A stretch of DNA of 64,000 nt from Patescibacteria group bacterium (GTDB taxonomy: Bacteria > Patescibacteriota > Microgenomatia > UBA10105 > UBA927): contig DATKGN010000004.1 of NCBI GenBank assembly GCA_035510735.1, forward strand, positions 7,436-71,435. The letters are read 5' to 3'. The notes under the pieces are model-generated. The model did not search any database. It saw only the letters and a program-made list of their open reading frames with translations, and was not told where the DNA came from. How positions within the stretch are numbered: position 1 is the first letter of the stretch; each line of letters begins with the position of its first letter. The translations under genes were made by a program, and so were the position numbers. Of the stretch, positions 1 to 64,000 are shown piece by piece.

Positions 1-287
1 TTATCCCCACGGTCATGCGTGAGATCTCCCGTGCGAACCACGCGGGCGACCCGCCCGGCATCCTGCTCTGAATATTGATAAGGTGTAGCGATAAGGGGAA
101 ACTCTCGGACCGGCGCACCGCCATTGATGGCCATCGTCGAAGAACCATGTCCTCGTAATTTCCTCCTGATGAGATGAGAGTACGAACCGATCATGTGGCG
201 TATATTCATTATGCGCACTCATTCTCCAACAAACCCTGCAATTTGTACAGTGTGTTTCATCTCGAGGTTTCTATGTAAGTGAAATCA

Positions 288-878
288 TCAGGATAATTCA
301 TGGGAGAGCAACGTAATAAGAAGCATGCTGCACCGCCGGGCAAGTACAACATCATAGAGGAATGTTTTTTCTTTACTGTATGCAATATCGCTCTTCATCC
401 AGGCCTCAAAAGATTGTTTATGATATCCCTCAAGAATCCACGGAGAGATAATGCCCGGTTTTATAACATGTCGCTTCATTTGCCGGGGTGTTAATTTTTT
501 TGCCTCGTCTACTGGTAACGGGCGGGGGCCAATAAGCGCCATATCGCCACGGATGACATTTATAAGCTGTGGCAACTCATCCAAGCCCGTATGGGCTAAA
601 AACTTACCTATGCGCGTAAACCGCGGATCATTGTGTATTTTAAACACGGGACCATTGGCTTCATTGAGATGTTTCAAACGGGCCTGCTCACAATCAGCGC
701 CGACACGCATAGTCCGGAACTTATAAATGAGAAAGTGGATGTTATTTTTTCCAACCCGTATTTGACGGAACAGAATTGGTAGCCCGCTGTCAAAAATAAT
801 GAATAACGCAATGAGGCCCATAACCGGCAGTGCAATGAGAAATACTATGACAACAGCCAAACGATACAAAACCTGCAT
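288..878 (-). CDS. Polyprenyl-phosphate sugar phosphotransferase of the bacterial sugar transferase family (small PglC/WbaP-C-terminal type). This is the likely priming enzyme of the glycan locus.
   Basis: The ORF is 288..1094. The conserved core (MQVLYRLAVV...DSGLPILFRQIRVGKN...FRTMRVGAD...PRFTRIGKFLAHTGLDELPQLINVIRGDMALIGPRP) begins at an internal Met at 876-878. Upstream of that Met the frame overlaps the aminotransferase gene ending at 889. One N-terminal TM helix is followed by the catalytic domain, as in PglC. Confidence 0.8.
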   Translation of the reverse strand: MQVLYRLAVVIVFLIALPVMGLIALFIIFDSGLPILFRQIRVGKNNIHFLIYKFRTMRVGADCEQARLKHLNEANGPVFKIHNDPRFTRIGKFLAHTGLDELPQLINVIRGDMALIGPRPLPVDEAKKLTPRQMKRHVIKPGIISPWILEGYHKQSFEAWMKSDIAYSKEKTFLYDVVLARRCSMLLITLLSHELS

Positions 879-888
879 AGATGCTCCT

Positions 889-2100
889 TTAGTGGACTCT
901 TGATAATTCACGGATACAACCCGCAATATACGCAATGTCTTTCTTTGTGAGCGTTGTTGATGATGGAAGATAGAGACCGTCGCGGCACAGCTGTTCTGAG
1001 ACCGGATATCGAACATTTTTAAATAAATGCCAGTACGGCGGCTGCACGTGAAGCGGTATAAAAAATGGTCTCGTTTCGATACCACGTGCTGCAAGAAGTA
1101 TCCTAAGATGGTTTTTATCCATACCGAATCTTTTCTTATTAATTAAAATGCCGAACATCCAATAACTGTGTTGTGTCGCGGGCGCTTCATACGGAAGCGT
1201 GACTCCCTGAATATCCGAAAGCAGTTGAACATACAACCGGGCGTTGGTTCTTTTTATACTAAGGAGTTTTGTAAATCGCTCCACCTGGGCCGTACCCACG
1301 GCGGCCTGGAGGTTGGTCATCCGGTATCCAAATCCAATCATCGTATGCCAAAAGTGCATCTCTTGGGTAAACGCATTATTATGAAGAAGCCTGAGACGAT
1401 CTGCAATCTCCTCATTATTTGTTACAACCATGCCACCTTCGCCGGTCGTAATGATTTTGTTTGCATATAACGAAAACGCGCCCACATCACCGATTCCGCC
1501 AACGGGTTTCCCGTGATACGTGGCACCGTGGGCTTCAGCAGCATCCTCCACAACCCACAACTCGTGTTTACGAGCAATATGCATAATCGTATCCATATCG
1601 GCAGGAGCCCCATAGGTATGAACCGCAATAATAGCTTTTGTCCTATCGGTGATATGTTTTTCAATATCTGATGCATCCATGTTCCATGTCGTAAGGTCTG
1701 CATCAATAACAACCGGTGTCGCCCCGCAATATGCGACCGCATTTATCGTTGCAATCATAGTGAATGTCGGAAGAATAACTTCATCACCCGGTCCAACACC
1801 CAAAGCAGCTAATGCCACATGGAGCGCGGACGTCCCACTGTTCACACTTATCGCAAATTTTGTTTTTGAAACTATTTGGGCAAATAGTTTTTCAAAACGT
1901 TTGACATAGTCGCCGGTGGACGAAATCCAGGAGGAAGAAATTGCATGCGTTACATACCGTATTTCCCGTGCCGATATATTCGGTTCTGAAACAGGAATAC
2001 GTCTCCGGCCGGCAAGCCGCGGCTCCCGTGTCGGGAAAAACGGTTTCATTGCATCAAGTTCCGAAGGCAATGTCTGATAAATCGGTGCTACTGTTTTCAT
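889..2100 (-). CDS. DegT/DnrJ/EryC1/StrS-family PLP-dependent sugar aminotransferase
   Basis: 403 aa with family-typical blocks (DEVILPTFTMIATINAVAYCGATPVVIDAD; AIIAVHTYG; GDVGAFSLYANKIITTGEGGMV). About 30 aa of N-terminal extension suggest the real start may be an internal Met. Confidence 0.85.
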   Translation of the reverse strand: MKTVAPIYQTLPSELDAMKPFFPTREPRLAGRRRIPVSEPNISAREIRYVTHAISSSWISSTGDYVKRFEKLFAQIVSKTKFAISVNSGTSALHVALAALGVGPGDEVILPTFTMIATINAVAYCGATPVVIDADLTTWNMDASDIEKHITDRTKAIIAVHTYGAPADMDTIMHIARKHELWVVEDAAEAHGATYHGKPVGGIGDVGAFSLYANKIITTGEGGMVVTNNEEIADRLRLLHNNAFTQEMHFWHTMIGFGYRMTNLQAAVGTAQVERFTKLLSIKRTNARLYVQLLSDIQGVTLPYEAPATQHSYWMFGILINKKRFGMDKNHLRILLAARGIETRPFFIPLHVQPPYWHLFKNVRYPVSEQLCRDGLYLPSSTTLTKKDIAYIAGCIRELSRVH

Positions 2101-2102
2101 AT

Positions 2103-2804
2103 CTATCGCGTCAAATCCCGGGCGGTTTGCATGTACGCCACGACCATTGTAAAAAACTTTGACTTACTTTGTCCATAACGGCGCGACGGATAATACGCCG
2201 GTACCTCTTTAATCCGAAGTCCATACTGAAACGCGCGGTACACGAGTCTCAAATGATACTCCCCGTATCCTTTATAAATCGTGCGCGGATCAATGAGCCC
2301 GAGCGATGACCGTCTGATCGCATAATACCCGCTCGTATTATCCCAGATCGGAAATCCAAAACCATAATGGAGAACGAGGTTAAACACATAACTGGTCACA
2401 TATCTCCACGCGTCCCTCATGCCGCCTCCGTGAATAAAACGGGATGCAACGACAAGATCCGCATCAGACAATTTTTTTATCATAGACGCAAGCAACCGCG
2501 GATCATGATTAAAATCTGCATCCATTCCGATAATGATGGACCCTCGTGCGTATTTTAATCCGGTAAGGATGGACGCCCCTAATCCGGGGCTTGAATGACG
2601 GACTATGCACTGAACATGAGCCGTATTTCGATATGTTTGTTTTACTAAATCGCCGGTACGGTCAGGACTATTATCATCAACAACGATTATTTCAAATGTT
2701 TTATGAATCGTACGCAATTCGCCCATTATCGCAGTAATAAGCGGAATCATATTCTCCTTTTCGTTGTATGTCGGAACTATGACGGAAATATCGACTGTCT
2801 TCAT
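2103..2804 (-). CDS. GT2 polyprenyl-phosphate glycosyltransferase (DPM1/GtrB/ArnC-like)
   Basis: The N-terminus is ISVIVPTYNEKENM...EIIVVDDNSPDRTGD. It has a DAD motif (IIGMDADFNHDP) and is 233 aa long, typical of Dol-P/Und-P sugar synthases. Confidence 0.8.
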   Translation of the reverse strand: MKTVDISVIVPTYNEKENMIPLITAIMGELRTIHKTFEIIVVDDNSPDRTGDLVKQTYRNTAHVQCIVRHSSPGLGASILTGLKYARGSIIIGMDADFNHDPRLLASMIKKLSDADLVVASRFIHGGGMRDAWRYVTSYVFNLVLHYGFGFPIWDNTSGYYAIRRSSLGLIDPRTIYKGYGEYHLRLVYRAFQYGLRIKEVPAYYPSRRYGQSKSKFFTMVVAYMQTARDLTR

Positions 2805-2812
2805 AGATTTTG

Positions 2813-4408
2813 TTAGTTTGCTGATATTTTTTGAAATGTCATAAGCACTGCATAACCGAAATTAACCGGTTTGTTGATTTTTCCGTACAGCGGGTTGTGC
2901 TTTAAAAAATACGACATACAATTCCCCTCGGCTGCATCAACCGTCGGATACCAAACGCATATCAGATAAACATACGGAGTGTTGGGTCGGTCAAGAACCT
3001 TGCGGTCTATGTCATTTCCGGGCGAAACTAACGGCATCGTATAGTGTGCATAATCCCGTAAATAATACAAAAACGGATAAAGAATGTAATTCGTATAGAT
3101 GTTAGGATACCGATACGCAAGCACCGTCATGTCACCCGTTGAAATGTTAGCGCGGGCCGACTCGCGGGCAATCGTAAACGCTACGGACGACGCAAGCGCC
3201 ACGTCGCGGCGCGGATACCGTATAAGATCCGACTGAATAGACCAGATATTCGTAATGAGATAGACAATCATGACACAAATAGCGCTCGCCACAATAACCG
3301 GCTGCTTTGAAGCAAATGCCAACCGCAGCGCGAGTGTTAACAGAAGAAAAAAGAACGGCAGAAAAACATTTAACCCATATACTTCAAGATCATGCCGGAA
3401 GAACAGGAGAAGTAATGATCCGAAAACAAGAGGCCATAACGGAACAAAATCAGTGACGGCACGGTAGTAGCGATCACTCTTTGACCGGAGATAGTTACCT
3501 AACCCGATAGGAAGGAGAACCCAAAGAGCGAATGCGCCTTCAAATATAAGTATGACACCCGCTCGTATATGAAAATCATCCCGATATAAACCGAATATGT
3601 TATCGATAAATGCCCTCCCATACCGGATGATGAGACGAACCGTTGCGATAAAACCCGCCGGAGGACCAAACGACTGCGAAACCAAAGCGCCATATGTTGG
3701 AAATCCGTGTTTTACCTCATATACCATAAAGGGGGCAAAGAACGGAAAAGCACATATTGTAAGACAAAATAATACGATGCCAAACGAAACAAGGTAATTA
3801 GTTTTCATCATGTTACGTATAAACCGAACGCCCATCACTATGTAGTAGGGAAGTAACAGTATCGGGGAAACATAAATCGATAACGCAACAGCATAGCAAG
3901 CGACCGACAACAGGTAGAATACAAAAGAGCGTCGCCGGAACGCGTTAAGAAGAAGAAGCAAAGAAATTGAAAGAAACAGCGTAAGCGTATGGGGCGCCCA
4001 GATCTGTCTGCTTTCAACAGTCATGACATATGATGTCGCAAATAAGAACGCCATGATGATTCCTGCGATATCATCCATTAACAACGCGGCAACCGACACC
4101 ATACACCCCATCACGGCAACATTCATGAATGCAAACGCAAATGTGATTGCTTCTGGTGTTCGGAGAACTGAGTAAAATCCCGCAAGAATGTAATAATACG
4201 TCGGGGGCGTTTGGAAATTACTCACCGACAAAAACGGGCCAACTGGCGGCCGCCAATTATTTTCAATAATACCACGCGCGATATACAGATCACCTGCCTG
4301 ATCGCCACGAAACGCTACCGTATCGTAAAATGAATAAAATCTTGCGTACAGCGCAATGCCAACAGCGACCGAAAACCCAATGATAATTATTACCTTTCGA
4401 ACATTCAT
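2813..4408 (-). CDS. GT-C-fold integral membrane glycosyltransferase (ArnT/PMT-like, GT39/GT83-type). It is a paralog of 7925..9499.
   Basis: It has at least 10 predicted TM helices. A first-loop motif FRGDQAGDLYIARGIIENNWRPPVGPFLSVSNFQTPPTYYY aligns with WEGDQGSDFLVAQQILHGQSQTLVGPPLNVTNFYTPPTYYY of the paralog. The ORF extends to 4486. The start was placed at the internal Met (MNVRKVIIIIGF) so it does not overlap the divergent wzm start. Confidence 0.6.
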   Translation of the reverse strand: MNVRKVIIIIGFSVAVGIALYARFYSFYDTVAFRGDQAGDLYIARGIIENNWRPPVGPFLSVSNFQTPPTYYYILAGFYSVLRTPEAITFAFAFMNVAVMGCMVSVAALLMDDIAGIIMAFLFATSYVMTVESRQIWAPHTLTLFLSISLLLLLNAFRRRSFVFYLLSVACYAVALSIYVSPILLLPYYIVMGVRFIRNMMKTNYLVSFGIVLFCLTICAFPFFAPFMVYEVKHGFPTYGALVSQSFGPPAGFIATVRLIIRYGRAFIDNIFGLYRDDFHIRAGVILIFEGAFALWVLLPIGLGNYLRSKSDRYYRAVTDFVPLWPLVFGSLLLLFFRHDLEVYGLNVFLPFFFLLLTLALRLAFASKQPVIVASAICVMIVYLITNIWSIQSDLIRYPRRDVALASSVAFTIARESARANISTGDMTVLAYRYPNIYTNYILYPFLYYLRDYAHYTMPLVSPGNDIDRKVLDRPNTPYVYLICVWYPTVDAAEGNCMSYFLKHNPLYGKINKPVNFGYAVLMTFQKISAN

Positions 4409-4442
4409 ACGGGCCAATCTAACATATCGTATAATACGCTCT

Positions 4443-5210
4443 ATGAATACTGACGTACAACAGTATCTCGATCTCTTATGGGGCATGACGGAAAAAGAAC
4501 TGCGTGTCCGGTATAAATATACATTTTTTGGCTTTTTATGGATCGTCGTAAACCCGCTTCTCCAAATGTTCTTAATCGGATTTCTCCTGAGTTTATTTAT
4601 AAAACAATCGTCTGAACAGTATTATTTTCATCTATACACGAGCCTTCTTGTGTGGAATTTTTTTTCTCTTTCGTTGGTTAAAGCCACTCCGAGTATCGTC
4701 GCTGAACGATTTCTGATAAAAAAATCGATGTTTCCCCGATCTGTTATTCCTCTGTCTATTGTATTATCAAACGTCATCCATCTATTGCTGGGTATGGGGT
4801 TATTCGGCATTGTCATGATGATACTTAAAATGATGCCGGGTGGATCACTGCTGTATATACTATTCGGTCTTTGTTTATTGATAATCTTTACCTGTGGGTT
4901 TTGTCTTCTCACGTCCGCGTTGAATGTCCGCTTCCGCGATATTAAATTTATTATCGAAGCTTTGTTAGTATTATGGTTTTATGCAACTCCCGTTATCTAT
5001 ACGTTTTCCCTCATTCCGCAAAAATACATATGGATATGGCGTTTAAATCCTATGACCTCCATTATGCAGTTATTTCAATATGGTTTTATTAATGCTCCTC
5101 CTCCGGGCCCGGCAATGCTAAGCATTAATCTGATTATTATTGTCATTGTCGCATTTGCTGGTATTCGCGTATTTCGATCTGAAAGTAGTAATTTTGACGA
5201 CTGGGTTTAA
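4443..5210 (+). CDS. ABC-2 type polysaccharide/teichoic-acid export permease (Wzm/TagG-like)
   Basis: It has six TM helices and the signature LWGMTEKELRVRYKYTFFGFLWIVVNPLL. The ORF starts at 4356. The start was placed at ATG 4443 (MNTDVQQYLD). Confidence 0.8.
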   Translation: MNTDVQQYLDLLWGMTEKELRVRYKYTFFGFLWIVVNPLLQMFLIGFLLSLFIKQSSEQYYFHLYTSLLVWNFFSLSLVKATPSIVAERFLIKKSMFPRSVIPLSIVLSNVIHLLLGMGLFGIVMMILKMMPGGSLLYILFGLCLLIIFTCGFCLLTSALNVRFRDIKFIIEALLVLWFYATPVIYTFSLIPQKYIWIWRLNPMTSIMQLFQYGFINAPPPGPAMLSINLIIIVIVAFAGIRVFRSESSNFDDWV

Positions 5211-5225
5211 CCCAAACTAATACTT

Positions 5226-5927
5226 ATGAATAGCGCAATCAAGCTCACACATATTTCAAAAGAATATATTCTTCATCATGAAAAACCGACGTTGGTAGAA
5301 AAATTTGTCTCCGGAAAAGAAGAAAAGTTTGTCGCTCTTAGCCACATTAATCTTACGATATTCAAAGGCCAAAGGGTCGGCATAGTGGGCGCAAACGGAT
5401 CCGGAAAAACAACGTTACTTAAAATTATAACGGGAATAACAAGGCCTTCTTCTGGAGTTCGCAAAGCATATGGAAGATTAATTTCGTTAATAGACCTCGA
5501 TGCTGGATTTCAGGAGGATCTTACCGGCGAACAAAATATTTATCTCAACGGCATGTTGCTCGGTATGAAAAAACAAGAAATAAACCGCCATATTGAATCT
5601 ATTATTGCATATGCCGATATTAAACAGTTTATTGATGCACCGCTGTACACCTATTCTCAAGGGATGAAACTTCGGCTCGGAGTCTCTATAGCTATCAACA
5701 CAGATCCTGATATTCTCATTTTCGATGAAGGATTGGGAGTGGGGGATAAACAATTTAATAAACGGCTCCGACACACGCTTAAAACCTCTTTTCGGGACAA
5801 AACCATCATTATTGCAACGCACGATTTAGAACTCATCAAATATCAATGCAACAGGATTCTTATTATGGAACACGGAAAAATACTTCATGATGGCGGACCC
5901 CGTACGCTAAAATTATATGCCGCATAA
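5226..5927 (+). CDS. ABC transporter ATP-binding protein (Wzt/TagH-like) partnering the permease
   Basis: Walker A is GANGSGKTTLLKIITG. A degenerate signature/Walker B is YSQGMKLRLGVSIAINTDPDILIFDE. It lies directly downstream of the ABC-2 permease. Confidence 0.85.
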   Translation: MNSAIKLTHISKEYILHHEKPTLVEKFVSGKEEKFVALSHINLTIFKGQRVGIVGANGSGKTTLLKIITGITRPSSGVRKAYGRLISLIDLDAGFQEDLTGEQNIYLNGMLLGMKKQEINRHIESIIAYADIKQFIDAPLYTYSQGMKLRLGVSIAINTDPDILIFDEGLGVGDKQFNKRLRHTLKTSFRDKTIIIATHDLELIKYQCNRILIMEHGKILHDGGPRTLKLYAA

Positions 5928-7017
5928 AATTGATAATACGCACATGCCGATGATTGTCTATATAGTCCCCGGCTACCCCCCATGGAGCGCCGCTTCGGTG
6001 AATACACAGCGACGGAAACGCCTTATGGAAAAACTTGGGTATTATGTCCTATATATACAACATGAAGACCTCCGGTATGTTCATAATGTGATATCGATAG
6101 TAAAACGTCGAAAGAACATAAAGGCCATTATCATCCGGGCAGACGGCGGATGCGACGTTGACAAATACACGCTTCTAAAATTGTTGTTACCGAATATCCC
6201 GCTTATATGGGAAATACACGGATTTGCAGAAGAACAACTGACCGTTGAAAAAAATCTTTATGGAAAATGGTTCGTTTTAAAAAATAATACAAAACGCAGG
6301 ATTCTCTCCCGCCTCGTTGACTGTTGTATGTTTGTCTCCGAGGAACTCCGTGCGTTTGCCCGAGAAAAAATTACTGTTCGTCGATCTGTAATTATTCCCA
6401 ACTTTCTTGCAGACGAACACGCAGGCAACGCCAAACAATACTCTAACGCAATCATAGATGAATTACTACAAAACTATTTTGTTGTATTGTGGGGCGGTGA
6501 CGCCCGCATGCCATGGCAGGCTGTTGATACAATCTATTCGGTAGCAACGCGGATACATGAATTTGATAGGCGTATCGCGTTTATTGTGGTTGGCTCAAAT
6601 AGTTGGTCCTCTTATGGTCATATTCCAAATATGTTATGTATTAATCCGATGCCTCATGCCGATTTTATGCATCTTGTATCCAAAGCCGATGTATGTCTTG
6701 GCATCTATCATGAATCCGTTTATTTCCCGTTTTATTTTTATCCGATGAAAATTCTTGATTACATGTCAGTCGGCAAACCGGTAATTGCAACGCACCTGCG
6801 TCCAATTACCAGGTTAATTACTGATGGTGTCAATGGATTTCTTACCACAAACACGGTTAGCGATATAACAAAAAAAATTCTACTCATTAAACAAAACCGC
6901 CCTTTATCACGACGGCTTGCTCATGAAGCAAAAAAAACCGTCCAAAATAACTATTCAGAGCGTAATGCGAAACGCCAATATACACAATTATTCCTTTCTG
7001 TTAACGCGGGGATATAA
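5917..7017 (+). CDS. Glycosyltransferase, GT4-like (Glycos_transf_1 C-terminal domain)
   Basis: C-terminal block KILDYMSVGKPVIATHLRPITRLITDGVNGFL. The N-terminal half is divergent. Confidence 0.65.
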   Translation: MPHKIDNTHMPMIVYIVPGYPPWSAASVNTQRRKRLMEKLGYYVLYIQHEDLRYVHNVISIVKRRKNIKAIIIRADGGCDVDKYTLLKLLLPNIPLIWEIHGFAEEQLTVEKNLYGKWFVLKNNTKRRILSRLVDCCMFVSEELRAFAREKITVRRSVIIPNFLADEHAGNAKQYSNAIIDELLQNYFVVLWGGDARMPWQAVDTIYSVATRIHEFDRRIAFIVVGSNSWSSYGHIPNMLCINPMPHADFMHLVSKADVCLGIYHESVYFPFYFYPMKILDYMSVGKPVIATHLRPITRLITDGVNGFLTTNTVSDITKKILLIKQNRPLSRRLAHEAKKTVQNNYSERNAKRQYTQLFLSVNAGI

Positions 7018-7029
7018 TCGCCGATCCCG

Positions 7030-7803
7030 TTATTTATGGGAAACAATAATTATGCGAGGAGACCGCTTAGACCACGGCCTCCGGTCATAATCACCGTATT
7101 CGTCATCGATAATAAACCCATATTGATGCAATAGAAATTCAAGCTCACTCTTTGCATACATATATTCAATCCGTTGCGAAATCAACCGCCTATTTTCTCC
7201 ATTGTTGGTTGCTATATCCCAGATAAATAGCTGATGATGCAACCGCGTTTTGGCGATTTTTTGGGAATATACCTGCCTCAAAATCGTTAGCTTCTCTTTG
7301 GGAAATTGTTTATGCTCATAGACCCCAAAATGACGCTCATCATTCTTTATGTTTGTATTATTGTAAACGTCAAGAATAAAATGCCCCCCTGGTAGCAAGC
7401 TCGATCTGACTGACCGCATGAGAGACGACTGCTCTTGTCTTGTCGCGGCCGGAAAACCCCACGGGCAAAATACTGCGTTAAAGCGGGTTTTCGGAATTGT
7501 AAATTTCGTCGCGTCACCGAACTGTAAAGTAATATTTTCTCTAATTGCGGGTTTCGCCGTTTTGCATTTCCTTTTTGCTTCTTGAAGCATCGCCCGGGAA
7601 ATATCTAGCCCCGTGATCTGAATTCCTGCTCCTGCAATCGGCAGAGTCAGTCGCCCCGTTCCGCAAGCTAACTCAAGCACAGGGGAGCCGAATCTGTTTG
7701 CCGTTGATACCCAAAAAGCAATATCTTCCGTTCTGTCTCTAAAATATAAGTCATAATACGGCGCAATATTTTGCCATTCGATGAGATTAGTATATGCTTT
7801 CAT
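7030..7803 (-). CDS. Class I SAM-dependent methyltransferase
   Basis: Motif I VLELACGTGRLTLPIAGAGIQITGLDISRAMLQEA, and a post-I acidic residue. 257 aa. Confidence 0.85.
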   Translation of the reverse strand: MKAYTNLIEWQNIAPYYDLYFRDRTEDIAFWVSTANRFGSPVLELACGTGRLTLPIAGAGIQITGLDISRAMLQEAKRKCKTAKPAIRENITLQFGDATKFTIPKTRFNAVFCPWGFPAATRQEQSSLMRSVRSSLLPGGHFILDVYNNTNIKNDERHFGVYEHKQFPKEKLTILRQVYSQKIAKTRLHHQLFIWDIATNNGENRRLISQRIEYMYAKSELEFLLHQYGFIIDDEYGDYDRRPWSKRSPRIIIVSHK

Positions 7804-7924
7804 GGAATATCTATTTTAAATCAAAAAGCGTGCGTATTCACAATTATTACGCGTATGGTATTTGCCTTTCCATATCAAACTGTTAATTGTACTATGTAAC
7901 ATGGTTCGCTCTCACTGATTATTT

Positions 7925-9499
7925 ATGAAATTCTTATCGAATAAATATTTCAAAATTTTAGCAGTAATAAGTATACTCCTCGTGAGCGGTTTCCTTCGCC
8001 TGTATCGCATCACCGATCTTACAATATGGGAAGGGGATCAGGGCAGCGATTTCCTCGTAGCCCAACAGATTCTCCACGGACAATCGCAAACGCTTGTCGG
8101 ACCGCCGTTAAACGTCACAAATTTTTACACGCCTCCCACGTATTATTATTTACTGGCTCTATTTCTCGGGATAGTCAAAACACCGCTTTATGTTGCAATT
8201 CTATTCGCCGGACTTAACATTATCGCCGGAATTTTCATATTTTTATTAATCGGACGGTTATTTGATTTCGTGACAGGGGTCTTTTCATTGGTGTTATTTT
8301 CACTCTCCTCTGTCATGATCATGAACGCCCAGTCGGTATATCAACCGCACCCCGTTATTTTTTTTATAACTGCCTCATGGTATCTTCTTTGGGAAGCTTG
8401 GCGCAAAAAAAATTTGGCTCTTTTAACTATTTCAAATGCCATATTTATCATAGGCGCATCTATCTATCCGGCACCGTGGTTACTCGCACCGTATTTCTTC
8501 GTAAAAAATGTGCAACTGATCAGACGCTCTGCATCGCGCACAAAAAATTCATATACCATCATTGTTTCCGTAATGTTCATTGGGCTCATCGTCTACTTTC
8601 CTCAGATTATTTTTGAGGTTTCCCATGGATATCCCATGACAAAAACTATACTCCATTCTGCTCTCGGCATTCCGTTCGATCTCACATTTATATCAGATTA
8701 TATAATCTATTTTGAACAAATTATCCTTCAGTTTTTTAATTTGGACAACATTATTACACCACATCAGATTCCGTTTGTATCATCTGCACTGATATCACTT
8801 TTTATTCTCACGATCATACTATCCAGGCGGACGGTAAAAACATTACGATTAAACATACGGCATGCATATCAAACAGTGTGGACATTCATGAACCCGCTAT
8901 GGCTGTGTGTCTGTTTTATACCGGTTGTATTTTTTTGGGAAAATGCTTTCCACAGATTGAATGTCTATTACCCATTATTGCTGATCATGTTTGTCGTATG
9001 CGCCAAAATAGCTTACGTCGGCCACTCATGGTTGCTAAAATATATTGTCATACTACTATTCTGTGTTTATTGTTTTGGGGCATTAGCATCGTATCACACC
9101 ACTCTCGCGAACCATACAATCAGCGAGTATAAAGAAACGGAAACAATCGCCGATTTTATACTACAAGACTCTAGGAAACGGAAATTATCTAACTCTTTTG
9201 GAGTATTTTATTACACTCCGTATGGATACGGTAATTATAATGCGCCTGCAGTATTTTATTTCTTACAGCAGGAGTCGTCCTATCATCCGCAATTTTTATC
9301 TCCATATTGGACAGACAAGTCAACGGTAAATAGCGCAACAACGGACGCAGCATATTTAATTTGCCGGTACTATGAGACTATTGAGGATATTATGTCCCGG
9401 TGCCGGAACATGTTTCTTTTGTGGAACCCACTGTATCACGTTGCCGAGGAAAAAATATTTCCCCTGGAACAACTCTTTATATTGACAAAAACCCCGTAA
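7925..9499 (+). CDS. GT-C-fold integral membrane glycosyltransferase (ArnT/PMT-like). It is the second paralog.
   Basis: Polytopic membrane protein of 524 aa. The conserved first-loop motif is shared with 2813..4408 (see that feature). Confidence 0.6.
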   Translation: MKFLSNKYFKILAVISILLVSGFLRLYRITDLTIWEGDQGSDFLVAQQILHGQSQTLVGPPLNVTNFYTPPTYYYLLALFLGIVKTPLYVAILFAGLNIIAGIFIFLLIGRLFDFVTGVFSLVLFSLSSVMIMNAQSVYQPHPVIFFITASWYLLWEAWRKKNLALLTISNAIFIIGASIYPAPWLLAPYFFVKNVQLIRRSASRTKNSYTIIVSVMFIGLIVYFPQIIFEVSHGYPMTKTILHSALGIPFDLTFISDYIIYFEQIILQFFNLDNIITPHQIPFVSSALISLFILTIILSRRTVKTLRLNIRHAYQTVWTFMNPLWLCVCFIPVVFFWENAFHRLNVYYPLLLIMFVVCAKIAYVGHSWLLKYIVILLFCVYCFGALASYHTTLANHTISEYKETETIADFILQDSRKRKLSNSFGVFYYTPYGYGNYNAPAVFYFLQQESSYHPQFLSPYWTDKSTVNSATTDAAYLICRYYETIEDIMSRCRNMFLLWNPLYHVAEEKIFPLEQLFILTKTP

Positions 9500-9679
9500 A
9501 TTAATTACTGCTGTTAAATGAGTAAACAAACCCAGAAAGAAGAGCTTACTTTGAACTTTTTATCTCCGCATATGATATCCTGAGAATCTGCCTCATATAA
9601 TAACCGCCTGCAATCATATTTGTACTAACCGGCTGTCGGATTTATCATTGCATTACATTTATTATGCTTCGTTCGTATC

Positions 9680-10516
9680 ATGAAAATATATAAACCCATA
9701 TTTATTCTGGGCTCTGCCCGATCAGGAACGTCCATTCTATATGAACTCTTGTCCTCACACCCGGACCTCTGTTGGTTTTCAAATATAACCAATCTACACC
9801 CGGAGCATCCCGAACTTGCAGCGCTTAACCGTCTCACTAATATACCGATTATGAAATCTTTCATATATCCTTCAGAAGGGGAACGTGTGTATATGTATTG
9901 TGGTTTTCAAGATGACAGGAGAACAGCATTTGATACCCTAAACCAAACAACGTCAGCTACATTTAAAAATGTAATACAAAACCACCTCGCGGCGTCAGGA
10001 AAACCCCGATTCATTAATAAGCGGACCGCCAACACCCAGCGCCTTGACTGCCTTATTCATATGTTTCATGACGCGTACTTTATCCACATCATCCGTGATG
10101 GGAGAGCCGTAGTCAATTCATTACTACGCGTCAATTGGTGGAGCAACACGCCGTTGTGGTGGAGGTCAAATCTGACGCCTTCGCACTGGCAACGTAACGG
10201 CAATGCTCCTGAAAAATTATGTGCTCTTCACTGGAAACACAATGTAGAGGAAATCCGACGTTTTAAATCACGACTATCCAATCGGTATATTGAAATTCGG
10301 TACGAAAATTTTGTAAATGACCCTAGAGGAACAATACGCAGCTTGATTAATTATTGCCAATTAAATCCATCGATTAATTATATTTCATCACTTCCAGAGG
10401 CACTGCTTAATATGAACAATAAGTGGAAAGAAAATTTATCATCAAAACAGAAAAAAATAATTTCCGAAACGGTCGGCGACTATCTACAAAAACTCAACTA
10501 CCGTTATCTGCAATGA
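9680..10516 (+). CDS. Sulfotransferase-family protein (PAPS-dependent; Sulfotransfer_3-like)
   Basis: The N-terminal 5'-PSB loop is IFILGSARSGTSILYELLSSHP. A 3'-PB-like region is HIIRDGRAVVNSLL. The size and layout fit bacterial carbohydrate sulfotransferases. Confidence 0.7.
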   Translation: MKIYKPIFILGSARSGTSILYELLSSHPDLCWFSNITNLHPEHPELAALNRLTNIPIMKSFIYPSEGERVYMYCGFQDDRRTAFDTLNQTTSATFKNVIQNHLAASGKPRFINKRTANTQRLDCLIHMFHDAYFIHIIRDGRAVVNSLLRVNWWSNTPLWWRSNLTPSHWQRNGNAPEKLCALHWKHNVEEIRRFKSRLSNRYIEIRYENFVNDPRGTIRSLINYCQLNPSINYISSLPEALLNMNNKWKENLSSKQKKIISETVGDYLQKLNYRYLQ

Positions 10517-12018
10517 AAAAATATACACACGCTGCTCTTTTTATAATTCTCGCATTGTATGTCGGCTATATGTACCGGTACGCAGTTGATTTTAAACAGG
10601 CCATCATGGTGTCATTCGCGGTTACTGGTTTACTTTATATAATTACGAAAAATATATTATTTTCGTTGTTCTGTGTCGTATTAACATCGCTCCAATTTAC
10701 TTCTCCGGCGAAAGAGTCTTCCTTCGTCTACGCATATCCGCAGGAATATAGATATCCAATGATCCCCGGAGGAATTATTAACCGTATATATTTTACCGTA
10801 TCTGACATATGGGGATTATGGATAATCCTGTATTTTATTAACAGGACCATACACGTTATTATCAGGTCGGGTCGTGAAAAAGGTTTTACAATTATCGATC
10901 TGTGTAAAACTCCGCTGTATTGTGCAATTTTAGGCTCATGGATTGTCTATCTCGGATTGTCTTTTTGGGGCTCAATACAAAACTCGCTCTATCAAACATA
11001 TTCAGTAAACTATTTAGTCCATGAGATAAATATCATCGTACTATTTATCTGTACCGTCTACCTTCTGCTAAAAGAAAAGGGGGTGCTAAAATTTCTCTAC
11101 ATTCCGCTCACGGTTATAACAGGTTTTCAGATAGTAATCGGCTTCTTACAAGTGGGGACACTGGGAACGAACCTCGGATTTCTTCAACAACCAATTAACG
11201 CCGACACAGAACAGAGTTCTCTCATTTTTCGAATACGGGGACTCGTTGATGGGTTCGTCGATCCCAACGCATACGCGTATATGCTATCCGTTCTTTTAAT
11301 CCTCTTGTTCCCCTTTATACGAAAAACAAAATTTAATAGTGTGTTCGTATTCATCGTGTTACTCGGTGCACTAAATATTATATTTTCTCAAAGTAGAGCG
11401 GTTTGGCTTGGGACAGGAGCCGCAGCTATTTTCTTATACATTCTGGACAAACAACGGGCAAAAACTTTCGTCATAAAACATATAGTTCATATTCAAACAT
11501 ATCAGGTTGTTATATTTTTTATCGTCGTATGCATTGTTATTATCCCGAGAATAGTATCATCAATCATATATTTCCCTGATACAGGGGGTATTTTACGTCA
11601 GCGTATGATGCAGGACGGCTGGAAAATGCTTCAGATTTCGCCGTGGTTTGGCTTTGGCGCAGGGATGAACGTCAGAACCCTCCTGAATAATCTCCAAAAT
11701 GGATATATCAGTACATTTCCGTATCCGGTCCACTTCGCTTATCTGCAAATCGCCATGGAATCAGGTGTACCGGCGGCAATCGCATTTTTCATTCCGTATA
11801 TTCTCATAATCCGTGCGTTCATCATAACTTTTCATACGCGAAAAGGACGATCTGCCGAGATAGTAAGCAGTGTGTCGTGTATTTTAGTTACTCTCATATA
11901 TTTCTGTTTTCAACCTGCCCCCAACGCGTTTGAGCTTAGCATATCTGGTATAATCGTTGCGGTCGGTGCAGTATCAATCATGCGGGGACGAAACTCACAA
12001 AATTATGACGCGTATTAA
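10513..12018 (+). CDS. O-antigen ligase / Wzy-like polymerase family membrane protein (Wzy_C domain)
   Basis: About 12 TM helices and the motif FSQSRAVWLGTGAAAIFLYILD, with a periplasmic loop typical of Wzy_C. The start was placed at ATG 10513 (MKKYTHAALF), which overlaps the sulfotransferase stop as ATGA. Confidence 0.7.
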   Translation: MKKYTHAALFIILALYVGYMYRYAVDFKQAIMVSFAVTGLLYIITKNILFSLFCVVLTSLQFTSPAKESSFVYAYPQEYRYPMIPGGIINRIYFTVSDIWGLWIILYFINRTIHVIIRSGREKGFTIIDLCKTPLYCAILGSWIVYLGLSFWGSIQNSLYQTYSVNYLVHEINIIVLFICTVYLLLKEKGVLKFLYIPLTVITGFQIVIGFLQVGTLGTNLGFLQQPINADTEQSSLIFRIRGLVDGFVDPNAYAYMLSVLLILLFPFIRKTKFNSVFVFIVLLGALNIIFSQSRAVWLGTGAAAIFLYILDKQRAKTFVIKHIVHIQTYQVVIFFIVVCIVIIPRIVSSIIYFPDTGGILRQRMMQDGWKMLQISPWFGFGAGMNVRTLLNNLQNGYISTFPYPVHFAYLQIAMESGVPAAIAFFIPYILIIRAFIITFHTRKGRSAEIVSSVSCILVTLIYFCFQPAPNAFELSISGIIVAVGAVSIMRGRNSQNYDAY

Positions 12019-12856
12019 TCATGGCATCAGTCGTTGGTTCAGAAAGCTTCATCCGATTGACGTCGCGTTTATCGCCGCAGGAATCATTTTTTTAGGAGTA
12101 TTTTATATTTCCTTTCGTCGGGATGTTGCATCAATTGCTATCCGGATAATGGTAGTAAATGATAATATCGTCTACTCTGATACTGCGCCGAATAATCTGT
12201 CTGTTCCTGCATTTACCGTTGGTGACGTTGAAAGAGATGAATTGGGCCGGGTTGATTCAACAATCACAAATGTTGAATCGTACAGAATGACACCGGATCA
12301 GCGGGTAACGTACCTCGATATAAACACTAAAGCCACATATGACCCACGAAAGCGTACATATTCAATTCACGGCGAGGATATACTTTTCGGCCAAACACTT
12401 ACGTTTTCCTTTTCGCACATATATTTTAAGGGTGTCGTTGTTAGTTTACCGGGATTGCAAAAACCATTTGATATCAAGTTAAAACACACCATTGTAAAGG
12501 CGAAAAACGTAAGCGGGGGGAATCAGCAATATAGTATTTCCGGGGTACCGGACTATATTGCCGCCGCGGTAAATCCGGGAGACCAGGTTGTTGACGGCCG
12601 GGGAAATGTACTTGCAAAAATACTCGATGTCAGCGTTGTGCCCGCAAAAAGGGTCACAGAAACGAGTGACGGACAGGCACTCGTAGTAAACGATCCGGAA
12701 TTTAAAGATGTGTATTATACGATAGATCTTGCCACACAAAAACTTAACGGCAGTGTCTATATGTTCGACTACAATCCTGTATTAGTCGGGGAAACGGTGC
12801 CCATATTTACAAACAATATAACCATCTGGCCAACGATAACGGAAATCGTTCAGTAA
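12005..12856 (+). CDS. Hypothetical membrane-anchored extracytoplasmic protein
   Basis: An N-terminal TM helix (IDVAFIAAGIIFLGVFYISF) is followed by about 250 aa of beta-rich soluble sequence. No family was recognised. It is co-oriented with and overlaps the Wzy-like gene. Confidence 0.5.
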   Translation: MTRINHGISRWFRKLHPIDVAFIAAGIIFLGVFYISFRRDVASIAIRIMVVNDNIVYSDTAPNNLSVPAFTVGDVERDELGRVDSTITNVESYRMTPDQRVTYLDINTKATYDPRKRTYSIHGEDILFGQTLTFSFSHIYFKGVVVSLPGLQKPFDIKLKHTIVKAKNVSGGNQQYSISGVPDYIAAAVNPGDQVVDGRGNVLAKILDVSVVPAKRVTETSDGQALVVNDPEFKDVYYTIDLATQKLNGSVYMFDYNPVLVGETVPIFTNNITIWPTITEIVQ

Positions 12857-14097
12857 TCCTTGTTTGCATACTGTTGAAATAAATTAATCAACTTGTCTGA
12901 TACATCATCTGCTTCATAATTTTCAAGAATAGTTTTCCGCGCTTGTTCCCCCATGGCATGTCGCACCCGTGGTGGCAACCGGACAACGTTCTCTATTGCA
13001 TGTACCAATGAATCCGGACCGCTATTTTTTAGTAAAAACCCGTTTTTCTCATCCTGAATGACTTCGCGTATGCCGCCAAAATCCGGTGTAATCACGATTA
13101 GTTTCATGGCCATCGCTTCTTTTACTGCATTCGGTTGCATGTCTCTATCGCCCTGAGCATCAACAACAGAGGGCAATACAAAAACGTCAGCGGCATCAAG
13201 CAAACGGACGAACCGCGGGGTATGGGCAATTGGGCCTAATAGTGTAACAATCCCAGTTAAATGTAACGACCGTATCAACTGAAGCAATTCATGTGTCTTT
13301 GACCCATATCCGATGATCTGACAGTTTATATGTATATCCTTCTTTGTTAACGTATCAATGGCGTATATGAGCCGATCAAAACCTTTCATTTCTTCAATTC
13401 TTGCAACACTGATAATACGAAGTGCCCCGATAATTTTATATTTTGAGGGCTTTTTTTTTGGCTGAAAAAAAGCTGTATCTATACCGGTAGAAGATATTAC
13501 ATACATTTTCTTTATTACTGCCGGCGCGGCGTGCAGATAGTTTATTGCAACCATTTTCGAATAGTAAGATTGAAAGACAGAAAAATCTGTCATACTAATC
13601 TTTTCACGAAGATAGCTTTTGTCTGCAAACAAACCGTGTGTGTGGAAAATAACACCAGCGGGAATTCCGCTTAATAGTCCACAAAATAATCCGATAACAG
13701 AAATTCCTTCAGCGTCGTGAATAAATAGAAGTGAAACTTTATTCTGTTTTAACGATTTAATGAGAAGCGTTGCGCGGATAAAATAACGGATGTTAGGAGT
13801 TGATGATATAGAAATAAGGACACGAAAGGCTTTTACATATCTGGCGGGCGACCGAAGTAATAATATCAATTGGGTTTTACAAATTAGCCATGGGTGTGTG
13901 AGCAGTTTTTCTAAATAATTTATATGAAATTTCGTAAAGTGCAGTGTTCGGACTCTTGGTTGCACCGGACGAGCCATCCCGTGTTCTTCAAAATATATAG
14001 CACCGCCTATGCCACGCGCCTGGAGGTAATATAACTCATTAATAACAAACGTTTCGTTAAATGCAGGATATTCAGATAAAAAATAGGCAACTCTCAT
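12850..14097 (-). CDS. Glycosyltransferase family 4 (GT-B, Glycos_transf_1)
   Basis: C-terminal block VFVLPSVVDAQGDRDMQPNAVKEAMAMKLIVITPDFGGIREVIQDEKNGFL (E-x7-E type). It contains a homopolymeric T/A tract of about 10 nt at about 13450-13460, which encodes KKK. Confidence 0.8.
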   Translation of the reverse strand: MRVAYFLSEYPAFNETFVINELYYLQARGIGGAIYFEEHGMARPVQPRVRTLHFTKFHINYLEKLLTHPWLICKTQLILLLRSPARYVKAFRVLISISSTPNIRYFIRATLLIKSLKQNKVSLLFIHDAEGISVIGLFCGLLSGIPAGVIFHTHGLFADKSYLREKISMTDFSVFQSYYSKMVAINYLHAAPAVIKKMYVISSTGIDTAFFQPKKKPSKYKIIGALRIISVARIEEMKGFDRLIYAIDTLTKKDIHINCQIIGYGSKTHELLQLIRSLHLTGIVTLLGPIAHTPRFVRLLDAADVFVLPSVVDAQGDRDMQPNAVKEAMAMKLIVITPDFGGIREVIQDEKNGFLLKNSGPDSLVHAIENVVRLPPRVRHAMGEQARKTILENYEADDVSDKLINLFQQYANKDY

Positions 14098-14098
14098 A

Positions 14099-15199
14099 TC
14101 ATCTGTTTTTACGATTTAAGAGAGCATTTTGTATATACAGACCCATATGCTTATGAAAATTTGCTTCACTATAATGCTCCGCGTGACGACGAATGAATAT
14201 CGGATTAAACCGTTTTGGATTAAACGTCTCGAGCACTGTCACGAGGGCTGCGACGGAATGTTCCGAATAAAAGACGCCGGTTTTTTTATCAATAACCGTT
14301 TCCTTCACGCCCCCGCCGCAATAAGCAATCACGGGCACTCCATGTGCCATTGCCTCAACCGGAGTAATTCCAAAGTCTTCACTCCGCGCTGTAAATAGTA
14401 ACGCAATCGCGTGTCGGTATAATTCTAGTTGCTGGGCATCATCCTGAAATCCTAAAAATTCTATTGTCGGACCTGCAATGTGCCGGAGATACCGTTCGTA
14501 TTGAACATCTATGGATACGCCTGCTATTTTAAGGCGCACACGCAAAACATTGCATGCATGAATCGCAATCTCAATTTCTTTTGAGGCATCAATGCGGGAA
14601 ATTATTACATAATACAAACCCTGTCTGGTTTGATGATACTGCGCTGGAATAATGACGGGGGGATAAATAACTTCCGATGATACACCACAAACATTCCCCA
14701 AAGATTGTTGAATATGTTTTGAACAAACGATAATATTTTTGTATTTTCGGAGACTTTTCTTGTATAAACGGGCCAACATCGGAGAGAGGGGAAGAATCAT
14801 CTGAATTTGAGTCTTTGGCCCCAGGTGAAACAAATTTTTCGGTAGCCCATGAATATATTGTATGTGCACGGGGTGTTCAACTTCGATTATATTGGACAAT
14901 AAATAAGCAGAACTTGATATCACAACGTCGTACTGTTCTAAATGGAGACGCCTCCAAACTAAGGGCGCCAGAAACTGAAAAAGGTACGCGTGTTGCGCCG
15001 CGGGGACTCGCTGGAATGGAGAACAAAATAAGTTTGTTTTTGACAATAAAGGAAAACGAGCCTCGACCATTGCATCGTCTTTGTAAGATGTGTAGACATG
15101 CGCTTTCGGATACAACCGGAGAAGCGATTGCAATACGCGTTCCGCTCCGCCAAATTCTACCAACACATCATGGACAATGGCGATTTTCATTTGCTTCAA
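14099..15199 (-). CDS. Glycosyltransferase family 4. It is a tandem paralog of 15196..16308.
   Basis: MKIAIVHDVLVEFGGAERVLQSLLRLYPKAHVYTSY aligns with MRVAIIHDVLVEYGGAERVLQSFLRLYPTAHVYTAY of the neighbour. The C-terminal GT1 motif is EDFGITPVEAMAHGVPVIA. Confidence 0.8.
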   Translation of the reverse strand: MKQMKIAIVHDVLVEFGGAERVLQSLLRLYPKAHVYTSYKDDAMVEARFPLLSKTNLFCSPFQRVPAAQHAYLFQFLAPLVWRRLHLEQYDVVISSSAYLLSNIIEVEHPVHIQYIHGLPKNLFHLGPKTQIQMILPLSPMLARLYKKSLRKYKNIIVCSKHIQQSLGNVCGVSSEVIYPPVIIPAQYHQTRQGLYYVIISRIDASKEIEIAIHACNVLRVRLKIAGVSIDVQYERYLRHIAGPTIEFLGFQDDAQQLELYRHAIALLFTARSEDFGITPVEAMAHGVPVIAYCGGGVKETVIDKKTGVFYSEHSVAALVTVLETFNPKRFNPIFIRRHAEHYSEANFHKHMGLYIQNALLNRKNR

Positions 15200-16275
15200 C
15201 GTCTAATAACACCTTCTATATAATGCTTCATCTCCCGCTCAAAACGCTCGCGATGGAATTGTTTTGCGTAATCATACAGTGAGGTTGGAATAAATTGTTG
15301 GGGTTTCAGGTTCTGCATGGTATGCACAAGTGCCTCTATAGTATATGAATAAAAAAATAATCCCGTTTTCCGGTTCTTGAGCGTCTCCTTCGCTCCGCCG
15401 CCATAATGTGCAATTACTGGGACGCCATAAGAAATAGCCTCGAGGGGGGCGATACCAAAATCCTCCTCTTTCGGCGTAAACAAAAAAGCTATCGCGTTTT
15501 TGTATAGGTGATGAATTTTTTTATCGGACAGGCGTCCTGTAAATTCGATCGTCGGTCCCGCCAGACTATACAGATGTTGGATATATCTTCCGTCGCTTCC
15601 CGCTCCGACTATCTTTAGAGGCGCCCTCATTCTATTACACGCACTTATCATTAATTCGAGTCCCTTCGTGTTATCAAGTCGGGAAACCGCAATATAGTAG
15701 TCTCCCTTATTATGTAGGGCGGGGTGGGGCGGGATAATCACCGGAGGATATATAACTTCAGACGGTACACCGCAAATACTCCTCATAGTTTGTTGCATAT
15801 GTTTTGAGTTAACAATGATATTCTGGTACCGTCGAAGGCTTTTTATATACGACCATGCCAATATGGACGTAAGTGGGAGTAGTTTTTGAATTTTCGTTTT
15901 TGGACACAGGTTAAACAAATTTTTCGGGGGACAGTGAATATATTGAATATGAACCGGGTGTTTAACGTTGATCGTGTTAGATAACCAAAAGGCGGAGCTC
16001 GATATAACAACGTCATATTGTTCTAAGTGAAGTCTACCCCAAATCAAAGGCGCAAGGAACTGAAAGAGATACCCATATTTGCCCAACCGTAGCGTTTGAA
16101 TAGGGGAGCAGTGGAGGTTATTTTTATTTAACGGCGGAAAAAACTCCCGCACCATCACCTCATCTTTGTAGGCGGTATATACATGGGCTGTAGGATACAA
16201 CCGCAAGAATGACTGTAACACGCGCTCAGCTCCGCCATATTCGACCAGGACATCGTGGATGATAGCAACGCGCAT
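15196..16275 (-). CDS. Glycosyltransferase family 4. It is a tandem paralog of 14099..15199.
   Basis: The ORF is 15196..16308. The start was placed at the internal Met (MRVAIIHDV), which removes the overlap with the upstream GT2 gene. The neighbour alignment is given under 14099..15199. Confidence 0.8.
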   Translation of the reverse strand: MRVAIIHDVLVEYGGAERVLQSFLRLYPTAHVYTAYKDEVMVREFFPPLNKNNLHCSPIQTLRLGKYGYLFQFLAPLIWGRLHLEQYDVVISSSAFWLSNTINVKHPVHIQYIHCPPKNLFNLCPKTKIQKLLPLTSILAWSYIKSLRRYQNIIVNSKHMQQTMRSICGVPSEVIYPPVIIPPHPALHNKGDYYIAVSRLDNTKGLELMISACNRMRAPLKIVGAGSDGRYIQHLYSLAGPTIEFTGRLSDKKIHHLYKNAIAFLFTPKEEDFGIAPLEAISYGVPVIAHYGGGAKETLKNRKTGLFFYSYTIEALVHTMQNLKPQQFIPTSLYDYAKQFHRERFEREMKHYIEGVIRR

Positions 16276-16280
16276 AATTT

Positions 16281-17168
16281 TTATTGTTGAAGGGTTTTCC
16301 AGTACCAATAATATATCCAGCCGATTTTATAAAAAAAGGGATAAATACTAAGCGTTATCACAAAAAGGACTCTTTTGTATAAAGACGGCAATATAAATAC
16401 TGCCTGTTTTATACATTGTATTTTAACCGTTACCGGCACTTTGTGGGGAGCAGAATGAACATTAATATGTTTTTTATCTAATGAGTAGTGATTGCTGAAC
16501 CCTGTATATATATTTCTCATCACAAGAGATATAAACGAATTTCTGGGTTGATACAACGCACCAATAGTTTCATCATAAAACATGCCATATTTCATACGAT
16601 AAAGCTGCATACCGATATCTATATCATCATCATTAAATATTTTCGGCGCCTGTATATCGAAAACAATGTGGTCAAATATTTTTTTGCGAAAACACACAAT
16701 ATCAAAATGTAGGACCATGCCACCCGAAAAACGTCTAAGTGATCGGTGATCATAAAAATGCTCTTTCATCCAAATGACATAAAAATAGTGTTGTACTTGT
16801 GCGTATATATTAAACGGGCAACTATTTACCAAATCTCCCATCACAAGATCAACCCGTGGATTTCCGACAAAATGCAAAAGAAATTTTTCCGTCGTGTTAT
16901 CGGTAATTATGCAATCGTCGTCGACAAACATAACTAAATCTCCGCTCGCGACACGGACTCCTTTGTCTCTTGCTTGTGGAACGGTCAATGACGTATGAAC
17001 GTATACAACCCGAATATTTTTAGGCACCCTGGGCACCTGCATTCTATGTGTTGATGAATCGATAATGATAATTTCGTCCGGGGGCCGTTGCTGCAACAAA
17101 ACACTCTCAAAACAGAGCATGAATAATTCATATCTATCCTTCGTTACAATGCAAACGCTTAACTTCAT
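16281..17168 (-). CDS. Glycosyltransferase family 2
   Basis: N-terminus LSVCIVTKDRYELFMLCFESVLLQQRPPDEIIIIDSS, and DxD in LVMFVDDDCII. Confidence 0.75.
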   Translation of the reverse strand: MKLSVCIVTKDRYELFMLCFESVLLQQRPPDEIIIIDSSTHRMQVPRVPKNIRVVYVHTSLTVPQARDKGVRVASGDLVMFVDDDCIITDNTTEKFLLHFVGNPRVDLVMGDLVNSCPFNIYAQVQHYFYVIWMKEHFYDHRSLRRFSGGMVLHFDIVCFRKKIFDHIVFDIQAPKIFNDDDIDIGMQLYRMKYGMFYDETIGALYQPRNSFISLVMRNIYTGFSNHYSLDKKHINVHSAPHKVPVTVKIQCIKQAVFILPSLYKRVLFVITLSIYPFFYKIGWIYYWYWKTLQQ

Positions 17169-17227
17169 ACGATTGTTCCGTAACGGGAGCGTGATAACGG
17201 CAGGTTTTCTGGCCCAAAAGAGGACAT

Positions 17228-18214
17228 TTAAACCCTCAATTGTTTCGCTATTTCTTTTATCGTTTCGGACGCCACATAAAGCTTATTTTTCTTTATTTCG
17301 TCTTTTGCTGTACACACAATCCAACAATCATTGCAGTTGTGTGCGAGAGGGATGAGCTTGTTTTTTGCCTGGGATGTCCATATTTCATCAAACGACTGAT
17401 TCCGAAGGTTTCCGATAGGCCACATTTTTAAATGACACATAAACACGCTGCCGAATGGGTCCATATAAAAAAAGTTTTCTCCAGCTCCGCAGGGGAGCGC
17501 ACGGTGATGTGACATCATATAATAATATGACTGTTTATTAAACCACGCTTTTGCCCATTCTTTCGGATTCACGGATTGCAGCTGACGCAAAAATAGCCAT
17601 TCAAACAGGTATTTGACCTCGGGGGGGTCCGGCCGCAACCGTTCCTTCTTTGTACCGAAATATACGGGAGAGTCGTGCACGACGTTTAACGAAAATTGTA
17701 TGCGTTGTGACTTGCTGTATTGATATACCTGTTGCAATTCGTGCTTATTTTGTTTCATGAGTGTATAAATTATGCCGATGTCTTTAACGTGTTTACGCTT
17801 CAACAAATCTACGGTATGCATAACTTTTTGAAATGCCTTGGGGACGCGGCGAATCTTCTCGTGCATCTCTGGCCCTCCGTCGAGTGATAAACGAAACGCG
17901 ATGTTTGGGTCGGCGACCATAATATCATCGATCTGTTTTTCTATGTTGTGATGCAAAAAACCGTTCGTTGTAATAAGGATTCGCGCCTTTGGACAGGACG
18001 TCCTGACCGTGCGAACGATTGAAGCCATATCCGGTCTCAGAAATGGCTCTCCGCCGGTCAAGTCAACCATTCTAAGAGATGGCGGAAGTTTTTTATACAC
18101 ATCGACCGGTAAAAAATCTATCCCCCGGTGTTTCCAGATGTCACACATCACGCACCGCGCATTACAAAGAAGGGTTACTGCGATAAATGCGCTTGTTGGA
18201 TACGCCTTATTCAT
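17228..18214 (-). CDS. Radical SAM enzyme with a C-terminal SPASM/twitch-like Cys cluster
   Basis: CxxxCxxC in IAVTLLCNARCVMCDIWKH. A GGEP-like motif is DLTGGEPFLRPD. C-terminal cysteines are CGAGENFFYMDPFGSVFMCH...NCNDCWIVCT. It is embedded in the glycan locus with no obvious precursor peptide nearby. Confidence 0.8.
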   Translation of the reverse strand: MNKAYPTSAFIAVTLLCNARCVMCDIWKHRGIDFLPVDVYKKLPPSLRMVDLTGGEPFLRPDMASIVRTVRTSCPKARILITTNGFLHHNIEKQIDDIMVADPNIAFRLSLDGGPEMHEKIRRVPKAFQKVMHTVDLLKRKHVKDIGIIYTLMKQNKHELQQVYQYSKSQRIQFSLNVVHDSPVYFGTKKERLRPDPPEVKYLFEWLFLRQLQSVNPKEWAKAWFNKQSYYYMMSHHRALPCGAGENFFYMDPFGSVFMCHLKMWPIGNLRNQSFDEIWTSQAKNKLIPLAHNCNDCWIVCTAKDEIKKNKLYVASETIKEIAKQLRV

Positions 18215-18279
18215 ACATATATGATGACAATAAAACTATGAACATTATAAATTATTAAAATGTAATCTTACCAACGCTC

Positions 18280-18765
18280 CTATAATAGGTTTACCTTTGT
18301 CAGACCATGGAGGTATGTAATCAACCTCGGCAAAGACCCGCGGCCCGACGATGAACGGCGGGGCTTTTGTCGCCGACAGAGCATGGCGGCGCAACTGATT
18401 ACCGGGAATACAAGCCCCCGTTTTTTAAGTATGTCACAATAAAACACCTGATGATCATTCACGTGTTCACCAAATTTTTTTTCACGGGGCAACACAAAAG
18501 GAATTTTTCCGGCAGCAATGGCCTGATATATTGTTGCCGGCCCGCCCTGACAAACCACAACCCGAGCTTTCTGTATATATCGCTGCATTCGCTGAAATGG
18601 AAGCGTCTGATAGAGGAAAACGTTTTTACCGGAAAGCGTGCAAGCGGTATCCCCATGTTGGAAAATAATGGCTTCATTGTGTTTTCGGATAAGTATAAGC
18701 TGTTCGACAAGATCTACCATCCGCCGGAAGGGGAATGGGGTAGTGCCAACGGTAATTAATATCAT
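18280..18765 (-). CDS. Alg13-like glycosyltransferase subunit (Glyco_tran_28_C; EpsE/Cps14G/PssE-type)
   Basis: MILITVGTTPFPFRRMVDLVEQL...VVCQGGPATIYQAIAAGKIPFVLPR...GEHVNDHQVFYCDILKKRGL is typical of the catalytic C-terminal half of bipartite UDP-GlcNAc transferases. Confidence 0.7.
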   Translation of the reverse strand: MILITVGTTPFPFRRMVDLVEQLILIRKHNEAIIFQHGDTACTLSGKNVFLYQTLPFQRMQRYIQKARVVVCQGGPATIYQAIAAGKIPFVLPREKKFGEHVNDHQVFYCDILKKRGLVFPVISCAAMLCRRQKPRRSSSGRGSLPRLITYLHGLTKVNLL

Positions 18766-19220
18766 AAGGTAGCACCTGTATATTTCCCGCGCTTGTAAAA
18801 CGCAAGTTGGCGTCTGCTCTGGACTAATAACACATCGACAATCGGTTCGACTAGCTTTCCCGAAACACTCGGATACCGAACAAAATCAAAAGGCTCAATA
18901 AATACCAGCCTAACGCCGAAAAGCTTGCCGATATAAAAAAAGGGCGGGGCGATGCCTGCGCCGCAGCTGATGAGAAGCGTGGGTTTTTCTTTTACTATGA
19001 CGCGCACCGCAATACCTATATTGCGAAGCGCATTAATAATATTTCTCGACTCTGGGTAATGTGCATAATAAATTCGCTCATTTTTTAACATGGAAACGAC
19101 ATCTTCCCCCGGAAACGTTACCCAAAAACGGCTGTATGTTTTCCACCAGGGCCTAAGCCGGAACATCTGATACAGATGGCCCCCGCGTGAGGTGATGATA
19201 CCTATTTTTGGTGCGTCCAT
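18762..19220 (-). CDS. Alg14-like glycosyltransferase membrane-anchor subunit (EpsF/Cps14F/PssD-type)
   Basis: KIGIITSRGGHLYQMFRLRPWW...PTLLISCGAGIAPPFFYIGKLFGVRLVFIEPFD. The ORF extends to 19274. The start was placed at the internal Met (MDAPKIG). Its stop overlaps the alg13-like start (ATGA-type coupling). Confidence 0.7.
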   Translation of the reverse strand: MDAPKIGIITSRGGHLYQMFRLRPWWKTYSRFWVTFPGEDVVSMLKNERIYYAHYPESRNIINALRNIGIAVRVIVKEKPTLLISCGAGIAPPFFYIGKLFGVRLVFIEPFDFVRYPSVSGKLVEPIVDVLLVQSRRQLAFYKRGKYTGATL

Positions 19221-20092
19221 GTGGTCATATGGTACGTCCATACACGAACAACCGCAAGCACAATATATAAACAAGGCAACATGAAAAAGTACGTTATCTG
19301 GAACGATGTAAGGTAGAACAGCTCTCTCCTCACGGCGCTTTGGATATGGAGGATAATTTTTTTTATATACACTTCACGAAGAGAGTCTGCCCCTGGCGCT
19401 CTGAGGGCCAACAACGCCTCACTCATCGCAATGCGACGGTGTTGATCTACAAACCCCGCAAACGTCTTACGTTCGTGGTGATATGCGACAATAGACGGAT
19501 CATAGACAATTTGGACTCCTTTTCTTCGCAGACGAAGCCCCAGCTCTATATCCTCAGATCCAACAGAGAGCTGTTGGGGAAACCCCCCGCTTGCTAACCA
19601 CACGCTCCGCGGCATGGAGGCGTTTTTATTATCGAACGTCCGCATAAAAGGGGCGCTTGTTGTGTTTGCAGAAATCCAATTAACATAATGATCGCCCATC
19701 ACATCGACGTAAATATTGCCGCGCGGGATACTTATTGTTCTTCCTTGCGCTACGCGCGCGGCGTTTTGTTCATCGTGGACCCGCCTGACATGAGATACAA
19801 AATTCTTCCCCGCAATACAATCATCGTCTAAAAAAACAATAATCTTTTTAGCGCTTTTAGAAACTGCTGTATTATAGAGCTTCGGATATCCCTGAACATC
19901 CGTCATAAAATAGCGGATGGTGAAAAATCGCTTAAATGAATTAACCACATCTCGTGTATTATCCGTCGACGCATTATCAAGCACTATTAATTCGTCATCA
20001 CGTTTCAGCTGTCCGACGAGAGATTGGAGGCACAGCCGCAAAAGCGGTGCCCTGTTTTTTGTTAGCGTAATAATCGAAACGGAAACATCCAT
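19202..20092 (-). CDS. Glycosyltransferase family 2
   Basis: VSVSIITLTKNRAPLLRLCLQSLVGQLKRDDELIVLDNASTDNTRD, and DxD in IIVFLDDDCIA. Confidence 0.8.
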   Translation of the reverse strand: MDVSVSIITLTKNRAPLLRLCLQSLVGQLKRDDELIVLDNASTDNTRDVVNSFKRFFTIRYFMTDVQGYPKLYNTAVSKSAKKIIVFLDDDCIAGKNFVSHVRRVHDEQNAARVAQGRTISIPRGNIYVDVMGDHYVNWISANTTSAPFMRTFDNKNASMPRSVWLASGGFPQQLSVGSEDIELGLRLRRKGVQIVYDPSIVAYHHERKTFAGFVDQHRRIAMSEALLALRAPGADSLREVYIKKIILHIQSAVRRELFYLTSFQITYFFMLPCLYIVLAVVRVWTYHMTTWTHQK

Positions 20093-20165
20093 AGCGAGCG
20101 AAGCTATTATACAACGCGCTTGTCTGCCGCTGACGGGATGATAAGTGTGGATACCATGCGTTTAT

Positions 20166-22232
20166 TTAGTGGATGTCGATAATTTTTTGTTTATAGTATC
20201 CACTAATTGGGAGGGGCTGGCTGGAGAAGAATAGACAATCTTCCCCTGCAAAAGGAAGTTGCTGGCACGCGGAAAGCGTCTTATTGGCCAAATTTTGATT
20301 CTTTAGCCTATAAAGCGCATATGAAGCAAGCTCCAGATGGTAATACGACCACACAGGCTCTAAGAGAGCAGCTTCCGATAACAACGGAACAACTGCGTTG
20401 GGGTCAGTTCTCATTACGCTGAGCCCCCAAAGATAATAAAATTTTGAAAAAAAGTGCCAATTAACAGCAATTGCCTTTGACCCGTGCATTAGTTCGATAA
20501 ACGCCCCAATGAAAAAGGGCGACTGATAATTAATTATTGGTTTGATAACAGACGTTTGTCGTTCCGTCGCGGTTTGAAACAATAAATGCATAAGGCCGGG
20601 CGCAGTTAACCGATCCACAAATTGCGGATGGGACGCAACAAATAAGATGTATTGTCTTTTATCATCTGTGCTTGCTGGGTCCAGTTGTATCGACTCTAAA
20701 AATAATTGGTTGGAAAGATGCGGGTTGTGATCTTCGGTTGCGCGAGCCAGCGCTGCCAAAACATCCGGGTCCCATTTGTGCATAAACAAAATTGCAGAAA
20801 TTTGCCAACGGGGAAAAGCGCGACTCGACGGTAACGAATCCAAATAATCCCTTATGTTTCTTTCGTTTGGAAGCGCTGTGACAAGCGTTATCGTGTCATG
20901 GGGTTTGTAGAATTGTAACGCTGTGTGTGTTGAGTAGACAATATAAAACAGCGCCAATAAACTCAAAAGAACGACCAGTAAGAATATTGGCCCAGCTCGA
21001 CGTGAGTCCGCATTCTCTCGATCTGTGTTCAACATTCCCAAAACCGCCCAAAACAATATCCACACGGTTAAAAAATCAAAAACCATTTCGTAAAAACTAT
21101 ATACAAATAGTAAAATAGCGCCATAGAACAACCCCCACCTAATTATATTATTTCTGGTTATATTTTTTGATCCACCCCGCCGGATTGCACGAAAGCGTTC
21201 CAGAAAAACCAAAATCATGAGAACAAAATACAACATGGCCCCAATAAGACCCATTTCTTCTAATATCTGCAGAGGAAAGCTGTGGGCCCATGTTGATTTA
21301 TCAGCTGTGACTGGTCCGATTTTCGACGCAATCACAAATGTTCCGGGGCCGCTTCCCACAATCGGACTTCTCATAAATCCCGCTATTGCGCCCTCCCAAT
21401 AACCAAACCGGCCATCGTTCCACGGTGGGCTTTTTATAATCTGCTCATGAAGCGGCGCCGTCATTGTGAACCGCGGCGCGTGGAAAAACCCCGTGGAAAT
21501 GCTAAAAACAGTGAGCACGGCCAAAGCAAACAGTAGCGCGCTTATAACAATGGGGAAAACCTTCCGATTGGTAAAACGGCGACGCCAAGCCAATAGCAAC
21601 AAAAATCCGAAAGAAAGCAACCACACGCCTCGGGAAAACGTTAAGACAATGAGGGCGCACCACAAAAAGTATGCGACGATACTGCGAACGGTTGGATATT
21701 GGAGAACATAAAAAGCAAACACCGGCAGAACTAAAAGAAGCAGGTTTGCAACATAATTGTGACCGTACGTTGCAGATAATAAATTCGCCTGCGGCAAAAA
21801 CCGGGAAAGACCAGGGAAAGCCAACAACACAAGCGACACCAGCCCGGTGAAAAGACCGAGAGACACAAAAGACCTAATAAACACGCCGTTGACCCTTGTG
21901 TCGCGCGAAAGACTTCTAAATAACAGAAAGGTCAAATATCCCTCGGCCAACCGCACGAGCCAAGACAAAGAGAGGGCGACGCTGTCGGAAAAAGCCCCCC
22001 GCAGACACGTATAAACTATTAAGCAGGTCCACGCAACGGCAACGGGCTTAGACGGGGCGCCTATATCGATTTTGCTAAAAAACAACAAACCATATAACAA
22101 AATCAGCGTAATTGCAAAAAACTCTTCAACCGCCGCCTGACTCCCGTCACCTAAAAAAAGAGAGATGCATAGGCACGTAAAAAAAATAAAAACAACTGCC
22201 CATTTTACAACCCCGCGGGACATCTTTTGCAT
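20166..22232 (-). CDS. Wzy/O-antigen-ligase-like polytopic membrane protein with a C-terminal extracytoplasmic helical-repeat extension
   Basis: The N-terminal roughly 420 aa have about 11 TM helices and the motif FSRGVWLLSFGFLLLLAWRRR (Wzy_C-like). The C-terminal roughly 260 aa are soluble and repeat-like. It is the second Wzy-like gene of the locus. Confidence 0.6.
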   Translation of the reverse strand: MQKMSRGVVKWAVVFIFFTCLCISLFLGDGSQAAVEEFFAITLILLYGLLFFSKIDIGAPSKPVAVAWTCLIVYTCLRGAFSDSVALSLSWLVRLAEGYLTFLLFRSLSRDTRVNGVFIRSFVSLGLFTGLVSLVLLAFPGLSRFLPQANLLSATYGHNYVANLLLLVLPVFAFYVLQYPTVRSIVAYFLWCALIVLTFSRGVWLLSFGFLLLLAWRRRFTNRKVFPIVISALLFALAVLTVFSISTGFFHAPRFTMTAPLHEQIIKSPPWNDGRFGYWEGAIAGFMRSPIVGSGPGTFVIASKIGPVTADKSTWAHSFPLQILEEMGLIGAMLYFVLMILVFLERFRAIRRGGSKNITRNNIIRWGLFYGAILLFVYSFYEMVFDFLTVWILFWAVLGMLNTDRENADSRRAGPIFLLVVLLSLLALFYIVYSTHTALQFYKPHDTITLVTALPNERNIRDYLDSLPSSRAFPRWQISAILFMHKWDPDVLAALARATEDHNPHLSNQLFLESIQLDPASTDDKRQYILFVASHPQFVDRLTAPGLMHLLFQTATERQTSVIKPIINYQSPFFIGAFIELMHGSKAIAVNWHFFSKFYYLWGLSVMRTDPNAVVPLLSEAALLEPVWSYYHLELASYALYRLKNQNLANKTLSACQQLPFAGEDCLFFSSQPLPISGYYKQKIIDIH

Positions 22233-22299
22233 GTATATACATTTTTACATCAATCGGTTCACTTTGCCATAAGTTGTTCATAAAACGCGTGATTCTTGA

Positions 22300-22452
22300 C
22301 AGGGAGGCATTTCTCTATTACTATTGTGGACAACTTATCCCCAAACCGATCTTCCTTGCTCGCGAGCGCCACGACCTCGCCTCGCAAGAGCGAAAGTTCG
22401 GGGCAAGCCACCAAACCCGCCCATACATTAATCTTGCTTTTATCTTCAAAAT
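22300..22452 (+). promoter_or_regulatory. dnaA upstream region with DnaA-box-like sites
   Basis: TGTGGACAA (reverse of TTGTCCACA) at about 22324-22332, and TTATCCCCA at about 22335-22343, immediately upstream of the dnaA start at 22453. Confidence 0.5.
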
Positions 22453-23817
22453 ATGGACACGGAAAAACTTTGGAAATCAGTGTTAGCAGAACTTGAGCTA
22501 TCTGTCTCAAAAGCGACCTATCAAACTCATTTTGCCCATAGCGCGCTCGTTTCACTCGTAGACAATATCGCAACAATCGGTTTTGCAAACCCGCTCATGC
22601 GAACCCTTGTTGAAACCAGGTATTATTCACTCGTCAAAAGCATCCTTGATCACCATACGCATAATAATATTAGCCTTGTCTTTGCCGTTACGCCGAAAAG
22701 GGAAACGCTCACCCGCAAAGATGCGGGCCCGCTATTCACCCAAACGCTGGAGGACCAGGGGAGCGACGCTCCGATGCTCGCGAGGAGGCTCCACATCAGG
22801 CCAGACGCAACGTTTGAAAACTTTGCCGTATCGACAACCAACCAAATGGCGTATGCGGCGGCAACCGCTGTTGCTAAAACTCCGGGGACCGCATACAATC
22901 CTCTGTTCATCTACGGGGGGGTTGGCGTCGGAAAAACTCACCTCATGCACGCGGTTGCTAACGCCCTTTTGGCGAGAAAGCCCAACACGCGCGTTGTGTA
23001 TTGCATGGGCGAAGAGTTTCTGAACGAAATTATTGAAGCGATTCAAACAAAAACGGCACGCCAGTTTAAGCAAAAATACCGCTCTGCGCAACTTCTCCTG
23101 GTTGACGACGTACAGTTTATCGCAGGAAAACAGACGGCGCAGGAAGAATTTTTTCATACATTTAACGCGGTGCACCGTGAGGGAGGACAAATTATTCTCA
23201 TCTCGGACCGACCGCCAGCCGAAATATCAAAACTCGAAGATCGTCTGAGGAGCCGGTTTGAAGGAGGGCTGACCGTTGATATCGCCGCCCCAGACTTTGA
23301 GCTCCGGGTGGCAATTATTAATATTAAATCTGCAGCCATGGGACTATTGGTTCCCTCTGACGCAGCACAGCTCATCGCCGCAAACCTTCTTGATACGCGC
23401 GCAATTGAAGGCTTTTTGCGGCGCCTGACTACGGAAATCGCTGCGCGCGGAGGATCGGTAACGCAAGAGCTTGTCTCATCACTTTTAAGCATTAAGTCCG
23501 GCCCAAAAAATATAGAAGCCCAAAAACGGCGGGTGCCGCCGCAGGAGCTTTTGGATGTGGTGGCGACATATTTTGGAATAAAACCGACCGCAATTAAGGG
23601 TCCAAAACGCGACCGCCCCCTAGCGAGACCGCGACAGGTTTTTATGTATCTATGTAGGACCGAGCTTGGATTAACGCTTAACGACATTGGCGGCGCGCTT
23701 GGTGGGCGCGACCACACAACCATCATGCACGGCGTTGAGACCATAACGCGCGAGTTGTCCACAAACGAACGATTGAGAGAGGCGGTGGCGGGGATAAAAC
23801 TGAAGGTTTGGGCATAA
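22453..23817 (+). CDS. dnaA: Chromosomal replication initiator protein DnaA
   Basis: The N-terminus is MDTEKLWKSVLAELELSVSKATYQTHF. AAA+ Walker A is YNPLFIYGGVGVGKTHLMHAV, Walker B LLLVDDVQFIAGK, sensor region ILISDRPP, and a C-terminal HTH domain (DHTTIMHGVE). Confidence 0.97.
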   Translation: MDTEKLWKSVLAELELSVSKATYQTHFAHSALVSLVDNIATIGFANPLMRTLVETRYYSLVKSILDHHTHNNISLVFAVTPKRETLTRKDAGPLFTQTLEDQGSDAPMLARRLHIRPDATFENFAVSTTNQMAYAAATAVAKTPGTAYNPLFIYGGVGVGKTHLMHAVANALLARKPNTRVVYCMGEEFLNEIIEAIQTKTARQFKQKYRSAQLLLVDDVQFIAGKQTAQEEFFHTFNAVHREGGQIILISDRPPAEISKLEDRLRSRFEGGLTVDIAAPDFELRVAIINIKSAAMGLLVPSDAAQLIAANLLDTRAIEGFLRRLTTEIAARGGSVTQELVSSLLSIKSGPKNIEAQKRRVPPQELLDVVATYFGIKPTAIKGPKRDRPLARPRQVFMYLCRTELGLTLNDIGGALGGRDHTTIMHGVETITRELSTNERLREAVAGIKLKVWA

Positions 23818-24013
23818 CATACAAAGATTTCCACTTATCCACAAATGTCCGTTTTTTATCCACAATCTTATCCACCCACCAACTAACAATTTTCTCGTTT
23901 TTTAAATCCACAAAAGCTCGCCTTATAACAACCCGTTGACTTGCGGGGGCAAAAGACATACACTTTTCCACGCACGTTTTTATTACTAATACTAATTATA
24001 TTACCTATTCATT
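23818..24013 (+). promoter_or_regulatory. Putative oriC: a DnaA-box cluster plus an AT-rich unwinding element in the dnaA-dnaN intergenic region
   Basis: TTATCCACA at 23835-23843 and at 23856-23864. TTATCCACC at 23868-23876. AAATCCACA at 23904-23912. An AT-rich run TTTTTATTACTAATACTAATTATATTACCTATTCATT lies at about 23975-24012. Confidence 0.75.
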
Positions 24014-25120
24014 ATGACCATTAGCGTACTTCAGGAAAATTTATTACGGGCGCTTGCAAGAACGGGAAGAGTGGTCCCCCTTAAACCCCAGCTCCCGATT
24101 ATTCAAAATATCTTACTTTCAACGGAGGAGGGGCGGCTGAAACTGACAGCCACGAACCTCGAGACAACAGAAACCGTATTGGTCGGGGCGAAGGTAGAAA
24201 AAAACGGAGGAATCTGCGTCTCATCCCGGCTTCTTGGTGAATTTGTCTCCTCACTCCCACAAGAAACGGTTCACCTGTCTCTTAAGGATGGAGCGCTGCT
24301 CGTTCAGTGTGGTGGGTTTCGGGCTTCAATCCCCGGAGTGGCGGCCGAGGAGTTTCCAAGACTTGCAGTAGTTACAAAAGAAAAAGGGGAGGCGATTGAA
24401 AAAGAAAACTTTATAAGGGCCGTTGAGCGGGTCCTTTTCTCGGCCGCAACCGATGAAGGGAGGCCACTTCTGACGGGCGTACGAATCGCGGGGGCGGGAG
24501 ACGACACCACCATCGTCGCGACAGACGGATACAGACTCTCCCTCAATAGAATGAGTCTTAAGACAAAAAAAGAATTAACCCTCCTTATCCCCGCGCGGGC
24601 GCTCGGAGAAGTTTTGAAGGTGGGAGTTGAAGAGAAGAGCGTGAAAGACATCTATATAACTCCGCCCCTCGACGGACAGGTTTCGTTCTTCATCGGGGAC
24701 ACAGAGATTAGAACCAGACTTATTGACGGCGAATATCCAAACATTGAGAAAACGATTCCGACGAAACATAACACCCGCGTGCTCCTTGACCGAAACGGGC
24801 TTGAAAAAGCCGTAAAGGCCGCGTCAATCTTTGCCCGGGACAACGCAAACATCGTGCGGTTTCATGTTGAGAATCAAACGGTTACGATATCGGCAAACAC
24901 CCCGCAGGTCGGGGAGGACCAAATAGATATTGAAGCCAAGGTTGACGGGGAGGGAGGAGACATGGCGTTTAACAGCAGGTTTCTTCTTGAATTCTTAGCC
25001 AATTTTCACGAAGAGGAGCTTTTGTTTGAAATGACGGGGTCACTCAATCCCGGAGTCTTCCGGCCCGTCAAAGACGATTCATACCTTCATATAATTATGC
25101 CCGTGCGGGTACAAAACTGA
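24014..25120 (+). CDS. dnaN: DNA polymerase III beta sliding clamp DnaN
   Basis: MTISVLQENLLRALARTGRVVPLKPQLPIIQNILL...LKLTATNLETTE, with three-domain length (368 aa). Confidence 0.95.
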   Translation: MTISVLQENLLRALARTGRVVPLKPQLPIIQNILLSTEEGRLKLTATNLETTETVLVGAKVEKNGGICVSSRLLGEFVSSLPQETVHLSLKDGALLVQCGGFRASIPGVAAEEFPRLAVVTKEKGEAIEKENFIRAVERVLFSAATDEGRPLLTGVRIAGAGDDTTIVATDGYRLSLNRMSLKTKKELTLLIPARALGEVLKVGVEEKSVKDIYITPPLDGQVSFFIGDTEIRTRLIDGEYPNIEKTIPTKHNTRVLLDRNGLEKAVKAASIFARDNANIVRFHVENQTVTISANTPQVGEDQIDIEAKVDGEGGDMAFNSRFLLEFLANFHEEELLFEMTGSLNPGVFRPVKDDSYLHIIMPVRVQN

Positions 25121-25132
25121 GTGCCGCCCATA

Positions 25133-25780
25133 TTATTGATTGATATACCGAATGACCACGCTGGTGGCATCGCTAACGCCCCGTTGTGCCAGCCAGCTAA
25201 GAAAATTCGTTTTGTTTTGATCGTATGGTTGTGAAAGCATGACCGTGTAGACATCACTGTCATATGAATAATTAACAGCAAAACCCGGCAGTGTTATCGG
25301 TACGCTTTTACGGATATTTTCCAGTGCGGCCCCCTGCGTAGCATACTTTTGTTGATTATTTTGTTCTATCTGATTGAACATCGTGTTCCATCCCGGCGCG
25401 TTATCTATCGCCTGTTGCGTGGTGAACCTTAATATATATGGAGGATTAGTGCTCACGGAAACAGCATATTGGGTTTCCGGCAGGAACATTGATATCGGCT
25501 TGATCTGGATAGAGCTACTTGTGATGCTTATGATGGAAACGTCTGTTGTCGGAGTCACGACGACGGAATATTCTTTTGGTGTGGGGGGGCGATTGAACAC
25601 GATCGTCACGGGTAAAAAGGGGTTGTACGAGGTTCCTTCGGAAGGTGTACTGCTAATGACGGCCAACGGAACGACGGCGGGCGGACGCAATAAAATGTAT
25701 AAAACAATACCCACAACAACAACCAGACTAAATAATACAAGAAGAAGGCGCTGTCTGACAAATTCCAAAAGATTTTTCAT
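25133..25780 (-). CDS. Hypothetical single-pass membrane protein, the last gene of the T4SS-like operon
   Basis: An N-terminal TM helix (LLLVLFSLVVVVGIVLYILL) and a Ser/Thr/Pro-rich extracytoplasmic domain. There is a 4-nt overlap with the upstream gene. Confidence 0.5.
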   Translation of the reverse strand: MKNLLEFVRQRLLLVLFSLVVVVGIVLYILLRPPAVVPLAVISSTPSEGTSYNPFLPVTIVFNRPPTPKEYSVVVTPTTDVSIISITSSSIQIKPISMFLPETQYAVSVSTNPPYILRFTTQQAIDNAPGWNTMFNQIEQNNQQKYATQGAALENIRKSVPITLPGFAVNYSYDSDVYTVMLSQPYDQNKTNFLSWLAQRGVSDATSVVIRYINQ

Positions 25781-28212
25781 TGTGCGGCCCCCTTATTATT
25801 TACGACAAGCCAAATGTTGTCTATATGGTAGTCATAATTAGAAGTTGCCGCGGCGCAGGAATCAACCAAATGGAGCGTTGTGGTCTGTTCCGGGCGGGCA
25901 GGATCGAGTGCGGTTACATCGTTGGTTCCTTTTTGAACGCCGACGATTGCCACAATGTGTCCCGACGGACCGGAATTCGTAAATTTTTCACACCCGCTTG
26001 CGTACACGACGCGCGTACAATCCTGCGGCCGGGATGGGTCGGGTGGCGCATCAAATATACTCTCGAGCTCGTTCGGGTTCATGTGTGTAACACTAAGCCC
26101 TGCGGTCGTCAGGACACCGAAGGATTTGTCATTATCGGTTAGGCAGCTTGGGGCCTCACCCGGCTGAGTGTAAAGATATCCGCCAACCTTATGCTGCTGA
26201 ATCCAGACGTCTACAACCGTGTGTTGTAGGCCAAAACCATTTAGTATCTCCGTCATCGTGGCGCTTCCACACCCCGACGGTCCGATGGCACAGGCGGTGT
26301 TTGGGGCGGTACAGACGCCAACATTGGGGTCAGGGTTTACCGCCGCGCACGTAATACCGCTCCACGCGGAATCGTACTGATATATGTGGGCGTTTGTAAA
26401 ATTCGGACAGATCAACGTAACCTGCGGGGAAGCGCCTTCAACTCCTCCCAAATCTGCCGGGATAAAATTCATCTGATTCGCCTTGTTTTGTGCGGCCGCC
26501 GTCGACCAGAGGAGCACTGCTACGCCGATGGCCAATAGGGGAGCAAGGTATAACGGATTATCATACCACTCTCTTTTTGGCGCGGGTGCGGACAGATAGC
26601 TCTGGATAAGTTCGCCAATTCCGCGGCTTGCAGCGGCCACCCCGCGGTTTGCGCCGGTTGCGACCCAGTTGCCGACCGCGGCGAGCGCCCCCTTTATTTT
26701 ATCCCAGAAGGCGGTTGCAATAAAAACAGCCCACCCCAGGGGGCCTGATAGCCACTCTGCTGCGGCCGCAGGCAAAAATGTACTTAAAAATTTGAGCGCC
26801 GCTCCCTGGGCCGCTTCGCGCGTAAACGTGCCAACAGTCCCGCCCGCCGCCGTTTCGGCAGCAGCCGCGCCGCCGCCCGCCGCTTTATTTACCCCCAGGC
26901 CCACGAGCCAATCCAAAGGAGAAGCTCCCGCCGGAAAAAGCTCCGGATGCCGGCCGTAGGCGACAGAAGCTGCAATCTTGTTTGGATTAAAGTCGGGACT
27001 CGGCTGAAACGTCTGAAGCTCTATGTAATCATACATTTCTTTATTTGAAACTCCGAACCCGGAGAATCCGCTAAATATATTGCTAATGCCACCGCCCCGG
27101 CGCTCTGAAAACTGCTTGTTTCCCTCCATCACCAGAGAATCAAGCGCCTCTTTGTTGACGCCCCGACGGGTCATTTCTTCGACAAATCCCTCGGCTTTTG
27201 TTGCGCCCTCCCAGGTCCTTGCAACAACGTCAGTTATGGTTGTCTGGGTAACGCCGGGGAACACCGTTCTCGCAGCATCAACGAAGGCGCTGTTCATTCG
27301 CGCAATCGGCTGTTTTATAAAACTTTCGGGCGCATTTACGACCGTTGCCATGCGCGACAACCGGATTGCGTCCTCCGCTTTGTCTCCACGCGCAATGGAT
27401 TCAAAAATAATATTAGGGGTAGTTATTTCCGGATTTTTAGCGACGACGTCGATGGATTGAGCAATAGCTGCGAAATCGCGGTCGAGGCCCGTCTCTTCGC
27501 AATATTCGGCAGCCGCACGCTGCGCTTCCTGCTCGTTGGCCGCACCCGTCTTTTGCAGTCGTCTTGATATTTCTGCGCGGGCTTCGTCTGGTGTTAATTG
27601 TGTGAAAGGTTTGTCGATTTCCCGCTTTGCCGCTTCTAATTCTTCCTTCGTTCCGTAGACTTTTTTCTCCTCCAGAATTTTAAAGAACCTCACGACCTTT
27701 GTGTCCGTTTTTTGACGTATTTGTTGAACCGTTGATATCGTCTCCTCCCATGCTTTATCCCGGACCGCACCGCTAACAACCTCAATGGGCGTGCTTTGAT
27801 CAAGTTTTTCGTCGGCTTGTTTAAATTGTGTAAGGTTGCCGGCTCCCTCGGGAACGGGCTCCACTGCAGCGACAAGCTCCGGGCTGTTTGAAACAAGACC
27901 TTTTATGTCAACCACCGCCTCGACGGGCGACTCTGACACCAGCTTCACGACGAATTCAGGGTGGGCGGAAAAATATGCGCGATATTCTTTGTATCCTTCA
28001 GCTTGCCGCAAAAACTCTTTGACCGTGATTCCTTCACCTTTCGTGACGGCATTGTTGTCATTTATCTTGCCCAGGATTTCTTTTGAGAACGCTAAGGCAG
28101 ACTGTTCTTTTGTCTTCTTCGCCCGAGAGTTGGCGGTGTTAACCGTTTGATTTTCTGCCTCCTTGGAAAAAGCATTCGGGGATAGTGTTGTTGCATCAGC
28201 ATCTGTTGCCAT
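25777..28212 (-). CDS. T4SS-associated bitopic protein. It has an N-terminal charged cytoplasmic domain, one TM helix, and a C-terminal papain-like (C39/CHAP-like) Cys/His domain that is a cell-wall hydrolase candidate.
   Basis: 811 aa. The TM helix is LYLAPLLAIGVAVLLWSTAAAQ near residue 540. The C-terminus has SGCGSATMTEILNGFG (Cys nucleophile context) and a downstream SGHIVAIVGVQ (His context). This resembles the peptidoglycan hydrolases of Gram-positive conjugation systems such as PrgK CHAP. The domain assignment is inferred. Confidence 0.5.
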   Translation of the reverse strand: MATDADATTLSPNAFSKEAENQTVNTANSRAKKTKEQSALAFSKEILGKINDNNAVTKGEGITVKEFLRQAEGYKEYRAYFSAHPEFVVKLVSESPVEAVVDIKGLVSNSPELVAAVEPVPEGAGNLTQFKQADEKLDQSTPIEVVSGAVRDKAWEETISTVQQIRQKTDTKVVRFFKILEEKKVYGTKEELEAAKREIDKPFTQLTPDEARAEISRRLQKTGAANEQEAQRAAAEYCEETGLDRDFAAIAQSIDVVAKNPEITTPNIIFESIARGDKAEDAIRLSRMATVVNAPESFIKQPIARMNSAFVDAARTVFPGVTQTTITDVVARTWEGATKAEGFVEEMTRRGVNKEALDSLVMEGNKQFSERRGGGISNIFSGFSGFGVSNKEMYDYIELQTFQPSPDFNPNKIAASVAYGRHPELFPAGASPLDWLVGLGVNKAAGGGAAAAETAAGGTVGTFTREAAQGAALKFLSTFLPAAAAEWLSGPLGWAVFIATAFWDKIKGALAAVGNWVATGANRGVAAASRGIGELIQSYLSAPAPKREWYDNPLYLAPLLAIGVAVLLWSTAAAQNKANQMNFIPADLGGVEGASPQVTLICPNFTNAHIYQYDSAWSGITCAAVNPDPNVGVCTAPNTACAIGPSGCGSATMTEILNGFGLQHTVVDVWIQQHKVGGYLYTQPGEAPSCLTDNDKSFGVLTTAGLSVTHMNPNELESIFDAPPDPSRPQDCTRVVYASGCEKFTNSGPSGHIVAIVGVQKGTNDVTALDPARPEQTTTLHLVDSCAAATSNYDYHIDNIWLVVNNKGAAQ

Positions 28213-28218
28213 GGCGGT

Positions 28219-30174
28219 TTACTCTGTGTCGTTTACCGTTTCTATTGTAAATATCGGACGGTTTGCATTGGGCGTAGTCGCTACAGGCGGGTTTAAGGGC
28301 GGTGACTGTGTCACAGATGTCACCGGTGGTGACGATGTGGCCACCGATGGGTGCGCCTCAACGATCGGCGATTCTGCCTCCTTTTGTTTTCTCATTGCTT
28401 CGAGATCCTGCGGTTTTGTAGTAATAAGTGCATGTTCCTGCGGCGAGGATATGACCCGCATGGCGGCGTGTGACGGCCCCGCGAAAAACAACCCCTCGCC
28501 GACATTTGACGCCAGGAGCAGGTGCTTCTCTCCTTCGGAAAGGAAAAATATTTCCGCAATCCGGTCGATGGCGGCGGAGGATTGTTTGAGGAGTATTTGT
28601 AAACTGCTGTTTTGTATGATGGTTTTCCCGAGATCGACGGACAAGAAATCTTCGACATCCTGTGTAATCGTCGTTAGTCCCAGGTAGTATTTTCTGGCCC
28701 GCTTTGCAATTGAATTTAAGAACGCGCCTGAGTCAGGATATTTCATCATGTACCACGCCTCATCAACAATGAGAATCCGCCGTTTTGTATTGCGCCGAAC
28801 CTTCGTCCATATAAAATCCAATATGAGATACATAGCGATGGGCCGGAGTTCGTCCTCAAGATCGCGGATGGAAAACACGGTTAACTGATTCCGTATTTCT
28901 ACGTTTGTCTGCTGGTCAAATATTCCGACGAGGCTTCCTTTAACGAATTTTTCAATTCGGTCGGCAAGCCCCCTTGCCGTGACGTCTTCCATGCCGACGA
29001 GCGTTTTATAGAGGTCTTCCATGAGCGGCGGTTCTTTGGCTTGGGTTTCAGGATCAGGCGTAATACCTTTTTGTTTATAGGCAAGGATAAGCGCGCGATC
29101 GAGGAGGGCGTCCTCTGACGGCGTGAGCTTCCCCATGACGACGCGGAAAAAACCGTGGAGCGAAAGTATTTTTTGATTGAGCTCGCTGTCTTCCTGGATT
29201 ACTCCTTTTTGGTGGAGAAGGGCAAGGTCAAAAGGGTTTATTTTTGTCGCGGCTCCGAAGTGAAAGCGGATGTATTCGCCGCCCAAGGCATGGGTCAGCG
29301 TCTCATACTCATTCTCGGGATCGATCACGATAACCTCGGTGTCAAACATCAGGCTCCGCAGTATTTCAAGCTTTACCATGTAGCTTTTTCCTGATCCTGA
29401 TTTCCCAAATACGACGGTATTTGCGTTTTCAAGCGTAAACCGGTCAAAGATGATCAAGCTGTCATTATGTTCATTGATGCCGTAGAGAATTCCTTCGTTG
29501 GCGGTAAGCTCCGACGTGGTAAACGGAAACGTTGTTGCAAGCGAGGTCGTATCCATATTGCGCGTGATAACAAGGCGGTCTTGACCCATCGGAAGCGTAG
29601 TTTTCAGGCCCTCCTCCATTTGGAGCGTTGCACGTTTCGTGACGATGAGGAGGGAGGCGAGCGTTGCCTCCACCTGTTTTGATGTTTTATTGAGATCCTC
29701 AAGAGATCGCGCGGGGATGGTCACGTAAAGACCGAATTGAAAAAACCTTTGGGCGCCTTTGGCAAGTTCCTGTTGAAGCGAGAGAGCGTCCTCAAGCGCC
29801 ACCTGGACGGACGGTTCAATCACCCGCCCGCGCTTCATATCCGATTGAATGGTGGCCTCCATCTCGCCGACTTTCCGCTTCAGGTTCTCCAGCACCTCTT
29901 CGCTCCGCGTCGGATACACAAACATAGAAATTTCAAGCGTATGGTTAAATGAAATGAGCGGTTCAAGCCAATTGGCGCTTACGAACCGTGGGTATCCGGC
30001 GACAAACAGCGTGCGGTAAAAGTAGGTACCGATCTTTAGGAAATCAAAATCGACTTCAATTGCGGGCGGAGCGATAATATCTTTTACCGAGAGCGGCGTA
30101 TTTGAGTCTCCCGGCTTCAGGTCGTCGCTCGGCATCGGATCAAGAATTTTTTTAAGAACGGGCGGGATGTCCAT
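28219..30174 (-). CDS. virB4: VirB4/TrbE/CagE-family T4SS ATPase (C-terminal ATPase portion)
   Basis: Walker A is VVFGKSGSGKSYMVKLEILRS. Walker B is RRILIVDEAWYMM. The surrounding VirB4 blocks EVIVIDPENEYETLTHALGGEYIRF and ITQDVEDF are present. Confidence 0.85.
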   Translation of the reverse strand: MDIPPVLKKILDPMPSDDLKPGDSNTPLSVKDIIAPPAIEVDFDFLKIGTYFYRTLFVAGYPRFVSANWLEPLISFNHTLEISMFVYPTRSEEVLENLKRKVGEMEATIQSDMKRGRVIEPSVQVALEDALSLQQELAKGAQRFFQFGLYVTIPARSLEDLNKTSKQVEATLASLLIVTKRATLQMEEGLKTTLPMGQDRLVITRNMDTTSLATTFPFTTSELTANEGILYGINEHNDSLIIFDRFTLENANTVVFGKSGSGKSYMVKLEILRSLMFDTEVIVIDPENEYETLTHALGGEYIRFHFGAATKINPFDLALLHQKGVIQEDSELNQKILSLHGFFRVVMGKLTPSEDALLDRALILAYKQKGITPDPETQAKEPPLMEDLYKTLVGMEDVTARGLADRIEKFVKGSLVGIFDQQTNVEIRNQLTVFSIRDLEDELRPIAMYLILDFIWTKVRRNTKRRILIVDEAWYMMKYPDSGAFLNSIAKRARKYYLGLTTITQDVEDFLSVDLGKTIIQNSSLQILLKQSSAAIDRIAEIFFLSEGEKHLLLASNVGEGLFFAGPSHAAMRVISSPQEHALITTKPQDLEAMRKQKEAESPIVEAHPSVATSSPPVTSVTQSPPLNPPVATTPNANRPIFTIETVNDTE

Positions 30175-30179
30175 ATGAA

Positions 30180-30839
30180 TTATTGTTCTGCCACCGCCTT
30201 TTGTATGGTCTCTGTGTCAGGGGGCGGAACCCCGGGATTATATGCTGTAAAAAACAACCGAACGAGCTGTTCATTGTCCAACTGATGTGCGCGTAGGCCG
30301 ACACGGCTTAACAGCCGTATTATTTGATCGCGCTTGGGATTAAGGACGATAAGCGCCTTTTCATATATATAGGATCTTGGGTACGGCAAGCCCCGTTTTT
30401 TGCTTCCGAATAACACGCTCGGCGAGCTTCCGAGCTCAAGACTCGAAAACGGGAGGACGATGAAAAAGTTTTTATCCAACACATCCTTTTCCTTCACGGT
30501 TGCCGCGACGAACAAACGGTAATCATGAATGCTTTTGGTGAGTTTTGGGTTTTTCTCCTTCCGTTCCTGATCTTCAAGAAGTCTGAGGTACGCTGTGACA
30601 TCTTTGTGTTGCGTCCTGATCATGAGTTGGATGGGGAATGACAAGGAATTTAAAAGTCCCGCGTACGCAGAGATCATGGCATCCTGCTCTTTTTCCGATA
30701 GCAGGCCGAAGTTTACCGCCGTTGTTGTCACGACCATCGCACACGATCCGTCGGCAAACATGATGATATCATGATCGACGGCTTCGATTTCGGTAAATAT
30801 CTGTGATGATGATTTAATAGGAACAATCGGTGGGTTCAT
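30180..30839 (-). CDS. VirB4 N-terminal-domain-like protein (CagE_TrbE_VirB-type), separated from the ATPase ORF
   Basis: IIMFADGSCAMVVTTTAVNFGLLSEKEQDAMISAYAGLLNSLSFPIQLMIRTQ matches the conserved VirB4/TrbE N-terminus (DGS..a...G.d......e....l...l.....). It ends 5 nt before the ATPase ORF and in a different frame. Confidence 0.55.
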   Translation of the reverse strand: MNPPIVPIKSSSQIFTEIEAVDHDIIMFADGSCAMVVTTTAVNFGLLSEKEQDAMISAYAGLLNSLSFPIQLMIRTQHKDVTAYLRLLEDQERKEKNPKLTKSIHDYRLFVAATVKEKDVLDKNFFIVLPFSSLELGSSPSVLFGSKKRGLPYPRSYIYEKALIVLNPKRDQIIRLLSRVGLRAHQLDNEQLVRLFFTAYNPGVPPPDTETIQKAVAEQ

Positions 30840-32254
30840 GGTGTCGGTTTTCCAAAAATTTCTTTTTCAAGCTTTTCCCGGTTTACCTGTTTTTGGCTTT
30901 TTGCGATAATCTCGAGAGCCGGCACGATAGAGCCATTGAGCGTGATCTGCACGCGGTCAAAGATATATCGGACTCTCGGGTCCTCGATCTCGACGAAGTA
31001 GACGCCGTTTGCCAGGGGCGTTGACGCAGCAAACTGGCCAAGCCGGTTTGTTTTTAGCGCCCGGAGAGGGACTCCCTCTTTATCTTTTACTGTGACAAGT
31101 ACTCCGGGAAGGAATATGTTGTCACCGTCTTTAATAATCCCCGTGACGATATTCGGAAACGATGTGAGTCTGGGGAGGCCGACCCTCACCGCGCTTTCTG
31201 GGGTTATAATTTTTACCGTCGGCTGTCTTGTTACATTTGGAGAAGCCACATGTGTTCCCGATTGGCTTTGCACAACTGGCGCCGGTTTGGGCACTATGGG
31301 TGGTGGTGTAGTCGCGAGCGGATTGGCTGCCGCCTGACGCCGAAGCGCGGTCAGCTCCCGCTCCATGGTTTCGCGTTCTCCAAGCAACTCTGTTAACTGT
31401 TTTTGGAGTTCTAATACGCGCGCCTCGGTCATGGATGAGCTTGCAAGATCTTTTTTAAGCAATACAACCTGCTGTTCCAGCGCTTCTTCTTTTTGTTTGG
31501 TTTGTTCGATAGCTTCTGGAGTTGGCTTTGGCGTTGCAGGGCGGACAATCGGAGGAGGAGAAAAATCAATGTGTTTACCGGTTATCGATGGAATCGGATA
31601 GTTGGTGGTTGTAACGTTTGCATTCATCATTGTTGGTTTGGGAGTCGAAAACGTAAACAGGCCGGCGAGCCACCCCCACGCGGATTGTTTTGGATGGACC
31701 GTTACAATAGTCGGTTTCTGTGGTTGTGTCACGGGTCCCGGAGACGGTTGCGGAATTGTTTGCGTGTGGGCACCGGGAAACACGCTTTGTAAAATATCTG
31801 CTATCGGACGCGCTCCCTGTGTCGCGGTAGATGCGGCGACGCTTGAGGGGCGCTGCTGTGGAGATGGTTGTGGTTTCGCTGGTTGTATATGTTGAGCCCG
31901 CAGCACAGGTGGTGCGGGGGGTGCTGCCTGTTTGGCTGCCAATTGAGCAACGGGGGGAGCAGGCGTAACCCCTCGCGCCCATACGAATTGTGTGGGACTG
32001 TAGACGCTTTTAATAAACGACAACACCCAGATATCCATCGGACGTTCCTCGACGGGGACAAATGCGAACCCGACGCCGCCGATAGCAAAAACGGTAGTCA
32101 GGGGCCAGGTAAAAAAGAAAGGAAGCGGCAGTTTAAATGATATATATGCCAATATAGCGCCCCCGGCGAGATATCCGAACTGTTTAATCGTCATGTCGCC
32201 GATAAGGCGGAATTGAAATGTTGTGACGTTTTGAGGGACAGGATGCTGTTCCAT
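30836..32254 (-). CDS. PrgI/VirB3-like T4SS membrane protein fused to a Pro/Ala-rich low-complexity linker, a coiled coil and a C-terminal beta-sandwich (carboxypeptidase-regulatory/PEGA-like) domain
   Basis: The N-terminus is FQFRLIGDMTIKQFGYLAGGAILAYISF, with two TM helices and VPVEERPMDIWV, a PrgI-like pattern. Residues about 100-230 are P/A/Q-rich. The C-terminus is GVYFVEIEDPRVRYIFDRVQI. Confidence 0.45.
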   Translation of the reverse strand: MEQHPVPQNVTTFQFRLIGDMTIKQFGYLAGGAILAYISFKLPLPFFFTWPLTTVFAIGGVGFAFVPVEERPMDIWVLSFIKSVYSPTQFVWARGVTPAPPVAQLAAKQAAPPAPPVLRAQHIQPAKPQPSPQQRPSSVAASTATQGARPIADILQSVFPGAHTQTIPQPSPGPVTQPQKPTIVTVHPKQSAWGWLAGLFTFSTPKPTMMNANVTTTNYPIPSITGKHIDFSPPPIVRPATPKPTPEAIEQTKQKEEALEQQVVLLKKDLASSSMTEARVLELQKQLTELLGERETMERELTALRRQAAANPLATTPPPIVPKPAPVVQSQSGTHVASPNVTRQPTVKIITPESAVRVGLPRLTSFPNIVTGIIKDGDNIFLPGVLVTVKDKEGVPLRALKTNRLGQFAASTPLANGVYFVEIEDPRVRYIFDRVQITLNGSIVPALEIIAKSQKQVNREKLEKEIFGKPTP

Positions 32255-32395
32255 CGTATAATTATTGTACGGGCGTTTTTATCGCTGCGCAATAGCACAA
32301 AGCGCATCAGGACCGTGAAAACTGATATTTTGACATTTCACGGTTTTCACGAAAAAACAACCGATATTTCACGCGCGCTGTGATAAGATACAGGT
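32255..32395 (+). promoter_or_regulatory. Divergent promoter/operator region between the T4SS operon and the virD4-like gene, with repeated TTTCACG motifs
   Basis: CCGTGAAA at about 32313-32320 is inverted relative to TTTCACGG at about 32336-32343 (8-bp arms, 15-bp spacer). Two further direct copies TTTTCACG (about 32345) and ATTTCACG (about 32367) follow. Confidence 0.4.
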
Positions 32396-34585
32396 ATGGA
32401 TTCTCCGTTCGTATTATTGGAAATAAGGAATTCCAGGGATTCTGAAGAAACCCCCGCAGCAATGGAACAAATATTTGCTGCATTGGGCTCGGCGGGCGGT
32501 CACGGGGGATTATTAACAAGAATTTTTGGCCCTCGTCATGCGTCAAAATATCTTAGCTTTGAGATCGTTTCCGTTAACTCGAGAATCCATTTTTTTGTCG
32601 GCCTCCCAACATACATGCAAGCGTATGTGGAAAGCCAGCTTACTGCACACTACCCGAAGCTGCTCCTCACCGCCGCTCCCGATTACGCGCCGCATTTTTT
32701 CTCTCTTCCTCATGCGGCGGCACAGCTTGTCCTCACGAACTCCTATTATTATCCGCTTAAAACGTATAAAGACGCCAAAGACCTTGACGCGATGGCAAGT
32801 CTTCTCGGGCAGCTGGCGAAATTACCGGTCGGTGAAGCGGTTGCTATACAATTTCGCGCGGAACCGGCAGGGACGGGTTGGCAACAGGCAGCTTCAGCGG
32901 TTATCGCGCGCGGGGTGCCGGATGTGACATCGATAAACGGCCGCATGAAAGCCCATCCGCACGCACGACTCATAGAGACGAAAATATCGGAAGTCGGATT
33001 CACGACAGCTATCCGGATTGTTGCGGTTGGTGCTCAGGAGGCCCGCGCAAAAGAGCTCCTTAATTCCGTTGCCGGAACGTTTGGCGTGTTTACGCTCGGA
33101 GAGGGGAATGCATTGGCTATCGCCGAACCCGCATTTTGGCAAAAGAAGAAGCTGGAGCAGGGATTTGTTGAGCGAAGCGGGCGCGTGGCCCCACGGCATC
33201 AGGTCCTCAATGCGAGCGAACTTGCCTCGCTTTGGCACCCACCAGGGCTCACGCTTTCGATGATTAAAAATATTTCCTGGGGTGCACAGCTTACCGGAGA
33301 GGCACCGGAAAATCTTCCGGTAGCCACAGATGATGAAGAAGCCAAAAAGCGGATTAATTTCTTTGCCCGGACGGAACATAAAAATCGCACCGTTACCTTC
33401 GGGGTGCAGAAAGACGATCGGCGAAAGCACGTGTATATTGTCGGGAAAACCGGAACCGGCAAATCAACCATGATCGCCAATATGGCCATTAACGATATGA
33501 AAAACGGCGAAGGAGTTGCTGTTGTCGATCCGCATGGAGACCTTTGTGATATCCTTCTTGATTATGTGCCGTCCAATAGAATTAATGATGTTGCATACCT
33601 TGATCCGTCGGACATCGAATATCCGTTTCATCTTAACCCTCTTGAAGTAAAAAATACCGCATATCGCGAGCTTGTGTCCTCCGGCATCGTCTCTATTTTT
33701 TACAAACTGTATCACCTGAGCTGGGGGCCAAGATTGGAATACATTCTTAGGAATACAATTCTGACTCTTCTTAACGTGCCCGACAGTACGCTCCTGCAGG
33801 TTCCCGAGCTTCTAACGAATGAAAATTACCGGCTGAAAGTGGTGGGTTCGATGCAGGACCGGGTGCTCAAGAATTTCTGGATCAATGAATTTGCCAAAAT
33901 GAGCCCGCAGATGCGAAGTGAAGCGGTGTCGCCGATCCTTAACAAGGTTGGTCAGTTTCTTTCCTCCCAGACCATCCGGAATATTGTCGGAAGCCCCACG
34001 TCGACGGTCGATTTAGAGGATATGATGAACGAGGGGAAAATCGTCATTGTGAATTTGTCCCAAGGGAAGCTTGGTGAGGATAGTAGCGCGCTTTTGGGCG
34101 CCATGATTATCACGAAAATGCAGCTCGCCGCGATGAACCGGGTATATGTTGCCGAAAGCGAGCGGCGCGACTTCTACCTCTACGTCGATGAGTTCCAGAA
34201 TTTTGCGACGACCTCGTTTATTAAGATTCTTTCCGAAGCCCGTAAATACCGGCTCGATCTCACACTTGCCAACCAATATATCGGTCAAATTGATGAGGAT
34301 GTGCAAAAGGCGATATTCGGGAACGCCGGATCCATCGTTTCGTTCAGTGTCGGGGCGACCGATGCGCGGATCCTCGCTAAGGAATTCGGACTTAAGTACA
34401 AAGAGGAAGAATTGGTGGGCCTTGGTAATTATGAAGTAATCTGTAAACTTTCGATTGATAATCAGACAAGTAGCCCGTTCTCCGCCCACACGCTGCCACT
34501 TCCCAAGAGTAAAAATCAGAGTAGGGAAAAAGTGATACGCTCGTCTCGAGAGAGATACACCAAAAAGATAAATTCAAAATCCTAA
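32396..34585 (+). CDS. VirD4/TraG/TrwB-like type IV coupling-protein-family ATPase (DUF87/HerA-FtsK superfamily). It has a soluble N-terminal domain and no TM helices.
   Basis: Walker A is HVYIVGKTGTGKSTMIANMAI. VVDPHGDL is present. Walker B is DFYLYVDEFQNFATTSF. The C-terminal region is LTLANQYIGQIDEDVQKAIFGNAGSIVSF. The first roughly 330 aa are unrecognised and lack TM segments. Confidence 0.65.
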   Translation: MDSPFVLLEIRNSRDSEETPAAMEQIFAALGSAGGHGGLLTRIFGPRHASKYLSFEIVSVNSRIHFFVGLPTYMQAYVESQLTAHYPKLLLTAAPDYAPHFFSLPHAAAQLVLTNSYYYPLKTYKDAKDLDAMASLLGQLAKLPVGEAVAIQFRAEPAGTGWQQAASAVIARGVPDVTSINGRMKAHPHARLIETKISEVGFTTAIRIVAVGAQEARAKELLNSVAGTFGVFTLGEGNALAIAEPAFWQKKKLEQGFVERSGRVAPRHQVLNASELASLWHPPGLTLSMIKNISWGAQLTGEAPENLPVATDDEEAKKRINFFARTEHKNRTVTFGVQKDDRRKHVYIVGKTGTGKSTMIANMAINDMKNGEGVAVVDPHGDLCDILLDYVPSNRINDVAYLDPSDIEYPFHLNPLEVKNTAYRELVSSGIVSIFYKLYHLSWGPRLEYILRNTILTLLNVPDSTLLQVPELLTNENYRLKVVGSMQDRVLKNFWINEFAKMSPQMRSEAVSPILNKVGQFLSSQTIRNIVGSPTSTVDLEDMMNEGKIVIVNLSQGKLGEDSSALLGAMIITKMQLAAMNRVYVAESERRDFYLYVDEFQNFATTSFIKILSEARKYRLDLTLANQYIGQIDEDVQKAIFGNAGSIVSFSVGATDARILAKEFGLKYKEEELVGLGNYEVICKLSIDNQTSSPFSAHTLPLPKSKNQSREKVIRSSRERYTKKINSKS

Positions 34586-34609
34586 ACACCAAATCCAAAA
34601 TAAACTCAA

Positions 34610-34987
34610 ATGGACAAAATTCAAAGCACAAAACAGTATGATCTCGAAGATCGGACGTATGAATTTGCCAAACGCTGTCGTGATTTTGTGGTAAAACTTG
34701 CCAAGACGCAACCAAACGTGGAATACGGCGGGCAACTTATTCGATCATCCGGATCTCAAGCAGCCAATTATATAGAAGCAAACGATGCTATAAGTGCAAA
34801 AGACTTTCTCCATAGGATTAAAATTTGCAGAAAAGAAAGCAAAGAGAGTAGATTATGGTTGCGATTATGCGAAGTTGGAGCAAAAAGCGAATCTCAGATA
34901 GCTCAAAAAGAGCTCATACAGGAAGCGTTTGAACTTACGCGTATTTTTGGTTCAATTGTTGAAAAACGCAAGCAGAATCACGTTTGA
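34610..34987 (+). CDS. Four-helix-bundle protein (the family historically called the 23S rRNA intervening-sequence protein; TIGR02436-like)
   Basis: MDKIQSTKQYDLEDRTYEFAKRCRDFVVKLAKTQPNVEYGGQLIRSSGSQAANYIEANDAISAKDFLHRIKICRKESKESRLWLRL is the characteristic family pattern. The gene is flanked by imperfect inverted repeats (see findings). Confidence 0.8.
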   Translation: MDKIQSTKQYDLEDRTYEFAKRCRDFVVKLAKTQPNVEYGGQLIRSSGSQAANYIEANDAISAKDFLHRIKICRKESKESRLWLRLCEVGAKSESQIAQKELIQEAFELTRIFGSIVEKRKQNHV

Positions 34988-35054
34988 ATATTTTGAATTT
35001 TGCATTTAGAGTTTTGAATTTATTTTGAATTTTGGATTTGGGATTTGGAATTTT

Positions 35055-35615
35055 ATGAAAATAGCCCTTTTAGGCGGAAGTTTTAATCCACCGCACATAG
35101 GCCATCTGTTTATAGCACGGCAGGTACTGGATTTTACCGACACGGACGAAGTGTGGTTTTTGCCCAACTACGGCCAGAGCCCGCCGAAGCCGGTGGCAAC
35201 AGCAGAGGAGCGGCTGGCGATGACAAAGGTATTGAATTTGCCCAAGACCCGCATTTCCATGATAGAAATTGACAATAAACTCGACGGTGAAACCGTGCAT
35301 ATCCTCCCGTTTTTACCGAAGGAGCACACGTTTTCATTCATTATCGGTTCCGATCAGTTGCCGACGCTTCACCTATGGCTTGATTGGGAAAAACTCATTA
35401 CAACAATACCATTCTTAGTGTTTCCCCGATACGGCTACCCGAATGAGCCGCTCTACGGCGGGATGAAGGTCATAAACCACGAGCTATTAATCGGCAGCAA
35501 TATTTCCTCGACAAAGATTAGGGACCGGGTGGGCGAAGGCTTGCCTATCGACCAGTTTGTGCCGAAGGCAGTCGCCGAATATATCGACAGCCATAGTCTT
35601 TATAAGACCACTTAA
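35055..35615 (+). CDS. nadD: Nicotinate-nucleotide adenylyltransferase NadD
   Basis: MKIALLGGSFNPPHIGHLFIARQVLDFTDTDEVWFLPN (HxGH motif) and a C-terminal ISSTKIRDRV motif. The ORF starts at 35025. The start was placed at ATG 35055. Confidence 0.9.
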   Translation: MKIALLGGSFNPPHIGHLFIARQVLDFTDTDEVWFLPNYGQSPPKPVATAEERLAMTKVLNLPKTRISMIEIDNKLDGETVHILPFLPKEHTFSFIIGSDQLPTLHLWLDWEKLITTIPFLVFPRYGYPNEPLYGGMKVINHELLIGSNISSTKIRDRVGEGLPIDQFVPKAVAEYIDSHSLYKTT

Positions 35616-35617
35616 CA

Positions 35618-35650
35618 GGTCTTGACAAAAGACCTATTAGGCGCTATCAT
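35618..35650 (+). promoter_or_regulatory. Sigma-70-like promoter with a palindromic operator upstream of phd/relE
   Basis: TTGACA (35622-35627), a 17-nt spacer, and TATCAT (35645-35650) directly abut the ATG. The -35 lies inside the palindrome AGGTCTTGACAAAAGACCT (35618-35636). Confidence 0.5.
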
Positions 35651-35896
35651 ATGCTCATGACTACGATATCCATTTCACAGCTTAAAATAAATCCATCATC
35701 TGTTATCGCTCAGGCGGTAGATTATCCTGTGGTGGTAGAAAACCGCAATAAAGTGCAGGCGTATCTTGTGGGAAAAACATTGTTTGAAAAAATTATTGCA
35801 CTTCTTGAAGAGAAAGAGGATGTGGCCGCTGTGAAAAACACTGATTTTTCTAAAGGCAGGAATTTCGATGATGTAGCCCAAGAGCTGGGGTTATGA
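35651..35896 (+). CDS. Type II antitoxin, Phd/YefM family
   Basis: 81 aa. The N-terminus is MTTISISQLKINPSSVIAQAVDYPVVVENRNKVQAYLV (Phd/YefM fold pattern), with an acidic C-terminal tail. The stop overlaps the toxin start (ATGA). The translated start is more likely ATG 35657. Confidence 0.65.
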   Translation: MLMTTISISQLKINPSSVIAQAVDYPVVVENRNKVQAYLVGKTLFEKIIALLEEKEDVAAVKNTDFSKGRNFDDVAQELGL

Positions 35897-36156
35897 ATAT
35901 TCTGATATCGCCTCGAGCGGAGAAAGAGCTCAAAAAGCTTCATAAATTTGATCAAATTGCCGTTGTTCAAAAAATACGCTCTCTTCGACTCTCAACGCCG
36001 CATGGAGAAGAACGGCTAACCGGATATCCACATATATTTCGTGTTCGCGTAGGAAATTATCGGATTGTATACCGTAAAACACGAGACGACATATATATCA
36101 TTCTCATCCGTCACCGGAAAGACGTCTATAAAAAGCTTACGGACCTGTTGGGATAG
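35893..36156 (+). CDS. Type II toxin, RelE/ParE family
   Basis: 87 aa. HIFRVRVGNYRIVYRKTRDDIYIILIRHRKDVY is the typical RelE/ParE C-terminal pattern. Confidence 0.75.
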   Translation: MNILISPRAEKELKKLHKFDQIAVVQKIRSLRLSTPHGEERLTGYPHIFRVRVGNYRIVYRKTRDDIYIILIRHRKDVYKKLTDLLG

Positions 36157-36228
36157 TTTTGACAAAACATAGCCGATTAGGTTCAGGCGTTGACGGTTGG
36201 GCTAACGCACTTTAGACTGGAATAGTGG

Positions 36229-36360
36229 TGGACAAATTATCGATTAACAATAATATTTCCTCGACAAAGATCAGGGAACGGGTGGGCCGCGGCCTCCCGA
36301 TTGACCAGTTTGTGCCGCCTGCGGTTGCGAAGTATATTCAAGAACACAAGCTTTATACAT
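36229..36360 (+). pseudogene. Orphan 3' fragment of a second nadD allele (about 44 codons, ending TAA)
   Basis: It translates as VDKLSINNNISSTKIRERVGRGLPIDQFVPPAVAKYIQEHKLYT*. This is about 75-80% nucleotide identity to nadD 35497-35615 (IGSNISSTKIRDRVGEGLPIDQFVPKAVAEYIDSHSLYKTT*). There is no 5' portion. Confidence 0.75.
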
Positions 36361-36428
36361 AAGATCGCCTGCTTGCGTGTCCGACAACCGGCGGGATACA
36401 ATAAAATAAATAGTTAAATATATTTTAT

Positions 36429-39400
36429 ATGCCTGAAGATACCAACGAAAAGACGCCGATATTGCTTCTGAAGAAATTGTTAGAGGGGAAGCAGCCGCCC
36501 CCGGATCGTGGTGCAGACGGCCCGTTAACGGTTAAAGGCGTCCAAAGCCGCGATTTTGCCAGGCGTGAACAAAATGCCAAGGAATTGAAAAGCACCCAAG
36601 AGAGCAAAGGACCAAAACCTGAAACAGGAGTGAAGCCAAAAACGGAAGCAATTTCGGATAAATATAAGGAAGAGTTGGTCCGGAGCGGAACGCCGCTAAC
36701 GATAGAAAAAAAACTACAGATCATTGAGCATGAAGTGCCGGAAGCAAAAACGCTGGCCCTCAAACGACAATTTGAAGAGTTAAAGAACGAAATCCGCAAT
36801 AATCCTCAGGGTCCGGATTCACGGGGGAGAATACAATCTATCGTAAAAGGTATTCAAACCGACGCGGCTGTGGACAAAGACCTCAATGAGGTGGCACAGG
36901 AGATTACGCAATCCACCTACAACCACATTATGCGGAATAAAGCATATATGGTGGGCATCTCAATAGACGACCGCGCGGAAATGGGCGTGACATTTATAGA
37001 CGCCAAGTCTTCTCGTATTTATGAAGACGAGAATTATTTGCGCGATATTGGAGAAAACATACTCCGTCGGCCGTTAACAGCAGCAGATATTCAGGCTGAG
37101 GTTCAGGTTTCGGAGGATTTGGTAAAACATCTCAATGCCGGAGGTGATGAGGCGGATGTGGATTTGGTCGTTAAAACCATGCGGCCGGTTGAAAAATTGG
37201 ATGAAAAGACCGCCCGACAAAAGATTGCGGAAGGGCCCAGGTGGGTGAAAGATGCGGCAAGTAAAATTACCCGCGATTCGTACGCATTATCATTCCTCGG
37301 CGAGATGTCTGATGTGTACAAAATGAATCCTGATTTAGTTGATGATCCCACAAAGCTTAACCCCGCGCTATTGTTCACCAAAGGCGTACAGCTCCGTGTG
37401 GATAACGGTGAATTTTATACGTCGCAGGGCGAGTCTTCTGATGTCATGGCGCAAATGCAGGAAGGCACTTCAGTTCGCGATACGGTGGTCGATCAAGTCA
37501 AGCTGGCCATTGAGGGCAGGCCGATGTTTACCAGCGACCGCTGGGATGAACATTTATATCTCATGAGCGAGCCTAAGGCGTTTGCATTGGGAGCAGGAGT
37601 GGATTATGAATGGGATTCGGCGGCAGAACCCGTTCGTGCCGGCGCCCTGAAGGACCGTCTTGACGAATTTAATTCTTACGTTCACTCTCTGACCGGGGAT
37701 GTCGACGAGCAGGTTTATAAACTATACGGCGATTTACATCATGATTATCGCGCTGACTTGACGCTTGTTCCGAATCTTGTCGATAGGCTCGCAAAAAGGA
37801 TAGATGAAGTATCCAAGCTAAACGCGGAAAGACATAAAGCATTCAGCAACCTTTACTTCGAATACGTCGACCAAATGCCGGTATATCGGAACCCGGCTCT
37901 CGCTCTTCGTGAGACGCAGGACTATTACAATGAGTTGTCCCGCTTATATCCAAACACGTTCCAGGAATCGGTTGAGCGGAACCGTCAAAACATGATTTCA
38001 TTTTTAAACAGCCCGCATTTCCAGGCAGACTGGAAAGCGTTTTTTGACGATGATAAAAATTGGGGTTTCATCAATGAGGGCTACGACCCTGCGTATAAAA
38101 TTACCGTTAGAGCCGATCTTGATAAGCACCCTATGTATAAAGTCCTTAAAGATAAAAATGAATGGGCAAAATACCGTGGACAACTCGTTGACTCGTTCAC
38201 ACAAGGGGATTTATTGCAGCGCGGCGTCACAACGTTTAAGACTTCCGAAATAGAAAAAATGAGAGGCATCAATGCGTCTATCGGTGAGAAAGGGCAGATT
38301 ATATTACGGCGGGACAGAGGGGGGATCAATAATCGGGCATATTTGATTATGGATCGAAAAGGAGAATTTTCCCGTTTTGACAACGACGGAGATGAAGCGG
38401 TAGCGAGCGGACCAAATTTGAAACGGGCGGTGAATAAGGCGAAGCACGAAATGAAGAAATATAAAGAACATTATTTGCCAAAATTAGCGAAAGTATACGG
38501 TCCGAATGTTGATTTTGACACCATGGTAGATGCCGCGGTCGACGAAATGTATTCGCAGCAGATTATTGAAACGCGTCGCGCTGAGTGGATGGAATGGGGG
38601 GCGCCGATTTGGAAAGTTGGAGGGCAAAAAGATAACCCATTCATGTTTGCCGGCTTGGGCCCTGAAGCTAACGTGTTGACTGCCTGGCGCCCAATTGATG
38701 AGCTAATGGAACGCTGGGGGACGATAAGCGCTTCCGGCCGCCACGTGATTGAAGAGGCCGCTAAGAGCGATGTGATGCGTCTGAGTATTGATAAATATGT
38801 CGACCCCGCGTTGGACAAAATTGATCTGCGCACCGCGAAAGGAAAACAGGATTTCCGGCGACTTGTAAAAAATTATTTAGGAATTGTTGAGCCCGAGACC
38901 TCACCTAGATACGCGGCTATTGAACAGCAACGTCTTGTGTTTTTTGAAATTGATGAGCACGGGATTGACCTGAAGGAGCAATTACGAAATCCGACGTCAA
39001 TAGATAAATTGACCAAGAAAGACCTCCGGCGGCTGATGACGTTCACTCTGGCGAAACGCGCCGCAACAGACAGGGAGGCAACCGGCGCGTACCGGTATCG
39101 TTCGGCGTCCTGGAATGCAGACACGATGATTCAGGTTATGGACAAAAAGTACACTGGGCATAACGAAGTTTTATTACAGGAACGACTGTCGCGAAAAGTT
39201 GCTGATTTGTTTAACCCCGAAATTTCACATGATAGTATTGAGAATGCACAGTTTACTCTCACACACATTGTCCCAGAAGATCCGACAAGCGGAATGCTCC
39301 TTAAATTAGGAGAGTATTCGCCCATGCACGCGGTCGATGCGCTACAGTCGGAGTGTGATATTGAAATATTGGAATTTATTAACCGGGAGATTCCTGCAGC

Positions 39401-40490
39401 AAACCATGCGTATCATGATCCTGAAGAAGCAGGTCTCAACGCTATCGGTCCTGGCAGGCGAGATCTTTTTATGGAGCGTTTTATCATGCGTCAAGATATG
39501 ATAAATGCCGATTGTGCGGAAGCAGGAGAAATGCCCTGGAATTTTTCAAAACCAATCGCGGCTCACACCCCAAGACAAATAGCTATTGCAGCTGAAATAT
39601 GTCGGATTACCCAAACGGATATGAACGAATTTTTTGCGCTCGGCGGACGTATTTCAGAGCATGTTTTAGAACCTGAAACATTAGAGTCTCTCTCAAATCC
39701 CGCGATCGCGCAGTATTTTTTAGTCGTTCACGATCAGGATCCACGATATATAGAGTTAGATGACGGGGTCCCCGGGGATCCTGAATTTCAATATTCCCTC
39801 CAAATTGCTAAAGATGATTACGCAGGGAACAATGGAATCTATCGCAACCTAAACGATACAGTAAATGCGGCAGGTGGCGTGGTAAAGGATTTTAAACCAA
39901 TGGTTGAGGCGGGTGATGAAAAGACATTTACAGGGCATCGTGAAGCGTTTTATGCGATGACAGAAATGGTCGGCGGCTACAATACGAAAGCAGTCAATAA
40001 TCTGAAATGGACGGCAGCATGGTACGGGATGGTACGGATGGATTACGGGAAGGACATTGTGGGTATGAAGGGGGAACATCCATTTTTCCCCATGTCTGAT
40101 CACCAACGAATAGTGGGTATAGGCGGATTAGCCCTGCCTCTTGAGAAGGTGGATCTTGCATGGCATGCTGCGGACGTTGCAACAGGCGGAAAATTTCATA
40201 AATTATTTCCGCATTTAACTCATGTAACCATGAAACGATTGAACCTCATCGCCGCCGAGATTGGTTGGCCTAATTTTTTACAGGATTTTGGCAAAGCTAT
40301 TACGAAAAGGACTGGATGGAGGGGAGTAGAACGACTATTTCATCACAAATTTGAAATTCAGACCGTTTGGGTCCCGCGCGCAGTGGCATTGGCCGGTTTG
40401 GCCGTGTTATTATGGGGAACTCAAACTTGGAGTAATTTGAAAAAGGGATTTTCCGGGAACTCCTCACACGCACAACCGGAACACGGTTAA
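36429..40490 (+). CDS. Giant hypothetical protein (1353 aa) embedded in the T4SS cluster. It is mostly hydrophilic and helical, with one C-terminal TM helix.
   Basis: It is an uninterrupted 4.06-kb ORF. The N-terminus is charged and K/E-rich. There are no recognisable NTPase, relaxase (HUH) or peptidase motifs. The C-terminal TM helix is AVALAGLAVLLWGTQTW. It sits between the virD4-like and virB6-like genes. Confidence 0.6.
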   Translation: MPEDTNEKTPILLLKKLLEGKQPPPDRGADGPLTVKGVQSRDFARREQNAKELKSTQESKGPKPETGVKPKTEAISDKYKEELVRSGTPLTIEKKLQIIEHEVPEAKTLALKRQFEELKNEIRNNPQGPDSRGRIQSIVKGIQTDAAVDKDLNEVAQEITQSTYNHIMRNKAYMVGISIDDRAEMGVTFIDAKSSRIYEDENYLRDIGENILRRPLTAADIQAEVQVSEDLVKHLNAGGDEADVDLVVKTMRPVEKLDEKTARQKIAEGPRWVKDAASKITRDSYALSFLGEMSDVYKMNPDLVDDPTKLNPALLFTKGVQLRVDNGEFYTSQGESSDVMAQMQEGTSVRDTVVDQVKLAIEGRPMFTSDRWDEHLYLMSEPKAFALGAGVDYEWDSAAEPVRAGALKDRLDEFNSYVHSLTGDVDEQVYKLYGDLHHDYRADLTLVPNLVDRLAKRIDEVSKLNAERHKAFSNLYFEYVDQMPVYRNPALALRETQDYYNELSRLYPNTFQESVERNRQNMISFLNSPHFQADWKAFFDDDKNWGFINEGYDPAYKITVRADLDKHPMYKVLKDKNEWAKYRGQLVDSFTQGDLLQRGVTTFKTSEIEKMRGINASIGEKGQIILRRDRGGINNRAYLIMDRKGEFSRFDNDGDEAVASGPNLKRAVNKAKHEMKKYKEHYLPKLAKVYGPNVDFDTMVDAAVDEMYSQQIIETRRAEWMEWGAPIWKVGGQKDNPFMFAGLGPEANVLTAWRPIDELMERWGTISASGRHVIEEAAKSDVMRLSIDKYVDPALDKIDLRTAKGKQDFRRLVKNYLGIVEPETSPRYAAIEQQRLVFFEIDEHGIDLKEQLRNPTSIDKLTKKDLRRLMTFTLAKRAATDREATGAYRYRSASWNADTMIQVMDKKYTGHNEVLLQERLSRKVADLFNPEISHDSIENAQFTLTHIVPEDPTSGMLLKLGEYSPMHAVDALQSECDIEILEFINREIPAANHAYHDPEEAGLNAIGPGRRDLFMERFIMRQDMINADCAEAGEMPWNFSKPIAAHTPRQIAIAAEICRITQTDMNEFFALGGRISEHVLEPETLESLSNPAIAQYFLVVHDQDPRYIELDDGVPGDPEFQYSLQIAKDDYAGNNGIYRNLNDTVNAAGGVVKDFKPMVEAGDEKTFTGHREAFYAMTEMVGGYNTKAVNNLKWTAAWYGMVRMDYGKDIVGMKGEHPFFPMSDHQRIVGIGGLALPLEKVDLAWHAADVATGGKFHKLFPHLTHVTMKRLNLIAAEIGWPNFLQDFGKAITKRTGWRGVERLFHHKFEIQTVWVPRAVALAGLAVLLWGTQTWSNLKKGFSGNSSHAQPEHG

Positions 40491-40493
40491 CGA

Positions 40494-42035
40494 CTATTCT
40501 CCACCCCCACCATGCGAAGGAGGGCTTTTTTGGCCGGTTACGCGGTCCCATATCTGACTTGGCCAGAGAGACTTGATGTAATATGCCATTGATAGTGTTT
40601 GCAATGCTCCTCCTCCTGCCCCTCCCGTGTCGAACATTGGCATAACGGACTTTGCCTTGAGCGCTTCTTTGACCGAGCCTGCAACAGAGGGTATGGCAAA
40701 TAAGATGCCAAGCGAGATGAGTGCGCCGATTGCCGTTGTGTTACTTACAATACTCGTGTACGGCGGTACCCAAAGGTTTGTTGGTCCTCCTGAAATGCCG
40801 CCGTTTGAGAAATTAGCAAATACGGAGGAGAGCATAAACATAGCGCCTCCGATAGGGAAAACCGCGAGATTTGCTGCAAGATTTTTAATCCACGATGAGA
40901 ACGAATTAGATCCTGGGAGCGCCTCCATGAGTAATTGGAGTGGCGCCAATAGCAGCGAGATAATTATCTGGATATAAGAAGTAAGGAAGAATCCAAGCAA
41001 TCGAAGAAAGAGGAATAGTATAACGATGGCTAAAATTAAATGGACGAGCGGTAACCCGAGTCCGGCGAGACCTATCACGACTCCGGCTCCGCCTATCGGC
41101 GTGCCCGCGCCGGCAATGGCAGCTATTCCGCCGATAACTGCGCCTATAGAAGACACCATGAGGGCGGTACCGGAATTTACATTATAGCCCAAAAATTTAA
41201 GCGGGTTTATATCCACGTTGAAAAACTGTGCTCCAATGCCGCCCTGGCCGTAGAGCGCGTCATTTGTCGTAATATGATATATGCTTTGCACCTGCGCGCT
41301 CGGCGCCGGCAGATAATTTGGAATTGATTTAAAAATGGCAACGATAAAGAAAATAAGAAGATACATGATATCAATCATAAATCCGACGATTGCATAGGAA
41401 AATGTGATGAGGATAAGCGCGATGATGACACGGGGGATTGCATTTTGTGCCGTGACGACGGTTTTGGGATCAATTTTTTTCCTGAGCATGATCATAAACC
41501 CGAGAACGATCATGACAAGCGCCATAAGGAGGTAGGCGATATTCCGGAACGCTTTCCAGATGGGAAGAAGGGGTTCGAGGCCGCTGAATCCAATCCCTTG
41601 TGCATACGCCTGATCGGGGATAAATCCGAGAGAATGACCCATATCGGCTAAAAACAAACCGGAGTCGGCGGGTTTCGTTGTATACATGTCAGCAATAACG
41701 CCGCCAAGTTGCATTGCCGTGCTTCCGTTAAGGCACGTGGTAAAGTCTGTTTGTGTTTTTGCACCCGATATACAGACTGACTTGTCGATCATATCAGCGA
41801 TGTCATACGCGTTATTGGTGTTTTGGAAATGGACGGTTGATTCGGAATTAATCGAAGCCGTTCCATACACCGCGGCATTGGTATCTTGTGTAGTCGGGAA
41901 TTTCCAGGAATTAATGAGATTGGTGATAGCTGTAATCGGGTTTGCCGGGGCCGGTTGAGCAAAAACGACGCTTTTGGGTGCAAGAAATGCGAGCGAACAG
42001 AGAAGAATAAAAAACACGAGCAGACGTTTTAGCAT
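40494..42035 (-). CDS. VirB6/TrbL-like polytopic T4SS membrane protein with an N-terminal secreted domain
   Basis: It has a signal peptide (MLKRLLVFFILLCSLAFLAPKSVVFA) and an extracytoplasmic domain of about 150 aa. Six or more TM helices (LMALVMIVLGFMIMLRKK...IIALILITFSYAIVGFMIDIMYLLIFFIVAIF...) have interspersed Gly-rich loops. It lies immediately adjacent to the VirB2-like pilin array. Confidence 0.55.
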   Translation of the reverse strand: MLKRLLVFFILLCSLAFLAPKSVVFAQPAPANPITAITNLINSWKFPTTQDTNAAVYGTASINSESTVHFQNTNNAYDIADMIDKSVCISGAKTQTDFTTCLNGSTAMQLGGVIADMYTTKPADSGLFLADMGHSLGFIPDQAYAQGIGFSGLEPLLPIWKAFRNIAYLLMALVMIVLGFMIMLRKKIDPKTVVTAQNAIPRVIIALILITFSYAIVGFMIDIMYLLIFFIVAIFKSIPNYLPAPSAQVQSIYHITTNDALYGQGGIGAQFFNVDINPLKFLGYNVNSGTALMVSSIGAVIGGIAAIAGAGTPIGGAGVVIGLAGLGLPLVHLILAIVILFLFLRLLGFFLTSYIQIIISLLLAPLQLLMEALPGSNSFSSWIKNLAANLAVFPIGGAMFMLSSVFANFSNGGISGGPTNLWVPPYTSIVSNTTAIGALISLGILFAIPSVAGSVKEALKAKSVMPMFDTGGAGGGALQTLSMAYYIKSLWPSQIWDRVTGQKSPPSHGGGGE

Positions 42036-42074
42036 GTACTCTTTATTATTAACGATGCGCAGAGAACAGTCAAT

Positions 42075-42497
42075 CTACCTTTTAGGAAGAACTCCTGCGC
42101 CTGCGGATGGATTTCCTGCGGATGGATTTCCGGCTGGAATAGTGAACTTGAGAATCTGCGGTACGCCGGTGAATACGCTGATGATGCGGATGATGAGGAA
42201 CGCAGCGACAATGACAACAAGACCGATCACCGCGTTCGTGAGCGTCCCCCTGGCCTGTTCCAGTTTTTTCTGATCGCCCTGAGAAAATAAAAAGGAAAAC
42301 CCCGCAATAACAAACATGAGAAGAAGCGCAACGCCAGCTAGAGCGATCACGACATTGACGACATTGGTAAATAGCCCCTCAAGCGATTGAACGGTAGCGA
42401 CATCACCCTGTTGTAAATTCGGAAGTACGGCGGCATACACCGGGGACCCAAGAAAGAATACTAACGGGCTCATGAACACATGGACGACTTTACGCAT
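42075..42497 (-). CDS. VirB2/TrbC-like T4SS pilin-family small membrane protein (copy 1). The C-terminus carries a GNPSAGNPSAG tandem repeat.
   Basis: The core is ALAGVALLLMFVIAGFSFLFSQGDQKKLEQARGTLTNAVIGLVVIVAAFLIIRII. The motif is shared with the other copies (two hydrophobic helices flanking the G-D-x-K-K/x-L-E/x-A-R loop). Confidence 0.6.
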   Translation of the reverse strand: MRKVVHVFMSPLVFFLGSPVYAAVLPNLQQGDVATVQSLEGLFTNVVNVVIALAGVALLLMFVIAGFSFLFSQGDQKKLEQARGTLTNAVIGLVVIVAAFLIIRIISVFTGVPQILKFTIPAGNPSAGNPSAGAGVLPKR

Positions 42498-42549
42498 ACC
42501 AATATTGTAGCAGATATGAGTAGACCCAGAGAAAGAATTTACGTCTTAT

Positions 42550-42888
42550 TTAATTGCCGTATGGTTTCGGGAAGTTAAGCGCTCCGCCGATGATCGTGAC
42601 GCCCAGGAAGTTCTGGACCAAGAGCATCACCGCCCACGCCGCGCCGACGATGATGAGTCCGACGATGGCATGAGTAATTTTATTGCGAGCTGCCTCCATA
42701 CCGGCCTTATCGCCGCCGGAGGTTATCCACTGGATACCTCCCAGGATTAGGAAGAAAAATGCTAAAAGTGCAGCGATGATAAGGAGTGTGCCGACGAGAG
42801 CACTGATAAGCTGACCGATGTCAGTAATCCGGAAATTACCCGGTGTCGGGATATTAATTGTCGGATCAGCTGCAAATACCTTAAACAT
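42550..42888 (-). CDS. VirB2-like pilin-family protein (copy 2)
   Basis: LLAFFFLILGGIQWITSGGDKAGMEAARNKITHAIVGLIIVGAAWAVMLLV. Confidence 0.6.
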   Translation of the reverse strand: MFKVFAADPTINIPTPGNFRITDIGQLISALVGTLLIIAALLAFFFLILGGIQWITSGGDKAGMEAARNKITHAIVGLIIVGAAWAVMLLVQNFLGVTIIGGALNFPKPYGN

Positions 42889-42990
42889 ATCATTCCTCCT
42901 TAATTATCTCTTCGTGTAGTATACCGTACTTACTCTATTGTTGCGCAAACATTCGCCGGTTGTCAACAGTATTTTTTCGAATTCCCATCA

Positions 42991-43356
42991 TTATTGACCC
43001 GGGACAGCCGTTGGTATCGGGAGTTTTGTCAGATCGAGTCCAAAGAAATTGGCGATCAACACGGAGAGCGCCCACGCGGCGCCGACAACAACTAATCCGA
43101 TGATCGCGTTGGTTATTTCATCCCGCGCCTTTTCCAGTTTCGTTTTATCGCCGCCTGAGGTAATCCATGTAAATCCGCCCATGACTAAAAAGATGAGCGA
43201 GAGAAGAAAGCCGGCGATAAACAGCGCGCCGACAAGCCCACTGACCAAACCGCCGAGCGCCGAACCACCCTGATCCTGACTCGTGGAGATCTTGGTCCCG
43301 CCGAGACCCGTCGGGAGTACAGGATTCACGATCTGGGCAAGTAGGTGGGTAATCAT
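42991..43356 (-). CDS. VirB2-like pilin-family protein (copy 3)
   Basis: FIAGFLLSLIFLVMGGFTWITSGGDKTKLEKARDEITNAIIGLVVVGAAWALSVLI. The start was placed at an internal Met to remove the overlap with copy 4. Confidence 0.6.
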   Translation of the reverse strand: MITHLLAQIVNPVLPTGLGGTKISTSQDQGGSALGGLVSGLVGALFIAGFLLSLIFLVMGGFTWITSGGDKTKLEKARDEITNAIIGLVVVGAAWALSVLIANFFGLDLTKLPIPTAVPGQ

Positions 43357-43360
43357 AAGA

Positions 43361-43732
43361 TTAGTGTATTTGTAAGTTTGTAATAAATGCTCCCGGATCG
43401 ACAAGTGTATTAAATCCAAAGAACTGGCCGACCACAGCGGTCAGGCTCCATGCACCAACGACGATCACAAGGCCGATAAACGCATGAACGATGCGGTCCC
43501 GTGCGCTTGCTATTTTTTTGGTATCGCCGCCTGCCGACGTCCATTCGTAGCCGGCGAAAAGGATCATGAATAAAAACCAGATGCTCGCACAGATCGTCAG
43601 CATGCCGACAATAGAACTGATAATATTCAAAATACCAGTCAAACCTGCGTTTGGGCCAACGCTTTTACCGAATGGGCCTAATCCTTCTCCTCCGATTGTT
43701 CCAAGTCCTGTACCCTGTGCTAAGAGTTTCAT
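43361..43732 (-). CDS. VirB2-like pilin-family protein (copy 4)
   Basis: ASIWFLFMILFAGYEWTSAGGDTKKIASARDRIVHAFIGLVIVVGAWSLTAVV. Confidence 0.6.
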   Translation of the reverse strand: MKLLAQGTGLGTIGGEGLGPFGKSVGPNAGLTGILNIISSIVGMLTICASIWFLFMILFAGYEWTSAGGDTKKIASARDRIVHAFIGLVIVVGAWSLTAVVGQFFGFNTLVDPGAFITNLQIH

Positions 43733-43738
43733 ATGTGT

Positions 43739-44083
43739 TTATTGTCCCGGGCCGTATATAGTCGGTGACAGGATGAATGTTGCGCTTCCAAATACGATTT
43801 GGCCGACGAGTGCGGCAAGCGCAAACGATCCGATGACGATAATAATTCCAAGGAGCGAGTACCAAATGCGGTCAAGAGCAGCAGATAGAGCCTTAGAATC
43901 ACCCGCAGCACTCATGTATTGGAATCCGGCGATGATGAAGTTAATAAACGCGTAGATGCCGGCGATCACGAAAACAAGGCGCAAAATATTCGTAAAAAAT
44001 AAAATAAGCCCACCATTCGCGCCCGTGAGGCTTTGATATGGTCCGGGAAGCGGATTTGTGACATGACCGACAATTTGATCCAT
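43739..44083 (-). CDS. VirB2-like pilin-family protein (copy 5)
   Basis: IAGIYAFINFIIAGFQYMSAAGDSKALSAALDRIWYSLLGIIIVIGSFALAALV. Confidence 0.6.
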   Translation of the reverse strand: MDQIVGHVTNPLPGPYQSLTGANGGLILFFTNILRLVFVIAGIYAFINFIIAGFQYMSAAGDSKALSAALDRIWYSLLGIIIVIGSFALAALVGQIVFGSATFILSPTIYGPGQ

Positions 44084-44086
44084 AGG

Positions 44087-44398
44087 TTATTTCGGCAATA
44101 GAATAAGTCCTGTTAATTTTTCAACAATTTGTATAATCCAGAATGATCCGACGATGATGATAAGCCCTATGACAGCACCCGTGATTGCTTTTTTACCTTC
44201 CTCCAGCTTCTTCGTGTCACCGGATCCTCCTGCCATTATCATACCAAATCCACCGAAGACCAACAAAGCAAACATAATAACTCCGGCGATGACGAATGCG
44301 TTTTTTGCAACAACCGTCACAAGACTCCCGATATCGGTGAAATGGGTAATGGAGGGGAATGAGCTCTGGAGGTCGACTTCCGCATAAACCTGCTGCAT
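44087..44398 (-). CDS. VirB2-like pilin-family protein (copy 6)
   Basis: AGVIMFALLVFGGFGMIMAGGSGDTKKLEEGKKAITGAVIGLIIIVGSFWIIQIV. Confidence 0.6.
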   Translation of the reverse strand: MQQVYAEVDLQSSFPSITHFTDIGSLVTVVAKNAFVIAGVIMFALLVFGGFGMIMAGGSGDTKKLEEGKKAITGAVIGLIIIVGSFWIIQIVEKLTGLILLPK

Positions 44399-44477
44399 AG
44401 AATTAAGTGTAGTTGCTTTCCGTTTGCTTTGTCAACAACGTCCAAATTGTGGTATAGTGCATGAGTCAGACTCACTT

Positions 44478-45029
44478 ATGACAGATCAGCGGGACGAACG
44501 TGATCTTGTTGCAAAAATTCTGGCGCGGGATCGGCGGGCGTTGTCTTTTTTTTACCGCCACTATACCCCGCGGCTTTCGGCGCTTATCCGGCAAAAAATT
44601 GACAATCAAGGTGACGCCGAAGAGGTTCTCCAGGATACTCTGTTTGCATTTTTGGAGGCTATCCGTGATTTTCAGGGAAATAGCCAGCTTTCGACATTTC
44701 TCTATGCGATCGGGAATCATAAAATCATCGATTATTACAGGCGAAGAAAGTTGCGACAGGTTGTTTTTTCCAGAACGCCCAACCTTGAGGCACTTATCTC
44801 ACCAATGCTCAATCCTGAGGAGGAGCTTGATACGACCATCATGAAAGAAAAAATTCACCGCGTGCTTGCGAGGATCATGCCTCGGTATCGGCAACTCATC
44901 GTTTCCAAATACGAGGAGGATTTATCGGTTGCTGAGATTGCAAAAAAGTTTGCATTATCACTAAAAGGCGCTGAATCACAGTTGTTCCGTGCGAGAAAAG
45001 CATTTGTAGCGTTATTTTTATCGATATAG
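44478..45029 (+). CDS. ECF-type RNA polymerase sigma factor (sigma-70 family, group 4)
   Basis: Region 2 is EEVLQDTLFAFLEAIRDFQGNSQLSTFLYAIGNHKIIDYYRR. Region 4 HTH is LSVAEIAKKFALSLKGAESQLFRARKAF. The ORF starts at 44424. The start was placed at ATG 44478. A TTGTCA-18-TATAGT promoter-like pair lies at about 44431-44461. Confidence 0.85.
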   Translation: MTDQRDERDLVAKILARDRRALSFFYRHYTPRLSALIRQKIDNQGDAEEVLQDTLFAFLEAIRDFQGNSQLSTFLYAIGNHKIIDYYRRRKLRQVVFSRTPNLEALISPMLNPEEELDTTIMKEKIHRVLARIMPRYRQLIVSKYEEDLSVAEIAKKFALSLKGAESQLFRARKAFVALFLSI

Positions 45030-45112
45030 ATTTCATTGTCATTCCGGGCTTGACCCGGAATCTACCAAAAAGATAGATCCCGGCTCAAGGGCCGGGACGA
45101 CGAAAAAACTGT

Positions 45113-45343
45113 ATGAATAGCGATCTTTATCGTCGATTTGTAAAGCGTTGGGAAGAAGTAACTGATCTGCCGCCTCAAACGGTCGGGCCTCTGACACCGT
45201 TTTATAAATCGTTCGTGGGTAGGCTCAAGGTGATGCCCTGGCCGCTTCTTGTATTTGGCTCATTAGTTCTGGTCGTTGGCCTCTACGTTTTATTGGGCTC
45301 TGCGGTAACGCTTCTTGTCACGATACTCCAGAGAGGATTTTAA
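45113..45343 (+). CDS. Small single-pass membrane protein, a candidate anti-sigma factor for the adjacent ECF sigma
   Basis: 76 aa, with a cytoplasmic N-terminus and one TM helix (LLVFGSLVLVVGLYVLLGSAVTLLV). The assignment rests on position only. Confidence 0.35.
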   Translation: MNSDLYRRFVKRWEEVTDLPPQTVGPLTPFYKSFVGRLKVMPWPLLVFGSLVLVVGLYVLLGSAVTLLVTILQRGF

Positions 45344-45446
45344 TTCCTCTAACAGTCGTCTCATTGGTCCCTCCACGGCGACCCGCCGATGAGGCGGGGC
45401 GCGGGTTTTAGTCTTCCCTTTCGACTAATACTATATATGGGCCTCT

Positions 45447-46079
45447 GTGGCCCTGTTTCTTATGGTAAATGATATCTTCGTGGCCGGATATAGCTTCGCC
45501 AAGCACGTTATCGGCGTTATTCTCCGGCCGTATGAGACATATCGGAAGATTGTGAGCGACGGAAAGCCATGGGAATTAGGATACATTGCCCTGTGTGCTA
45601 TCTGTTATTTTGCGACTGCGGCACTGGTGAAAACGTCATTGTTCCGTCCGTTTTTGTTGACCCGGCAATTTTTTGCACTATTCTCAGGCGCGGCAGCAAC
45701 CTACATCATTGCCGTCGGTTTATTTTGGACTGTCGGGAAATTATTCGGCGCACGCGGAACGCTTCGCGGGCTTGGTCTTTCCTGGGGGTACACACTGCTT
45801 CCAACAATCATCTGGTTTTGGGTTACCTCACTTTTATATGTTGCTGTGCCGCCACCCCGGACAACTGCGCCAATGGGTATTGCGTTCAGTGTTTTATATT
45901 TACTGTTTTCGGCGACATTGTTGTTTTGGAAAGTAACGCTTGCGTATTTGTCGCTCCGGTTTGCCTTACGTCTTGATCTTTTAAAAATACTCGCAACAAG
46001 CGCAATCGTACTTCCCATTCTTGCTTTATATAGTGTCGGAATGTATTGGTTGGGATTATTCCGCGTCCCGTTTGTGTAA
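45447..46079 (+). CDS. Polytopic membrane protein, possibly Yip1-domain family
   Basis: Five or six TM helices. The N-terminal VILRPYETYRKI resembles the Yip1 N-terminal pattern. Low confidence. Confidence 0.4.
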   Translation: MALFLMVNDIFVAGYSFAKHVIGVILRPYETYRKIVSDGKPWELGYIALCAICYFATAALVKTSLFRPFLLTRQFFALFSGAAATYIIAVGLFWTVGKLFGARGTLRGLGLSWGYTLLPTIIWFWVTSLLYVAVPPPRTTAPMGIAFSVLYLLFSATLLFWKVTLAYLSLRFALRLDLLKILATSAIVLPILALYSVGMYWLGLFRVPFV

Positions 46080-46090
46080 GTCATTACTGT

Positions 46091-47275
46091 ATGAATATAC
46101 GCATGCTAAAATCAGCAAAAGAGAGAAGAACAGCGTTGGAGAAATTATTGCATGTCGAGTTATCATCGATCGGATCATTTTCTCTGGATGAACAAACGGC
46201 GTCAACGAGAAACTGTGAAAATATGATCGGGGCGGCTCAGATTCCCATGGGAGTTGCGGGACCACTCCTCATTAAAGCTCAAATTTCAAACCCAAATGTT
46301 CAGAAGGAAAAAGAATATTACATACCTTTGGCAACAACTGAAGGAGCGCTCGTTGCGTCTATTAACCGTGGGTGTAAGGCGATCACCCAGAGTGGCGGGG
46401 CCGTTGTGGATAGTCATCGGATCGGAGCGACGCGCGGGCCGGTTTTCCGTGTAAAAAATCTTGCTGAAAACCGGACGCTTCGGACGTTTTTGGATACGCG
46501 GTTTGATGAGCTTAAAGAAGTCGCAGCGCAAACCTCCCATCACTTAGCTCTTACGTCGTTTACGTCAACCGGCATCGGCAGATATCGCTATATACGGTTT
46601 GTTTTTGATACGCAGGATGCCATGGGACTTAACATGGTGACGATCGCAACGGAAGCGGTCGCTTCTTATATACGGGAACAAACGGGAATTGAATGTCTGG
46701 CGCTTTCCGGCAATTACTGCGTTGATAAAAAACCTTCCTGGCTTAATATTTTGGGAAAACGGGGGATAAAAGTCTGGGCAGAAGTTGTGCTGACAAAAAC
46801 AGTGCTTCGGGAGACGCTTAAAACCACAGCACGACAAGTGTACGATGTGTGGCTGGCGAAGTGTATGTTGGGGAGCGTCATGAGCGGGTCTATGGCCTTT
46901 AATGCGCAGTTTGCAAATGTTGTTGCCGCCCTATTTGCGGCAACCGGTCAGGATATTGCACACGTTGTTGAGGGGAGCTTGGGCGTGACCACTGCCGAGG
47001 TTTTGCCTGGCGGAGCGTTATATATGTGTGTCTATGTTCCTGATCTCATGATTGGCACCGTTGGCGGCGGGACGGGCTTGGGAACCCAACGGGAAGCATT
47101 ATCCATGCTGGGAGTTGCTGGGAGTTCGCCTCAGGGAGACGGTGGCACGAATGCGCGTCACTTTGCAGAAATCGTCGGTGCTGCAGTGTTAGCTGGAGAA
47201 ATATCGCTTTTGGCATCGTTAGAAGAAGGGACACTTGCAAAAGCGCATCAGTCACTTGCGCGGGGGAATCAATGA
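46091..47275 (+). CDS. Hydroxymethylglutaryl-CoA reductase (NAD(P)H)
   Basis: ENMIGAAQIPMGVAGPLLI, IPLATTEGALVASINRGCKAI, DAMGLNMVT and GTVGGGT motifs. The start was placed at ATG 46091 (MNIRMLKS). Confidence 0.9.
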   Translation: MNIRMLKSAKERRTALEKLLHVELSSIGSFSLDEQTASTRNCENMIGAAQIPMGVAGPLLIKAQISNPNVQKEKEYYIPLATTEGALVASINRGCKAITQSGGAVVDSHRIGATRGPVFRVKNLAENRTLRTFLDTRFDELKEVAAQTSHHLALTSFTSTGIGRYRYIRFVFDTQDAMGLNMVTIATEAVASYIREQTGIECLALSGNYCVDKKPSWLNILGKRGIKVWAEVVLTKTVLRETLKTTARQVYDVWLAKCMLGSVMSGSMAFNAQFANVVAALFAATGQDIAHVVEGSLGVTTAEVLPGGALYMCVYVPDLMIGTVGGGTGLGTQREALSMLGVAGSSPQGDGGTNARHFAEIVGAAVLAGEISLLASLEEGTLAKAHQSLARGNQ

Positions 47276-48327
47276 AAAACAAGACGGTCGGCATCATCTC
47301 ATATGGTACATATATCCCGCTTTACCGCGTCAAGCTTTCCGATATCGCCCACGCGTGGCGAAAAAATCCGGGCGAAGTTGTCGGATCACTTGGAATTATA
47401 GAAAAATCAGTTCCGGGTGTTGATGAAGATGCCGTTACGATTGCACTTGAGGCTGCAGTAAGCGCCTTACACTCTGGCAACGAAAAACCAACTGACATTG
47501 AAGCACTTTTTGTCGGGAGCGAGAGTCATCCGTATGCGGTCAATCCGACATCGACGATCGTCGGCGAATTGTTGGGGGTCGGAAACCATTATCTGGCTGC
47601 TGATTTGGAGTTTGCCTGTAAGGCGGCAACCGCCGGCATGCAGGCGATCGCTGGGCTTGCGACATCCGGCCACATCAGGGCGGGATTAGCAATAGGCGCC
47701 GACACTGCTCAAAGTAAGCCGCATGATGCGCTTGAATATACGTCGGCATCGGCAGGCGTTGCGTATCTCATTGGTACTGATGAGCCGGTGGCAGAGCTTC
47801 TGTCATATACGTCATATTCGTCTGATACGCCGGATTTTTGGCGAAGGGACGGCATCCGCTATCCGACGCACGCGGGCCGTTTCACCGGAGAACCCGCATA
47901 CTTTGCTCACGTAATCGGTTCTTCAAATCGGCTCTTTGAACAGGCACATATAAAACCCGGCGATATAACGCACTGCGTTTTTCATATGCCCAATGCGAAG
48001 TTTCCCCGCGATGTTGCGCGGCGTTTGGGATTTAGCCATGAGCAGCTTGCCTCGTCATTGACCGTTGATCTCATCGGCAATCCGTATTCCGCCTCGGCGC
48101 TTTTGGGACTAGCGGCGACGTTAGATGTAGCAAAACCGGGGGACATGATATTTATGGCATCATACGGATCAGGAGCCGGAAGTGATGCATTTTTATGGCA
48201 AGTGGGGAAAGGGATTGTCGATATTCAGAAGCAGCGGAAAAAAAGGGGTGAATTGGTAGATCAACAGGTTGCACATAAAATGAATATTGATTACGTCGGA
48301 TACCTTAAAAATACACATAAAATATAA
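47272..48327 (+). CDS. Archaeal-type hydroxymethylglutaryl-CoA synthase
   Basis: MKNKTVGIISYGTYIPLYRVKLSDIAHAWRKNPGEVVGSLGIIEKSVPGVDEDAVTIALEAA. There is an active-site Cys context (EFACKAATAG). It is about 350 aa, with no eukaryote/bacterial-type insertions. Confidence 0.9.
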   Translation: MKNKTVGIISYGTYIPLYRVKLSDIAHAWRKNPGEVVGSLGIIEKSVPGVDEDAVTIALEAAVSALHSGNEKPTDIEALFVGSESHPYAVNPTSTIVGELLGVGNHYLAADLEFACKAATAGMQAIAGLATSGHIRAGLAIGADTAQSKPHDALEYTSASAGVAYLIGTDEPVAELLSYTSYSSDTPDFWRRDGIRYPTHAGRFTGEPAYFAHVIGSSNRLFEQAHIKPGDITHCVFHMPNAKFPRDVARRLGFSHEQLASSLTVDLIGNPYSASALLGLAATLDVAKPGDMIFMASYGSGAGSDAFLWQVGKGIVDIQKQRKKRGELVDQQVAHKMNIDYVGYLKNTHKI

Positions 48328-48428
48328 ACTCAAAGCACAAAACTCAAAATTCAAAATAAGATTAAATTTTAAAATTCAAATTTTGAATTTATTTTGGATT
48401 TTGGACTTAGGATTTTAGATTTAAATTT
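48328..48428 (+). repeat. Palindromic intergenic element, an 'empty' copy of the inverted-repeat pair that flanks the four-helix-bundle gene at 34.6-35.05 kb
   Basis: The left arm is AAACTCAAAGCACAAAACTCAAAATTCAAAATAAG. The right arm is TTTTGAATTTATTTTGGATTTTGGACTTAGGATTTTAG. The right arm is about 85% identical to 35008-35050 upstream of nadD. Its reverse complement matches 34575-34610 upstream of the four-helix-bundle gene. Confidence 0.6.
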
Positions 48429-49583
48429 ATGAAGATTTATATTATAGGTGCCGCTACGACAAAATTTGGTGAATTATGGGGAGTCAGCCCTCGTGCATTG
48501 GCGCGGGAAGCTGTTGACAGTGCCCTTGCCGATGCAAAACTTCAGACCTCTGATGTCGACGCTCTTTTTGTCGGTAATATGCTCTCCGGCATGTTGGGTG
48601 GACAGGAACATATCGGCGCATTTTTTGCCGAGGAACTTGGGCTCTCAGTTCCTGCATTTAAGATTGAGGGCGCTTGTGCATCGGGCGGATTGGCCCTTCA
48701 CAATGCGGTAAATAGCGTATTGTCCGGTCAATATACAACTGTTGTTGTTTTGGGGGTCGAAAAAATGACCGATCATAAACCCGAGGACGTCGCAACAGCG
48801 CTTATGGGGGCGGGTCGGGAAGGCGAGCGACTGGCGGGTGCAACATTTCCCGGGCTTTACGCGCTTCTTGCGCGGGTGCATATGGCGACATTCGGCACAA
48901 CCGAAGAACAACTTGCGGCAGTTGCAGTGAAAAATCATTATCATGCAAGTCTTAATCCTAATGCACAATTTCAAACGCCTATCACCATCGCTCAGGTGAT
49001 GAAAAGCTCGTGTGTTGCGGACCCGTTGAAATTACTCGATTGTTCACCGATTTCCGACGGCGCTGCGGCACTCATCATTACAAGTGATAAGCGGCAAATT
49101 ATTGACAAAAAACCCGTTGAGATTATTGCGTCCGTCACGGCCACTGATTCATTGGGACTTGCGCAGCGGGAGAGCCTACTGGAACTGAAATCGACGAAGA
49201 AAGCAGGGCAAAAAGCATATGCATTAGCCCATATGGCGCCAGAGGACATTGGTGTTGCTGAGGTCCATGATTGCTTTACGATTGCTGAGGTACTCGCAAT
49301 GGAAGATTTAGGATTTTACAAGAAAGGAAAAGCGGCGATTGCCATCGCAAATGGGGAAACAACGCTCGGAAAATCGAAACACCTCGTAGTAAACCCGTCG
49401 GGAGGCCTGAAAGGGTGCGGTCATCCGGTCGGTGCGACGGGAGTGAAGCAGGTGGTCGAGTTGGTTGATCAATTAAAGGGCCGTGCAGGGAGGCGTCAGT
49501 GCGGAAACGCGCGTATCGGGCTTGCACATAACGTCGGCGGTAGCGGAGCAACAGCGACCGTTCATATATTAATGAGAGATTAG
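48429..49583 (+). CDS. Acetyl-CoA C-acetyltransferase (archaeal-type thiolase that pairs with HMGCS/DUF35)
   Basis: MKIYIIGAATTKFGELWGVSPRALAREAVDSALADAKLQTSDVDALFVGN. There is a catalytic Cys (EGACASGGLALHNA) and C-terminal His/Cys blocks (GHPVGATGVKQVVEL). Confidence 0.9.
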   Translation: MKIYIIGAATTKFGELWGVSPRALAREAVDSALADAKLQTSDVDALFVGNMLSGMLGGQEHIGAFFAEELGLSVPAFKIEGACASGGLALHNAVNSVLSGQYTTVVVLGVEKMTDHKPEDVATALMGAGREGERLAGATFPGLYALLARVHMATFGTTEEQLAAVAVKNHYHASLNPNAQFQTPITIAQVMKSSCVADPLKLLDCSPISDGAAALIITSDKRQIIDKKPVEIIASVTATDSLGLAQRESLLELKSTKKAGQKAYALAHMAPEDIGVAEVHDCFTIAEVLAMEDLGFYKKGKAAIAIANGETTLGKSKHLVVNPSGGLKGCGHPVGATGVKQVVELVDQLKGRAGRRQCGNARIGLAHNVGGSGATATVHILMRD

Positions 49584-49652
49584 AGCGTAGAGTTTAGAGA
49601 TTAGAGTTTAGTTTAGCTAAACTCTAATGCTCTAAGTTCTAAGTACTAAATT
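49584..49652 (+). repeat. Palindromic intergenic element between the thiolase and the DUF35 gene
   Basis: GAGCGTAGAGTTTAGAGATTAGAGTTTAGTTTAGC|GCTAAACTCTAATGCTCTAAGTTCTAAGTACTAA is an imperfect dyad centred near 49618. Confidence 0.5.
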
Positions 49653-49952
49653 ATGATTAGTCCTGTTAAAGTTTGGCGGAATCAAAAATTTGTCGCGCGC
49701 ATGGTTGCAAGACGCGGCGTCGTTGTTTCTTGGACCGTGATCCGCGTGCCCCCTGCTGACTTTGGGTATCAGGCCCCGTATCCCGTCGTCATTGTGCGGC
49801 TTGATGGTGGCGAGTCAATCGCCGCCCAGATGGTGGATTATGAGGAAAAGCACCTGGCTATCGGTCAAAAGGTCATTTCTGTCGTTCGCCGGACGATCCA
49901 AACGGAGACGGATGACGTTATCCCGTATGGGATAAAAGTCAAGCCAATATAG
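49653..49952 (+). CDS. DUF35 OB-fold/Zn-ribbon-family protein, the scaffold subunit of the thiolase-HMGCS complex
   Basis: 99 aa. RGVVVSWTVIRVPPADFGYQAPYPVVIVRLDGGESIAAQMVD is a DUF35 OB-fold pattern. It sits directly after the thiolase, as in archaea. Confidence 0.75.
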   Translation: MISPVKVWRNQKFVARMVARRGVVVSWTVIRVPPADFGYQAPYPVVIVRLDGGESIAAQMVDYEEKHLAIGQKVISVVRRTIQTETDDVIPYGIKVKPI

Positions 49953-49961
49953 ACGGGGTAT

Positions 49962-50924
49962 ATGAAAAAAATACGCGTATCAGCACCGGGGAAAGTTCAT
50001 CTTATGGGCGAGCACGCCGTTGTGTACGGCAAGCCGGCACTACTCGCGGCAATTGATCTCCGGCTTTTCGTGACGATAGAGGAACTGGAAAAAAATAATT
50101 CTATCAAGGAACAAATTACTATTGTTTCTAGGGAGCCGACCGATCATGCACGATACGCTATAGATTTTCTTCTTAAGGAGTTAAAAATAACGGATTACCC
50201 TCCAATTAAAATTACCATAGATTCTCAAATTCCGGCTGGATTTCATTTGGGTTCATCGGCCGCGGTCGCTGTGGGACTAACGGGTGCAATTATCTATTTT
50301 TTCAAAAAACTCTGGAACCCGATCCGGATTAATGAATTGGCATATGAGATTGAGAAAAAACAACATGGAAATCCATCGGGAGGAGATAATACAGCGGTGA
50401 CGATGGGAGGATTTATATGGTTTCGAAAAGAGCTTGAGTTTTTAAAAAGTATTTGGCAGCTTCCGTTTAAGCCGCACGTGACAACTAATCATTTTTTTCT
50501 GATTAATACGGGAAAGCCGAAAGAAACAACGGGAGAGATGGTTGCGTTTGTAAAAGAAAAGGTATCAAAGAATCCTGCGGAGATGCAAAAACTCCTTGAT
50601 CTCAATGAACAACAGGTGAAACGTGTGACGGTAGCACTCAAAGAAGGCAATGAGTCCGAATTAATTGATGCAATACGAATCGGCGAGAGAACGTTGGAGG
50701 GAATGGGAGTCGTAAGCCGAAAGGTTCAGCCGCTTATGCGGCAAATTGAAGAAGCGGACGGCGCGGTTAAAATTTTAGGTGGCGGGGGAGTAAGTGAGGG
50801 GGTCGGTTTTCTGCTTTGTTATCATCAAAATCTTGCGAAAGTTGAGTCAATCTGCAGGAATTATAGTTTTTCGTTACGTAACATAAAACTTGGTGAAGAA
50901 GGAGTCCGATTGGATGAAAAATAA
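49962..50924 (+). CDS. Mevalonate kinase (GHMP kinase family)
   Basis: SAPGKVHLMGEHAVVYGKPALLAAIDLRLFV, with a GHMP motif PAGFHLGSSAAVAVGLTGAI. Confidence 0.8.
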   Translation: MKKIRVSAPGKVHLMGEHAVVYGKPALLAAIDLRLFVTIEELEKNNSIKEQITIVSREPTDHARYAIDFLLKELKITDYPPIKITIDSQIPAGFHLGSSAAVAVGLTGAIIYFFKKLWNPIRINELAYEIEKKQHGNPSGGDNTAVTMGGFIWFRKELEFLKSIWQLPFKPHVTTNHFFLINTGKPKETTGEMVAFVKEKVSKNPAEMQKLLDLNEQQVKRVTVALKEGNESELIDAIRIGERTLEGMGVVSRKVQPLMRQIEEADGAVKILGGGGVSEGVGFLLCYHQNLAKVESICRNYSFSLRNIKLGEEGVRLDEK

Positions 50925-52401
50925 TCAGTCGATAACGGCAAGCGCCCCCGGGAAATTGCTTCTGATGGGAGATCACGCAGTAGTGTATGGGTATCCCAGT
51001 ATCGTGACTGCGATAAATGAGCGGATGTTTGCGACTGTATCATTAACCGAGGAAAAAACATTCGTATTGAATGCGCCGAACGTAAACGTTACCGGATATA
51101 AAAAATCGTTAAGCGATCTTGGAGCGGGAGACGTATCCGTCGGTGCTCGGTTTGTTGAGGTCGCCGTAAAAAATTTCCACGCGGCACACCCGATGAACTG
51201 CGGGGTAACTATTACTATACGATCCGAGTTTTCTTCACAATACGGATTCGGATCGTCCTCCGCTTCGACGGTGTCGATTCTAAAGGCGCTATCTGAGCTA
51301 TTTGATCGAAAACTAGATAATAGACAACTATTTGATCTCGCATATAAAACAGTGTTGGATATTCAGGGCGTCGGGAGCGGATTTGATGTTGCAGCTGCTA
51401 TCTGGGGAGGAACGCTGTATTTTACGGGCGGCGGGCGCGTGATTGAGCCCATGGAAATCGGCGAAATTCCCTTAATAGTCGGATATACCGGCATCAAAGC
51501 GGACACAAAAACGCTTATCGGTACGGTCGCTAAGTTAAAAGAACAATATCCGGAGAAAGTTGCGCGTATTTTTCAGGCTATTCAAAAGCTTGTCGATGAG
51601 GGGAAAGTGCGTATTGAAGATGGCGATTGGCAGCGCACGGGCACGCTTATGAATTTTAACCAGGATTATCTTCGCGATCTGGGAGTAAGCTCAGAAAAGC
51701 TAGAGTCACTCATCAGTGCAGCAAAAGGAGCGGGTGCGTATGGAGCGAAATTATCCGGTGCCGGAGGCGGGGATTGCATGATCGCCCTTCACCCTGATGG
51801 GGTAAAGGGTAAACTTGTCGTTGAGAAGGCGATCACTGCGGTTGGTGGCACTGTTCTCACAGTAAGTCCAAATGCAGAAGGGGTTCGCGTGGAAACAACG
51901 GATGATCAAAAAGAATTATTTATTGTCGTTGATAAAAACGATGAGATCGTCGGTTATAAAACACGATACGAATGCCATCATGATAAAACGCTCATTCATA
52001 GGACGGTGGGCGCGCTCATTTTTAACGACAAGGGTGAACTCCTGCTCCAAAAACGCAGCATGACCAAGGATATGGAAGCCGGGTTGTGGGGAATTTCCGC
52101 AGCAGGTCACGTGACAAAGGGTCAAACGGACGAAGCGGCCGTACACCGTGAGCTTCAGGAAGAGGTAGGCGTCGATATGCCTCTTACATTTGTTAAAAAA
52201 TTTATTACCTCAAACGAATTTGAAACTGAACGGGCCGCATTATTTCGGGGGTTATGCAATGGCCCGTTTACACCGGACGCCCAGGAGGTTGCCGATCTTA
52301 CGTTTTTCGCCCCGCGCGAAATTGCATTATTTGTGGCGAGTAAAAAATTGATTCTGACCTCTGCAGCCGCTCAAGCACTTAAGGAGGTAGGTGTGTTATG
52401 A
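50914..52401 (+). CDS. GHMP kinase (phosphomevalonate-kinase candidate) fused to a C-terminal IDI-1/Nudix-like domain
   Basis: The N-terminus is SAPGKLLLMGDHAVVYGYPSIVTAINERMF, with a GHMP motif EFSSQYGFGSSSASTVSIL. The C-terminal roughly 170 aa (TLIHRTVGALIFNDKGELLLQKRSMTKDMEAGLWGISAAGHVTKGQTDEAAVHRELQEEVGV) aligns with type-1 isopentenyl-diphosphate isomerase. The catalytic Cys (CGHP/CCSHP) is replaced by Ala (AAGHV). Confidence 0.7.
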   Translation: MKNNQSITASAPGKLLLMGDHAVVYGYPSIVTAINERMFATVSLTEEKTFVLNAPNVNVTGYKKSLSDLGAGDVSVGARFVEVAVKNFHAAHPMNCGVTITIRSEFSSQYGFGSSSASTVSILKALSELFDRKLDNRQLFDLAYKTVLDIQGVGSGFDVAAAIWGGTLYFTGGGRVIEPMEIGEIPLIVGYTGIKADTKTLIGTVAKLKEQYPEKVARIFQAIQKLVDEGKVRIEDGDWQRTGTLMNFNQDYLRDLGVSSEKLESLISAAKGAGAYGAKLSGAGGGDCMIALHPDGVKGKLVVEKAITAVGGTVLTVSPNAEGVRVETTDDQKELFIVVDKNDEIVGYKTRYECHHDKTLIHRTVGALIFNDKGELLLQKRSMTKDMEAGLWGISAAGHVTKGQTDEAAVHRELQEEVGVDMPLTFVKKFITSNEFETERAALFRGLCNGPFTPDAQEVADLTFFAPREIALFVASKKLILTSAAAQALKEVGVL

Positions 52402-53378
52402 AAGCGACCGCTCAAGCACCTTCCAATATCGCATTTATCAAATATTGGGGGAAAAGAGACGATGCGCTTCGTATTCCGTCAAATTCATCAATCTCGATGA
52501 ATTTATCGGGCGCAACAACGACAACGACAGTCGAATTTTCTTCTCATTTTTCCGAGGATTCGGTTGAATTGGTTGGTGACAAGTTTTCCGCCGCAGAAAA
52601 ACAGAAAGTGATTGATCATGTTGACAGAATTCGCAAGAGAGCAAAAAGTACTAACCGGGTGAAGGTGAAAACAAAAAATACGTTTCCCCGCGGCGCAGGG
52701 ATTGCGTCGTCTGCCTCCGGGTTTGCAGCGCTCACAGAAGCGGGTTGTAAAGCCGCAGATTTGAGGCTTTCCCAACAAGAGCTCACTGTCTTAGCGCGCA
52801 TTGGATCCGGTTCCGCGTGTCGGTCTATACCCGACGGATTTGTCAAATGGGAAGCGGGTACTACATCACAAAGCTCATTCGCGTATTCACTATATCCCAA
52901 TACGTACTGGGATCTCCGGGATATTCTTGTGATTGTTGATCAAAAACAAAAATCAGTTTCTACAACTGCCGGCATGGAAGCTGTTGCGACCAGTCCGTTT
53001 TGGCCCTTACGCATTCTGGGAATTGATGCACGATTAACGCGTGTTGAAAATGCGTTACAAATAAAAGATTTTAACATGTTGGGAGAAACTATTGAGGAAG
53101 ATTGTATATCGATGCACGCAGTTGCTATAACGCAAAAGCCGTCACTTTTCTATTGGAGTGAAGCAACAATCGAGTGTATACGCGCTGTGATCCGCTGGCG
53201 GAAAGCAGGATTACCGGTGTTTTTTACCATTGATGCCGGTCCAAACGTCCATTTGATTTGTGAAGGAAGAAATGAAAAGCACGTTACCGATGGATTGAAA
53301 GAGACTTCTCATATACAATCAGTGTTGGTCAATAAACCGAGCGCCGGGGCGCGGATAGTTGATGCACATTTATTTTAA
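52398..53378 (+). CDS. Diphosphomevalonate decarboxylase
   Basis: KATAQAPSNIAFIKYWGKRDDALRIPSNSSISMNLS, with a GHMP-like fold (GAGIASSASGFAALT). Confidence 0.85.
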   Translation: MKATAQAPSNIAFIKYWGKRDDALRIPSNSSISMNLSGATTTTTVEFSSHFSEDSVELVGDKFSAAEKQKVIDHVDRIRKRAKSTNRVKVKTKNTFPRGAGIASSASGFAALTEAGCKAADLRLSQQELTVLARIGSGSACRSIPDGFVKWEAGTTSQSSFAYSLYPNTYWDLRDILVIVDQKQKSVSTTAGMEAVATSPFWPLRILGIDARLTRVENALQIKDFNMLGETIEEDCISMHAVAITQKPSLFYWSEATIECIRAVIRWRKAGLPVFFTIDAGPNVHLICEGRNEKHVTDGLKETSHIQSVLVNKPSAGARIVDAHLF

Positions 53379-53383
53379 AATTT

Positions 53384-54082
53384 ATGAAATCACAACACAT
53401 TCCAAAACACATCGCGATCATCATGGATGGCAACAGACGGTGGGCAAGAGAGCACAATTTGCCGGTTCTTGAGGGGCACAGGCGTGTCGCAAACAGCATA
53501 CTGGAGCCTCTCATTAAACACGCATCGGAGATGGGCATCCAGTACCTTACGTTTTGGGCGTGGTCAACGGAAAATTGGAACCGCGATATTGGTGAAGTGA
53601 AAGGAATTATGAATTTACTTCAGTGGGGGTTCGGACATTTCGGCGAAAAATTGCACAAAAACGGAGTCCGTATTCGGATGATTGGAGATATATCAAAGTT
53701 TGATCATAACATTCAGCGGCAAATAACCGCGCTCATTGAAAAAACAAAAAACAACACCGCAATTACTGCAATATTCGCACTAAATTATGGCGGACGCGAT
53801 GAAATGCTTCGTGCAATTGCAAAATGGCATAAAGATCAAAAAAACGAAACCCGTGAGATTACCTCTAATGAGTTTTCTCAGTATTTAGATACTACGGGCA
53901 TTCCCGATCCAGAGCTTATCGTGCGCACAGGGGGCGAAAAGCGGTTAAGCGGATTTTTGTTGTGGCAGAGTGAATACAGTGAGTTATATTTTGCCGACTG
54001 GCACATGCCGGATTTCACCGTAACCAGATTTGATGAAATTGTCGGCGACTTTGAGCTGCGTCAGAGGAGATTCGGAAAATAG
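53384..54082 (+). CDS. uppS: Undecaprenyl-diphosphate synthase (cis-prenyltransferase)
   Basis: HIAIIMDGNRRWAREHNLP, GH..G, FWAWSTENWNR and LNYGGRDE blocks. Confidence 0.9.
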   Translation: MKSQHIPKHIAIIMDGNRRWAREHNLPVLEGHRRVANSILEPLIKHASEMGIQYLTFWAWSTENWNRDIGEVKGIMNLLQWGFGHFGEKLHKNGVRIRMIGDISKFDHNIQRQITALIEKTKNNTAITAIFALNYGGRDEMLRAIAKWHKDQKNETREITSNEFSQYLDTTGIPDPELIVRTGGEKRLSGFLLWQSEYSELYFADWHMPDFTVTRFDEIVGDFELRQRRFGK

Positions 54083-54084
54083 CA

Positions 54085-54435
54085 CTACCCGAAGATATTT
54101 TTAATCGCATCGACACCGAATATTATCCCCAATGCCTGAACAAGCCAGTATGCCACAAAGATAATTAAGAATCCGAGGAGCGCATTGGTTAGCTGCTGTT
54201 GCCCTTTTTCCAGTTGTTTTGGATCGCCTGCGCTTGTTAAAAAGGTGAATCCACCCGCAAGCAGCATGATGAATAATCCAAATCCGGCAAAGATAAAAAC
54301 GAATGTTATAGCACGGGAAAGTATTGCTCCAAGCGACGGATTTGTCCCCAGTGGTCCACCCTGTAGGGGCCCATTGATTTTCGCGGGGCCATTTGTCCAA
54401 GGAATTGTTAATGATTGGGCGAGTATATGGTTCAT
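54085..54435 (-). CDS. VirB2-like pilin-family protein (copy 7, displaced from the main array)
   Basis: FVFIFAGFGLFIMLLAGGFTFLTSAGDPKQLEKGQQQLTNALLGFLIIFVAYWLVQAL has the same motif as the 42.1-44.4 kb array. Confidence 0.6.
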   Translation of the reverse strand: MNHILAQSLTIPWTNGPAKINGPLQGGPLGTNPSLGAILSRAITFVFIFAGFGLFIMLLAGGFTFLTSAGDPKQLEKGQQQLTNALLGFLIIFVAYWLVQALGIIFGVDAIKNIFG

Positions 54436-54445
54436 AAAGAATATA

Positions 54446-55066
54446 TTATCGAGGACCCATTGTCCCTTGTTGTCCCGTTGCGAATCCAGGAATCCCTATA
54501 ATATTAATTCCGATAAATGATAATAAAAAGACGGAAAAGATAATGAGAATAAGGCCGGTTATCGCGGAGCTGACGAGTTCGCGTCCGGCATTAAGCTGCT
54601 CAGGATTGCCTGCGCTGGTCATAATCTGCAGTCCGCCGAAGAGAATAAGAAGAAACGCTATGCCGCCTGCTAAACCCATACCGAGTTTGATAATCCATCC
54701 AAGGAGATCATTCGGATCAGTCTGAATGCATCCGATTGCGGTCCACGTCTTCTGAGTCGAATCGCCCGTATTTGTCATGCAACCTATGCAGGCAGCATGT
54801 TGAGCATCTGGAACCGAGTCGCAAATATTATACGTTTGTGAAACCCCCGCGGGGCGAGTGCCTGACGGACATTCTGCAGCGGTATCACAACATTGTCCAG
54901 TGAAGTTCACTGGACCATTGCCGATGCATTGAACCTGGGTTTTTGTGCACATTACGGTTTGCGAGAATAGATTTTGTGCTGCTCCATTACATGCGGCCTG
55001 GACTTTCGTAGTCGGGATAAGCCAAAACACCAAAAATAGCGCGACAATAAAGCCAAATATCCGCAT
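54446..55066 (-). CDS. Pilin-family protein with a Cys-rich secreted N-terminal domain (copy 8)
   Basis: It has a signal peptide (MRIFGFIVALFLVFWLIPTTKVQA) and a domain with about 11 Cys residues (CNGAAQ...CTKTQVQCIGNGPVNFTGQCCDTAAECPSG...CIGCMTNTG). The C-terminal pilin core is LAGGIAFLLILFGGLQIMTSAGNPEQLNAGRELVSSAITGLILIIFSVFLL. The start was placed at an internal Met. Confidence 0.5.
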   Translation of the reverse strand: MRIFGFIVALFLVFWLIPTTKVQAACNGAAQNLFSQTVMCTKTQVQCIGNGPVNFTGQCCDTAAECPSGTRPAGVSQTYNICDSVPDAQHAACIGCMTNTGDSTQKTWTAIGCIQTDPNDLLGWIIKLGMGLAGGIAFLLILFGGLQIMTSAGNPEQLNAGRELVSSAITGLILIIFSVFLLSFIGINIIGIPGFATGQQGTMGPR

Positions 55067-55125
55067 AAATTCAGTGTAACAAATACGATCGGGAAAATAA
55101 AGAATGGTACAATAGTAACGCTTCA

Positions 55126-56910
55126 ATGAAAAAGACCGTCTTACTATTTTCAATAGGTTTATTCATGCTCGTTGTCGCGGTGCGTGTACATGCGTGTGAT
55201 TCAAGTGTGACCTGTGAAAATGTGACGCAAGCAAACCTTGAATCATGTAATCCGAATGAAGTCACCATGATTAGCGCAAAATGCAGCGAGGCATTCTCTA
55301 ATATTGAAAAAGCCGCACAGCCGCACCGCGCGGAACTTGATAAAATGAACCAGGCAATCGCAGCTTTCCAGGCTCGCATTCAACAAATCGAGGCCGATGT
55401 AGCACAAAAGACAATTGCAATAGCCCTAGGGGAGAAGCAGTTGGAAGGATTATATACGGTTGCAAGCGCTCGGATTCGGGAGTTCTATATTCGCTCGTTT
55501 ACCAATAATGTGATTGCACTTTTCTTTTCATCGACAAATATTGGTTCGGCATTTCGGACAATCGGGTATCAGCAGGCTGCAGTCAATGAAGATAAAAAAG
55601 TGATTACACAGACTGCGCTTGTCGTCCAGGACTTGGAGACCAAAAAAAAAGAACTAGTTTCTGAACAGGCGTCGCTTGCCCAGCTTAAGGCAGATACGGA
55701 TAAGCGTGCAGAGACAATACGGAAATTATTAGCACAGGTAGCAGCGTATGAAGGGCAACTTCAGAGTGCGATGGCCGCAATATCAGCCCGTCAACAGGAG
55801 TTTTTGGCACAAAAACTTGCGGGACTTGGAATCCCCCTTTTTGCCATAAGCGGCGGAGGATGTTCGAGCGATTTAACCAATGGTAAAGATCCGGGGTTTG
55901 GCGGCGCTTTTGGGTTTTTTACTTTCGGCGTGCCGAATCGCGTGGGGTTAAATCAATATGGAGCATTAGGGAGGGCTAAAGTAGGACAAAATGCTGATAC
56001 TATTCTCCATGCATATTACAATTTTGACGGGTATCAGAGCGTTGACGCGAACATTACGATAAAAGTAAACGACAGTAACAGCGTGAATCAAGGGAACATT
56101 ATTTGGAGCGGAAAATTAAATGATTATGTGAAACGGATCTACGAGGTTCCTGGTGATTGGCCTTCAGAATCGTTAAAAGCACAGGTGATAGCCATACGTT
56201 CGTACGTACTGGCGACGACAAATAACGGCAATATGTCTATTTGTGCGAATCAGTATTGTCAGGTGTTTCAGTCCGGCGAAAAGGGAGGCGCCTGGAATCA
56301 GGCTGTAGACGATACGGGAACACAGGTTATGGTGCAAGGGGGAAATCCGATTAAAGCATTTTTTTCTTCGACGCATGGGGGATATGTCTATAGCACGGGT
56401 GATTTACAGGGGTGGTCAGCCACGAGCTACACTAAAAGAGCAGTGGATACGACAAGCGGAAGTGTGTCGGGATTTTCGGATTTGCGAAGTAACGCGTATG
56501 ATCGTGACAGTCCATGGTTTTATTGTGATTGGGGCGCGCGCAGTCAAAACGGTGGCACTGCGTGGTTAAAACCTGAAGAAGTCGCCGATATCGCCAATGT
56601 GATTCTTTTGGCCCATCAAGACGGCTCATCACAGCAACACCTCACTCAACCCGATAAACCGAATCCCGACGGTGTCGATACATGGGATGCGGCGACCGTT
56701 CGATCGAAACTCGGTGACCGTGCATATAATTCAGTATCCAATGTATCAATGAGTGCGGATTTTGGCACCGGCAGGGTAACATCCGTCTCCGTATCGGGAG
56801 ATGGGAAATCCGACACATTTGACGGAGGTGACTTTAAAACCTATTTTAACCTCCGGGCGCCCGCAAATATTCAAATCGTCGGACCGCTCTATAACGTTGA
56901 GAAAAAGTAA
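55126..56910 (+). CDS. SpoIID/LytB-domain protein with an N-terminal signal peptide and a coiled-coil region
   Basis: A coiled coil of about 200 aa (QARIQQIEADVAQKTIAIALGEKQLEGL...) is followed by SpoIID/LytB blocks: ESLKAQVIAIRSYVLA, CANQYCQVFQSG and FFSSTHGGYVYSTGD. Confidence 0.75.
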   Translation: MKKTVLLFSIGLFMLVVAVRVHACDSSVTCENVTQANLESCNPNEVTMISAKCSEAFSNIEKAAQPHRAELDKMNQAIAAFQARIQQIEADVAQKTIAIALGEKQLEGLYTVASARIREFYIRSFTNNVIALFFSSTNIGSAFRTIGYQQAAVNEDKKVITQTALVVQDLETKKKELVSEQASLAQLKADTDKRAETIRKLLAQVAAYEGQLQSAMAAISARQQEFLAQKLAGLGIPLFAISGGGCSSDLTNGKDPGFGGAFGFFTFGVPNRVGLNQYGALGRAKVGQNADTILHAYYNFDGYQSVDANITIKVNDSNSVNQGNIIWSGKLNDYVKRIYEVPGDWPSESLKAQVIAIRSYVLATTNNGNMSICANQYCQVFQSGEKGGAWNQAVDDTGTQVMVQGGNPIKAFFSSTHGGYVYSTGDLQGWSATSYTKRAVDTTSGSVSGFSDLRSNAYDRDSPWFYCDWGARSQNGGTAWLKPEEVADIANVILLAHQDGSSQQHLTQPDKPNPDGVDTWDAATVRSKLGDRAYNSVSNVSMSADFGTGRVTSVSVSGDGKSDTFDGGDFKTYFNLRAPANIQIVGPLYNVEKK

Positions 56911-56931
56911 GCTCTTTAGTACAATACTTCT

Positions 56932-57588
56932 GTGCCGACATTATTTGATTCAGCTAACCATAGTCCGCCAATAAATGCGCAGCAGAAAACCACAGCAAAT
57001 ACCACGTTTGGCGCCGGCAGTGAACACACTCCCATGACGCCGTTAACCAGCTTTGCGGTACATCCCGATAGTGTTCGATTTGAGACTCAGGAAGAACAGG
57101 AGACGGTTATTTTATTTTTACGGCAACATTTTATCGTGAACGTTCCCTGGATACTTATCGCGTTTATTATCGCAATTGCGCCGACTGTTATTTTCCCATT
57201 GGTTACTCATATATTACCGATATCGTTGTCCATACCTATCGGGTACATCATTATTGGTACTGCATTATGGTATCTTGCAACTCTCGGATTTGTTCTCGCG
57301 AAATTCTTAGGATGGTTTTTTAATATTTATATTGTAACCAACGAACGGGTTATTGATATTGATTTTTTTTACTTACTCTACAAAAAATTTTCTGAGGCGG
57401 AACTGAACAAAATTCAGGACATCTCATTTACCTCAGGGGGAATTTTTGCCGCAATATTCAATTATGGTAACGTAAAAATTGAAACGGCCGGAGAGGCCCC
57501 AAATCTGGAATTTGAGATGATTCCGTTCCCTGAGCGCGTTGTCGAAACGATACGGAGTCTCACGGAGGGGTTGCCAAATTCTATATGA
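56932..57588 (+). CDS. Membrane protein with a bacterial PH (YdbS/YdbT-like) domain
   Basis: Two TM helices are followed by GWFFNIYIVTNERVIDIDFFYLLYKKFSEAELNKIQDISFTSGGIFAAIFNYGNVKIET (bPH_2-like). Confidence 0.55.
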   Translation: MPTLFDSANHSPPINAQQKTTANTTFGAGSEHTPMTPLTSFAVHPDSVRFETQEEQETVILFLRQHFIVNVPWILIAFIIAIAPTVIFPLVTHILPISLSIPIGYIIIGTALWYLATLGFVLAKFLGWFFNIYIVTNERVIDIDFFYLLYKKFSEAELNKIQDISFTSGGIFAAIFNYGNVKIETAGEAPNLEFEMIPFPERVVETIRSLTEGLPNSI

Positions 57589-57806
57589 TTACACAAACGT
57601 TCCCCGGGACATTATGGCTTATTGCAAAATTGTTTACCCTTTTAGGTGTCGCAGTCTATATCGTATTTGCCGGAGTCATGGTGCGGCAGGAACACCTGAT
57701 GGCAAATGTTCTCGAGGAGGGATCAGAGGCGATCCTTCGCATTCTCACCTATATTCATTTAGCCCTCGCAATCGGTATTTTTATCCTTGCGCTTATTATC
57801 CTTTAA
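57585..57806 (+). CDS. Small hydrophobic protein (two TM helices), translationally coupled to the upstream gene
   Basis: 73 aa. LWLIAKLFTLLGVAVYIVFAGV...LALAIGIFILALIIL. There is a 4-nt overlap with the upstream gene. Confidence 0.3.
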   Translation: MITQTFPGTLWLIAKLFTLLGVAVYIVFAGVMVRQEHLMANVLEEGSEAILRILTYIHLALAIGIFILALIIL

Positions 57807-57829
57807 TTGCTTCGTGATAAGATAAAGAT

Positions 57830-59683
57830 ATGCGGATAAAGTCCTCTATAGGTCTTGCTGTTGGACCCGTTGATGCAACGCATTGGGGACAGGTGCTCGT
57901 GTTGCCTTCGGTATACGGCGTCGTCGAGATTCAGGACCCGGCAGGTAATGCCCAAGAAGAGGGGGTTGCCACATTGTCTCTTTTAGGCGATGCATTAAGC
58001 CACGAAATTTCAAGCCTCCGTGCGCTTGAAGATATCGCTGACCGCGCTAATAGTCCACATGTTCAAAGCATGATGCTCCTTTTATCCGTCGGACGCGTGG
58101 TGTATATCGTTTTCCGCGGCAAGGGGAACGTCTATCTTAAGCGGGGGCGGGAGCTTGCAAGTCTCATGCATCGTGACGGGGGGATATCCGGAGAGGTCCG
58201 CTCGGGTGACACGTTTCTTTTATCATCGGGCGGATTTGCCGCAATACTTCCCCATGAGGAGCTTACGCATCTTTTTGATCATCTGCCGGCTCCTGAAATT
58301 GCCGAAAAATTAACGCTCCTTCTTCACGAAAAAAAAGGCGGAGAGGGGAGTGTCGCACTGGTATTTGAAGCCGTCGATTTAGAGGAAAATCAATTGAAAG
58401 ATGAATCGCCGCCCGTAATTTCTCAGGAACCGGTTATTGTCCAAAAAAACGATGTTTCTCAAACTCCCGATATTTTCAAAAAACATGATCACCAGCCAAT
58501 GAATTTTTCCGGATTCATTTCCAGGGTAAAAACGTACATTGAAGCATTGCGACGGGATAAAAAACATCTCAATGCAACCATTGTCGTCGTACTAATCGGA
58601 TTTTTTGCCGTGAGCGTCCTATTAGGTGTTATAAAACAGGTGTCGGTGAAGCGAAATCAGGCAATGTACAGCGCGATGTCGGACGCGCAGCATGCACTTG
58701 ATGAAGGCGTCGCTCTAATTCCTCTCAATCCGCTTAAAGGGAGGGAACGCCTAACAACTGCTAAACAATTGCTTGATCCGTATATGCAAAGAATATCGCC
58801 CAATACAACAGACGGATATCAACTCGGCGTGTTGTATAGAAAAGTTACCGATAATCTGTCTCAGGCGATGCAGATTGTTAATACGACACCGTCCCTATTT
58901 TACGATATGGGACTTATCAAAAAAGGGGCAACCGCGACAAATTTTGCTATAGACGGCACGACACTAGCTATAGGGGATGGCGCCACCGCCACCGTGTATT
59001 CGCTTGATATTACGTCCAAAAATGCCCAAATAATTGCGGGCGGAAGCGGGATGAAAGGAGTTTCATCCGTTGCGGTGCACGGGGATCAGCTTTATGCATT
59101 GACCGGAGACGCAATCACGCAATTTGATATGAGCAGTAATAATAAGGCGACAAAAGTCGTAAAGCGTGATCCTTCGTGGAACTTGGTGACGAATCTCACA
59201 TCCTTTGGCGGTAATTTATATCTACTGGATGTCGGAAAAAGCAGGATCTGGAAATATATTGCGACAGACACGAACGCAAGCGGTAGCGCTGGGTTTTCCG
59301 ATATTCGTGAATATTTGAATCCCGACACGCTGCCGGATTTTTCCGGCGCGACCTCACTTGCGATTGACGGATCGGTTTGGGTTGGGACAACCGACGGAAA
59401 AATTCTCCGGTTTACTCAGGGTCAGGTAAACCCGTATCTTGCCCAAGGCGTGGATCCTGCGTTTGGGAAGCAGCTTGTGGTTTATACGACCGATGACGCA
59501 AAAAATATTTACGTGCTTGATACACAGAATAACCGCGTCGTCGTTTTGGATAAAGACGGGATGTACGCGGCTCAATATCGCTGGAGCACGGGATTTAGTC
59601 CCACGAACATCGTAGTATCCGAGTCAAATAAGAAAATACTGCTTCTTGCAGGCGGCAAAATCTATTCCATTGTCCTCAAATAG
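57830..59683 (+). CDS. Membrane protein with an N-terminal PP2C-like (SpoIIE-type) domain, a central TM helix and a C-terminal NHL-repeat beta-propeller
   Basis: The N-terminal region VGRVVYIVFRGKGNVYLKRGRELASLMHRDGGISGEVRSGDTFLLSSGGF resembles the PP2C core. The TM helix is IVVVLIGFFAVSVLLGVI. The C-terminus has repeated YLLDVGKSRIWKY and NIYVLDTQNNRVVVLDKDGMY (NHL-like). Low confidence. Confidence 0.5.
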   Translation: MRIKSSIGLAVGPVDATHWGQVLVLPSVYGVVEIQDPAGNAQEEGVATLSLLGDALSHEISSLRALEDIADRANSPHVQSMMLLLSVGRVVYIVFRGKGNVYLKRGRELASLMHRDGGISGEVRSGDTFLLSSGGFAAILPHEELTHLFDHLPAPEIAEKLTLLLHEKKGGEGSVALVFEAVDLEENQLKDESPPVISQEPVIVQKNDVSQTPDIFKKHDHQPMNFSGFISRVKTYIEALRRDKKHLNATIVVVLIGFFAVSVLLGVIKQVSVKRNQAMYSAMSDAQHALDEGVALIPLNPLKGRERLTTAKQLLDPYMQRISPNTTDGYQLGVLYRKVTDNLSQAMQIVNTTPSLFYDMGLIKKGATATNFAIDGTTLAIGDGATATVYSLDITSKNAQIIAGGSGMKGVSSVAVHGDQLYALTGDAITQFDMSSNNKATKVVKRDPSWNLVTNLTSFGGNLYLLDVGKSRIWKYIATDTNASGSAGFSDIREYLNPDTLPDFSGATSLAIDGSVWVGTTDGKILRFTQGQVNPYLAQGVDPAFGKQLVVYTTDDAKNIYVLDTQNNRVVVLDKDGMYAAQYRWSTGFSPTNIVVSESNKKILLLAGGKIYSIVLK

Positions 59684-59713
59684 CGTACAATATGGGCGTG
59701 TATAGCGGGGCAT

Positions 59714-60157
59714 ATGAATATCAAAAACACCAAAGTCGGCTATGAATATGAAATTCTGGAGCGCTTTGAAGCGGGCGTAGTTTTGACGGGCGCTGAGGTA
59801 AAATCCTTGAAAGGTGGCCATGCAACGCTTGACGGCGCATTCGTGCGGATTATCGGGTCCGAGGCATATCTTGTGAATGCACAGGTTTTCCCGTTTATCT
59901 ACGCACGGCCTGAAGGGTACGACCCAAGGCGCACGAGGAAACTTTTGATGCATAAAAAGGAACTACTGAGCGTAAAAAGTAAGACGGACGGCGCTAATTT
60001 GACCCTTATACCCCTCTCTTGGTATACTAAAGGCCCCCTAGTGAAGCTTGAGATCGCTCTCGCGCGCGGGAAAAAGCAATACGAGAAGCGTGAAACGAAG
60101 CGGAAGCGCGACCAACGGCGGGAATTAGAGAGGGAGTTTCGGGGGAAAGTGAAATAA
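59714..60157 (+). CDS. smpB: SsrA-binding protein SmpB
   Basis: VLTGAEVKSLKGGHATLDGAFV...KLLMHKKEL, and a basic C-terminal tail. Confidence 0.92.
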   Translation: MNIKNTKVGYEYEILERFEAGVVLTGAEVKSLKGGHATLDGAFVRIIGSEAYLVNAQVFPFIYARPEGYDPRRTRKLLMHKKELLSVKSKTDGANLTLIPLSWYTKGPLVKLEIALARGKKQYEKRETKRKRDQRRELEREFRGKVK

Positions 60158-60248
60158 TAATCGAATAATAGAATAACCTAATAAACGAATGATTTTCATT
60201 AGATTATTGGATTATTCATGTATTGAAATTCGATTCGTTTATTTATTA

Positions 60249-60649
60249 TGGGGATGAATGATTCGACGGGAGTGGCACATTAAAAACTGCAAGCCGGCGA
60301 TGATAAAAGAGCCGCAAAACATTATCAAACAATAATTGCTGAGACTAAACTTAGCGAGTTGGACGAGCGGGCGCTTTATGCGATTGCTTTCCAACGACAT
60401 CAGGCAGGAATTGCGTTAGCACTGAATGCTTAATGTCCGTCCATACATTCTTTCTTCCGGTGAAGGTGTGTGGGCGTAAAAACAGCCGGAACGTCAGGGA
60501 TCAATTGACCGCTTGATTCCGGAGCAATTTGGTCAACCCTTTCCGGCCTATTTTGTCCGTTTCGACGGTCGGGAAGAATTAAATGGACTACGCTTGTAGA
60601 TGTTTTTAGGTTTCACTTTCGGACCCGGGTTCATTGCCCGGCATCTCCA
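60249..60649 (+). ncRNA. ssrA: tmRNA (ssrA), immediately downstream of smpB
   Basis: The 5' end GGGGATGAATGATTCGACGGGAGTGGC matches the conserved tmRNA 5' tRNA-like half (GGGG..GAUUCGACGGG). The 3' end has a T-arm CCGGGTTCATTGCCCGG, then CATCTCC pairing with the 5' GGGGATG (with a G3:U wobble as in tRNA-Ala), then discriminator A at about 60649. An internal reading frame ends ...GIALALNA-TAA at about 60420-60422 (tag candidate). The ORF-track ORF 60600..60782 overlaps the 3' end. Confidence 0.7.
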
Positions 60650-60753
60650 CAGACAGTTAATGAACGAAGTGAATTTACTGCTGTGGACGTCGTGTAATCG
60701 CGACGCCACGAGGCACCGTCTTCCTGTATTATGGAGTAAGAAGGCGGATTTTT

Positions 60754-61443
60754 GTGGGCATTTTAGATTTCATTTTCCCTAAGCGTTGTGTCGGGTGCGG
60801 CCGGTTGGGGCGGTATATCTGTGACCGGTGCCGGAAGCTCGTCATCCCCATTGCACCCAATGAATGCATCTGTCCGATGTGTGAAAAACCGGCAATCGGA
60901 GGCGTCACGCATCCCAGGTGCCGGTCGCGGTATGGACTAGATGGTTTAAGTAGTTTCTTTTATTACAACCATATCGTGCGGGCGGCAATTAAAGAAATAA
61001 AATATCGTTTCGTTTCTGATTTAGCCCACGAGTTTATTTCGTTTGTTCCGCTGTCAGCGTACGAGATGTATGCACTCAAAGGTGATACCTCAGCATTTTT
61101 GGTTCCTGTCCCGCTCCATAAGACGCGACTTCGGTATCGTGGGTTTAACCAATCGGAAGTGTTAGGGAAATTACTCGCCGTGCGGTTGCAGATTCACGTC
61201 CGTACCGATATACTTGGGCGCACTGCAGTGACCGTTCCGCAGGTCGAACTGCCGAATAAGGATATGCGCCTCTCAAATATGAACAATGTTTTTGGCATCA
61301 ATAAACCAGCCCCCGCCTTAAAAGGATCAACCATTCTTTTGTTTGATGACGTGTTTACGACAGGCGCAACCATGCGCTCCGCGGCCAACGTGTTAAAACG
61401 GGGCGGCGCAAAGGTTGTTTGGGCGGTCACGATGGCAAGATAA
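60754..61443 (+). CDS. comFC: ComF-family protein (ComFC-like phosphoribosyltransferase-domain protein)
   Basis: An N-terminal Zn-finger (CVGCGRLGRYICDRCRK...CPMC) and a C-terminal PRTase motif (ILLFDDVFTTGATM). The start codon is GTG according to the sequence. Confidence 0.8.
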   Translation: MGILDFIFPKRCVGCGRLGRYICDRCRKLVIPIAPNECICPMCEKPAIGGVTHPRCRSRYGLDGLSSFFYYNHIVRAAIKEIKYRFVSDLAHEFISFVPLSAYEMYALKGDTSAFLVPVPLHKTRLRYRGFNQSEVLGKLLAVRLQIHVRTDILGRTAVTVPQVELPNKDMRLSNMNNVFGINKPAPALKGSTILLFDDVFTTGATMRSAANVLKRGGAKVVWAVTMAR

Positions 61444-61478
61444 GAAGTATTCGCATGTTAACATGTTAGCATGATGAT

Positions 61479-62117
61479 ATGAATAAACGTATTTGTATTG
61501 TTGCAAACGGAAGATTAGAACCAATTCTTTTGGAATCCATTGCCGTTGGTGACATGGTTATCGGCGTTGACCGGGCAGCTTTTTGGCTTATTCAACATGA
61601 GGTCCTACCCGATGTGGCGATAGGGGATTTTGATTCGGTGACGCCTGAAGAGATGAAGATGATTTCGAAGAATGTTGAGGAGGTGAAGTGTTATAAACCA
61701 GAAAAAAATTACACGGATACAGAACTCGCGCTTCGGTTTGCCATCCGGTTCCATCCCGTATCAATCATAATTCTCGGAGGAAGCGGGACGAGACTTGATC
61801 ACACGATGGGAACGCTTCAACTTCTTGAGGCGTCTGCTAAGTGCGGGATACCTACCGTATTTCGGGATGAGACAAACGAGGTAGTAGTGGTGGGGAGAGG
61901 TCGCACAATATTGATAAAGAGGGGAGGGTGCCGGTATGTTTCGTTTATTCCTATCACCAACACAATTCAATTGACGTTATCGGGTTTTAAATACGAAATT
62001 ACGAAAAAAACAATTCATCGTGGCCAAACCATCGGTATCAGCAATGAATTTACCGGCCGGCAGGCGGACGTTACGATCCATCGCGGCCGTGCTTTCATCA
62101 TACAAAGTAGAGATTGA
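61479..62117 (+). CDS. Thiamine pyrophosphokinase
   Basis: IVANGRLEPILLESIAVGDMVIGVDRAAFWLIQHEVLPDVAIGDFDSV...PEKNYTDTELALRFAI (TPK catalytic domain), with a C-terminal thiamin-binding domain. Confidence 0.8.
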   Translation: MNKRICIVANGRLEPILLESIAVGDMVIGVDRAAFWLIQHEVLPDVAIGDFDSVTPEEMKMISKNVEEVKCYKPEKNYTDTELALRFAIRFHPVSIIILGGSGTRLDHTMGTLQLLEASAKCGIPTVFRDETNEVVVVGRGRTILIKRGGCRYVSFIPITNTIQLTLSGFKYEITKKTIHRGQTIGISNEFTGRQADVTIHRGRAFIIQSRD

Positions 62118-62127
62118 TGTTATTTTG

Positions 62128-62209
62128 CGGAGGGTACAGGGGTCGAACCTGTTAGGGATTACTCCCACTAGTTTTCAAGACTAGCGCGTTACCGTCCCGC
62201 CCACCCTCC
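62128..62209 (-). tRNA. tRNA-Ser (anticodon UGA)
   Basis: The hand-folded minus-strand sequence is GGAGGGTGGGCGGGACGGTAACGCGCTAGTCTTGAAAACTAGTGGGAGTAATCCCTAACAGGTTCGACCCCTGTACCCTCCG. It has a 7-bp acceptor stem, a 3-bp D-stem, an anticodon stem CTAGT/ACTAG with loop CTTGAAA, a long variable arm (GGGA/TCCC), a T-arm ACAGG-TTCGACC-CCTGT and discriminator G. CCA is not encoded. Confidence 0.8.
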
Positions 62210-62273
62210 TCGTTATCCAGATTTTGATGTATGTTAAGCCAGCTTGTATTTAGATGGAATTCCTCATTTTATT

Positions 62274-62358
62274 GCGGAGAGTGTGGGAGTCGAACCCACT
62301 CGGGAGTATAAGTCCCGCGAGTTTAGCGAACTCGTGCATAACCGTTCTGCCCACTCTC
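62274..62358 (-). tRNA. tRNA-Ser (anticodon GCU)
   Basis: The minus-strand sequence is GGAGAGTGGGCAGAACGGTTATGCACGAGTTCGCTAAACTCGCGGGACTTATACTCCCGAGTGGGTTCGACTCCCACACTCTCCG. The anticodon stem is CGAGT/ACTCG with loop TCGCTAA (position 33 reads C, not U). It has a long variable arm, a T-arm GTGGG-TTCGACT-CCCAC and discriminator G. Confidence 0.75.
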
Positions 62359-62552
62359 CCTTGGCTTTCCAGCCTCCTGATTATATCAAAATTGACTATT
62401 GTACGTGGCGCATCGGTTTAGATTTGAGAAATATCTCAAATCCGGTTTTGGAAGAAGATTTTTAAAGAAACACAAAATTGTGGAAATTTAATGTCTTTTA
62501 TTGTCGTGGTGGGCTATAATTTAGATTAAATAGCAAAGCAAAGTGAATATGT

Positions 62553-63485
62553 ATGACTAATAATGAACTTGCTGGACAAAGTATTGCGCCCATAGATTTT
62601 GGAAATCCTTATCAAAAAGGATACCCACTCTTAAAAAGAGCGCGTAAAGAATTTGGCATTGATCAACCGGAAATAGTTGAATCCGCGCGGGAAATGGTTG
62701 GCTCTGTGCGTTTTGCGGCGATTATTGGTTTTCAAAACGATCACGTCTTAACTTTTCCAAACGGGATAACAAACAAAAAGCATAGAGGTATCGCAATGGT
62801 AAAACAAGCTTTACGAGACATCTCAGTAGAAACATTTGTTAATACGGCCGGTGAGCTTGGCCTCAATCAATTACCATTAGCACTCACGGATATAAAAAAT
62901 CCAGAAATGAAGAGAGTGCCTTTTGATCCTGAACGTGAATTGTTGGTGCCTATTGCTGTCTACGAGACAAATATACAGCCGACAGTATCAAAGGAGAAGG
63001 AATATGCACAAAATTTTTTTGATCAGGCAATGAAAGCTCCATATGGGGAGATTTACGAGCAATATGGAAGCATTTATTCATGTCGTGTTGGGTATATAGA
63101 TCGTCCTGACATACAAGGATACTCAGAATTATTTTTAATAGGCGTAATGGGCGAAAGTGGTCATTTACGATTTAATGATCTATTGGTTTCTATTCTTATG
63201 AAAACGAAAAATATTCAACGATTTATGAAAATTGCATCAAAAGACATTCATGGGGCTTTTGGAGGGTTACTTTCCATGAGCTTATCTCCCGATCTTGTTG
63301 ATTATTATTACTGTCCGGAATTTGAAAGTCCAGAGAAACAAAATTTGAAGCAAATTGGATGGAGACTTAAAGATGTTGGTTATATGCAAAGCGCTATACT
63401 CGGAAATAATGCCTGGTATCACCTCGCGCGAAATGAAGATCATACATTTAAAGTGGTAGAAGAAATTCCAGTAGAGTCATTGTAG
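62553..63485 (+). CDS. Hypothetical protein (310 aa), with no recognisable domain
   Basis: It is an uninterrupted ORF with ordinary amino-acid composition. It lies downstream of the tRNA-Ser pair. No TM helices and no known motifs. Confidence 0.45.
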   Translation: MTNNELAGQSIAPIDFGNPYQKGYPLLKRARKEFGIDQPEIVESAREMVGSVRFAAIIGFQNDHVLTFPNGITNKKHRGIAMVKQALRDISVETFVNTAGELGLNQLPLALTDIKNPEMKRVPFDPERELLVPIAVYETNIQPTVSKEKEYAQNFFDQAMKAPYGEIYEQYGSIYSCRVGYIDRPDIQGYSELFLIGVMGESGHLRFNDLLVSILMKTKNIQRFMKIASKDIHGAFGGLLSMSLSPDLVDYYYCPEFESPEKQNLKQIGWRLKDVGYMQSAILGNNAWYHLARNEDHTFKVVEEIPVESL

Positions 63486-63604
63486 AAGTCTGTTTATTAA
63501 AGGATATCGTGAGTTTGAGAGCTTAGGTTTACCAATCTTTTCCTGCGTTTTCAAATTGCCCCTATCCGTTATAATACCCTTGTGCAGTAACGTACAATAA
63601 AACT

Positions 63605-64000
63605 ATGGATATCCAGGTGGCAGATGAGCGCATATTAGTCTTTAAAGAACAACTCGCAAAAGACGAGGCAAAAAAACGCGCGTGGGAAAAGAAAATCGAC
63701 GCATTTGGCGCCATAAGTAAAGTCGCAAGCTTCCTCTCAAAGCCGAAAGACGAGGATTTTACGATCATTCACGAAGAGCACCGCCTCGAGCCATTCTGGC
63801 ATGTGGCGGCAAGCGCCCATTACGTCTATGACCGCAGCACCATGTATCAGGTCCCCGTGACCGGAAGTGAAGTGCAATCCGTTACTGTTGAGGGAAAAGA
63901 GTATACGACGATGAACGGACATATTCATACACCGGTTATTGAACATTGCACCGAAGACTTAAAAGAGGAAGTATATGTTGATGGAATAACGGGGGAAAAG
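63605..64000 (+). CDS. Hypothetical protein, 5' partial (runs off the window end)
   Basis: ATG at 63605 (MDIQVADERILVFKEQLAKDEAKKRAWEKK...) is open for 132 codons to the end of the window. It is not in the ORF track because no stop is reached. Confidence 0.4.
   Translation, partial: MDIQVADERILVFKEQLAKDEAKKRAWEKKIDAFGAISKVASFLSKPKDEDFTIIHEEHRLEPFWHVAASAHYVYDRSTMYQVPVTGSEVQSVTVEGKEYTTMNGHIHTPVIEHCTEDLKEEVYVDGITGEK

Follow-up and report, generated by a model that had tools for sequence, protein, structure and literature searches.

The DNA next to dnaA in this uncultivated Patescibacteria (CPR) bacterium carries a glycan locus, a gene cluster of an ordinary kind with about 23 genes, by which a surface sugar chain is built, exported and attached. 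It is probably the main envelope-glycoconjugate cluster of the organism, inherited at a fixed dnaA-adjacent site and working in four stages, namely building, export, attachment and decoration of the chain.

Extent and position of the locus

Within the window (the whole 64,000-nucleotide stretch that was analysed), 21 tightly packed glycan genes occupy positions 288-22232, arranged as five transcription units on alternating strands, the last gene stopping 220 bp short of dnaA. The Pfam families named in the preliminary description were all recovered (21 of the 21 ORFs), confirming a surface-glycan locus as described. The left edge of the window is not that of the locus: glycan genes extend beyond position 1, as seen from gene calls on the source contigs (L094, with the pair concerned at 7752-8942 and 8939-9949, and L095).

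1-134, minus strand: 5' part of a second DegT-family aminotransferase (396 aa in full), extending out of the window
Next gene beyond the left edge: GFO_IDH_MocA oxidoreductase, 336 aa
22233-22452, no strand: WzyC2-dnaA intergenic region, where the locus ends on the right; contains two one-mismatch DnaA boxes (22325-22343)
22453-25120, plus strand: replication-origin region with dnaA (22453-23817), a DnaA-box cluster and dnaN (24014-25120), given as context outside the glycan locus

Three DnaA boxes at 23835-23876, two of them perfect, and a cumulative GC-skew minimum at about 23-24 kb, together with the positions of dnaA and dnaN, bear out that the locus abuts dnaA and oriC. Several genes start downstream of their mechanical ORF starts, and starts were set from gene calls on L082, L094 and L001; the coordinates listed below for GTC1, Wzm, WzyC1 and the DUF4330 protein are the corrected ones. 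A mevalonate operon and UppS are present elsewhere in the same window and count as carrier supply for the glycan pathway.

Glycan-building and modifying enzymes

288-911, minus strand: PglC-type small polyprenyl-phosphate phosphoglycosyl transferase (priming); Pfam Bac_transf, 163 bits
889-2100, minus strand: DegT/PglE/LegC-type sugar aminotransferase; Pfam DegT_DnrJ_EryC1, 402 bits
5917-7017, plus strand: GT4 a; Pfam Glyco_trans_1_4 and Glycos_transf_1
7030-7803, minus strand: SAM-dependent methyltransferase; Pfam Methyltransf_25, 66 bits
9680-10516, plus strand: sulfotransferase; Pfam Sulfotransfer_3, 104 bits
12850-14097, minus strand: GT4 b; Pfam Glycos_transf_1, 98 bits
14099-15199 and 15196-16308, minus strand: GT4 c and GT4 d, tandem paralogs; Pfam
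16281-17168, minus strand: GT2 b; Pfam GT2, 60 bits, with a C-terminal hydrophobic hairpin by hydropathy
17228-18214, minus strand: radical-SAM/SPASM enzyme; Pfam Radical_SAM and SPASM
18280-18765 and 18762-19274, minus strand: Alg13-like catalytic half and Alg14-like half of a split glycosyltransferase; Pfam Glyco_tran_28_C and Alg14
19202-20092, minus strand: GT2 c; Pfam GT2, NCBIfam EpsD-like at 113 bits, under its cut-off

The priming transferase, the only one in this genome's locus, is a protein of 196-207 aa (207 aa in the gene call) with a single N-terminal hydrophobic segment by hydropathy, and it matches the EPS_sugtrans, WbaP and WcaJ C-terminal domains of NCBIfam, all under their cut-offs. 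In NCBIfam the DegT protein matches the LegC family best (356 bits, cut-off 420), with PseC second and ArnB third. Besides the 233-aa Glycos_transf_2 protein discussed below, the Pfam tally includes four GT4 and two GT2 genes, GT4 c and GT4 d being 56% identical (E=3e-149), and the split glycosyltransferase is of the PssE/PssD type, which is that of Cps14G/Cps14F (PssD 103 bits against a cut-off of 110, PssE 67 against 120). The radical-SAM enzyme has the sugar-nucleoside decarboxylase BlsE as its top PDB match (2e-7). Its gene is one of the most strongly conserved in the locus, with 85%, 64% and 44% identity to its counterparts in L082, L086 and L091, respectively. Since all NCBIfam matches in the locus score under the curated cut-offs, sugar specificity is not assignable.

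Part of the locus could also be read as an anti-phage or conflict system rather than as glycan biosynthesis, given that Pfam GT4-conflict matches GT4 c (39.5 bits) and GT4 d (28.7 bits), and that PADLOC models match the radical-SAM enzyme (pVip, weakly, at 24 bits) and the methyltransferase (mad2). This is extremely unlikely: on the identical regions the generic Glycos_transf_1 family outscores GT4-conflict (77-91 bits), while the PADLOC matches are limited to generic radical-SAM and SAM-methyltransferase cores and further system components are absent.

Export and the Wzy_C proteins

4443-5210, plus strand: Wzm, ABC-2 permease of the glycan exporter; Pfam ABC2_membrane, 59 bits
5226-5927, plus strand: Wzt, exporter ATPase, 233 aa; Pfam ABC_tran
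10513-12018, plus strand: WzyC1, short polytopic Wzy_C protein, 501 aa; Pfam Wzy_C, 56 bits (threshold 31.7)
12005-12856, plus strand: DUF4330 protein with a single N-terminal TM helix by hydropathy; Pfam DUF4330, 38 bits
20166-22232, minus strand: WzyC2, long Wzy_C protein, 688 aa, adjoining dnaA; Pfam Wzy_C, 58 bits (threshold 31.7)

In NCBIfam, Wzm matches the galactan-export Wzm/RfbD family and KpsM, and Wzt matches TagH and the galactan-export Wzt/RfbE family (154-164 bits), all under cut-offs. Wzt is devoid of the C-terminal glycan-binding domain, so a cap-and-export mechanism as in Geobacillus is not expected here.

The two Wzy_C proteins, between which BLAST detects no similarity, both look like ligases or O-oligosaccharyltransferases. 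WaaL ligases share the Wzy_C domain with every known O-linking oligosaccharyltransferase (PMC9829042), and the O-oligosaccharyltransferases WsfB and PglL combine it with a C-terminal TPR (PMC2943079), an architecture shared by WzyC2. The latter consists of a WaaL-like membrane domain, an extra TM helix (residues ~414-439) and a C-terminal TPR domain with an invariant cysteine pair (C656/C666), the extra helix and the cysteine pair placing the TPR domain outside. Its family profile matches the WaaL structure 7tpg (1.6e-4) and consensus TPR proteins (5e-10), and Foldseek matches of its AF2 model (pLDDT 78) are TPR proteins. WzyC1 contains the His-bearing motif PVHFAYLQ and forms with the DUF4330 protein a pair conserved in six loci, the pair being noted in L082, L086, L089, L091 and L092. 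It may be a ligase or a polymerase, as together with DUF4330 it resembles a polymerase and co-polymerase as much as a ligase; the pair recalls the Lactococcus lactis polymerase WpsI and the Wzz-like WpsH, which belong to an ABC-exporter locus (PMC9574508).

A Wzy-dependent route requires a Wzx flippase and usually involves Wzz. Neither the 21 ORFs of the locus nor those scanned elsewhere in the window matched a Wzx/MOP or Wzz/PCP family, and the genes of the locus leave no space for an additional one; the Wzy-dependent route is therefore not demonstrated. The view that ABC-dependent and Wzy-dependent routes unusually coexist here is consequently not supported, all the more as a Wzy_C protein fits a ligase acting after Wzm/Wzt and precedents exist. 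Enzymes of this type are the normal final step following Wzm/Wzt export, S-layer glycan clusters being an example; these low-GC clusters encode a Wzy_C transferase together with a WbaP-type primer, Wzm/Wzt and a methyltransferase (PMC2943079). In rhamnose cell-wall polysaccharide loci, ABC export is found alongside GT-A/GT-C decoration, and even a polymerase can be encoded there (PMC9574508). The module mix seen here is that of these Gram-positive S-layer-glycan and rhamnose cell-wall-polysaccharide loci.

The GT2/GT-C module

2103-2804, minus strand: 233-aa GT2, polyprenyl-phosphate sugar synthase (DPM1/ArnC/GtrB-like); Pfam GT2 and PDB sequence matches
2813-4408, minus strand: GTC1, GT-C paralog 1, 531 aa, with some 11-12 TM helices by hydropathy; precedes the 233-aa GT2 immediately upstream in one operon
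7925-9499, plus strand: GTC2, GT-C paralog 2, 524 aa; family alignment, AF2 model and Foldseek

Glycans are usually decorated outside the membrane by a module of this kind, a polyprenyl-P-sugar GT2 beside a GT-C enzyme. The 233-aa GT2 and GTC1 are separated by 8 bp, and their pairing also occurs in L082 and L086. The assignment of the GT2 as a polyprenyl-P sugar synthase agrees with its seven best PDB matches, to Pyrococcus furiosus Dol-P-Man synthase (2e-24), ArnC (2.5e-17 to 2.2e-16) and GtrB sll0501 (1e-14); its NCBIfam matches are PgfS, ArnC, PpgS and AglJ, all under cut-offs.

GTC1 and GTC2 are full-length paralogs (27% identity, E=3e-42). Taken singly, they score below the Pfam gathering threshold of PMT_2 (20.5 and 21.4 bits against 26.1); PMT_2 is matched by 54 of the 72 members of the GT-C family (best E=2e-11). 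The AF2 model of GTC2 (pLDDT 77.5, pTM 0.80) retrieved GT-C enzymes as its top 44 Foldseek matches in the PDB (44/44: STT3/PglB/AglB, ArnT, ALG9/12, PMT, AftB and Emb), with E-values as low as 6.5e-6 and a TM score of about 0.5. Besides, D38 of GTC2, a catalytic-type aspartate in the first outside loop after TM1, is invariant across the 72 family members, and the Lys-rich N-terminus is predicted inside; the C-terminal outside domain of GTC2 has an invariant cysteine pair, C480/C493. GTC1 is a member of both alignments (A1 and A2), where the aspartate of the first outside loop is invariant. The paralogy, the family PMT_2 matches and the fold comparison thus uphold the claim of two paralogous ArnT/PMT-like GT-C enzymes, as opposed to membrane proteins of non-glycosyltransferase type. 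Neither the locus nor the ORFs scanned in the window yielded a polyprenyl-P-sugar flippase of the GtrA, Wzx or ArnE/F type, which makes the module, as seen here, incomplete.

The operon of GTC1, GT2 and DegT contains the enzyme types of arnT, arnC and arnB, and could as such transfer an amino sugar onto a membrane lipid, altering surface charge independently of the polymer genes. ArnC is indeed second-best for the GT2 in both NCBIfam (63 bits) and PDB (2.5e-17), ArnB ranks third for the DegT protein (243 bits) and ArnT appears at rank 7 of the fold matches of GTC2. Nevertheless, these scores are far under the equivalog cut-offs of 529 and 631 bits, the DegT protein is nearer LegC and PseC, the top PDB match of the GT2 is a Dol-P-Man synthase, and ArnA (decarboxylase/formyltransferase), ArnD and ArnE/F are absent. 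As Patescibacteria are also not known to have lipid A, we hold such an Arn-like function to be highly improbable.

Proposed pathway

What is observed are the families and folds of the proteins, their conserved residues, the composition, and the gene order with its conservation; how the modules are coupled, in which order the steps run, and which sugars and acceptor are involved is what we infer. Inside the cell, the PglC-type transferase would load a sugar phosphate onto the polyprenyl-phosphate carrier, the first sugar probably being an amino sugar provided by the DegT aminotransferases and the oxidoreductase just outside the window. The chain would then be extended by seven nucleotide-sugar glycosyltransferases (four GT4, two GT2 and one split Alg13/14-type), and the methyltransferase, the sulfotransferase and the radical-SAM enzyme may modify the glycan or its precursors. 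The finished lipid-linked glycan would cross the membrane via Wzm/Wzt, after which a Wzy_C enzyme would attach it en bloc to an acceptor, WzyC2 being the best candidate, with its outside TPR domain holding the acceptor. Since CPR bacteria are not known to have lipid A, a surface protein is the likeliest acceptor; the analysis brought up no acceptor protein, S-layer gene or LCP ligase. Finally, the 233-aa GT2 would supply polyprenyl-P-monosaccharide from which GTC1 and GTC2 could add, outside, side-branch sugars to the exported glycan or sugars directly to protein.

The modules could serve two or more glycoconjugates, as nothing binds them to one product. Two or more independent pathways would then be an ABC-exported polymer, a repeat-unit glycan polymerised outside by WzyC1 with DUF4330 as chain-length partner and, possibly, a stand-alone protein O-glycosylation by GT2 and GT-C, like Ppm1/Pmt or Pgf. 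The five transcription units on alternating strands, the unrelatedness of the two Wzy_C proteins and the conservation of the WzyC1/DUF4330 pair are in favor of this, as is the Pgf system, in which one GT-A and two GT-C enzymes act on proteins independently of any polymer. However, the lack of Wzx/MOP and Wzz/PCP matches in the ORFs covered, the single priming transferase of the locus, and the one TM helix of DUF4330 where Wzz has two, make independent pathways rather unlikely. This reading is close to the mixed routes of the preliminary description.

Base composition and inheritance

The GC content is 42.5% in the locus, 40.7% at positions 4000-18000 and 47.5% in the rest of the window. GC3s is 0.405 in the locus against 0.461 in the rest (Mann-Whitney P=6e-4), the difference being carried by the core genes from Wzm to GT2 b (0.377, that is about 0.38 against 0.46, P=8e-5), whereas that of the outer genes (0.442) does not differ significantly from the rest (P=0.14). 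Codon-usage distance lies above 999 of 1000 permutations. The AT-richness previously attributed to the whole locus is therefore real, yet limited to about 4.4-17.2 kb.

In a sister species (DnaA 97% identical), 17 locus genes are found in identical order with 64-90% identity, the PglC gene being missing at the corresponding position. The dS values of the locus genes (0.5 to >3) bracket that of dnaA (1.0) and are not systematically higher; dN/dS is about 0.05-0.2, against 0.024 for dnaA. In four relatives (DnaA 70-79%), a low-GC glycan locus lies 0-3 genes from dnaA, sharing the outer frame but with inner genes that differ; L089, L091, L092 and L093 show both the adjacency to dnaA and the low GC. 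Site, frame and GC dip thus recur in five related lineages, and several samples hold exact DegT or DnaA copies with unchanged neighbours. The origin position is a conserved trait of the clade and no peculiarity of this genome.

The initial proposal was a horizontally exchanged or strain-variable cassette. Such a cassette, if acquired recently as a genomic island, would account for the AT-richer core with its differing codon usage, for the inner-gene variation among the relatives and for the presence of PglC here and not in the sister species' locus, and lateral transfer was inferred elsewhere from the low GC of S-layer and O-antigen clusters (PMC2943079). A recent acquisition is nonetheless very unlikely in view of the synteny and dS values with the sister species, the site, frame and GC dip common to the five lineages, the normal GC3s of the outer genes and the exact copies with identical neighbours across samples; besides, no integrase, transposase, flanking tRNA or flanking repeat was found among the ORFs examined. 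What stands of that proposal is the turnover of inner genes, which occurs over the long time scales separating the relatives with 70-79% DnaA identity. The locus is ancestral at the dnaA site and slowly reshuffled, with no recent import, its lower GC and mosaic content being the usual signature of long-diversifying surface-glycan loci and no indication of recent transfer.

Gene content and layout of the locus

The window derives from the genome of an uncultivated member of the Patescibacteria (CPR). The surface-glycan locus occupies positions 288-22232, and the gene families first proposed for it by the preliminary description are borne out, each of its 21 ORFs matching the expected Pfam family. 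Packing is tight, the distance between neighbouring ORFs lying mostly between -73 and +73 bp (maximum 180 bp) and leaving no unassigned gaps. The features on which the following sections rely are:

134 down to 1, minus strand: start of a second DegT-family aminotransferase gene (396 aa), cut by the left edge of the window
288-911: small PglC-type protein (Bac_transf)
2813-4408, minus strand: GTC1, first GT-C paralog
4443-7017, plus strand: Wzm, Wzt and the glycosyltransferase GT4a
7925-12856, plus strand: GTC2, sulfotransferase, WzyC1 and DUF4330 protein
7925-9499, plus strand: GTC2, second GT-C paralog
10513-12018, plus strand: WzyC1, short Wzy_C protein (501 aa)
20166-22232, minus strand: WzyC2, long Wzy_C-TPR protein (688 aa)

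Besides the PglC-type protein, Pfam recognizes a DegT aminotransferase, a 233-aa GT2, the exporter components Wzm (ABC2_membrane, 59 bits) and Wzt (ABC_tran, 78 bits), four GT4 genes, two of which are tandem paralogs at 56% identity, two further GT2 genes, a methyltransferase, a sulfotransferase, a radical-SAM/SPASM enzyme, a split glycosyltransferase of the PssE/PssD type with Alg13-like and Alg14-like halves, two Wzy_C proteins and a DUF4330 protein. The best PDB relative of the radical-SAM enzyme is the sugar-nucleoside decarboxylase BlsE (E=2e-7), and the best NCBIfam names of Wzm and Wzt are those of glycan and teichoic-acid exporters. Since no locus protein reached a curated NCBIfam cut-off, these matches give no sugar specificities. 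With 233 aa, Wzt consists of the ATPase domain alone and is devoid of the C-terminal glycan-binding domain, which goes with a chain-terminating cap and is a feature of one subtype rather than a universal one; the methyltransferase and the sulfotransferase of the locus might provide such caps.

The locus extends past the left edge of the window. Beyond the DegT gene that is cut there, the source contigs encode a 336-aa GFO_IDH_MocA oxidoreductase (L094 7752-9949 and L095 2432-4629, both with the DegT gene), and such a DegT and GFO_IDH_MocA pair is typical of 3-amino-sugar synthesis. Five operons are predicted for the locus. The two plus-strand blocks run head-on to replication from the dnaA-side origin; this orientation is shared with the sister species GCA_964385705.1, and both blocks lie inside the AT-rich core. 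A role of the locus genes in anti-phage defence was considered and dropped, the PADLOC matches being confined to generic domain cores.

The Wzy_C proteins and the export route

The Wzy-dependent route comprises a Wzx flippase and a Wzy polymerase, usually accompanied by Wzz, and the Wzy_C domain is common to ligases, O-oligosaccharyltransferases and some polymerases. The coexistence of a Wzm/Wzt exporter with two Wzy_C proteins had been taken as an unusual mixture of the ABC-dependent and Wzy-dependent routes. This interpretation is not supported: a Wzx (MOP-family) flippase is absent from the 21 locus ORFs and from 31 ORFs scanned elsewhere in the window, the same 21 and 31 ORFs contain no family match to a Wzz/PCP chain-length regulator, and published loci show the same modules. 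The only candidate for a Wzz-like partner is the DUF4330 protein, which has one TM helix. The apparent clash depends on Wzy_C being taken as a polymerase, and ligase is the better reading in this context.

Both proteins belong to the domain family: the Wzy_C threshold is 31.7 bits, and they score 56.4 and 57.7. Wzy_C characterizes WaaL ligases as well as every known O-linking oligosaccharyltransferase, and these enzymes are reported to require a conserved His, located in the large outside loop (PMC9829042); its combination with a C-terminal TPR is the architecture of the S-layer O-oligosaccharyltransferase WsfB and of PglL (PMC2943079). In WzyC2, H317, R201 and R275 are invariant among 15 homologs, H317 being the candidate for the conserved His, and the family profile matches the WaaL structure 7tpg as well as consensus TPR proteins. 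In the WzyC2 model, an extra TM helix is followed by a helical-repeat domain, whose invariant Cys pair suggests that this TPR domain is extracytoplasmic. When the full-length model was submitted to Foldseek, the TPR domain dominated and WaaL was missing from the top 50 matches, so that the link between WzyC2 and WaaL is drawn from the sequence profile. WzyC1 gave no match against the PDB.

Six related loci pair a gene for a short Wzy_C protein of about 480-520 aa with one for a DUF4330-like single-pass protein; the two genes adjoin, and their stop and start codons often overlap. This pair could be a ligase or a polymerase with a periplasmic partner.

Table. Positions of the short Wzy_C/DUF4330 pair in the six related loci
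Locus: position
Window: 10513-12856
L082 (GCA_964385705.1, sister species): 12413-14756
L086 (another related locus): 4942-7244
L089 (relative): 18626-20940
L091 (relative): 14712-17127
L092 (relative): 20112-21935

The GT-C enzymes and the polyprenyl-P-sugar synthase

A membrane protein function other than glycosyl transfer had been named as the point on which the assignment of GTC1 and GTC2 could fail. Several lines of evidence support the assignment: paralogy, the PMT_2 matches of relatives, and fold matches of an AlphaFold model. GTC1 and GTC2 are paralogs over their full length (27% identity, E=3e-42) and score 20.5 and 21.4 bits with PMT_2, under the Pfam threshold of 26.1; among their aligned relatives, a PMT_2 match at E<=0.01 is found in 54 of 72, the best at 2e-11. 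Neither paralog matched NCBIfam, and the two family profiles A1 and A2 retrieved nothing meaningful from PDB sequences, so that a fold comparison was needed for placement. The AlphaFold (AF2) model of GTC2 (pLDDT 77.5, pTM 0.80) was therefore compared with the PDB by Foldseek: the best 44 matches are all GT-C enzymes, with E down to 6.5e-6, and include STT3, PglB, AglB, ArnT, ALG9/12, PMT, AftB and Emb. In line with this fold, hydropathy indicates 11-12 hydrophobic segments in the candidates. GTC1 and GTC2 are thus GT-C glycosyltransferases of a CPR-rich, uncurated branch; at E<=1e-30 a profile search retrieves 163 cluster representatives, and at E<=1e-3 it retrieves 4287. The exact database match of GTC2 is named 'hypothetical protein VMR81_01875 [Patescibacteria group bacterium]'.

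Across 72 family members, D38, the candidate catalytic acidic residue, located in the motif GDQGxD 12 residues past TM1, is invariant, and so are two C-terminal Cys (72/72). Judged only from the Lys-rich N-terminus, D38 is predicted to lie on the outside face, in the first extracytoplasmic loop.

The 233-aa GT2 had been described as a polyprenyl-P sugar synthase, and this call is sound, given that Dol-P-Man synthase, ArnC and GtrB account for the seven closest relatives it has in the PDB. The adjacency of GTC1 to this DPM1/ArnC-like GT2 points indirectly to GTC1 and GTC2 as predicted users of a polyprenyl-phosphate-linked sugar donor. A search for a GtrA-, Wzx- or MATE-type flippase that would serve them gave no Pfam match in the 21 locus ORFs and 31 other ORFs scanned in the window.

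Elsewhere in the clade, a DPM1-like GT2 and a polytopic membrane protein of about 500 aa are encoded by adjacent separate genes in the relative L092 (14558-16804) and by one 739-aa ORF in the relative L093 (13902-16121). The membrane part of this fusion has a WGDE motif following a TM helix and no Pfam match. The fusion was considered as Rosetta-stone evidence for GT2/GT-C coupling and retained only as a lead, its membrane domain being unrelated to the A2 alignment (hhalign probability 0.2, no hmmsearch match).

Composition, origin and surroundings

The locus was described at first sight as more AT-rich than the rest of the window, and GC and GC3s agree on this point, the effect coming from the core genes. 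Measured against the remaining 42 kb of the same window only, GC is 42.5% in the locus and 40.7% between 4 and 18 kb versus 47.5% in the remainder, and GC3s is 0.405 versus 0.461 (P=6e-4). The GC3s effect is carried by the core, 12 genes that run from Wzm through GT2b (0.377, P=8e-5); for the genes of the outer locus the difference is not significant (0.442, P=0.14). The codon-usage difference of the locus exceeds 999 of 1000 permutations. Two ORFs outside the locus have GC3s far under that of any locus gene, namely a 310-aa ORF with no family match at 62553-63485 (0.26) and a 23S-rRNA-intervening-sequence protein at 34610-34987 (0.32); the glycan locus is therefore not the only place where composition deviates.

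The location next to oriC is likewise confirmed: only 220 bp separate the last locus gene from the start of dnaA. Two imperfect DnaA boxes are found upstream of dnaA and three further boxes in the interval from dnaA to dnaN, and the turning point of the cumulative GC skew is at about 23-24 kb.

On the other side of the origin, a type IV secretion (T4SS) block adjoins dnaN and is syntenic in L089, L092 and L093. It encodes a VirB4-like ATPase, a TraC-like 219-aa protein, a PrgI-domain protein and a VirD4-like coupling protein, together with 811-aa and 215-aa proteins that have no family match; parts of it also occur in L002 and L005, and three T4SS-pilin genes are scattered farther along the window. 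Together, the secretion genes take up 25133-34585, 42075-43419 and 54446-55153. Between the block and the pilin genes lie a protein of 1353 aa whose one hydrophobic segment is C-terminal (36429-40490) and a 513-aa polytopic membrane protein (40494-42035), both without Pfam match. A complete mevalonate-pathway operon followed by undecaprenyl-diphosphate synthase spans 46046-54082 and contains HMG-CoA reductase, an HMG-CoA-synthase-like protein, thiolase, mevalonate kinase, diphosphomevalonate decarboxylase and a GHMP-kinase/NUDIX fusion (50890-52401). Farther on, smpB (59714-60157) lies just upstream of a tmRNA (60250-60652, Rfam 129 bits), whose predicted tag peptide is unusually long with 31 residues.

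Conservation and turnover among relatives

Among GTDB species representatives, the closest DnaA sequences are only 43-53% identical, from which it follows that the clade is absent from these representatives; relatives were located by exact-protein matches. In GCA_964385705.1, whose DnaA is 97% identical at the protein and 84% at the DNA level, all 17 visible genes from DegT through Alg13 are found in identical order with 64-90% protein identity, and the long Wzy_C protein adjoining dnaA is 65% identical to WzyC2. The sole visible difference in content is the lack of PglC between the two DegT genes (window 288-911 versus L082 2808-2813), tblastn on that contig giving no match to PglC.

Between the window and this sister species, dS is about 1.0 for dnaA and ranges from 0.5 to more than 3 for the locus genes, one being saturated and without estimate. 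This range brackets the dnaA value, so that the comparison, made as a test for a cassette swap between the two, shows no systematically higher dS in the locus genes; with dS already near saturation for dnaA, old allelic exchange or mosaicism may still have occurred. With dN/dS of about 0.05-0.2 versus 0.024, the locus tolerates more amino-acid change than dnaA.

At a larger distance, the four relatives L089, L091, L092 and L093 have DnaA 70-79% and VirB4 73-78% identical to those of the window, and their T4SS block, dnaN and dnaA are syntenic with it. All carry a long Wzy_C protein (26-30% identical) and a glycan locus 0-3 genes from dnaA, always 6-12 GC points under the flanks. The short Wzy_C/DUF4330 pair and GT4/GT2 genes are found again, while other inner genes are replaced, for instance by WecG and an epimerase where the window has amino-sugar and ABC genes. 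Position, outer frame and AT-richness are ancestral for the clade, with a slow turnover of the inner content.

The proposal of a horizontally exchanged or strain-variable cassette thus holds in part. The atypical composition of the core and the replacement of inner genes at DnaA 70-79% speak for it, and the order kept in the sister species speaks against it, as do the absence of integrase or transposase families among the 21 locus ORFs (Pfam) and of a flanking tRNA, the only tRNAs of the window being at 62 kb.

In five Saccharibacteria genomes retrieved through their DnaA (L018, L024, L025, L036 and L081), a Wzm/Wzt-like pair 27-42% identical to that of the window is present 5-9 kb upstream of dnaA, a hint that origin-near glycan-export genes may be widespread in Patescibacteria.

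Comparison with known systems

Like the Gram-negative ABC-dependent O-antigen pathway, the locus has Wzm/Wzt and a terminal Wzy_C ligase candidate, with the WzyC2 profile match to WaaL, but its primer is not WecA and its putative ligase has a TPR domain. Patescibacteria are not known to possess a lipid A-core acceptor. In the literature library that was searched, nothing relevant turned up on Patescibacteria and their glycan loci or O-antigen ligases.

Published S-layer glycan clusters have low GC and bring together a primer of the hexose-1-phosphate type with Wzm/Wzt, a methyltransferase and a Wzy_C transferase (PMC2943079). The locus resembles the slg clusters of Geobacillus stearothermophilus NRS 2004/3a and Paenibacillus alvei in its polyisoprenyl-phosphate hexose-1-phosphate transferase primer, which is not WecA, in Wzm/Wzt export, cytoplasmic glycosyltransferases and a methyltransferase, in a Wzy_C transferase with C-terminal TPR as in WsfB and PglL, and in tight overlapping genes with GC under the genome average (PMC2943079). 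It differs in having no rml genes, no S-layer gene seen nearby, a Wzt without C-terminal glycan-binding domain and a small PglC-type instead of a WbaP-type primer, and in adding GT2/GT-C pairs, a sulfotransferase, a radical-SAM enzyme and a second Wzy_C protein.

In rhamnose cell-wall polysaccharide loci, ABC export is combined with decoration by a GT-A, a flippase and a GT-C enzyme, and some strains add a polymerase with a Wzz-like partner (PMC9574508). With those of L. lactis (cwps), streptococci (gac/rgp) and enterococci (epa), the locus shares the predicted ABC-exported lipid-linked backbone, polyprenyl-P-sugar GT-A and outside GT-C, and a variable part enclosed by a conserved frame (PMC9574508). 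Unlike them, it contains no rhamnose genes and no GtrA or Wzx flippase; an LCP ligase was not seen, putative Wzy_C ligases standing in place of LCP attachment, and its GT-C enzymes are PMT_2-like rather than of the YfhO or WpsJ type. Mycobacterial arabinogalactan/LAM assembly also proceeds from cytoplasmic GT-A/B steps through Wzm/Wzt-type export to GT-C enzymes outside (PMC7261415), and galactan export Wzm/RfbD and Wzt/RfbE are the top-ranking names for the exporter in NCBIfam, with all scores far below cut-offs; the locus has no DPA or arabinose genes, and a putative Wzy_C ligase where mycobacteria use Lcp1.

The 233-aa GT2 with an adjacent GT-C bearing an invariant Asp in the predicted first outside loop recalls GtrB/GtrA/GtrC, ArnC/ArnT, Ppm1/Pmt, PpgS/Rv3779 and PgfS/PgfM1/PgfM2. 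Two GT-C paralogs are present as in the Pgf system of Streptococcus mutans, in which one GT-A and two GT-C enzymes act on proteins. In contrast to these systems, a flippase was not found in the scanned window ORFs, and the GT-C enzymes form a separate CPR-rich branch that reaches PMT_2 below or near threshold.

In the light of the S-layer glycan, rhamnose polysaccharide and Pgf precedents, the combination appears as a known modular design with no clash of routes, and the locus reveals no new pathway logic. It is probably a modular low-GC surface-glycan cluster, ABC-dependent, with a Wzy_C ligase and GT-C decoration.

Proposed mechanism

From the families, folds, conserved residues, adjacency and conservation reported here, we infer the following steps and their order. 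PglC would prime polyprenyl phosphate with an amino sugar, the source of which would be the DegT enzymes together with the oxidoreductase; the chain would be extended by seven Leloir glycosyltransferases and modified by methyl, sulfate and radical-SAM reactions. Wzm/Wzt would then move the lipid-linked glycan out, and a Wzy_C transferase would join it to an acceptor, most likely a protein gripped by the TPR domain. Outside, the GT2 and the GT-C paralogs would add sugars from a polyprenyl-P-sugar donor, the carrier being supplied by the mevalonate pathway and UppS encoded in the window.

A more far-reaching joint reading, which we consider rather unlikely, would make the dnaA-adjacent AT-rich locus a serotype-like diversification site of the clade, with a fixed frame (the long Wzy_C-TPR protein next to dnaA and the short Wzy_C/DUF4330 pair) and inner glycosyltransferase and GT-C genes that are swapped in the course of time. 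Surface proteins would carry its product in O-linkage, candidates being the pilins of the T4SS that flanks the other side of the origin, and this product would set host-attachment or phage specificity, and the PMT_2-like GT-C pair would represent an unclassified, metagenome-abundant family (the 163 clusters at E<=1e-30) glycosylating protein directly.

Significance

Patescibacteria are tiny, and many live attached to host cells; to our knowledge, their surface chemistry is essentially unknown. In this context, the locus shows in concrete and fairly complete form which parts one Patescibacteria lineage has for a surface glycoconjugate, with the Wzy_C-TPR protein as a clear candidate for the final transferase. 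The points of interest are modest and concern the clade-wide dnaA-adjacent position and the GT-C family with its invariant Asp and Cys pair, which is well populated, uncurated and testable in E. coli glyco-engineering strains. Since the site next to dnaA is kept across the clade while the inner genes change, it can conveniently serve to track surface diversity in metagenomes as a marker locus.

Follow-up and report, generated by a model that had tools for sequence, protein, structure and literature searches.

The gene cluster at positions 25133-44398 of the window (the whole 64-kb stretch of DNA that was analyzed) is almost certainly a chromosomal, origin-adjacent type IV secretion system (T4SS)/pilus cluster of the Patescibacteria (CPR) type, carried by a metagenome-assembled genome (MAG) of Candidatus Gottesmanbacteria (Microgenomatia). 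It comprises a PrgI/VirB3-like protein, a TrsD-like protein together with VirB4, a membrane protein with a C39-like ectodomain, an anchor-less coupling-protein-like ATPase (T4CP), a VirB6-like protein, and six VirB2-like pilins; each component listed in an earlier note on this DNA was found where it had been placed. In profile searches, the family assignments of VirB4, PrgI, the T4CP-like protein, and five of the six pilins scored above cutoff, and the VirB6-like protein (p513) was matched by fold only. The note had read the cluster as a minimal monoderm, CPR-type chromosomal T4SS and not a conjugative element, which is borne out by its relatives, gene set, origin-proximal position, synteny, and co-divergence with dnaA. 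The cluster is genuine and passed on with the chromosome, yet it is one more example of a published system: our findings agree with those of Wang 2023 (PMC10633639) and Quinonero-Coronel 2025 (PMC12102498).

The position beside oriC was confirmed: dnaA and dnaN (22453..25120, plus strand) are separated by a spacer with clustered DnaA boxes, and the cumulative GC skew reaches its minimum at ~22-24 kb. From 432 VirB4 relatives we kept 80 related loci, which belong to MAGs of Gottesman-, Woese-, Curtiss-, Shapiro-, and Chisholmbacteria or to MAGs with placeholder titles; those nearest to this one come from Gottesmanbacteria and other Microgenomatia MAGs. The gene order dnaA-dnaN-[two fast-evolving genes]-VirB4-TrsD-PrgI was seen in every locus with enough flanking sequence (dnaN was found in 54 of the 80), and VirB4 identity, which spans 61-98% across relatives, follows DnaA identity closely (Spearman rho 0.89, n=51). 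This synteny and this correlation mark the cluster as core chromosome, vertically inherited, and not as a mobile element, which answers the question of core versus accessory that the note had raised. The same data bear on the idea of a conjugative or mobilizable element (ICE), or its decayed remnant, lodged beside oriC with a relaxase hidden in, for example, p1353 or an open reading frame (ORF) that Pfam does not recognize. VirB4 and a T4CP do occur together here, as in conjugative systems, a toxin-antitoxin pair is present, and several large ORFs could not be placed in a family (five window ORFs lack any Pfam match). However, dozens of genomes carry the locus at one and the same chromosomal site, where it co-diverges with DnaA. 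As the note had claimed for relaxases and integrases in the cluster, family searches over the 64 kb found no relaxase, integrase, recombinase, or transposase family in any ORF of at least 100 aa; around the cluster there was no flanking tRNA, att-like repeat, or direct-repeat boundary, and the intergenic regions yielded no hairpins. Moreover, a survey of 3,035 Patescibacteria genomes found few relaxases, and those seldom near virB4 (PMC12102498). We therefore regard the ICE explanation as highly improbable.

The cluster is richer in GC (48.5%) than the glycan locus (41.8%), as had been noted by eye, although the bigger outlier from the window as a whole (45.7%) is the low-GC glycan locus. The contrast thus stems mostly from that locus and from low-complexity coding runs, since the GC-rich runs encode the Ala/Gly-rich segment of p811 and the Pro/Ala-rich segment of the 472-aa PrgI protein. 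ComFC, reported at 60.7 kb, is indeed present (60754-61443).

The VirB4-family ATPase (651 aa; 28219..30174, minus strand) matches Pfam P-loop_TraG (5.9e-26), PDB entry 4AG5 (2.5e-45), and NCBIfam NF045971, "VirB4-like, CD1110 family," a Firmicute CTn2-type family (399 bits, cutoff 325). Relative to full-length VirB4 profiles, ~180 positions are missing from its N-terminus. Upstream, a 219-aa ORF (30180..30839, minus strand) covers positions 121-288 of the VirB4 profile NF045975 (2.4e-6), matches TrsD (NF041427) weakly (6e-4), and has a precomputed TraC-like PF26593 match on record. The two ORFs lie in different frames, separated by a TAA stop and a 5-nt spacer, so the description of VirB4 as split into two ORFs was right about the ORFs; however, a broken VirB4 was rejected, because the two are separate in 78 of 79 relatives. 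The 219-aa ORF is a detached, TrsD-type N-terminal VirB4 module, and the split is old and conserved. TrsD is preceded in 79 of 80 loci by the PrgI protein, here an extended PrgI/VirB3-like protein of 472 aa (30836..32254, minus strand). Its PrgI membrane domain (residues 5-90; 32.2 bits versus a gathering score [GA] of 27; 1.6e-7) is followed by a Pro/Ala-rich linker, a coiled coil, and a C-terminal beta-sandwich-like domain, where CarboxypepD_reg matches below GA (9e-4).

Downstream of VirB4, the membrane protein p811 (25777..28212, minus strand) begins with ~440 cytoplasmic residues. An Ala/Gly-rich hydrophobic stretch (residues ~440-575) follows, in which a transmembrane (TM) helix lies, and then a Cys-rich extracytoplasmic C39-like domain of papain fold (residues ~600-811). 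Taken alone, this domain matches C39_2 weakly and below the Pfam threshold (E 0.0038). On the other hand, p811 is homologous (4e-28) to an orthologue in locus L020 whose domain exceeds the Peptidase_C39_2 gathering score, and it keeps the GCGSA and GH(I/F) motifs; the orthologue thus upholds the earlier description of an 811-aa bitopic protein with a papain-like hydrolase domain. Of p811 and the 49 relatives scanned at this position (50 sequences), 36 have Peptidase_M23 and others have SLT_3, CHAP, or YkuD. The position is that of a VirB1/PrgK-type wall hydrolase, although the sequence leaves room for the C39-like domain to be a protease instead. The last gene of the VirB4 operon encodes p215 (25133..25780, minus strand), a bitopic protein with an N-terminal TM helix (residues 12-30) and an Ig-like beta domain (weak Big_5 match, E 0.0047). 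It is identical to VMR81_01950, annotated as a hypothetical protein at NCBI, and among the related loci has homologues only in L020 and L074. By position only, it corresponds to PrgL, the VirB8-like protein of Firmicute systems; no VirB8-like component could be demonstrated, as the AlphaFold2 (AF2) model of p215 has a pLDDT of 52 and is unusable for fold comparison.

Divergent from the PrgI operon is the gene for the T4CP/VirD4-like ATPase (729 aa; 32396..34585, plus strand). The match, which is confined to the P-loop region (TrwB_AAD_bind, 30.6 versus GA 20.5) and TraG-D_C (23.8 versus GA 22), stays under every NCBIfam cutoff; the protein has a 330-aa N-terminal domain with no family match and no predicted TM anchor. 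It was found at the same position in 37 related loci (65-96% identity), and the housekeeping nadD-like nucleotidyltransferase (35025..35615, plus strand) stands beside it in 34; both occupy this position throughout the Gottesman-like lineage. The other interleaved genes named in the note (a Phd/ParE pair, a four-helix-bundle gene, and a 1353-aa protein) were likewise all confirmed, but its phrase "interrupted by housekeeping and selfish genes" is an overstatement: T4CP, nadD, and p1353 are conserved in position, and patchiness is limited to Phd-ParE and the four-helix-bundle gene. The Phd/YefM-ParE toxin-antitoxin pair (35651..36156, plus strand), present in only 3 loci and bordered by a second, diverged copy of the 3' end of nadD (36252-36357), is an inserted cassette. 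The four-helix-bundle protein (34610..34987, plus strand; 23S rRNA IVS protein family, TIGR02436, 6.9e-16; GC 39.7%), found in only 6 loci, is probably not part of the machine. The gene for p1353 (36429..40490, plus strand), convergent on the VirB6-like gene, encodes a protein that lacks a signal peptide and has a single TM helix (1310-1328), in its C-terminal part. A large hypervariable protein fills its position in ~48 loci, with no Pfam family in 34 members of the group; p1353 has no sequence relatives in PDB and only 17 clusters among 1.84 billion representatives. It is a hypervariable member of the locus and not an interruption.

The polytopic membrane protein p513 (513 aa; 40494..42035, minus strand) has a signal peptide and at least six hydrophobic helices. 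It has no match in Pfam or NCBIfam, and none of its at least 805 homologues has a Pfam domain on record. With its AF2 model (pLDDT 79.5), the best eight Foldseek matches in PDB were all TrwI/VirB6 chains of the R388 T4SS (top match E 0.027, prob 1.00, TMt 0.44; TM range 0.27-0.44), which makes p513, by a weak model-based fold match, a candidate VirB6-like protein. Co-oriented with it are six divergent VirB2-like pilin genes (42075..44398, minus strand): 42075-42497, 42550-42888, 42991-43419 (start likely at 43356), 43361-43732, 43739-44083, and 44087-44398. The count given in the note stands, with five passing the Pfam T4SS_pilin gathering score and the gene at 43739-44083 (19.7 bits, sub-threshold) recognized by alignment; the array pilins share 23-35% identity with pilin 1. 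A promoter-like site lies directly upstream (44435-44406). Two more genes with T4SS_pilin domains (54085..55153, minus strand), outside the range of the note and missed there, encode proteins of 116 aa and 235 aa, the latter with a Cys-rich N-terminal extension, and adjoin a SpoIID-domain gene; the window thus holds eight divergent pilin genes.

The T4SS of Ca. Southlakia epibionticum ML1 (SEML1_0006-0019) and the 3,035-genome survey show the same gene set beside dnaA/dnaN, with TrsD by VirB4, arrays of 2-11 pilin genes at ~25% identity, and no relaxase (PMC12102498). Shared with Southlakia are the chromosomal position by dnaA/dnaN, VirB4 with adjacent TrsD, PrgI/VirB3 and VirB6-like proteins, a wall-hydrolase gene directly downstream of virB4, six divergent VirB2-like pilins, and the lack of a relaxase. 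The lineage differs (Microgenomatia/Gottesmanbacteria versus Saccharimonadia), as do the ~380-aa C-terminal extension of PrgI, the C39-like ectodomain (lysozyme or M23 type in Patescibacteria T4SSs), and the giant hypervariable protein that belongs to the locus here. The TM-less T4CP directly adjoins the PrgI operon, whereas the Southlakia homologue is far from virB4 and non-essential, and in the survey T4CPs lay near virB4 in 148/5,713 cases (PMC12102498).

The MPF-FATA systems of Firmicutes (pCF10 prgH-L; pGO1/pIP501 trsC-D-E-G; CTn2 CD1110) likewise have no outer-membrane components, and VirB4 passes the CD1110-family cutoff. The order PrgI-(TrsD)-VirB4-hydrolase-small bitopic protein has its counterpart in prgI-J-K-L and trsC-D-E-(F)-G. 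Unlike MPF-FATA systems, the locus is chromosomal and vertically inherited, has VirB2-type pilins but no relaxase, oriT, or adhesin, and encodes a hydrolase with a long cytoplasmic N-terminus and no SLT or CHAP domain. VirB2-type pilins and the VirB6-like fold of p513, with TrwI as top PDB match, are shared with the R388/Agrobacterium VirB systems (MPF-T), although VirB5 and VirB7-11 are absent here and the envelope is monoderm.

We infer the function of the locus from its anatomy. The explanation that we favor, and consider reasonably probable as a whole, is that the system derives from monoderm (MPF-FATA) conjugation machinery that lost its DNA-processing part. The operon 32254->25133 (minus strand) would encode a membrane engine, in which PrgI/VirB3 would dock the TrsD+VirB4 ATPase, the extracytoplasmic C39-like cysteine hydrolase of bitopic p811 would open a cell wall, and p215 would act as its small bitopic Ig-like partner. 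The operon 44398->40494 (minus strand) would supply the six divergent VirB2-type pilins and the VirB6-like platform, on which, as has been proposed for R388, VirB4 would polymerize the pilins into a pilus or conduit reaching the host cell. The soluble T4CP, encoded divergently, would pick a cytoplasmic substrate, and contact-dependent export of protein cargo to a host bacterium or archaeon would serve an epibiotic lifestyle. T4CPs are export substrate receptors in characterized systems, and protein cargo is a guess from the absence of a relaxase. Counted against this explanation were the partial T4CP match, the weak VirB6 fold, the ambiguous role of C39, and the VirB8-like component that was not demonstrable; nor did the analysis find an effector.

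A machine of similar parts could also work inward. Archaeal Ced/Ted and Helicobacter ComB combine VirB2-like pilins and a polytopic membrane protein with a VirB4-like ATPase but have no relaxase, and such an apparatus could draw host DNA or RNA into a cell unable to make nucleotides. The window ORFs hold no relaxase, and VirB4 and the T4CP show sub-threshold similarity to the DNA-import ATPases CedB and CedD (8.5e-14 and 2.2e-9); however, these matches are far under the cutoffs (51 bits versus 700 and 36.5 versus 600), and nothing in the locus was recognized as a nuclease or as a component that binds nucleic acids. To our knowledge, the ComB and Ced import systems have no T4CP, whereas here a strongly conserved one adjoins the system. 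Uptake has been proposed in reviews because in Southlakia ComEC is dispensable and the T4SS essential (PMC11665869, PMC12857230), and, according to a 2026 preprint, host RNA serves as food, with tubular structures at the interface. On balance, we consider import unlikely.

In the related loci, VirB4 and the T4CP have median identities of 74% and 73%, respectively, and tblastn mostly fails to detect p811, p215, p1353, and the pilins. Conserved cytoplasmic ATPases with hypervariable envelope and exposed parts form the pattern expected of a host-contact interface. This variability and the eight divergent pilin genes would also suit an organelle for adhesion only, a variable VirB2 pilus for host attachment that translocates nothing; VirB4 alone powers pilus biogenesis in model systems. 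The conserved T4CP, however, argues for a substrate, and type IV pili already serve attachment in Patescibacteria (PMC12206443, PMC10633639), which makes adhesion alone quite improbable.

For the favored explanation, a role as a pilus or at the host interface is likely: Southlakia cannot grow as an epibiont without the T4SS and its pilin genes (PMC10633639, PMC12857230), and possible T4SS pili have been seen at the parasite-host interface (bioRxiv 10.64898/2026.06.21.733656). Export of protein cargo is a more tentative proposal, held with somewhat less than even confidence, and the non-essential Southlakia T4CP counts against it, implying that the essential T4SS function there is independent of T4CP. 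To the published system, this locus adds a few minor points: for Microgenomatia, a VirB6 candidate at the level of fold, a wall-hydrolase ectodomain swapped jointly with its downstream partner gene, and the pilin gene pair at 54 kb.

The T4SS genes beside dnaA and dnaN occupy positions 25133-44398 of the window, and the ORF listing together with family scans bore out the gene list of the earlier note. Five tightly packed genes, with 4-nt overlaps or 5-6-nt spacers between them, occupy the minus strand between 32254 and 25133 and encode, in order, a 472-aa extended PrgI/VirB3-like protein (PrgI472), a 219-aa TrsD-like protein, a 651-aa VirB4, an 811-aa membrane protein (p811) and a 215-aa bitopic protein (p215). 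Operon boundaries in the cluster were drawn from gene spacing alone, and promoter-like and terminator-like sites showed no enrichment over shuffled sequences. The VirB4-family ATPase, the component that defines a T4SS, is clearly recognized: it matches the NCBIfam model NF045971 ("VirB4-like, CD1110 family") at 399 bits against a cutoff of 325, Pfam P-loop_TraG at 5.9e-26, and, among solved structures, PDB entry 4AG5 at 2.5e-45 and TrwK at 1.2e-8.

VirB4 had been described as split, and two ORFs are indeed present: the 219-aa ORF covers positions 121-288, and the 651-aa ORF positions 270-876, of one full-length VirB4 profile. An in-frame stop at the junction was considered and rejected on reading the sequence, in which the 219-aa ORF ends with TAA and the VirB4 start follows 5 nt on, in a different frame. 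Moreover, 78 of 79 relatives likewise have two distinct ORFs here, which mostly overlap by 4 nt. Because of the frame change, the spacer and the conserved split, we reject pseudogenization; the pair is not a disrupted gene, and it represents the TrsD/VirB4 arrangement, the most abundant T4SS component in Patescibacteria (PMC12102498). A TrsD-like ORF beside virB4 is thus present, as in the T4SSs of the Patescibacteria clade; the TrsD match itself is weak, and PDB searches with this protein by profile or sequence gave no meaningful match. The PrgI/VirB3 domain was found in the first 90 residues of PrgI472 (30836-32254, minus strand; PF12666, 32.2 bits against a gathering score of 27). The extension of ~380 aa comprises a Pro/Ala-rich linker, a coiled coil and a C-terminal CarboxypepD_reg-like beta-sandwich (E 9e-4, below the gathering score), and it might be a wall-spanning element. 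In some more distant relatives, e.g., locus L049, the tblastn match to PrgI covers only ~350 nt, suggesting that PrgI is short there.

A scan of the genome collection with VirB4 identified 432 relatives, of which the best 80 (61-98% identity) were examined as loci. By this identity search, all 80 come from Patescibacteria MAGs or from MAGs with placeholder titles ("uncultured Gammaproteobacteria" titles are apparently placeholders); Gottesmanbacteria lead, followed by Woese-, Curtiss-, Shapiro- and Chisholmbacteria, all of them Microgenomates. The order dnaA-dnaN-[two ORFs]-VirB4-TrsD-PrgI was found by tblastn in every locus with enough flanking sequence. TrsD and PrgI were each matched in 79 of the 80 loci, dnaN in 54, dnaA in 53, homologs of the VirB6-like protein (p513) in 39, the 729-aa VirD4-like coupling ATPase (T4CP) in 37 and nadD in 34. 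Identity in VirB4 tracks identity in DnaA (Spearman 0.89, n=51). This synteny and co-divergence settle the earlier question of whether the cluster is core or accessory: it is vertically inherited core chromosome. In Gottesman-like loci, mostly where VirB4 identity is at least ~73%, T4CP and nadD keep the same position; neither is found there in the Curtiss-, Shapiro- and Chisholm-like loci.

Only the toxin-antitoxin pair Phd-ParE and the four-helix-bundle gene, matched in three and six of the 80 loci, respectively, behave as insertions. Phd-ParE is bracketed by the 3' end of nadD (35499-35604) and a relic copy of that end (36252-36357, 75-79% identical), which suggests that recombination brought in the pair along with part of the nadD of a relative; among the related loci, only L008, L010 and L048 have the pair at this site. 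Between nadD and the four-helix-bundle gene, a 32-nt repeat occurs twice in tandem (34989-35052; TATTTTGAATTTTGCATTTAGAGTTTTGAATT, 84% identical). Because the repeats overlap the TTG listed as the start codon of nadD, translation of this gene may in fact begin further downstream.

A conjugative element would carry an integrase, att or tRNA boundaries and an accessory distribution, none of which was found. In line with the earlier note, no relaxase, integrase or transposase family matched in ORFs of at least 100 aa across the 64 kb. Five ORFs there have no Pfam match at all, and an unrecognized relaxase in one of them, or in the 1353-aa protein described below, is a remote possibility. The intergenic regions of the cluster contain no inverted repeats, and neither a relaxase nor an oriT was found; no direct repeats or tRNA genes flank the cluster, the nearest tRNAs being two tRNA-Ser genes at 62127-62359. 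Conjugation, for which the locus offers VirB4 and a coupling ATPase, is thus a highly improbable function.

The coupling ATPase is encoded on the plus strand, divergently from the PrgI operon, and is followed by the four-helix-bundle protein (TIGR02436), nadD, Phd-ParE and a gene for a 1353-aa protein (p1353). It is a P-loop NTPase with T4CP-specific domains, as both TrwB_AAD_bind and TraG-D_C score above their Pfam gathering scores, while all NCBIfam T4CP models fall below their cutoffs. Its likeness to TrwB (2.3e-5 over residues 327-384) and other T4CPs centers on the P-loop region and TraG-D_C; residues 1-330 have no family assignment, and no segment passes the Kyte-Doolittle threshold for a transmembrane (TM) anchor (19-residue window, 1.6), at the N terminus or elsewhere. 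The protein is highly conserved (median 73% identity). Its proximity to virB4 is rare: in a survey of 3,035 genomes, just 148 of 5,713 T4CPs were near virB4 (PMC12102498).

The first gene after VirB4 keeps its position in the relatives, where its product is 504-1227 aa long (only 372 aa in one locus) and typically has at least one TM segment in mid-protein. In the window this gene encodes p811, which is predicted to consist of a ~440-aa cytoplasmic N-terminal part, a hydrophobic stretch rich in Ala and Gly that includes a TM helix, and a C-terminal domain rich in Cys. Among 50 sequences scanned for the C-terminal domain at this slot (49 relatives and p811), 36 have Peptidase_M23, two SLT_3, and one each CHAP, YkuD and C39_2. 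The match of p811 alone to Peptidase_C39_2 is below threshold (E 0.0038); its link to this family runs via the ortholog in locus L020, which passes the gathering score (26.1 against 24) and aligns with residues 580-811 of p811 at 4e-28, the GCGSA and GH(I/F) motifs being kept. A search for proteins homologous to p811 came back empty, its 8,000 candidates probably flooded by Ala-rich words. We assign the slot, from these domain matches, to the VirB1/PrgK-type position, with putative peptidoglycan hydrolysis by p811. In Ca. Southlakia epibionticum ML1 (Southlakia), the peptidase and lysozyme homologs downstream of virB4 are essential (PMC12102498).

The N-terminal part of p811 is related to the proteins of loci L004 and L006 (~1e-53), whose C termini are M23 domains, and its C terminus, together with p215, is related to L020. 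Since the two ends point to different relatives, p811 is a recombination mosaic with a breakpoint inside it. Downstream of VirB4, the ectodomain and the partner gene vary together across loci L004-L082, counted with kinship ignored: in all loci with a called second gene, that gene has 312-392 aa when the first is of the M23 type, and 138-252 aa when the first is of another type (C39-like and others; 12 relatives and the window). A single family for all second ORFs was rejected, as short and long forms share, and are joined by, the TM segment only. A homology search with p215 returned two proteins only; NCBI lists the identical protein as VMR81_01950, on a 382-kb contig of a "Patescibacteria group bacterium" MAG. 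Its size, topology and position are those expected of a VirB8-like (PrgL/TraM) protein, yet an Ig-like beta domain is predicted where an NTF2 fold was expected. No sequence match to solved VirB8-like chains was detected; the AF2 model, built on a two-sequence alignment, has a pLDDT of 52. Profile and sequence searches of the PDB with p811, its C-terminal domain, and p215 with its positional family gave no meaningful match.

Between 44398 and 40494, six VirB2-like pilin genes and the gene for the 513-aa protein p513 lie on the minus strand and converge on p1353. Five of the six pilins score above the PF18895 gathering score and one below, and the array is divergent, with 23-35% identity to pilin 1. 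The count of six given previously stands for the array and falls short for the window: two more genes with T4SS_pilin domains lie ~10 kb away (54085-55153, minus strand), making eight pilin-like genes. One of the extra pilins has 116 aa and the other 235 aa, with a Cys-rich N-terminal extension after its signal peptide; divergent from them is a gene with a peptidoglycan-remodeling SpoIID domain (55126-56910, plus strand). A gene for an ECF-type sigma factor (44424-45029, plus strand) starts 25 nt from the first pilin gene in the divergent orientation, and a TTGACA-18-TACACT site is found just upstream of the array (44435-44406, minus strand); the sigma factor is a possible regulator of the array. 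The system might also serve adhesion only; the same locus encodes a conserved coupling ATPase, and we consider this reading improbable.

No HMM matched p513, which has at least 805 homologs, none with a Pfam domain on record. Its AF2 model (pLDDT 79.5, pTM 0.62, 57-sequence alignment) was compared with the PDB using Foldseek, and the eight best matches are all TrwI/VirB6 chains of the R388 T4SS, although weak ones (best E 0.027, prob 1.00, TMt 0.44; TM range 0.27-0.44). Because the match list is exclusive, the topology polytopic and the gene placed after the pilin array, we provisionally accept p513 as VirB6-like. VirB6 homologs are scarce in Microgenomatia when sought by HMM (PMC12102498). 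It is plausible that the p513 family explains this gap; p513 offers a fold-level candidate for the VirB6 component in Microgenomatia.

The convergent neighbor, p1353 (36429-40490, plus strand), is predicted to have one C-terminal TM helix and no signal peptide. A large ORF (~600-1400 aa) lies tail-to-tail with the p513 gene in ~48 Microgenomatia loci, and 30 of these ORFs join by single-linkage phmmer. Pfam had no family for any of 34 proteins at this position, profile and sequence searches found no relative of the family in the PDB, and only 17 clusters among 1.84 billion representatives match p1353. Thus, p1353 is a positionally conserved, very fast-evolving member of a narrow family: tail-anchored, hypervariable, downstream of T4CP on the same strand and convergent on virB6. 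That the hydrolase ectodomain and the next gene form an exchangeable cassette and, jointly, that the p1353 family is a dedicated T4SS substrate or effector, or a new structural subunit, is a speculative combination, which we rate as doubtful. If true, such a cassette would suit a hydrolase that acts on the host envelope and is replaced when hosts change, and not a housekeeping VirB1.

The dnaN gene ends 13 nt from the cluster, and dnaA and dnaN directly adjoin it. DnaA boxes cluster at 23835-23876 and 22325-22343, and the cumulative GC skew reaches its minimum at ~22-24 kb; the placement next to oriC in the earlier note therefore holds. On the left lies a glycan-synthesis locus (4000-22232) with two Wzy_C proteins, many glycosyltransferases, a sulfotransferase, a radical SAM/SPASM enzyme and an ABC-2 exporter. 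The cluster had been judged by eye to be the more GC-rich of the two, and it is (48.5% versus 41.8%, with 45.7% for the whole window). It is the glycan locus that really stands out in composition, and horizontal acquisition may be the cause. Within the cluster, GC is 62% at 26600-27000, where the Ala/Gly-rich part of p811 is encoded, and 54% at 31200-32000, in the Pro/Ala linker of PrgI472. The right flank holds the ECF sigma factor, a complete mevalonate pathway, SmpB with tmRNA, and ComFC. The mevalonate operon (46046-54082, plus strand) directly follows the cluster and encodes HMG-CoA reductase, an HMG-CoA synthase-like protein, thiolase, two GHMP kinases (one fused to NUDIX), diphosphomevalonate decarboxylase and undecaprenyl-diphosphate synthase. 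SmpB and then the tmRNA gene, with the tag peptide AETKLSELDERALYAIAFQRHQAGIALALNA, occupy 59714-60650, and ComFC, noted previously at 60.7 kb, is at 60754-61443.

Systems of this kind have been described before. In Southlakia, an essential T4SS with pilins and no recognizable coupling protein or relaxase is encoded at SEML1_0006-0019, and Tn-seq in this organism only has shown that the T4SS is needed for epibiotic growth (PMC10633639). Quinonero-Coronel et al. (2025), surveying 3,035 genomes, found the Patescibacteria VirB4 clade nested in MPF-FATA, with TrsD beside VirB4, PrgI, VirB6, pilin arrays of 2-11 genes, rare relaxases and proximity to dnaA/dnaN (PMC12102498). The window likewise combines the lack of a relaxase with a location near dnaA/dnaN. 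Because gene set and position match those of Wang et al. (2023) and Quinonero-Coronel et al. (2025), the cluster is one more example of a system already published. It varies at the level of the lineage in its adjacent T4CP, its extended PrgI, its C39-like hydrolase variant and its p1353 family. VirB2-type pilins are absent from MPF-FATA systems, whereas the window has eight T4SS_pilin genes, a known departure of the Patescibacteria systems, which a 2025 review singles out as the sole monoderm T4SSs that probably form conjugative-type pili (PMC12857230).

From this anatomy we infer, as the favored reading, a pilus-forming channel that would act at the host interface. Import of host nucleic acid through such a channel would resemble the Ced/ComB-type DNA import systems, which use a CedB/ComB4-type ATPase and are not known to have a coupling protein; in contrast, the window has a conserved T4CP, and the CedB match is 51 bits against a cutoff of 700. 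We consider import unlikely and lean, tentatively, to export of protein cargo, because T4CP is conserved and a relaxase is lacking. Few machines are known on which epibiotic life in this very large, uncultivated radiation depends, and the T4SS of Patescibacteria is one of them. In the Microgenomatia lineage studied here, the system is core chromosome and has kept a conserved coupling ATPase, and its exposed parts (the pilins, the hydrolase ectodomain with its partner, and the giant protein) turn over quickly. It is in these exposed parts that host-specificity determinants and candidate substrates should be sought.

Follow-up and report, generated by a model that had tools for sequence, protein, structure and literature searches.

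A four-helix-bundle gene within inverted heptad-repeat arms at a stop/start junction of protein-coding genes in a Patescibacteria genome

The locus

The window analyzed, 64 kb (64,000 nt) from a Patescibacteria group bacterium (GCA_035510735.1), contains at 32,396–34,585 (+ strand) a gene for a DUF8128/DUF87/TrwB-like type IV secretion coupling-type ATPase (Pfam matches) and, co-directional with it at 35,055–35,615 (+), nadD, for nicotinate-nucleotide adenylyltransferase (Pfam CTP_transf_like). The entire gap between them, from the upstream stop to the start of the next gene, is occupied by a unit of ~490 bp, which consists of a four-helix-bundle (4HB) protein gene at 34,610–34,987 (+) and ~70-nt imperfect inverted arms of heptad repeats, with the left arm including the start codon of the gene it flanks. 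The 125 amino acid product falls in the S23p/IVS-protein family by its matches to TIGR02436 (E 6.9e-16, 58.4 bits with a cut-off of 24) and PF05635 (E 1.2e-8, 35.6 bits with a cut-off of 33.8), and PDB 2RLD, a solved four-helix bundle, is matched as a sequence relative by the A1 profile (E 7.6e-14, residues 7–120). The Avd model, in a profile search, was without match to the product, and no other 4HB gene is present in the window. An initial sequence-only reading had proposed an IVS-protein gene carried within an inverted-repeat element outside rRNA, and the two family matches together with the arms confirm it; the neighbors being a DUF8128/TraG-like gene and nadD, the insert does not lie in a helix of 23S or 16S rRNA.

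The outer left arm (34,565–34,609, +), identified as an inverted repeat, by an nhmmer arm-model match at 34,570–34,608 and in the register-fixed alignment A2, is A/C-rich, made of 7-nt repeats, and terminates with AAAATAAACTCAA directly 5′ of the ATG. The last codons (KKINSKS*) and stop of the upstream gene fall inside it, and the C-terminal tail of that gene differs from those of orthologues at unoccupied sites (RIIK*, RILKQP*). On this left side the inverted repeat continues past the ATG to about codon 9: the inner left arm (34,610–34,635, +), from the start codon through codon ~9, has the heptads AAAATTC, AAAGCAC and AAAACAG and pairs with 34,983–35,012 (direct/inverted repeats, MFE and centroid fold, duplex structure). 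The T/G-rich right arm (34,988–35,054, +; inverted repeat, nhmmer arm model, lag-7 scan) ends 0–2 nt 5′ of the nadD ATG and comprises two 32-nt direct copies, the inner (34,989–35,020) holding the complement of the ATG region and the outer (35,021–35,052) complementary to the outer left arm. That the reverse complement of the right arm matches the left arm had been claimed at the outset, and over 41 nt each (34,570–34,610 and 35,013–35,053) the complementarity is 83%, with the arm duplex, a check also proposed then, stabler than its shuffles (−42.9 versus −21.2 kcal/mol, z −5.7). The heptads of these arms are mixed in type, in which they differ from most relatives. There are no long direct repeats at the locus other than the arms, and a consensus search of the element for a sigma-70-type promoter or intrinsic terminator yielded neither.

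Palindromes without a gene

Two other elements of the window, palindromes of 70–100 nt, lack an ORF. One, at 48,328–48,428 (+) between the stop codon of the HMG-CoA synthase (HMGCS) gene and the thiolase ATG, has an A/C-rich arm followed by a T/G-rich arm and is, as the sequence-only reading had it, a gene-less copy with both arms back to back. Its right arm, put there at about 85% identity to the nadD-proximal arm, is identical at 36/42 positions, its reverse complement matches the left arm at 34.58 kb at 35/42, and in the shuffled-sequence control that had been called for the local alignment score was 28, whereas none of 2000 shuffles scored above 21. The other, at 49,584–49,654 (+) between the thiolase stop and the ATG (49,655) of an OB-fold/DUF35-type gene, was missed in that reading; it has reversed polarity (T/G-rich arm first), CTAA-type heptads and a hairpin of −31.3 kcal/mol (z −5.3). 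Each of the three elements of the window is placed exactly at a stop/start junction between genes of the same direction, and a lag-7 periodicity scan of its whole 64 kb flags these three only, with lags 5 and 6 giving 0 segments and lags 8 and 9 giving 1 each. A generic inverted-repeat finder, used for local palindromes, missed the imperfect heptad palindromes that the lag-7 scan detects.

Within the window the 24-mer TTTGAATTTATTTTGRATTTTGGA occurs only at 35,013 and 48,382 (0 expected), and the 14-mer TCAAAGCACAAAAC at 34,621 and 48,330 and nowhere else. The presence of CAAAGCACAAAAC in the gene-less copy had been interpreted as a possible deletion scar, an interpretation that has to be abandoned: AAGCAC-N is a recurrent heptad, found in the arms of 40/75 loci. 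Elsewhere, ORF-less copies (L029, L041, L047) retain the ATG and 2–4 codons because the repeat itself includes the start codon. Recent derivation of an empty copy from its genome's own loaded copy was also considered but has no support, arm similarity within a genome not being above that between genomes. The suggestion that the 4HB gene is optional content stands; ORF-less palindromes of the same heptad type exist.

Occupied and unoccupied junctions

In related genomes without the element the DUF8128/TraG-like|nadD junction is an ATGA stop/start overlap (L108, L109), the HMGCS|thiolase junction is TAAtATG, with 1 nt between the codons (L103, L105), and the thiolase and OB-fold genes overlap or abut (L103–L105). 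Junctions so tight when unoccupied imply that the elements are block insertions. The HMGCS|thiolase junction has other inserts in L102 and L104, that of L102 being a GC-hairpin even though its thiolase is 94% identical, and in L104 the HMGR|HMGCS junction contains a heptad palindrome. On the Nostoc plasmids L119 and L121, whose flanks are 91–97% identical, two different 4HB cassettes are in two junctions of one operon, each junction being 3 nt when empty. These comparisons show that units are either there or missing as whole blocks, at stop/start junctions which are otherwise tight, and so satisfy the presence/absence polymorphism at orthologous sites expected of a MITE (miniature inverted-repeat transposable element). 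No target-site duplication, in the form of a flanking direct repeat, was seen on comparing occupied with unoccupied junctions (L102–L105, L108/L109, L119/L121), and the gene tables around the cassettes have no transposase or recombinase, the only constant ORF being that for the 4HB protein.

The elements do adjoin an ATG, as first reported, both copies then described ending before ATGAA, but ATGAA itself is host-gene sequence and not the element end, since orthologues without an element likewise begin ATGAA. With the description of a selfish or mobile palindromic element, gain and loss are supported by the unoccupied orthologous junctions. It is uncertain whether ‘selfish’ fits the loaded copy, which is syntenic in six genomes and whose ORF is under strong purifying selection (dN/dS 0.05–0.07 among syntenic orthologues, with pN 0.08–0.21 and pS 0.67–0.86). 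The loaded copy is old, and its vertical inheritance in the six genomes means that mobility is slow or ancient.

Architecture and covariation across the family

Most homologues share this arm architecture, with complementary arms at about 55/79 homologous loci and an RNA duplex z below −3 at 54/79. The inverted-repeat score for the family is 17.7 (8.3 shuffled, 13.2 cross-locus), Watson-Crick matches between arms are 26.7/40 versus 17.8 at random positions, and the mean RNA duplex is −34.8 versus −19.0 kcal/mol. Divergent 4HB genes in other Patescibacteria are flanked by heptad arms of their own. Of 14 plasmid loci that were sampled, 13 from cyanobacteria and one from Gemmatimonadota, 9 likewise have their own heptads; at 4 of the 14 the arrays are direct or one-sided, not inverted, and one has no array. 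The arm architecture, each time with its own heptad sequence, is evidently common to most of the relatives and to distant 4HB genes.

Median distances are 40 nt from the upstream stop to the 4HB ATG and 13 nt from the end of the right arm to the next ATG, and the downstream gene is co-oriented at 62/66 loci (73% baseline, p = 2e-5). The genes at which the elements sit bear no relation to one another from locus to locus (nadD, thiolase, rpoC, cas4, cmr3, parB), and there are also heptad arrays in frame inside coding regions (rpoC, thiolase). No rRNA was detected by Rfam near any of 20 related loci tested, only tRNAs, and no relative that would point to viral carriage was found in IMG/VR. At some loci the arms enclose additional passengers (L090, NOV_C nuclease-like; L037; L077), and Rfam analysis of the extra non-coding cargo of L037 and L077 gave only sub-threshold Acido-Lenti-1 matches.

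Left- and right-arm heptad types agree within an element, and the nearest protein neighbor has the same heptad type in 56/77 cases (26% by chance). In alignment A2, 81.9% of cells pair (76.1% shuffled; 20–55% in slid registers), and its covariation score of 0.234 versus 0.127 was exceeded by 0/500 shuffles. Heptad position 7 covaries between the arms, being Watson-Crick in 84% versus 30% permuted and uniform within the element in 25/28 elements. At positions 3–5 complementarity is no better than chance (32% versus 35%), and selection may accordingly act on a repeated DNA motif rather than on RNA pairs. A strand-specific excess of G-U type pairs was considered as evidence for an RNA stem and rejected, such an excess being absent with 96 on the + strand and 99 on the − strand.

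Relationship to known elements

The Coxiella 23S intervening sequence (IVS) combines an S23p ORF with a terminal stem of 28 bp, and 5′ of the ATG it has GACAGAT heptads in tandem, at the first of which RNase III cuts (PMC4990558), and rRNA insertions in CPR bacteria carry 23S_rRNA_IVP ORFs (PMC11270868). Like the rRNA IVSs of Coxiella burnetii (helix-45), Leptospira and Brucella, the cassette has a 4HB family protein in the loop between the inverted termini of a long stem, and the loaded element meets the IVS criterion of complementary, stem-forming termini enclosing the insert. Tandem heptamers directly before the ATG, a feature of the Coxiella IVS though not of every IVS, are also present by lag-7 periodicity and heptad alignment, and both groups have ORF-bearing and ORF-less forms with a sporadic distribution and, for the rRNA IVSs, long suspected mobility. 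However, the host site of the cassette is a stop/start junction of protein genes instead of an rRNA helix, its ORF is under strong purifying selection whereas that of Coxiella is reported to be decaying and untranslated, and excision by RNase III, demonstrated for IVSs, is only inferred for the cassette.

MITE-like palindromic repeats co-transcribed with genes include the Correia elements of Neisseria, the enterobacterial ERIC/IRU sequences and the Rickettsia palindromic elements. These too are small imperfect palindromes at gene borders, polymorphic in close relatives and foldable in mRNA, and those of Rickettsia, like the heptad arrays in rpoC and thiolase, also occur in frame inside ORFs. 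The terminal inverted repeats required of a MITE are present in the cassettes. They differ in lacking target-site duplication or a cognate transposase, in having arms that are arrays of a 7-nt repeat with an element-specific letter and, when loaded, in carrying a 4HB gene rather than one for a transposase and in inserting precisely from stop to start.

The Avd protein of diversity-generating retroelements is homologous to the cassette protein in fold and family, and NF033474 (DivGenRetAVD) has weak, sub-threshold matches to canonical 4HB copies in L043 and L012. In contrast to the Avd context there is no nearby reverse transcriptase, template repeat or variable repeat, the search for a reverse transcriptase among neighbors being of gene tables from ~2.3 kb upstream to 8 kb downstream. 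TIGR-Tas arrays, considered from the literature only, are unlikely in view of the repeat period and because no Tas gene is present. Heptanucleotide arrays in cyanobacteria, termed short tandemly repeated repetitive (STRR) arrays, were reportedly described by Mazel and colleagues in 1990 as repeats whose function was unknown, and they are not known to be associated with any gene. The arrays of cyanobacterial-plasmid 4HB loci resemble them in being tandem intergenic heptanucleotides, though identity of the heptamers to those of classical STRR is not established. A literature search found no paper linking STRR to 4HB genes, and no relevant prior description of 4HB/IVS elements outside rRNA.

What the cassette may be

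The reading we favor, and consider probable though well short of settled, is of an IVS-type insertion cassette that lives in an operon instead of in rRNA. It would be transcribed as part of the operon (there are no transcript data), and its arms could then pair into a long imperfect stem that buries the 4HB start codon and at whose base the upstream stop comes to lie beside the downstream start. By analogy with what has been demonstrated for rRNA IVSs, RNase III may cut this stem, a cut that would free the 4HB mRNA and disconnect the cistrons on either side. It is conjectured that the 4HB protein acts on the heptad arms, in which case ORF-less copies would be non-autonomous derivatives. How the cassette inserts remains a matter of inference.

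A more far-reaching version, offered only tentatively and on balance not expected to hold, is that 4HB proteins of the S23p/IVS/Avd type are sequence-specific heptad-binding factors, each lineage with its own 7-nt ‘dialect’, that act on the flanking arrays, perhaps with one heptad per subunit of a pentamer. If true, the protein moves or maintains the cassette or processes its RNA, and 4HB cassettes are autonomous insertion elements that span phyla and have stop/start junctions and rRNA helices as their targets, with ORF-less IVSs, the junction palindromes of Patescibacteria and the cyanobacterial STRR heptamer arrays as their non-autonomous derivatives.

The uniformity of the heptad-type letter over both arms while positions 3–5 float fits a protein-binding site better than a helix, and with the symmetry of wobble counts between strands it leaves room for a transposon or MITE operating at the level of DNA. 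The arms would then be terminal inverted repeats composed of protein-binding heptads, which a recombinase or transposase with its gene elsewhere would recognize, with the 4HB gene as a passenger and the RNA stem incidental. The presence or absence of the element as a block, the existence of ORF-less copies and the extra passengers within arms (L090, L037, L077) are all compatible with this, but it is unlikely given that no transposase is in or near any cassette, that no target-site duplication was seen, and that the supposed passenger is the one constant content and co-diverges with arm type. The strong co-orientation with the downstream gene and the location of the start codon within the repeat also count against it, and point to a constraint at the transcript level.

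Host regulation, with the 4HB protein a nucleic-acid-binding regulator, the arrays its operators in DNA or mRNA (autoregulation included) and the ORF-less palindromes its regulon, would account for the loaded copy being under strong purifying selection and having long been retained in synteny, for arrays directly 5′ of start codons, for the heptad type following the protein clade, and for GGA/AGGA motifs, as read from the sequence, in the T/G-rich arms near the downstream ATG. It is nevertheless quite doubtful, as the would-be targets have no common theme (nadD, thiolase, rpoC, cas4, cmr3, parB), unrelated palindromes swap at one junction in close relatives (the GC-hairpin of L102), arrays also occur in frame within coding regions, and in near-identical plasmids the cassettes of one operon differ both in identity and in the junction they occupy. 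That there is no element, the likeness being compositional and due to low-complexity AT-rich intergenic or slippage-prone repeats, is barely credible and already contradicted by the controls: although the arms are repetitive and A/C-only or T/G-only, and the 24-mer is also found in solo (TTTTGGA)n-like tracts of unrelated MAGs, its expected number of matches is 0, no part of the 64 kb outside the three elements is flagged for lag-7 periodicity, the observed values surpass every shuffle and slid-register control, and the block boundaries are clean when set against unoccupied orthologous sites.

Implications

The nature of rRNA IVSs, their spread and the function of their S23p ORF have been open questions since about 1990. 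The module of heptad arms and 4HB gene is not restricted to rRNA. In Patescibacteria and cyanobacteria it inserts cleanly into operons, between one gene's stop codon and the start codon of the next; gene-less derivatives of it exist, and its element-specific heptad letter tracks the protein clade. For annotation, a 4HB gene lying in a cas, par, rpoBC or secretion operon is probably an insertion there and not a component of the system. Binding of heptads by 4HB proteins, excision from mRNA by RNase III and the derivation of repeat classes such as ORF-less IVSs and STRR arrays become directly testable.

Loaded and gene-less copies in the window

The sole four-helix-bundle (4HB) gene of the 64-kb window (34610-34987, forward strand) encodes 125 amino acids with above-cut-off matches to PF05635 (23S_rRNA_IVP) and TIGR02436 (four helix bundle protein), and a profile built from related proteins also picks up PDB 2RLD. 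Source names attached to identical proteins assign the window to a Patescibacteria (CPR) MAG. The neighbors of the gene, a DUF8128/DUF87/TrwB-like ATPase gene (32396-34585) upstream and nadD (35055-35615) downstream, are likewise on the forward strand. The 4HB gene is enclosed by a 41-nt inverted repeat whose arms, at 34570-34610 and 35013-35053, are 83% complementary. The repeat extends past the ATG to about codon 9, a stretch that pairs with sequence directly 3′ of the stop codon, and the right arm comprises two direct copies of 32 nt each. In the predicted fold, arm pairing is present in both the minimum-energy and centroid RNA structures, and the arm duplex is put at -42.9 kcal/mol (shuffles, -21.2). 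Neither a sigma-70-type promoter nor an intrinsic terminator was found by consensus in the region of this loaded element.

Scanning the window for 7-nt periodicity flagged exactly three elements and nothing else (control periods of 5, 6, 8 and 9 gave 0, 0, 1 and 1 segments). The sequence-only reading had proposed an empty copy between the HMG-CoA synthase (HMGCS) and thiolase genes, and at 48328-48428 both arm types do lie back to back without an ORF. The resemblance on which it relied is borne out: the right arms of the two copies are identical at 36 of 42 positions, and the reverse complement of the 48.4-kb right arm matches the 34.58-kb left arm at 35 of 42, scoring above all 2000 shuffles. 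Its suggestion of a possible deletion scar in this copy failed and was set aside, as was intragenomic derivation of the empty copy from the loaded one. A further palindrome, with the T/G-rich arm first, spans 49584-49654, from the thiolase stop to the ATG of an OB-fold (DUF35-type) gene (predicted fold -31.3 kcal/mol, z -5.3).

Occupied and unoccupied junctions

Among loci compared from other genomes, the HMGCS-thiolase junction is simply TAAtATG in L103 and L105. L102, despite a 94% identical thiolase, has an unrelated 87-nt insert of two GC-rich hairpins there (792-878), and L104 has another palindrome, of 58 nt, with a heptad palindrome one junction upstream. Stop and start of thiolase and the OB-fold gene overlap or abut in L103-L105.

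Six genomes carry the cassette at DUF8128-nadD (the window, L100, L101, the P0007 contig, L106 and L107). It is absent from L108 and L109, where the two genes overlap by ATGA; among six genomes compared with the window, L108 is the closest to it (nadD 80%, TraG-like 85%). The upstream protein ends in arm-encoded KKINSKS* where the site is occupied and in RIIK* or RILKQP* where it is not. No target-site duplication is visible at this site. Since the 4HB copies here co-diverge with nadD (86, 80, 74 and 68% vs 75, 78, 71 and 65%) and are under strong purifying selection (pN 0.08-0.21, pS 0.67-0.86), the loaded copy is old, its arms being retained despite saturated synonymous sites. To account for the interleaved presence and absence, one must assume that the cassette was lost precisely or that it was gained at this site more than once. 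What emerges is a discrete cassette, gained and lost at stop/start junctions, with gene-less relatives and a conserved protein.

Heptad arms across homologues

The 4HB protein has some 2000 homologues, mostly of 121 amino acids. In nearly all of 80 homologous loci retrieved, 4-5 left heptads of the form A-A-(A/G)-(T/C)-x-C-N lead into AAACAAATTCAA and the ATG, with the complement 3′ of the stop codon. The inverted-repeat score across loci is 17.7 (8.3 shuffled, 13.2 cross-locus), ungapped Watson-Crick matches number 26.7 of 40 (17.8 at random positions), and RNA duplex energy is -34.8 kcal/mol (-19.0 shuffled), with duplex z below -3 in 54 of 79 loci. The upstream ORF stops at the outer left-arm edge, a median of 40 nt 5′ of the 4HB ATG, and the right arm ends a median of 13 nt before the next ATG. 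Co-orientation with the 4HB gene (baseline 73%) holds for the downstream gene in 62 of 66 loci (p = 2e-5) and for the upstream gene in 54 of 64 (p = 0.03). In 20 related loci screened, no rRNA is near the 4HB gene; some copies adjoin tRNA genes.

Heptad types (CGAA, CTAA, CCAA, ACAA) are set by the last base, N, and are concordant between left and right arms. In a register-fixed alignment of 28 elements, with the register set separately for each arm, 81.9% of cells pair (76.1% shuffled; only 20-55% in slid registers), and the covariation score, 0.234 vs 0.127, is exceeded by 0 of 500 shuffles. The covariation is located at heptad position 7, Watson-Crick in 84% vs 30% permuted; complementarity at positions 3-5 is not beyond chance (32% vs 35%). 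In 25 of the 28 elements, a single letter fills position 7 of seven or all of the eight heptads (mean 7.43, null 4.08), the window element and that of locus L032 being mixed-type exceptions. Position 7 also tracks protein clade, type being shared with the nearest protein neighbour in 56 of 77 cases (chance 26%). Both arms behave like arrays of a single motif, inverted relative to each other, and would additionally form a substantial, though bubbled, RNA stem.

A plain stem, or slippage, does not predict a uniform, clade-specific heptad letter. Inferred from sequence alone, the letter suggests recognition by the encoded 4HB protein. An attempt to find specificity columns in that protein failed and was set aside, as was a strand asymmetry of wobble-type mismatches, which are symmetric between strands (96 vs 99).

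Relation to known elements

In the 23S rRNA intervening sequence (IVS) of Coxiella, a terminal stem of 28 bp accompanies an S23p ORF whose ATG is preceded by GACAGAT heptads, with RNase III cleavage at the first heptad (PMC4990558), and S23p-type ORFs also occur in Patescibacteria rRNA insertions (PMC11270868). The cassette works like an rRNA IVS, though it is not a strict member of that class because its host site is not rRNA. By inference, it would be co-transcribed with the flanking genes, its stem hiding the 4HB start and juxtaposing the flanking stop and start codons, and RNase III may cut that stem. In behavior it is similar to MITEs, differing in the lack of target duplication and of a transposase. 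Viral carriage of 4HB cassettes was considered and set aside as failed. A literature search found no prior account of such elements outside rRNA, and no link between cyanobacterial short tandemly repeated heptanucleotide (STRR) arrays and 4HB genes.

Stray arrays, extra cargo and other inserts

Heptad arrays also occur in frame inside coding regions (L012 1280-1340, L103 3143-3196, L104 3148-3183), e.g. rpoC has a run of (AAAATCC)n type and thiolase one of ACAAGCA type; the arrays encode K/S/Q/N-rich inserts that call to mind the palindromic elements within Rickettsia ORFs. In the ftsL-ftsI region of a Saprospiraceae MAG (L013, 6300-6900), a solo T/G-rich heptad array 3′ of ftsL matches the window right arm identically over 24 nt, and a T/G-then-A/C palindrome lies immediately 5′ of the ftsL ATG, with no 4HB gene near these arrays. 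Such arrays are thus not limited to Patescibacteria.

Small GC-rich hairpins like the two in the L102 junction, e.g. cctgcctcgccggcaggcagg, are inserted within heptad arms (L100 at about 2311-2332; right arms of L067 and L069), so that these genomes have a second family of small palindromic inserts, unrelated to the first. At window 60151-60250, a palindrome-like, AT-rich stretch of 'AATAA' type has the 20-mer AATAACCTAATAAACGAATG in common with an insert between genes of the L103 mevalonate operon (3958-4056), their predicted folds being weak (z -0.9 and -1.8). In some cassettes, further content separates the 4HB gene from the right arm: a NOV_C (PD-(D/E)xK-like) ORF in L090 (2127-2549), and GC-rich non-coding stretches of 380-600 nt in L037 (3367-3745) and L077 (3520-4130), the latter with two sub-threshold Acido-Lenti-1 matches in inverted orientation.

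3′ of nadD, window 35616-36362 holds a PhdYefM/ParE toxin-antitoxin pair (35651-36156) and, past it, a 45-amino-acid fragment (36225-36359) 73% identical to nadD residues 143-183; the region appears to record a cassette insertion in which the nadD 3′ end was duplicated or replaced. Orthologues have HicAB and AAA_14 (L100), or Phd/ParE, AbiEii and MNT/HepT (L101), at the same spot, and no cargo in L106, L108 and L109.

Other lineages and plasmids

Divergent TIGR02436 genes within the retrieved loci have heptad arms of their own: TAGTGAG in L043 (gene 1309-1668; duplex z -4.4), AAAGTTN in L071 (644-1015; z -5.6), and AAATGCA/AAATTCA in L012, between rpoB and rpoC (z -4.7). Among 14 plasmid loci (13 cyanobacterial, 1 Gemmatimonadota), complementary heptad arrays flank the gene on both sides in nine, arrays are direct or one-sided in four, and one has none. 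In Pseudanabaena galeata pPg_01 (L112, 1100-1700), (CTAAAAG)x14 upstream and (CCAAAAG)x9 downstream of the 4HB gene are direct rather than inverted, an exception to the inverted-arm rule and an argument that the importance of the arrays goes beyond forming a stem.

The cleanest case of block insertion outside the window subfamily is the pair of Nostoc punctiforme pNPUN02 and Nostoc sp. ATCC 53789 pNsp_c, where, with flanking genes 91-97% identical, a single operon is interrupted at two separate junctions by two distinct cassettes (heptads GTCAGGA and GGGAAAA; 37% identity between their proteins), and the empty counterparts of both junctions read TAGgttATG or TAAtttATG. Plasmid cassettes lie within operons, at cas6-cas4, cas10-cmr3, parA-parB and among conjugation genes; one, on the opposite strand, is between ribonucleotide reductase subunit genes. 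Those in CRISPR-Cas operons of cyanobacterial plasmids (L111, L112 and L120; cas6-cas4 of type I-D and cas10-cmr3 of type III-B) look like insertions and not system components, and may explain the earlier listing of 23S_rRNA_IVP as a cas-neighborhood gene.
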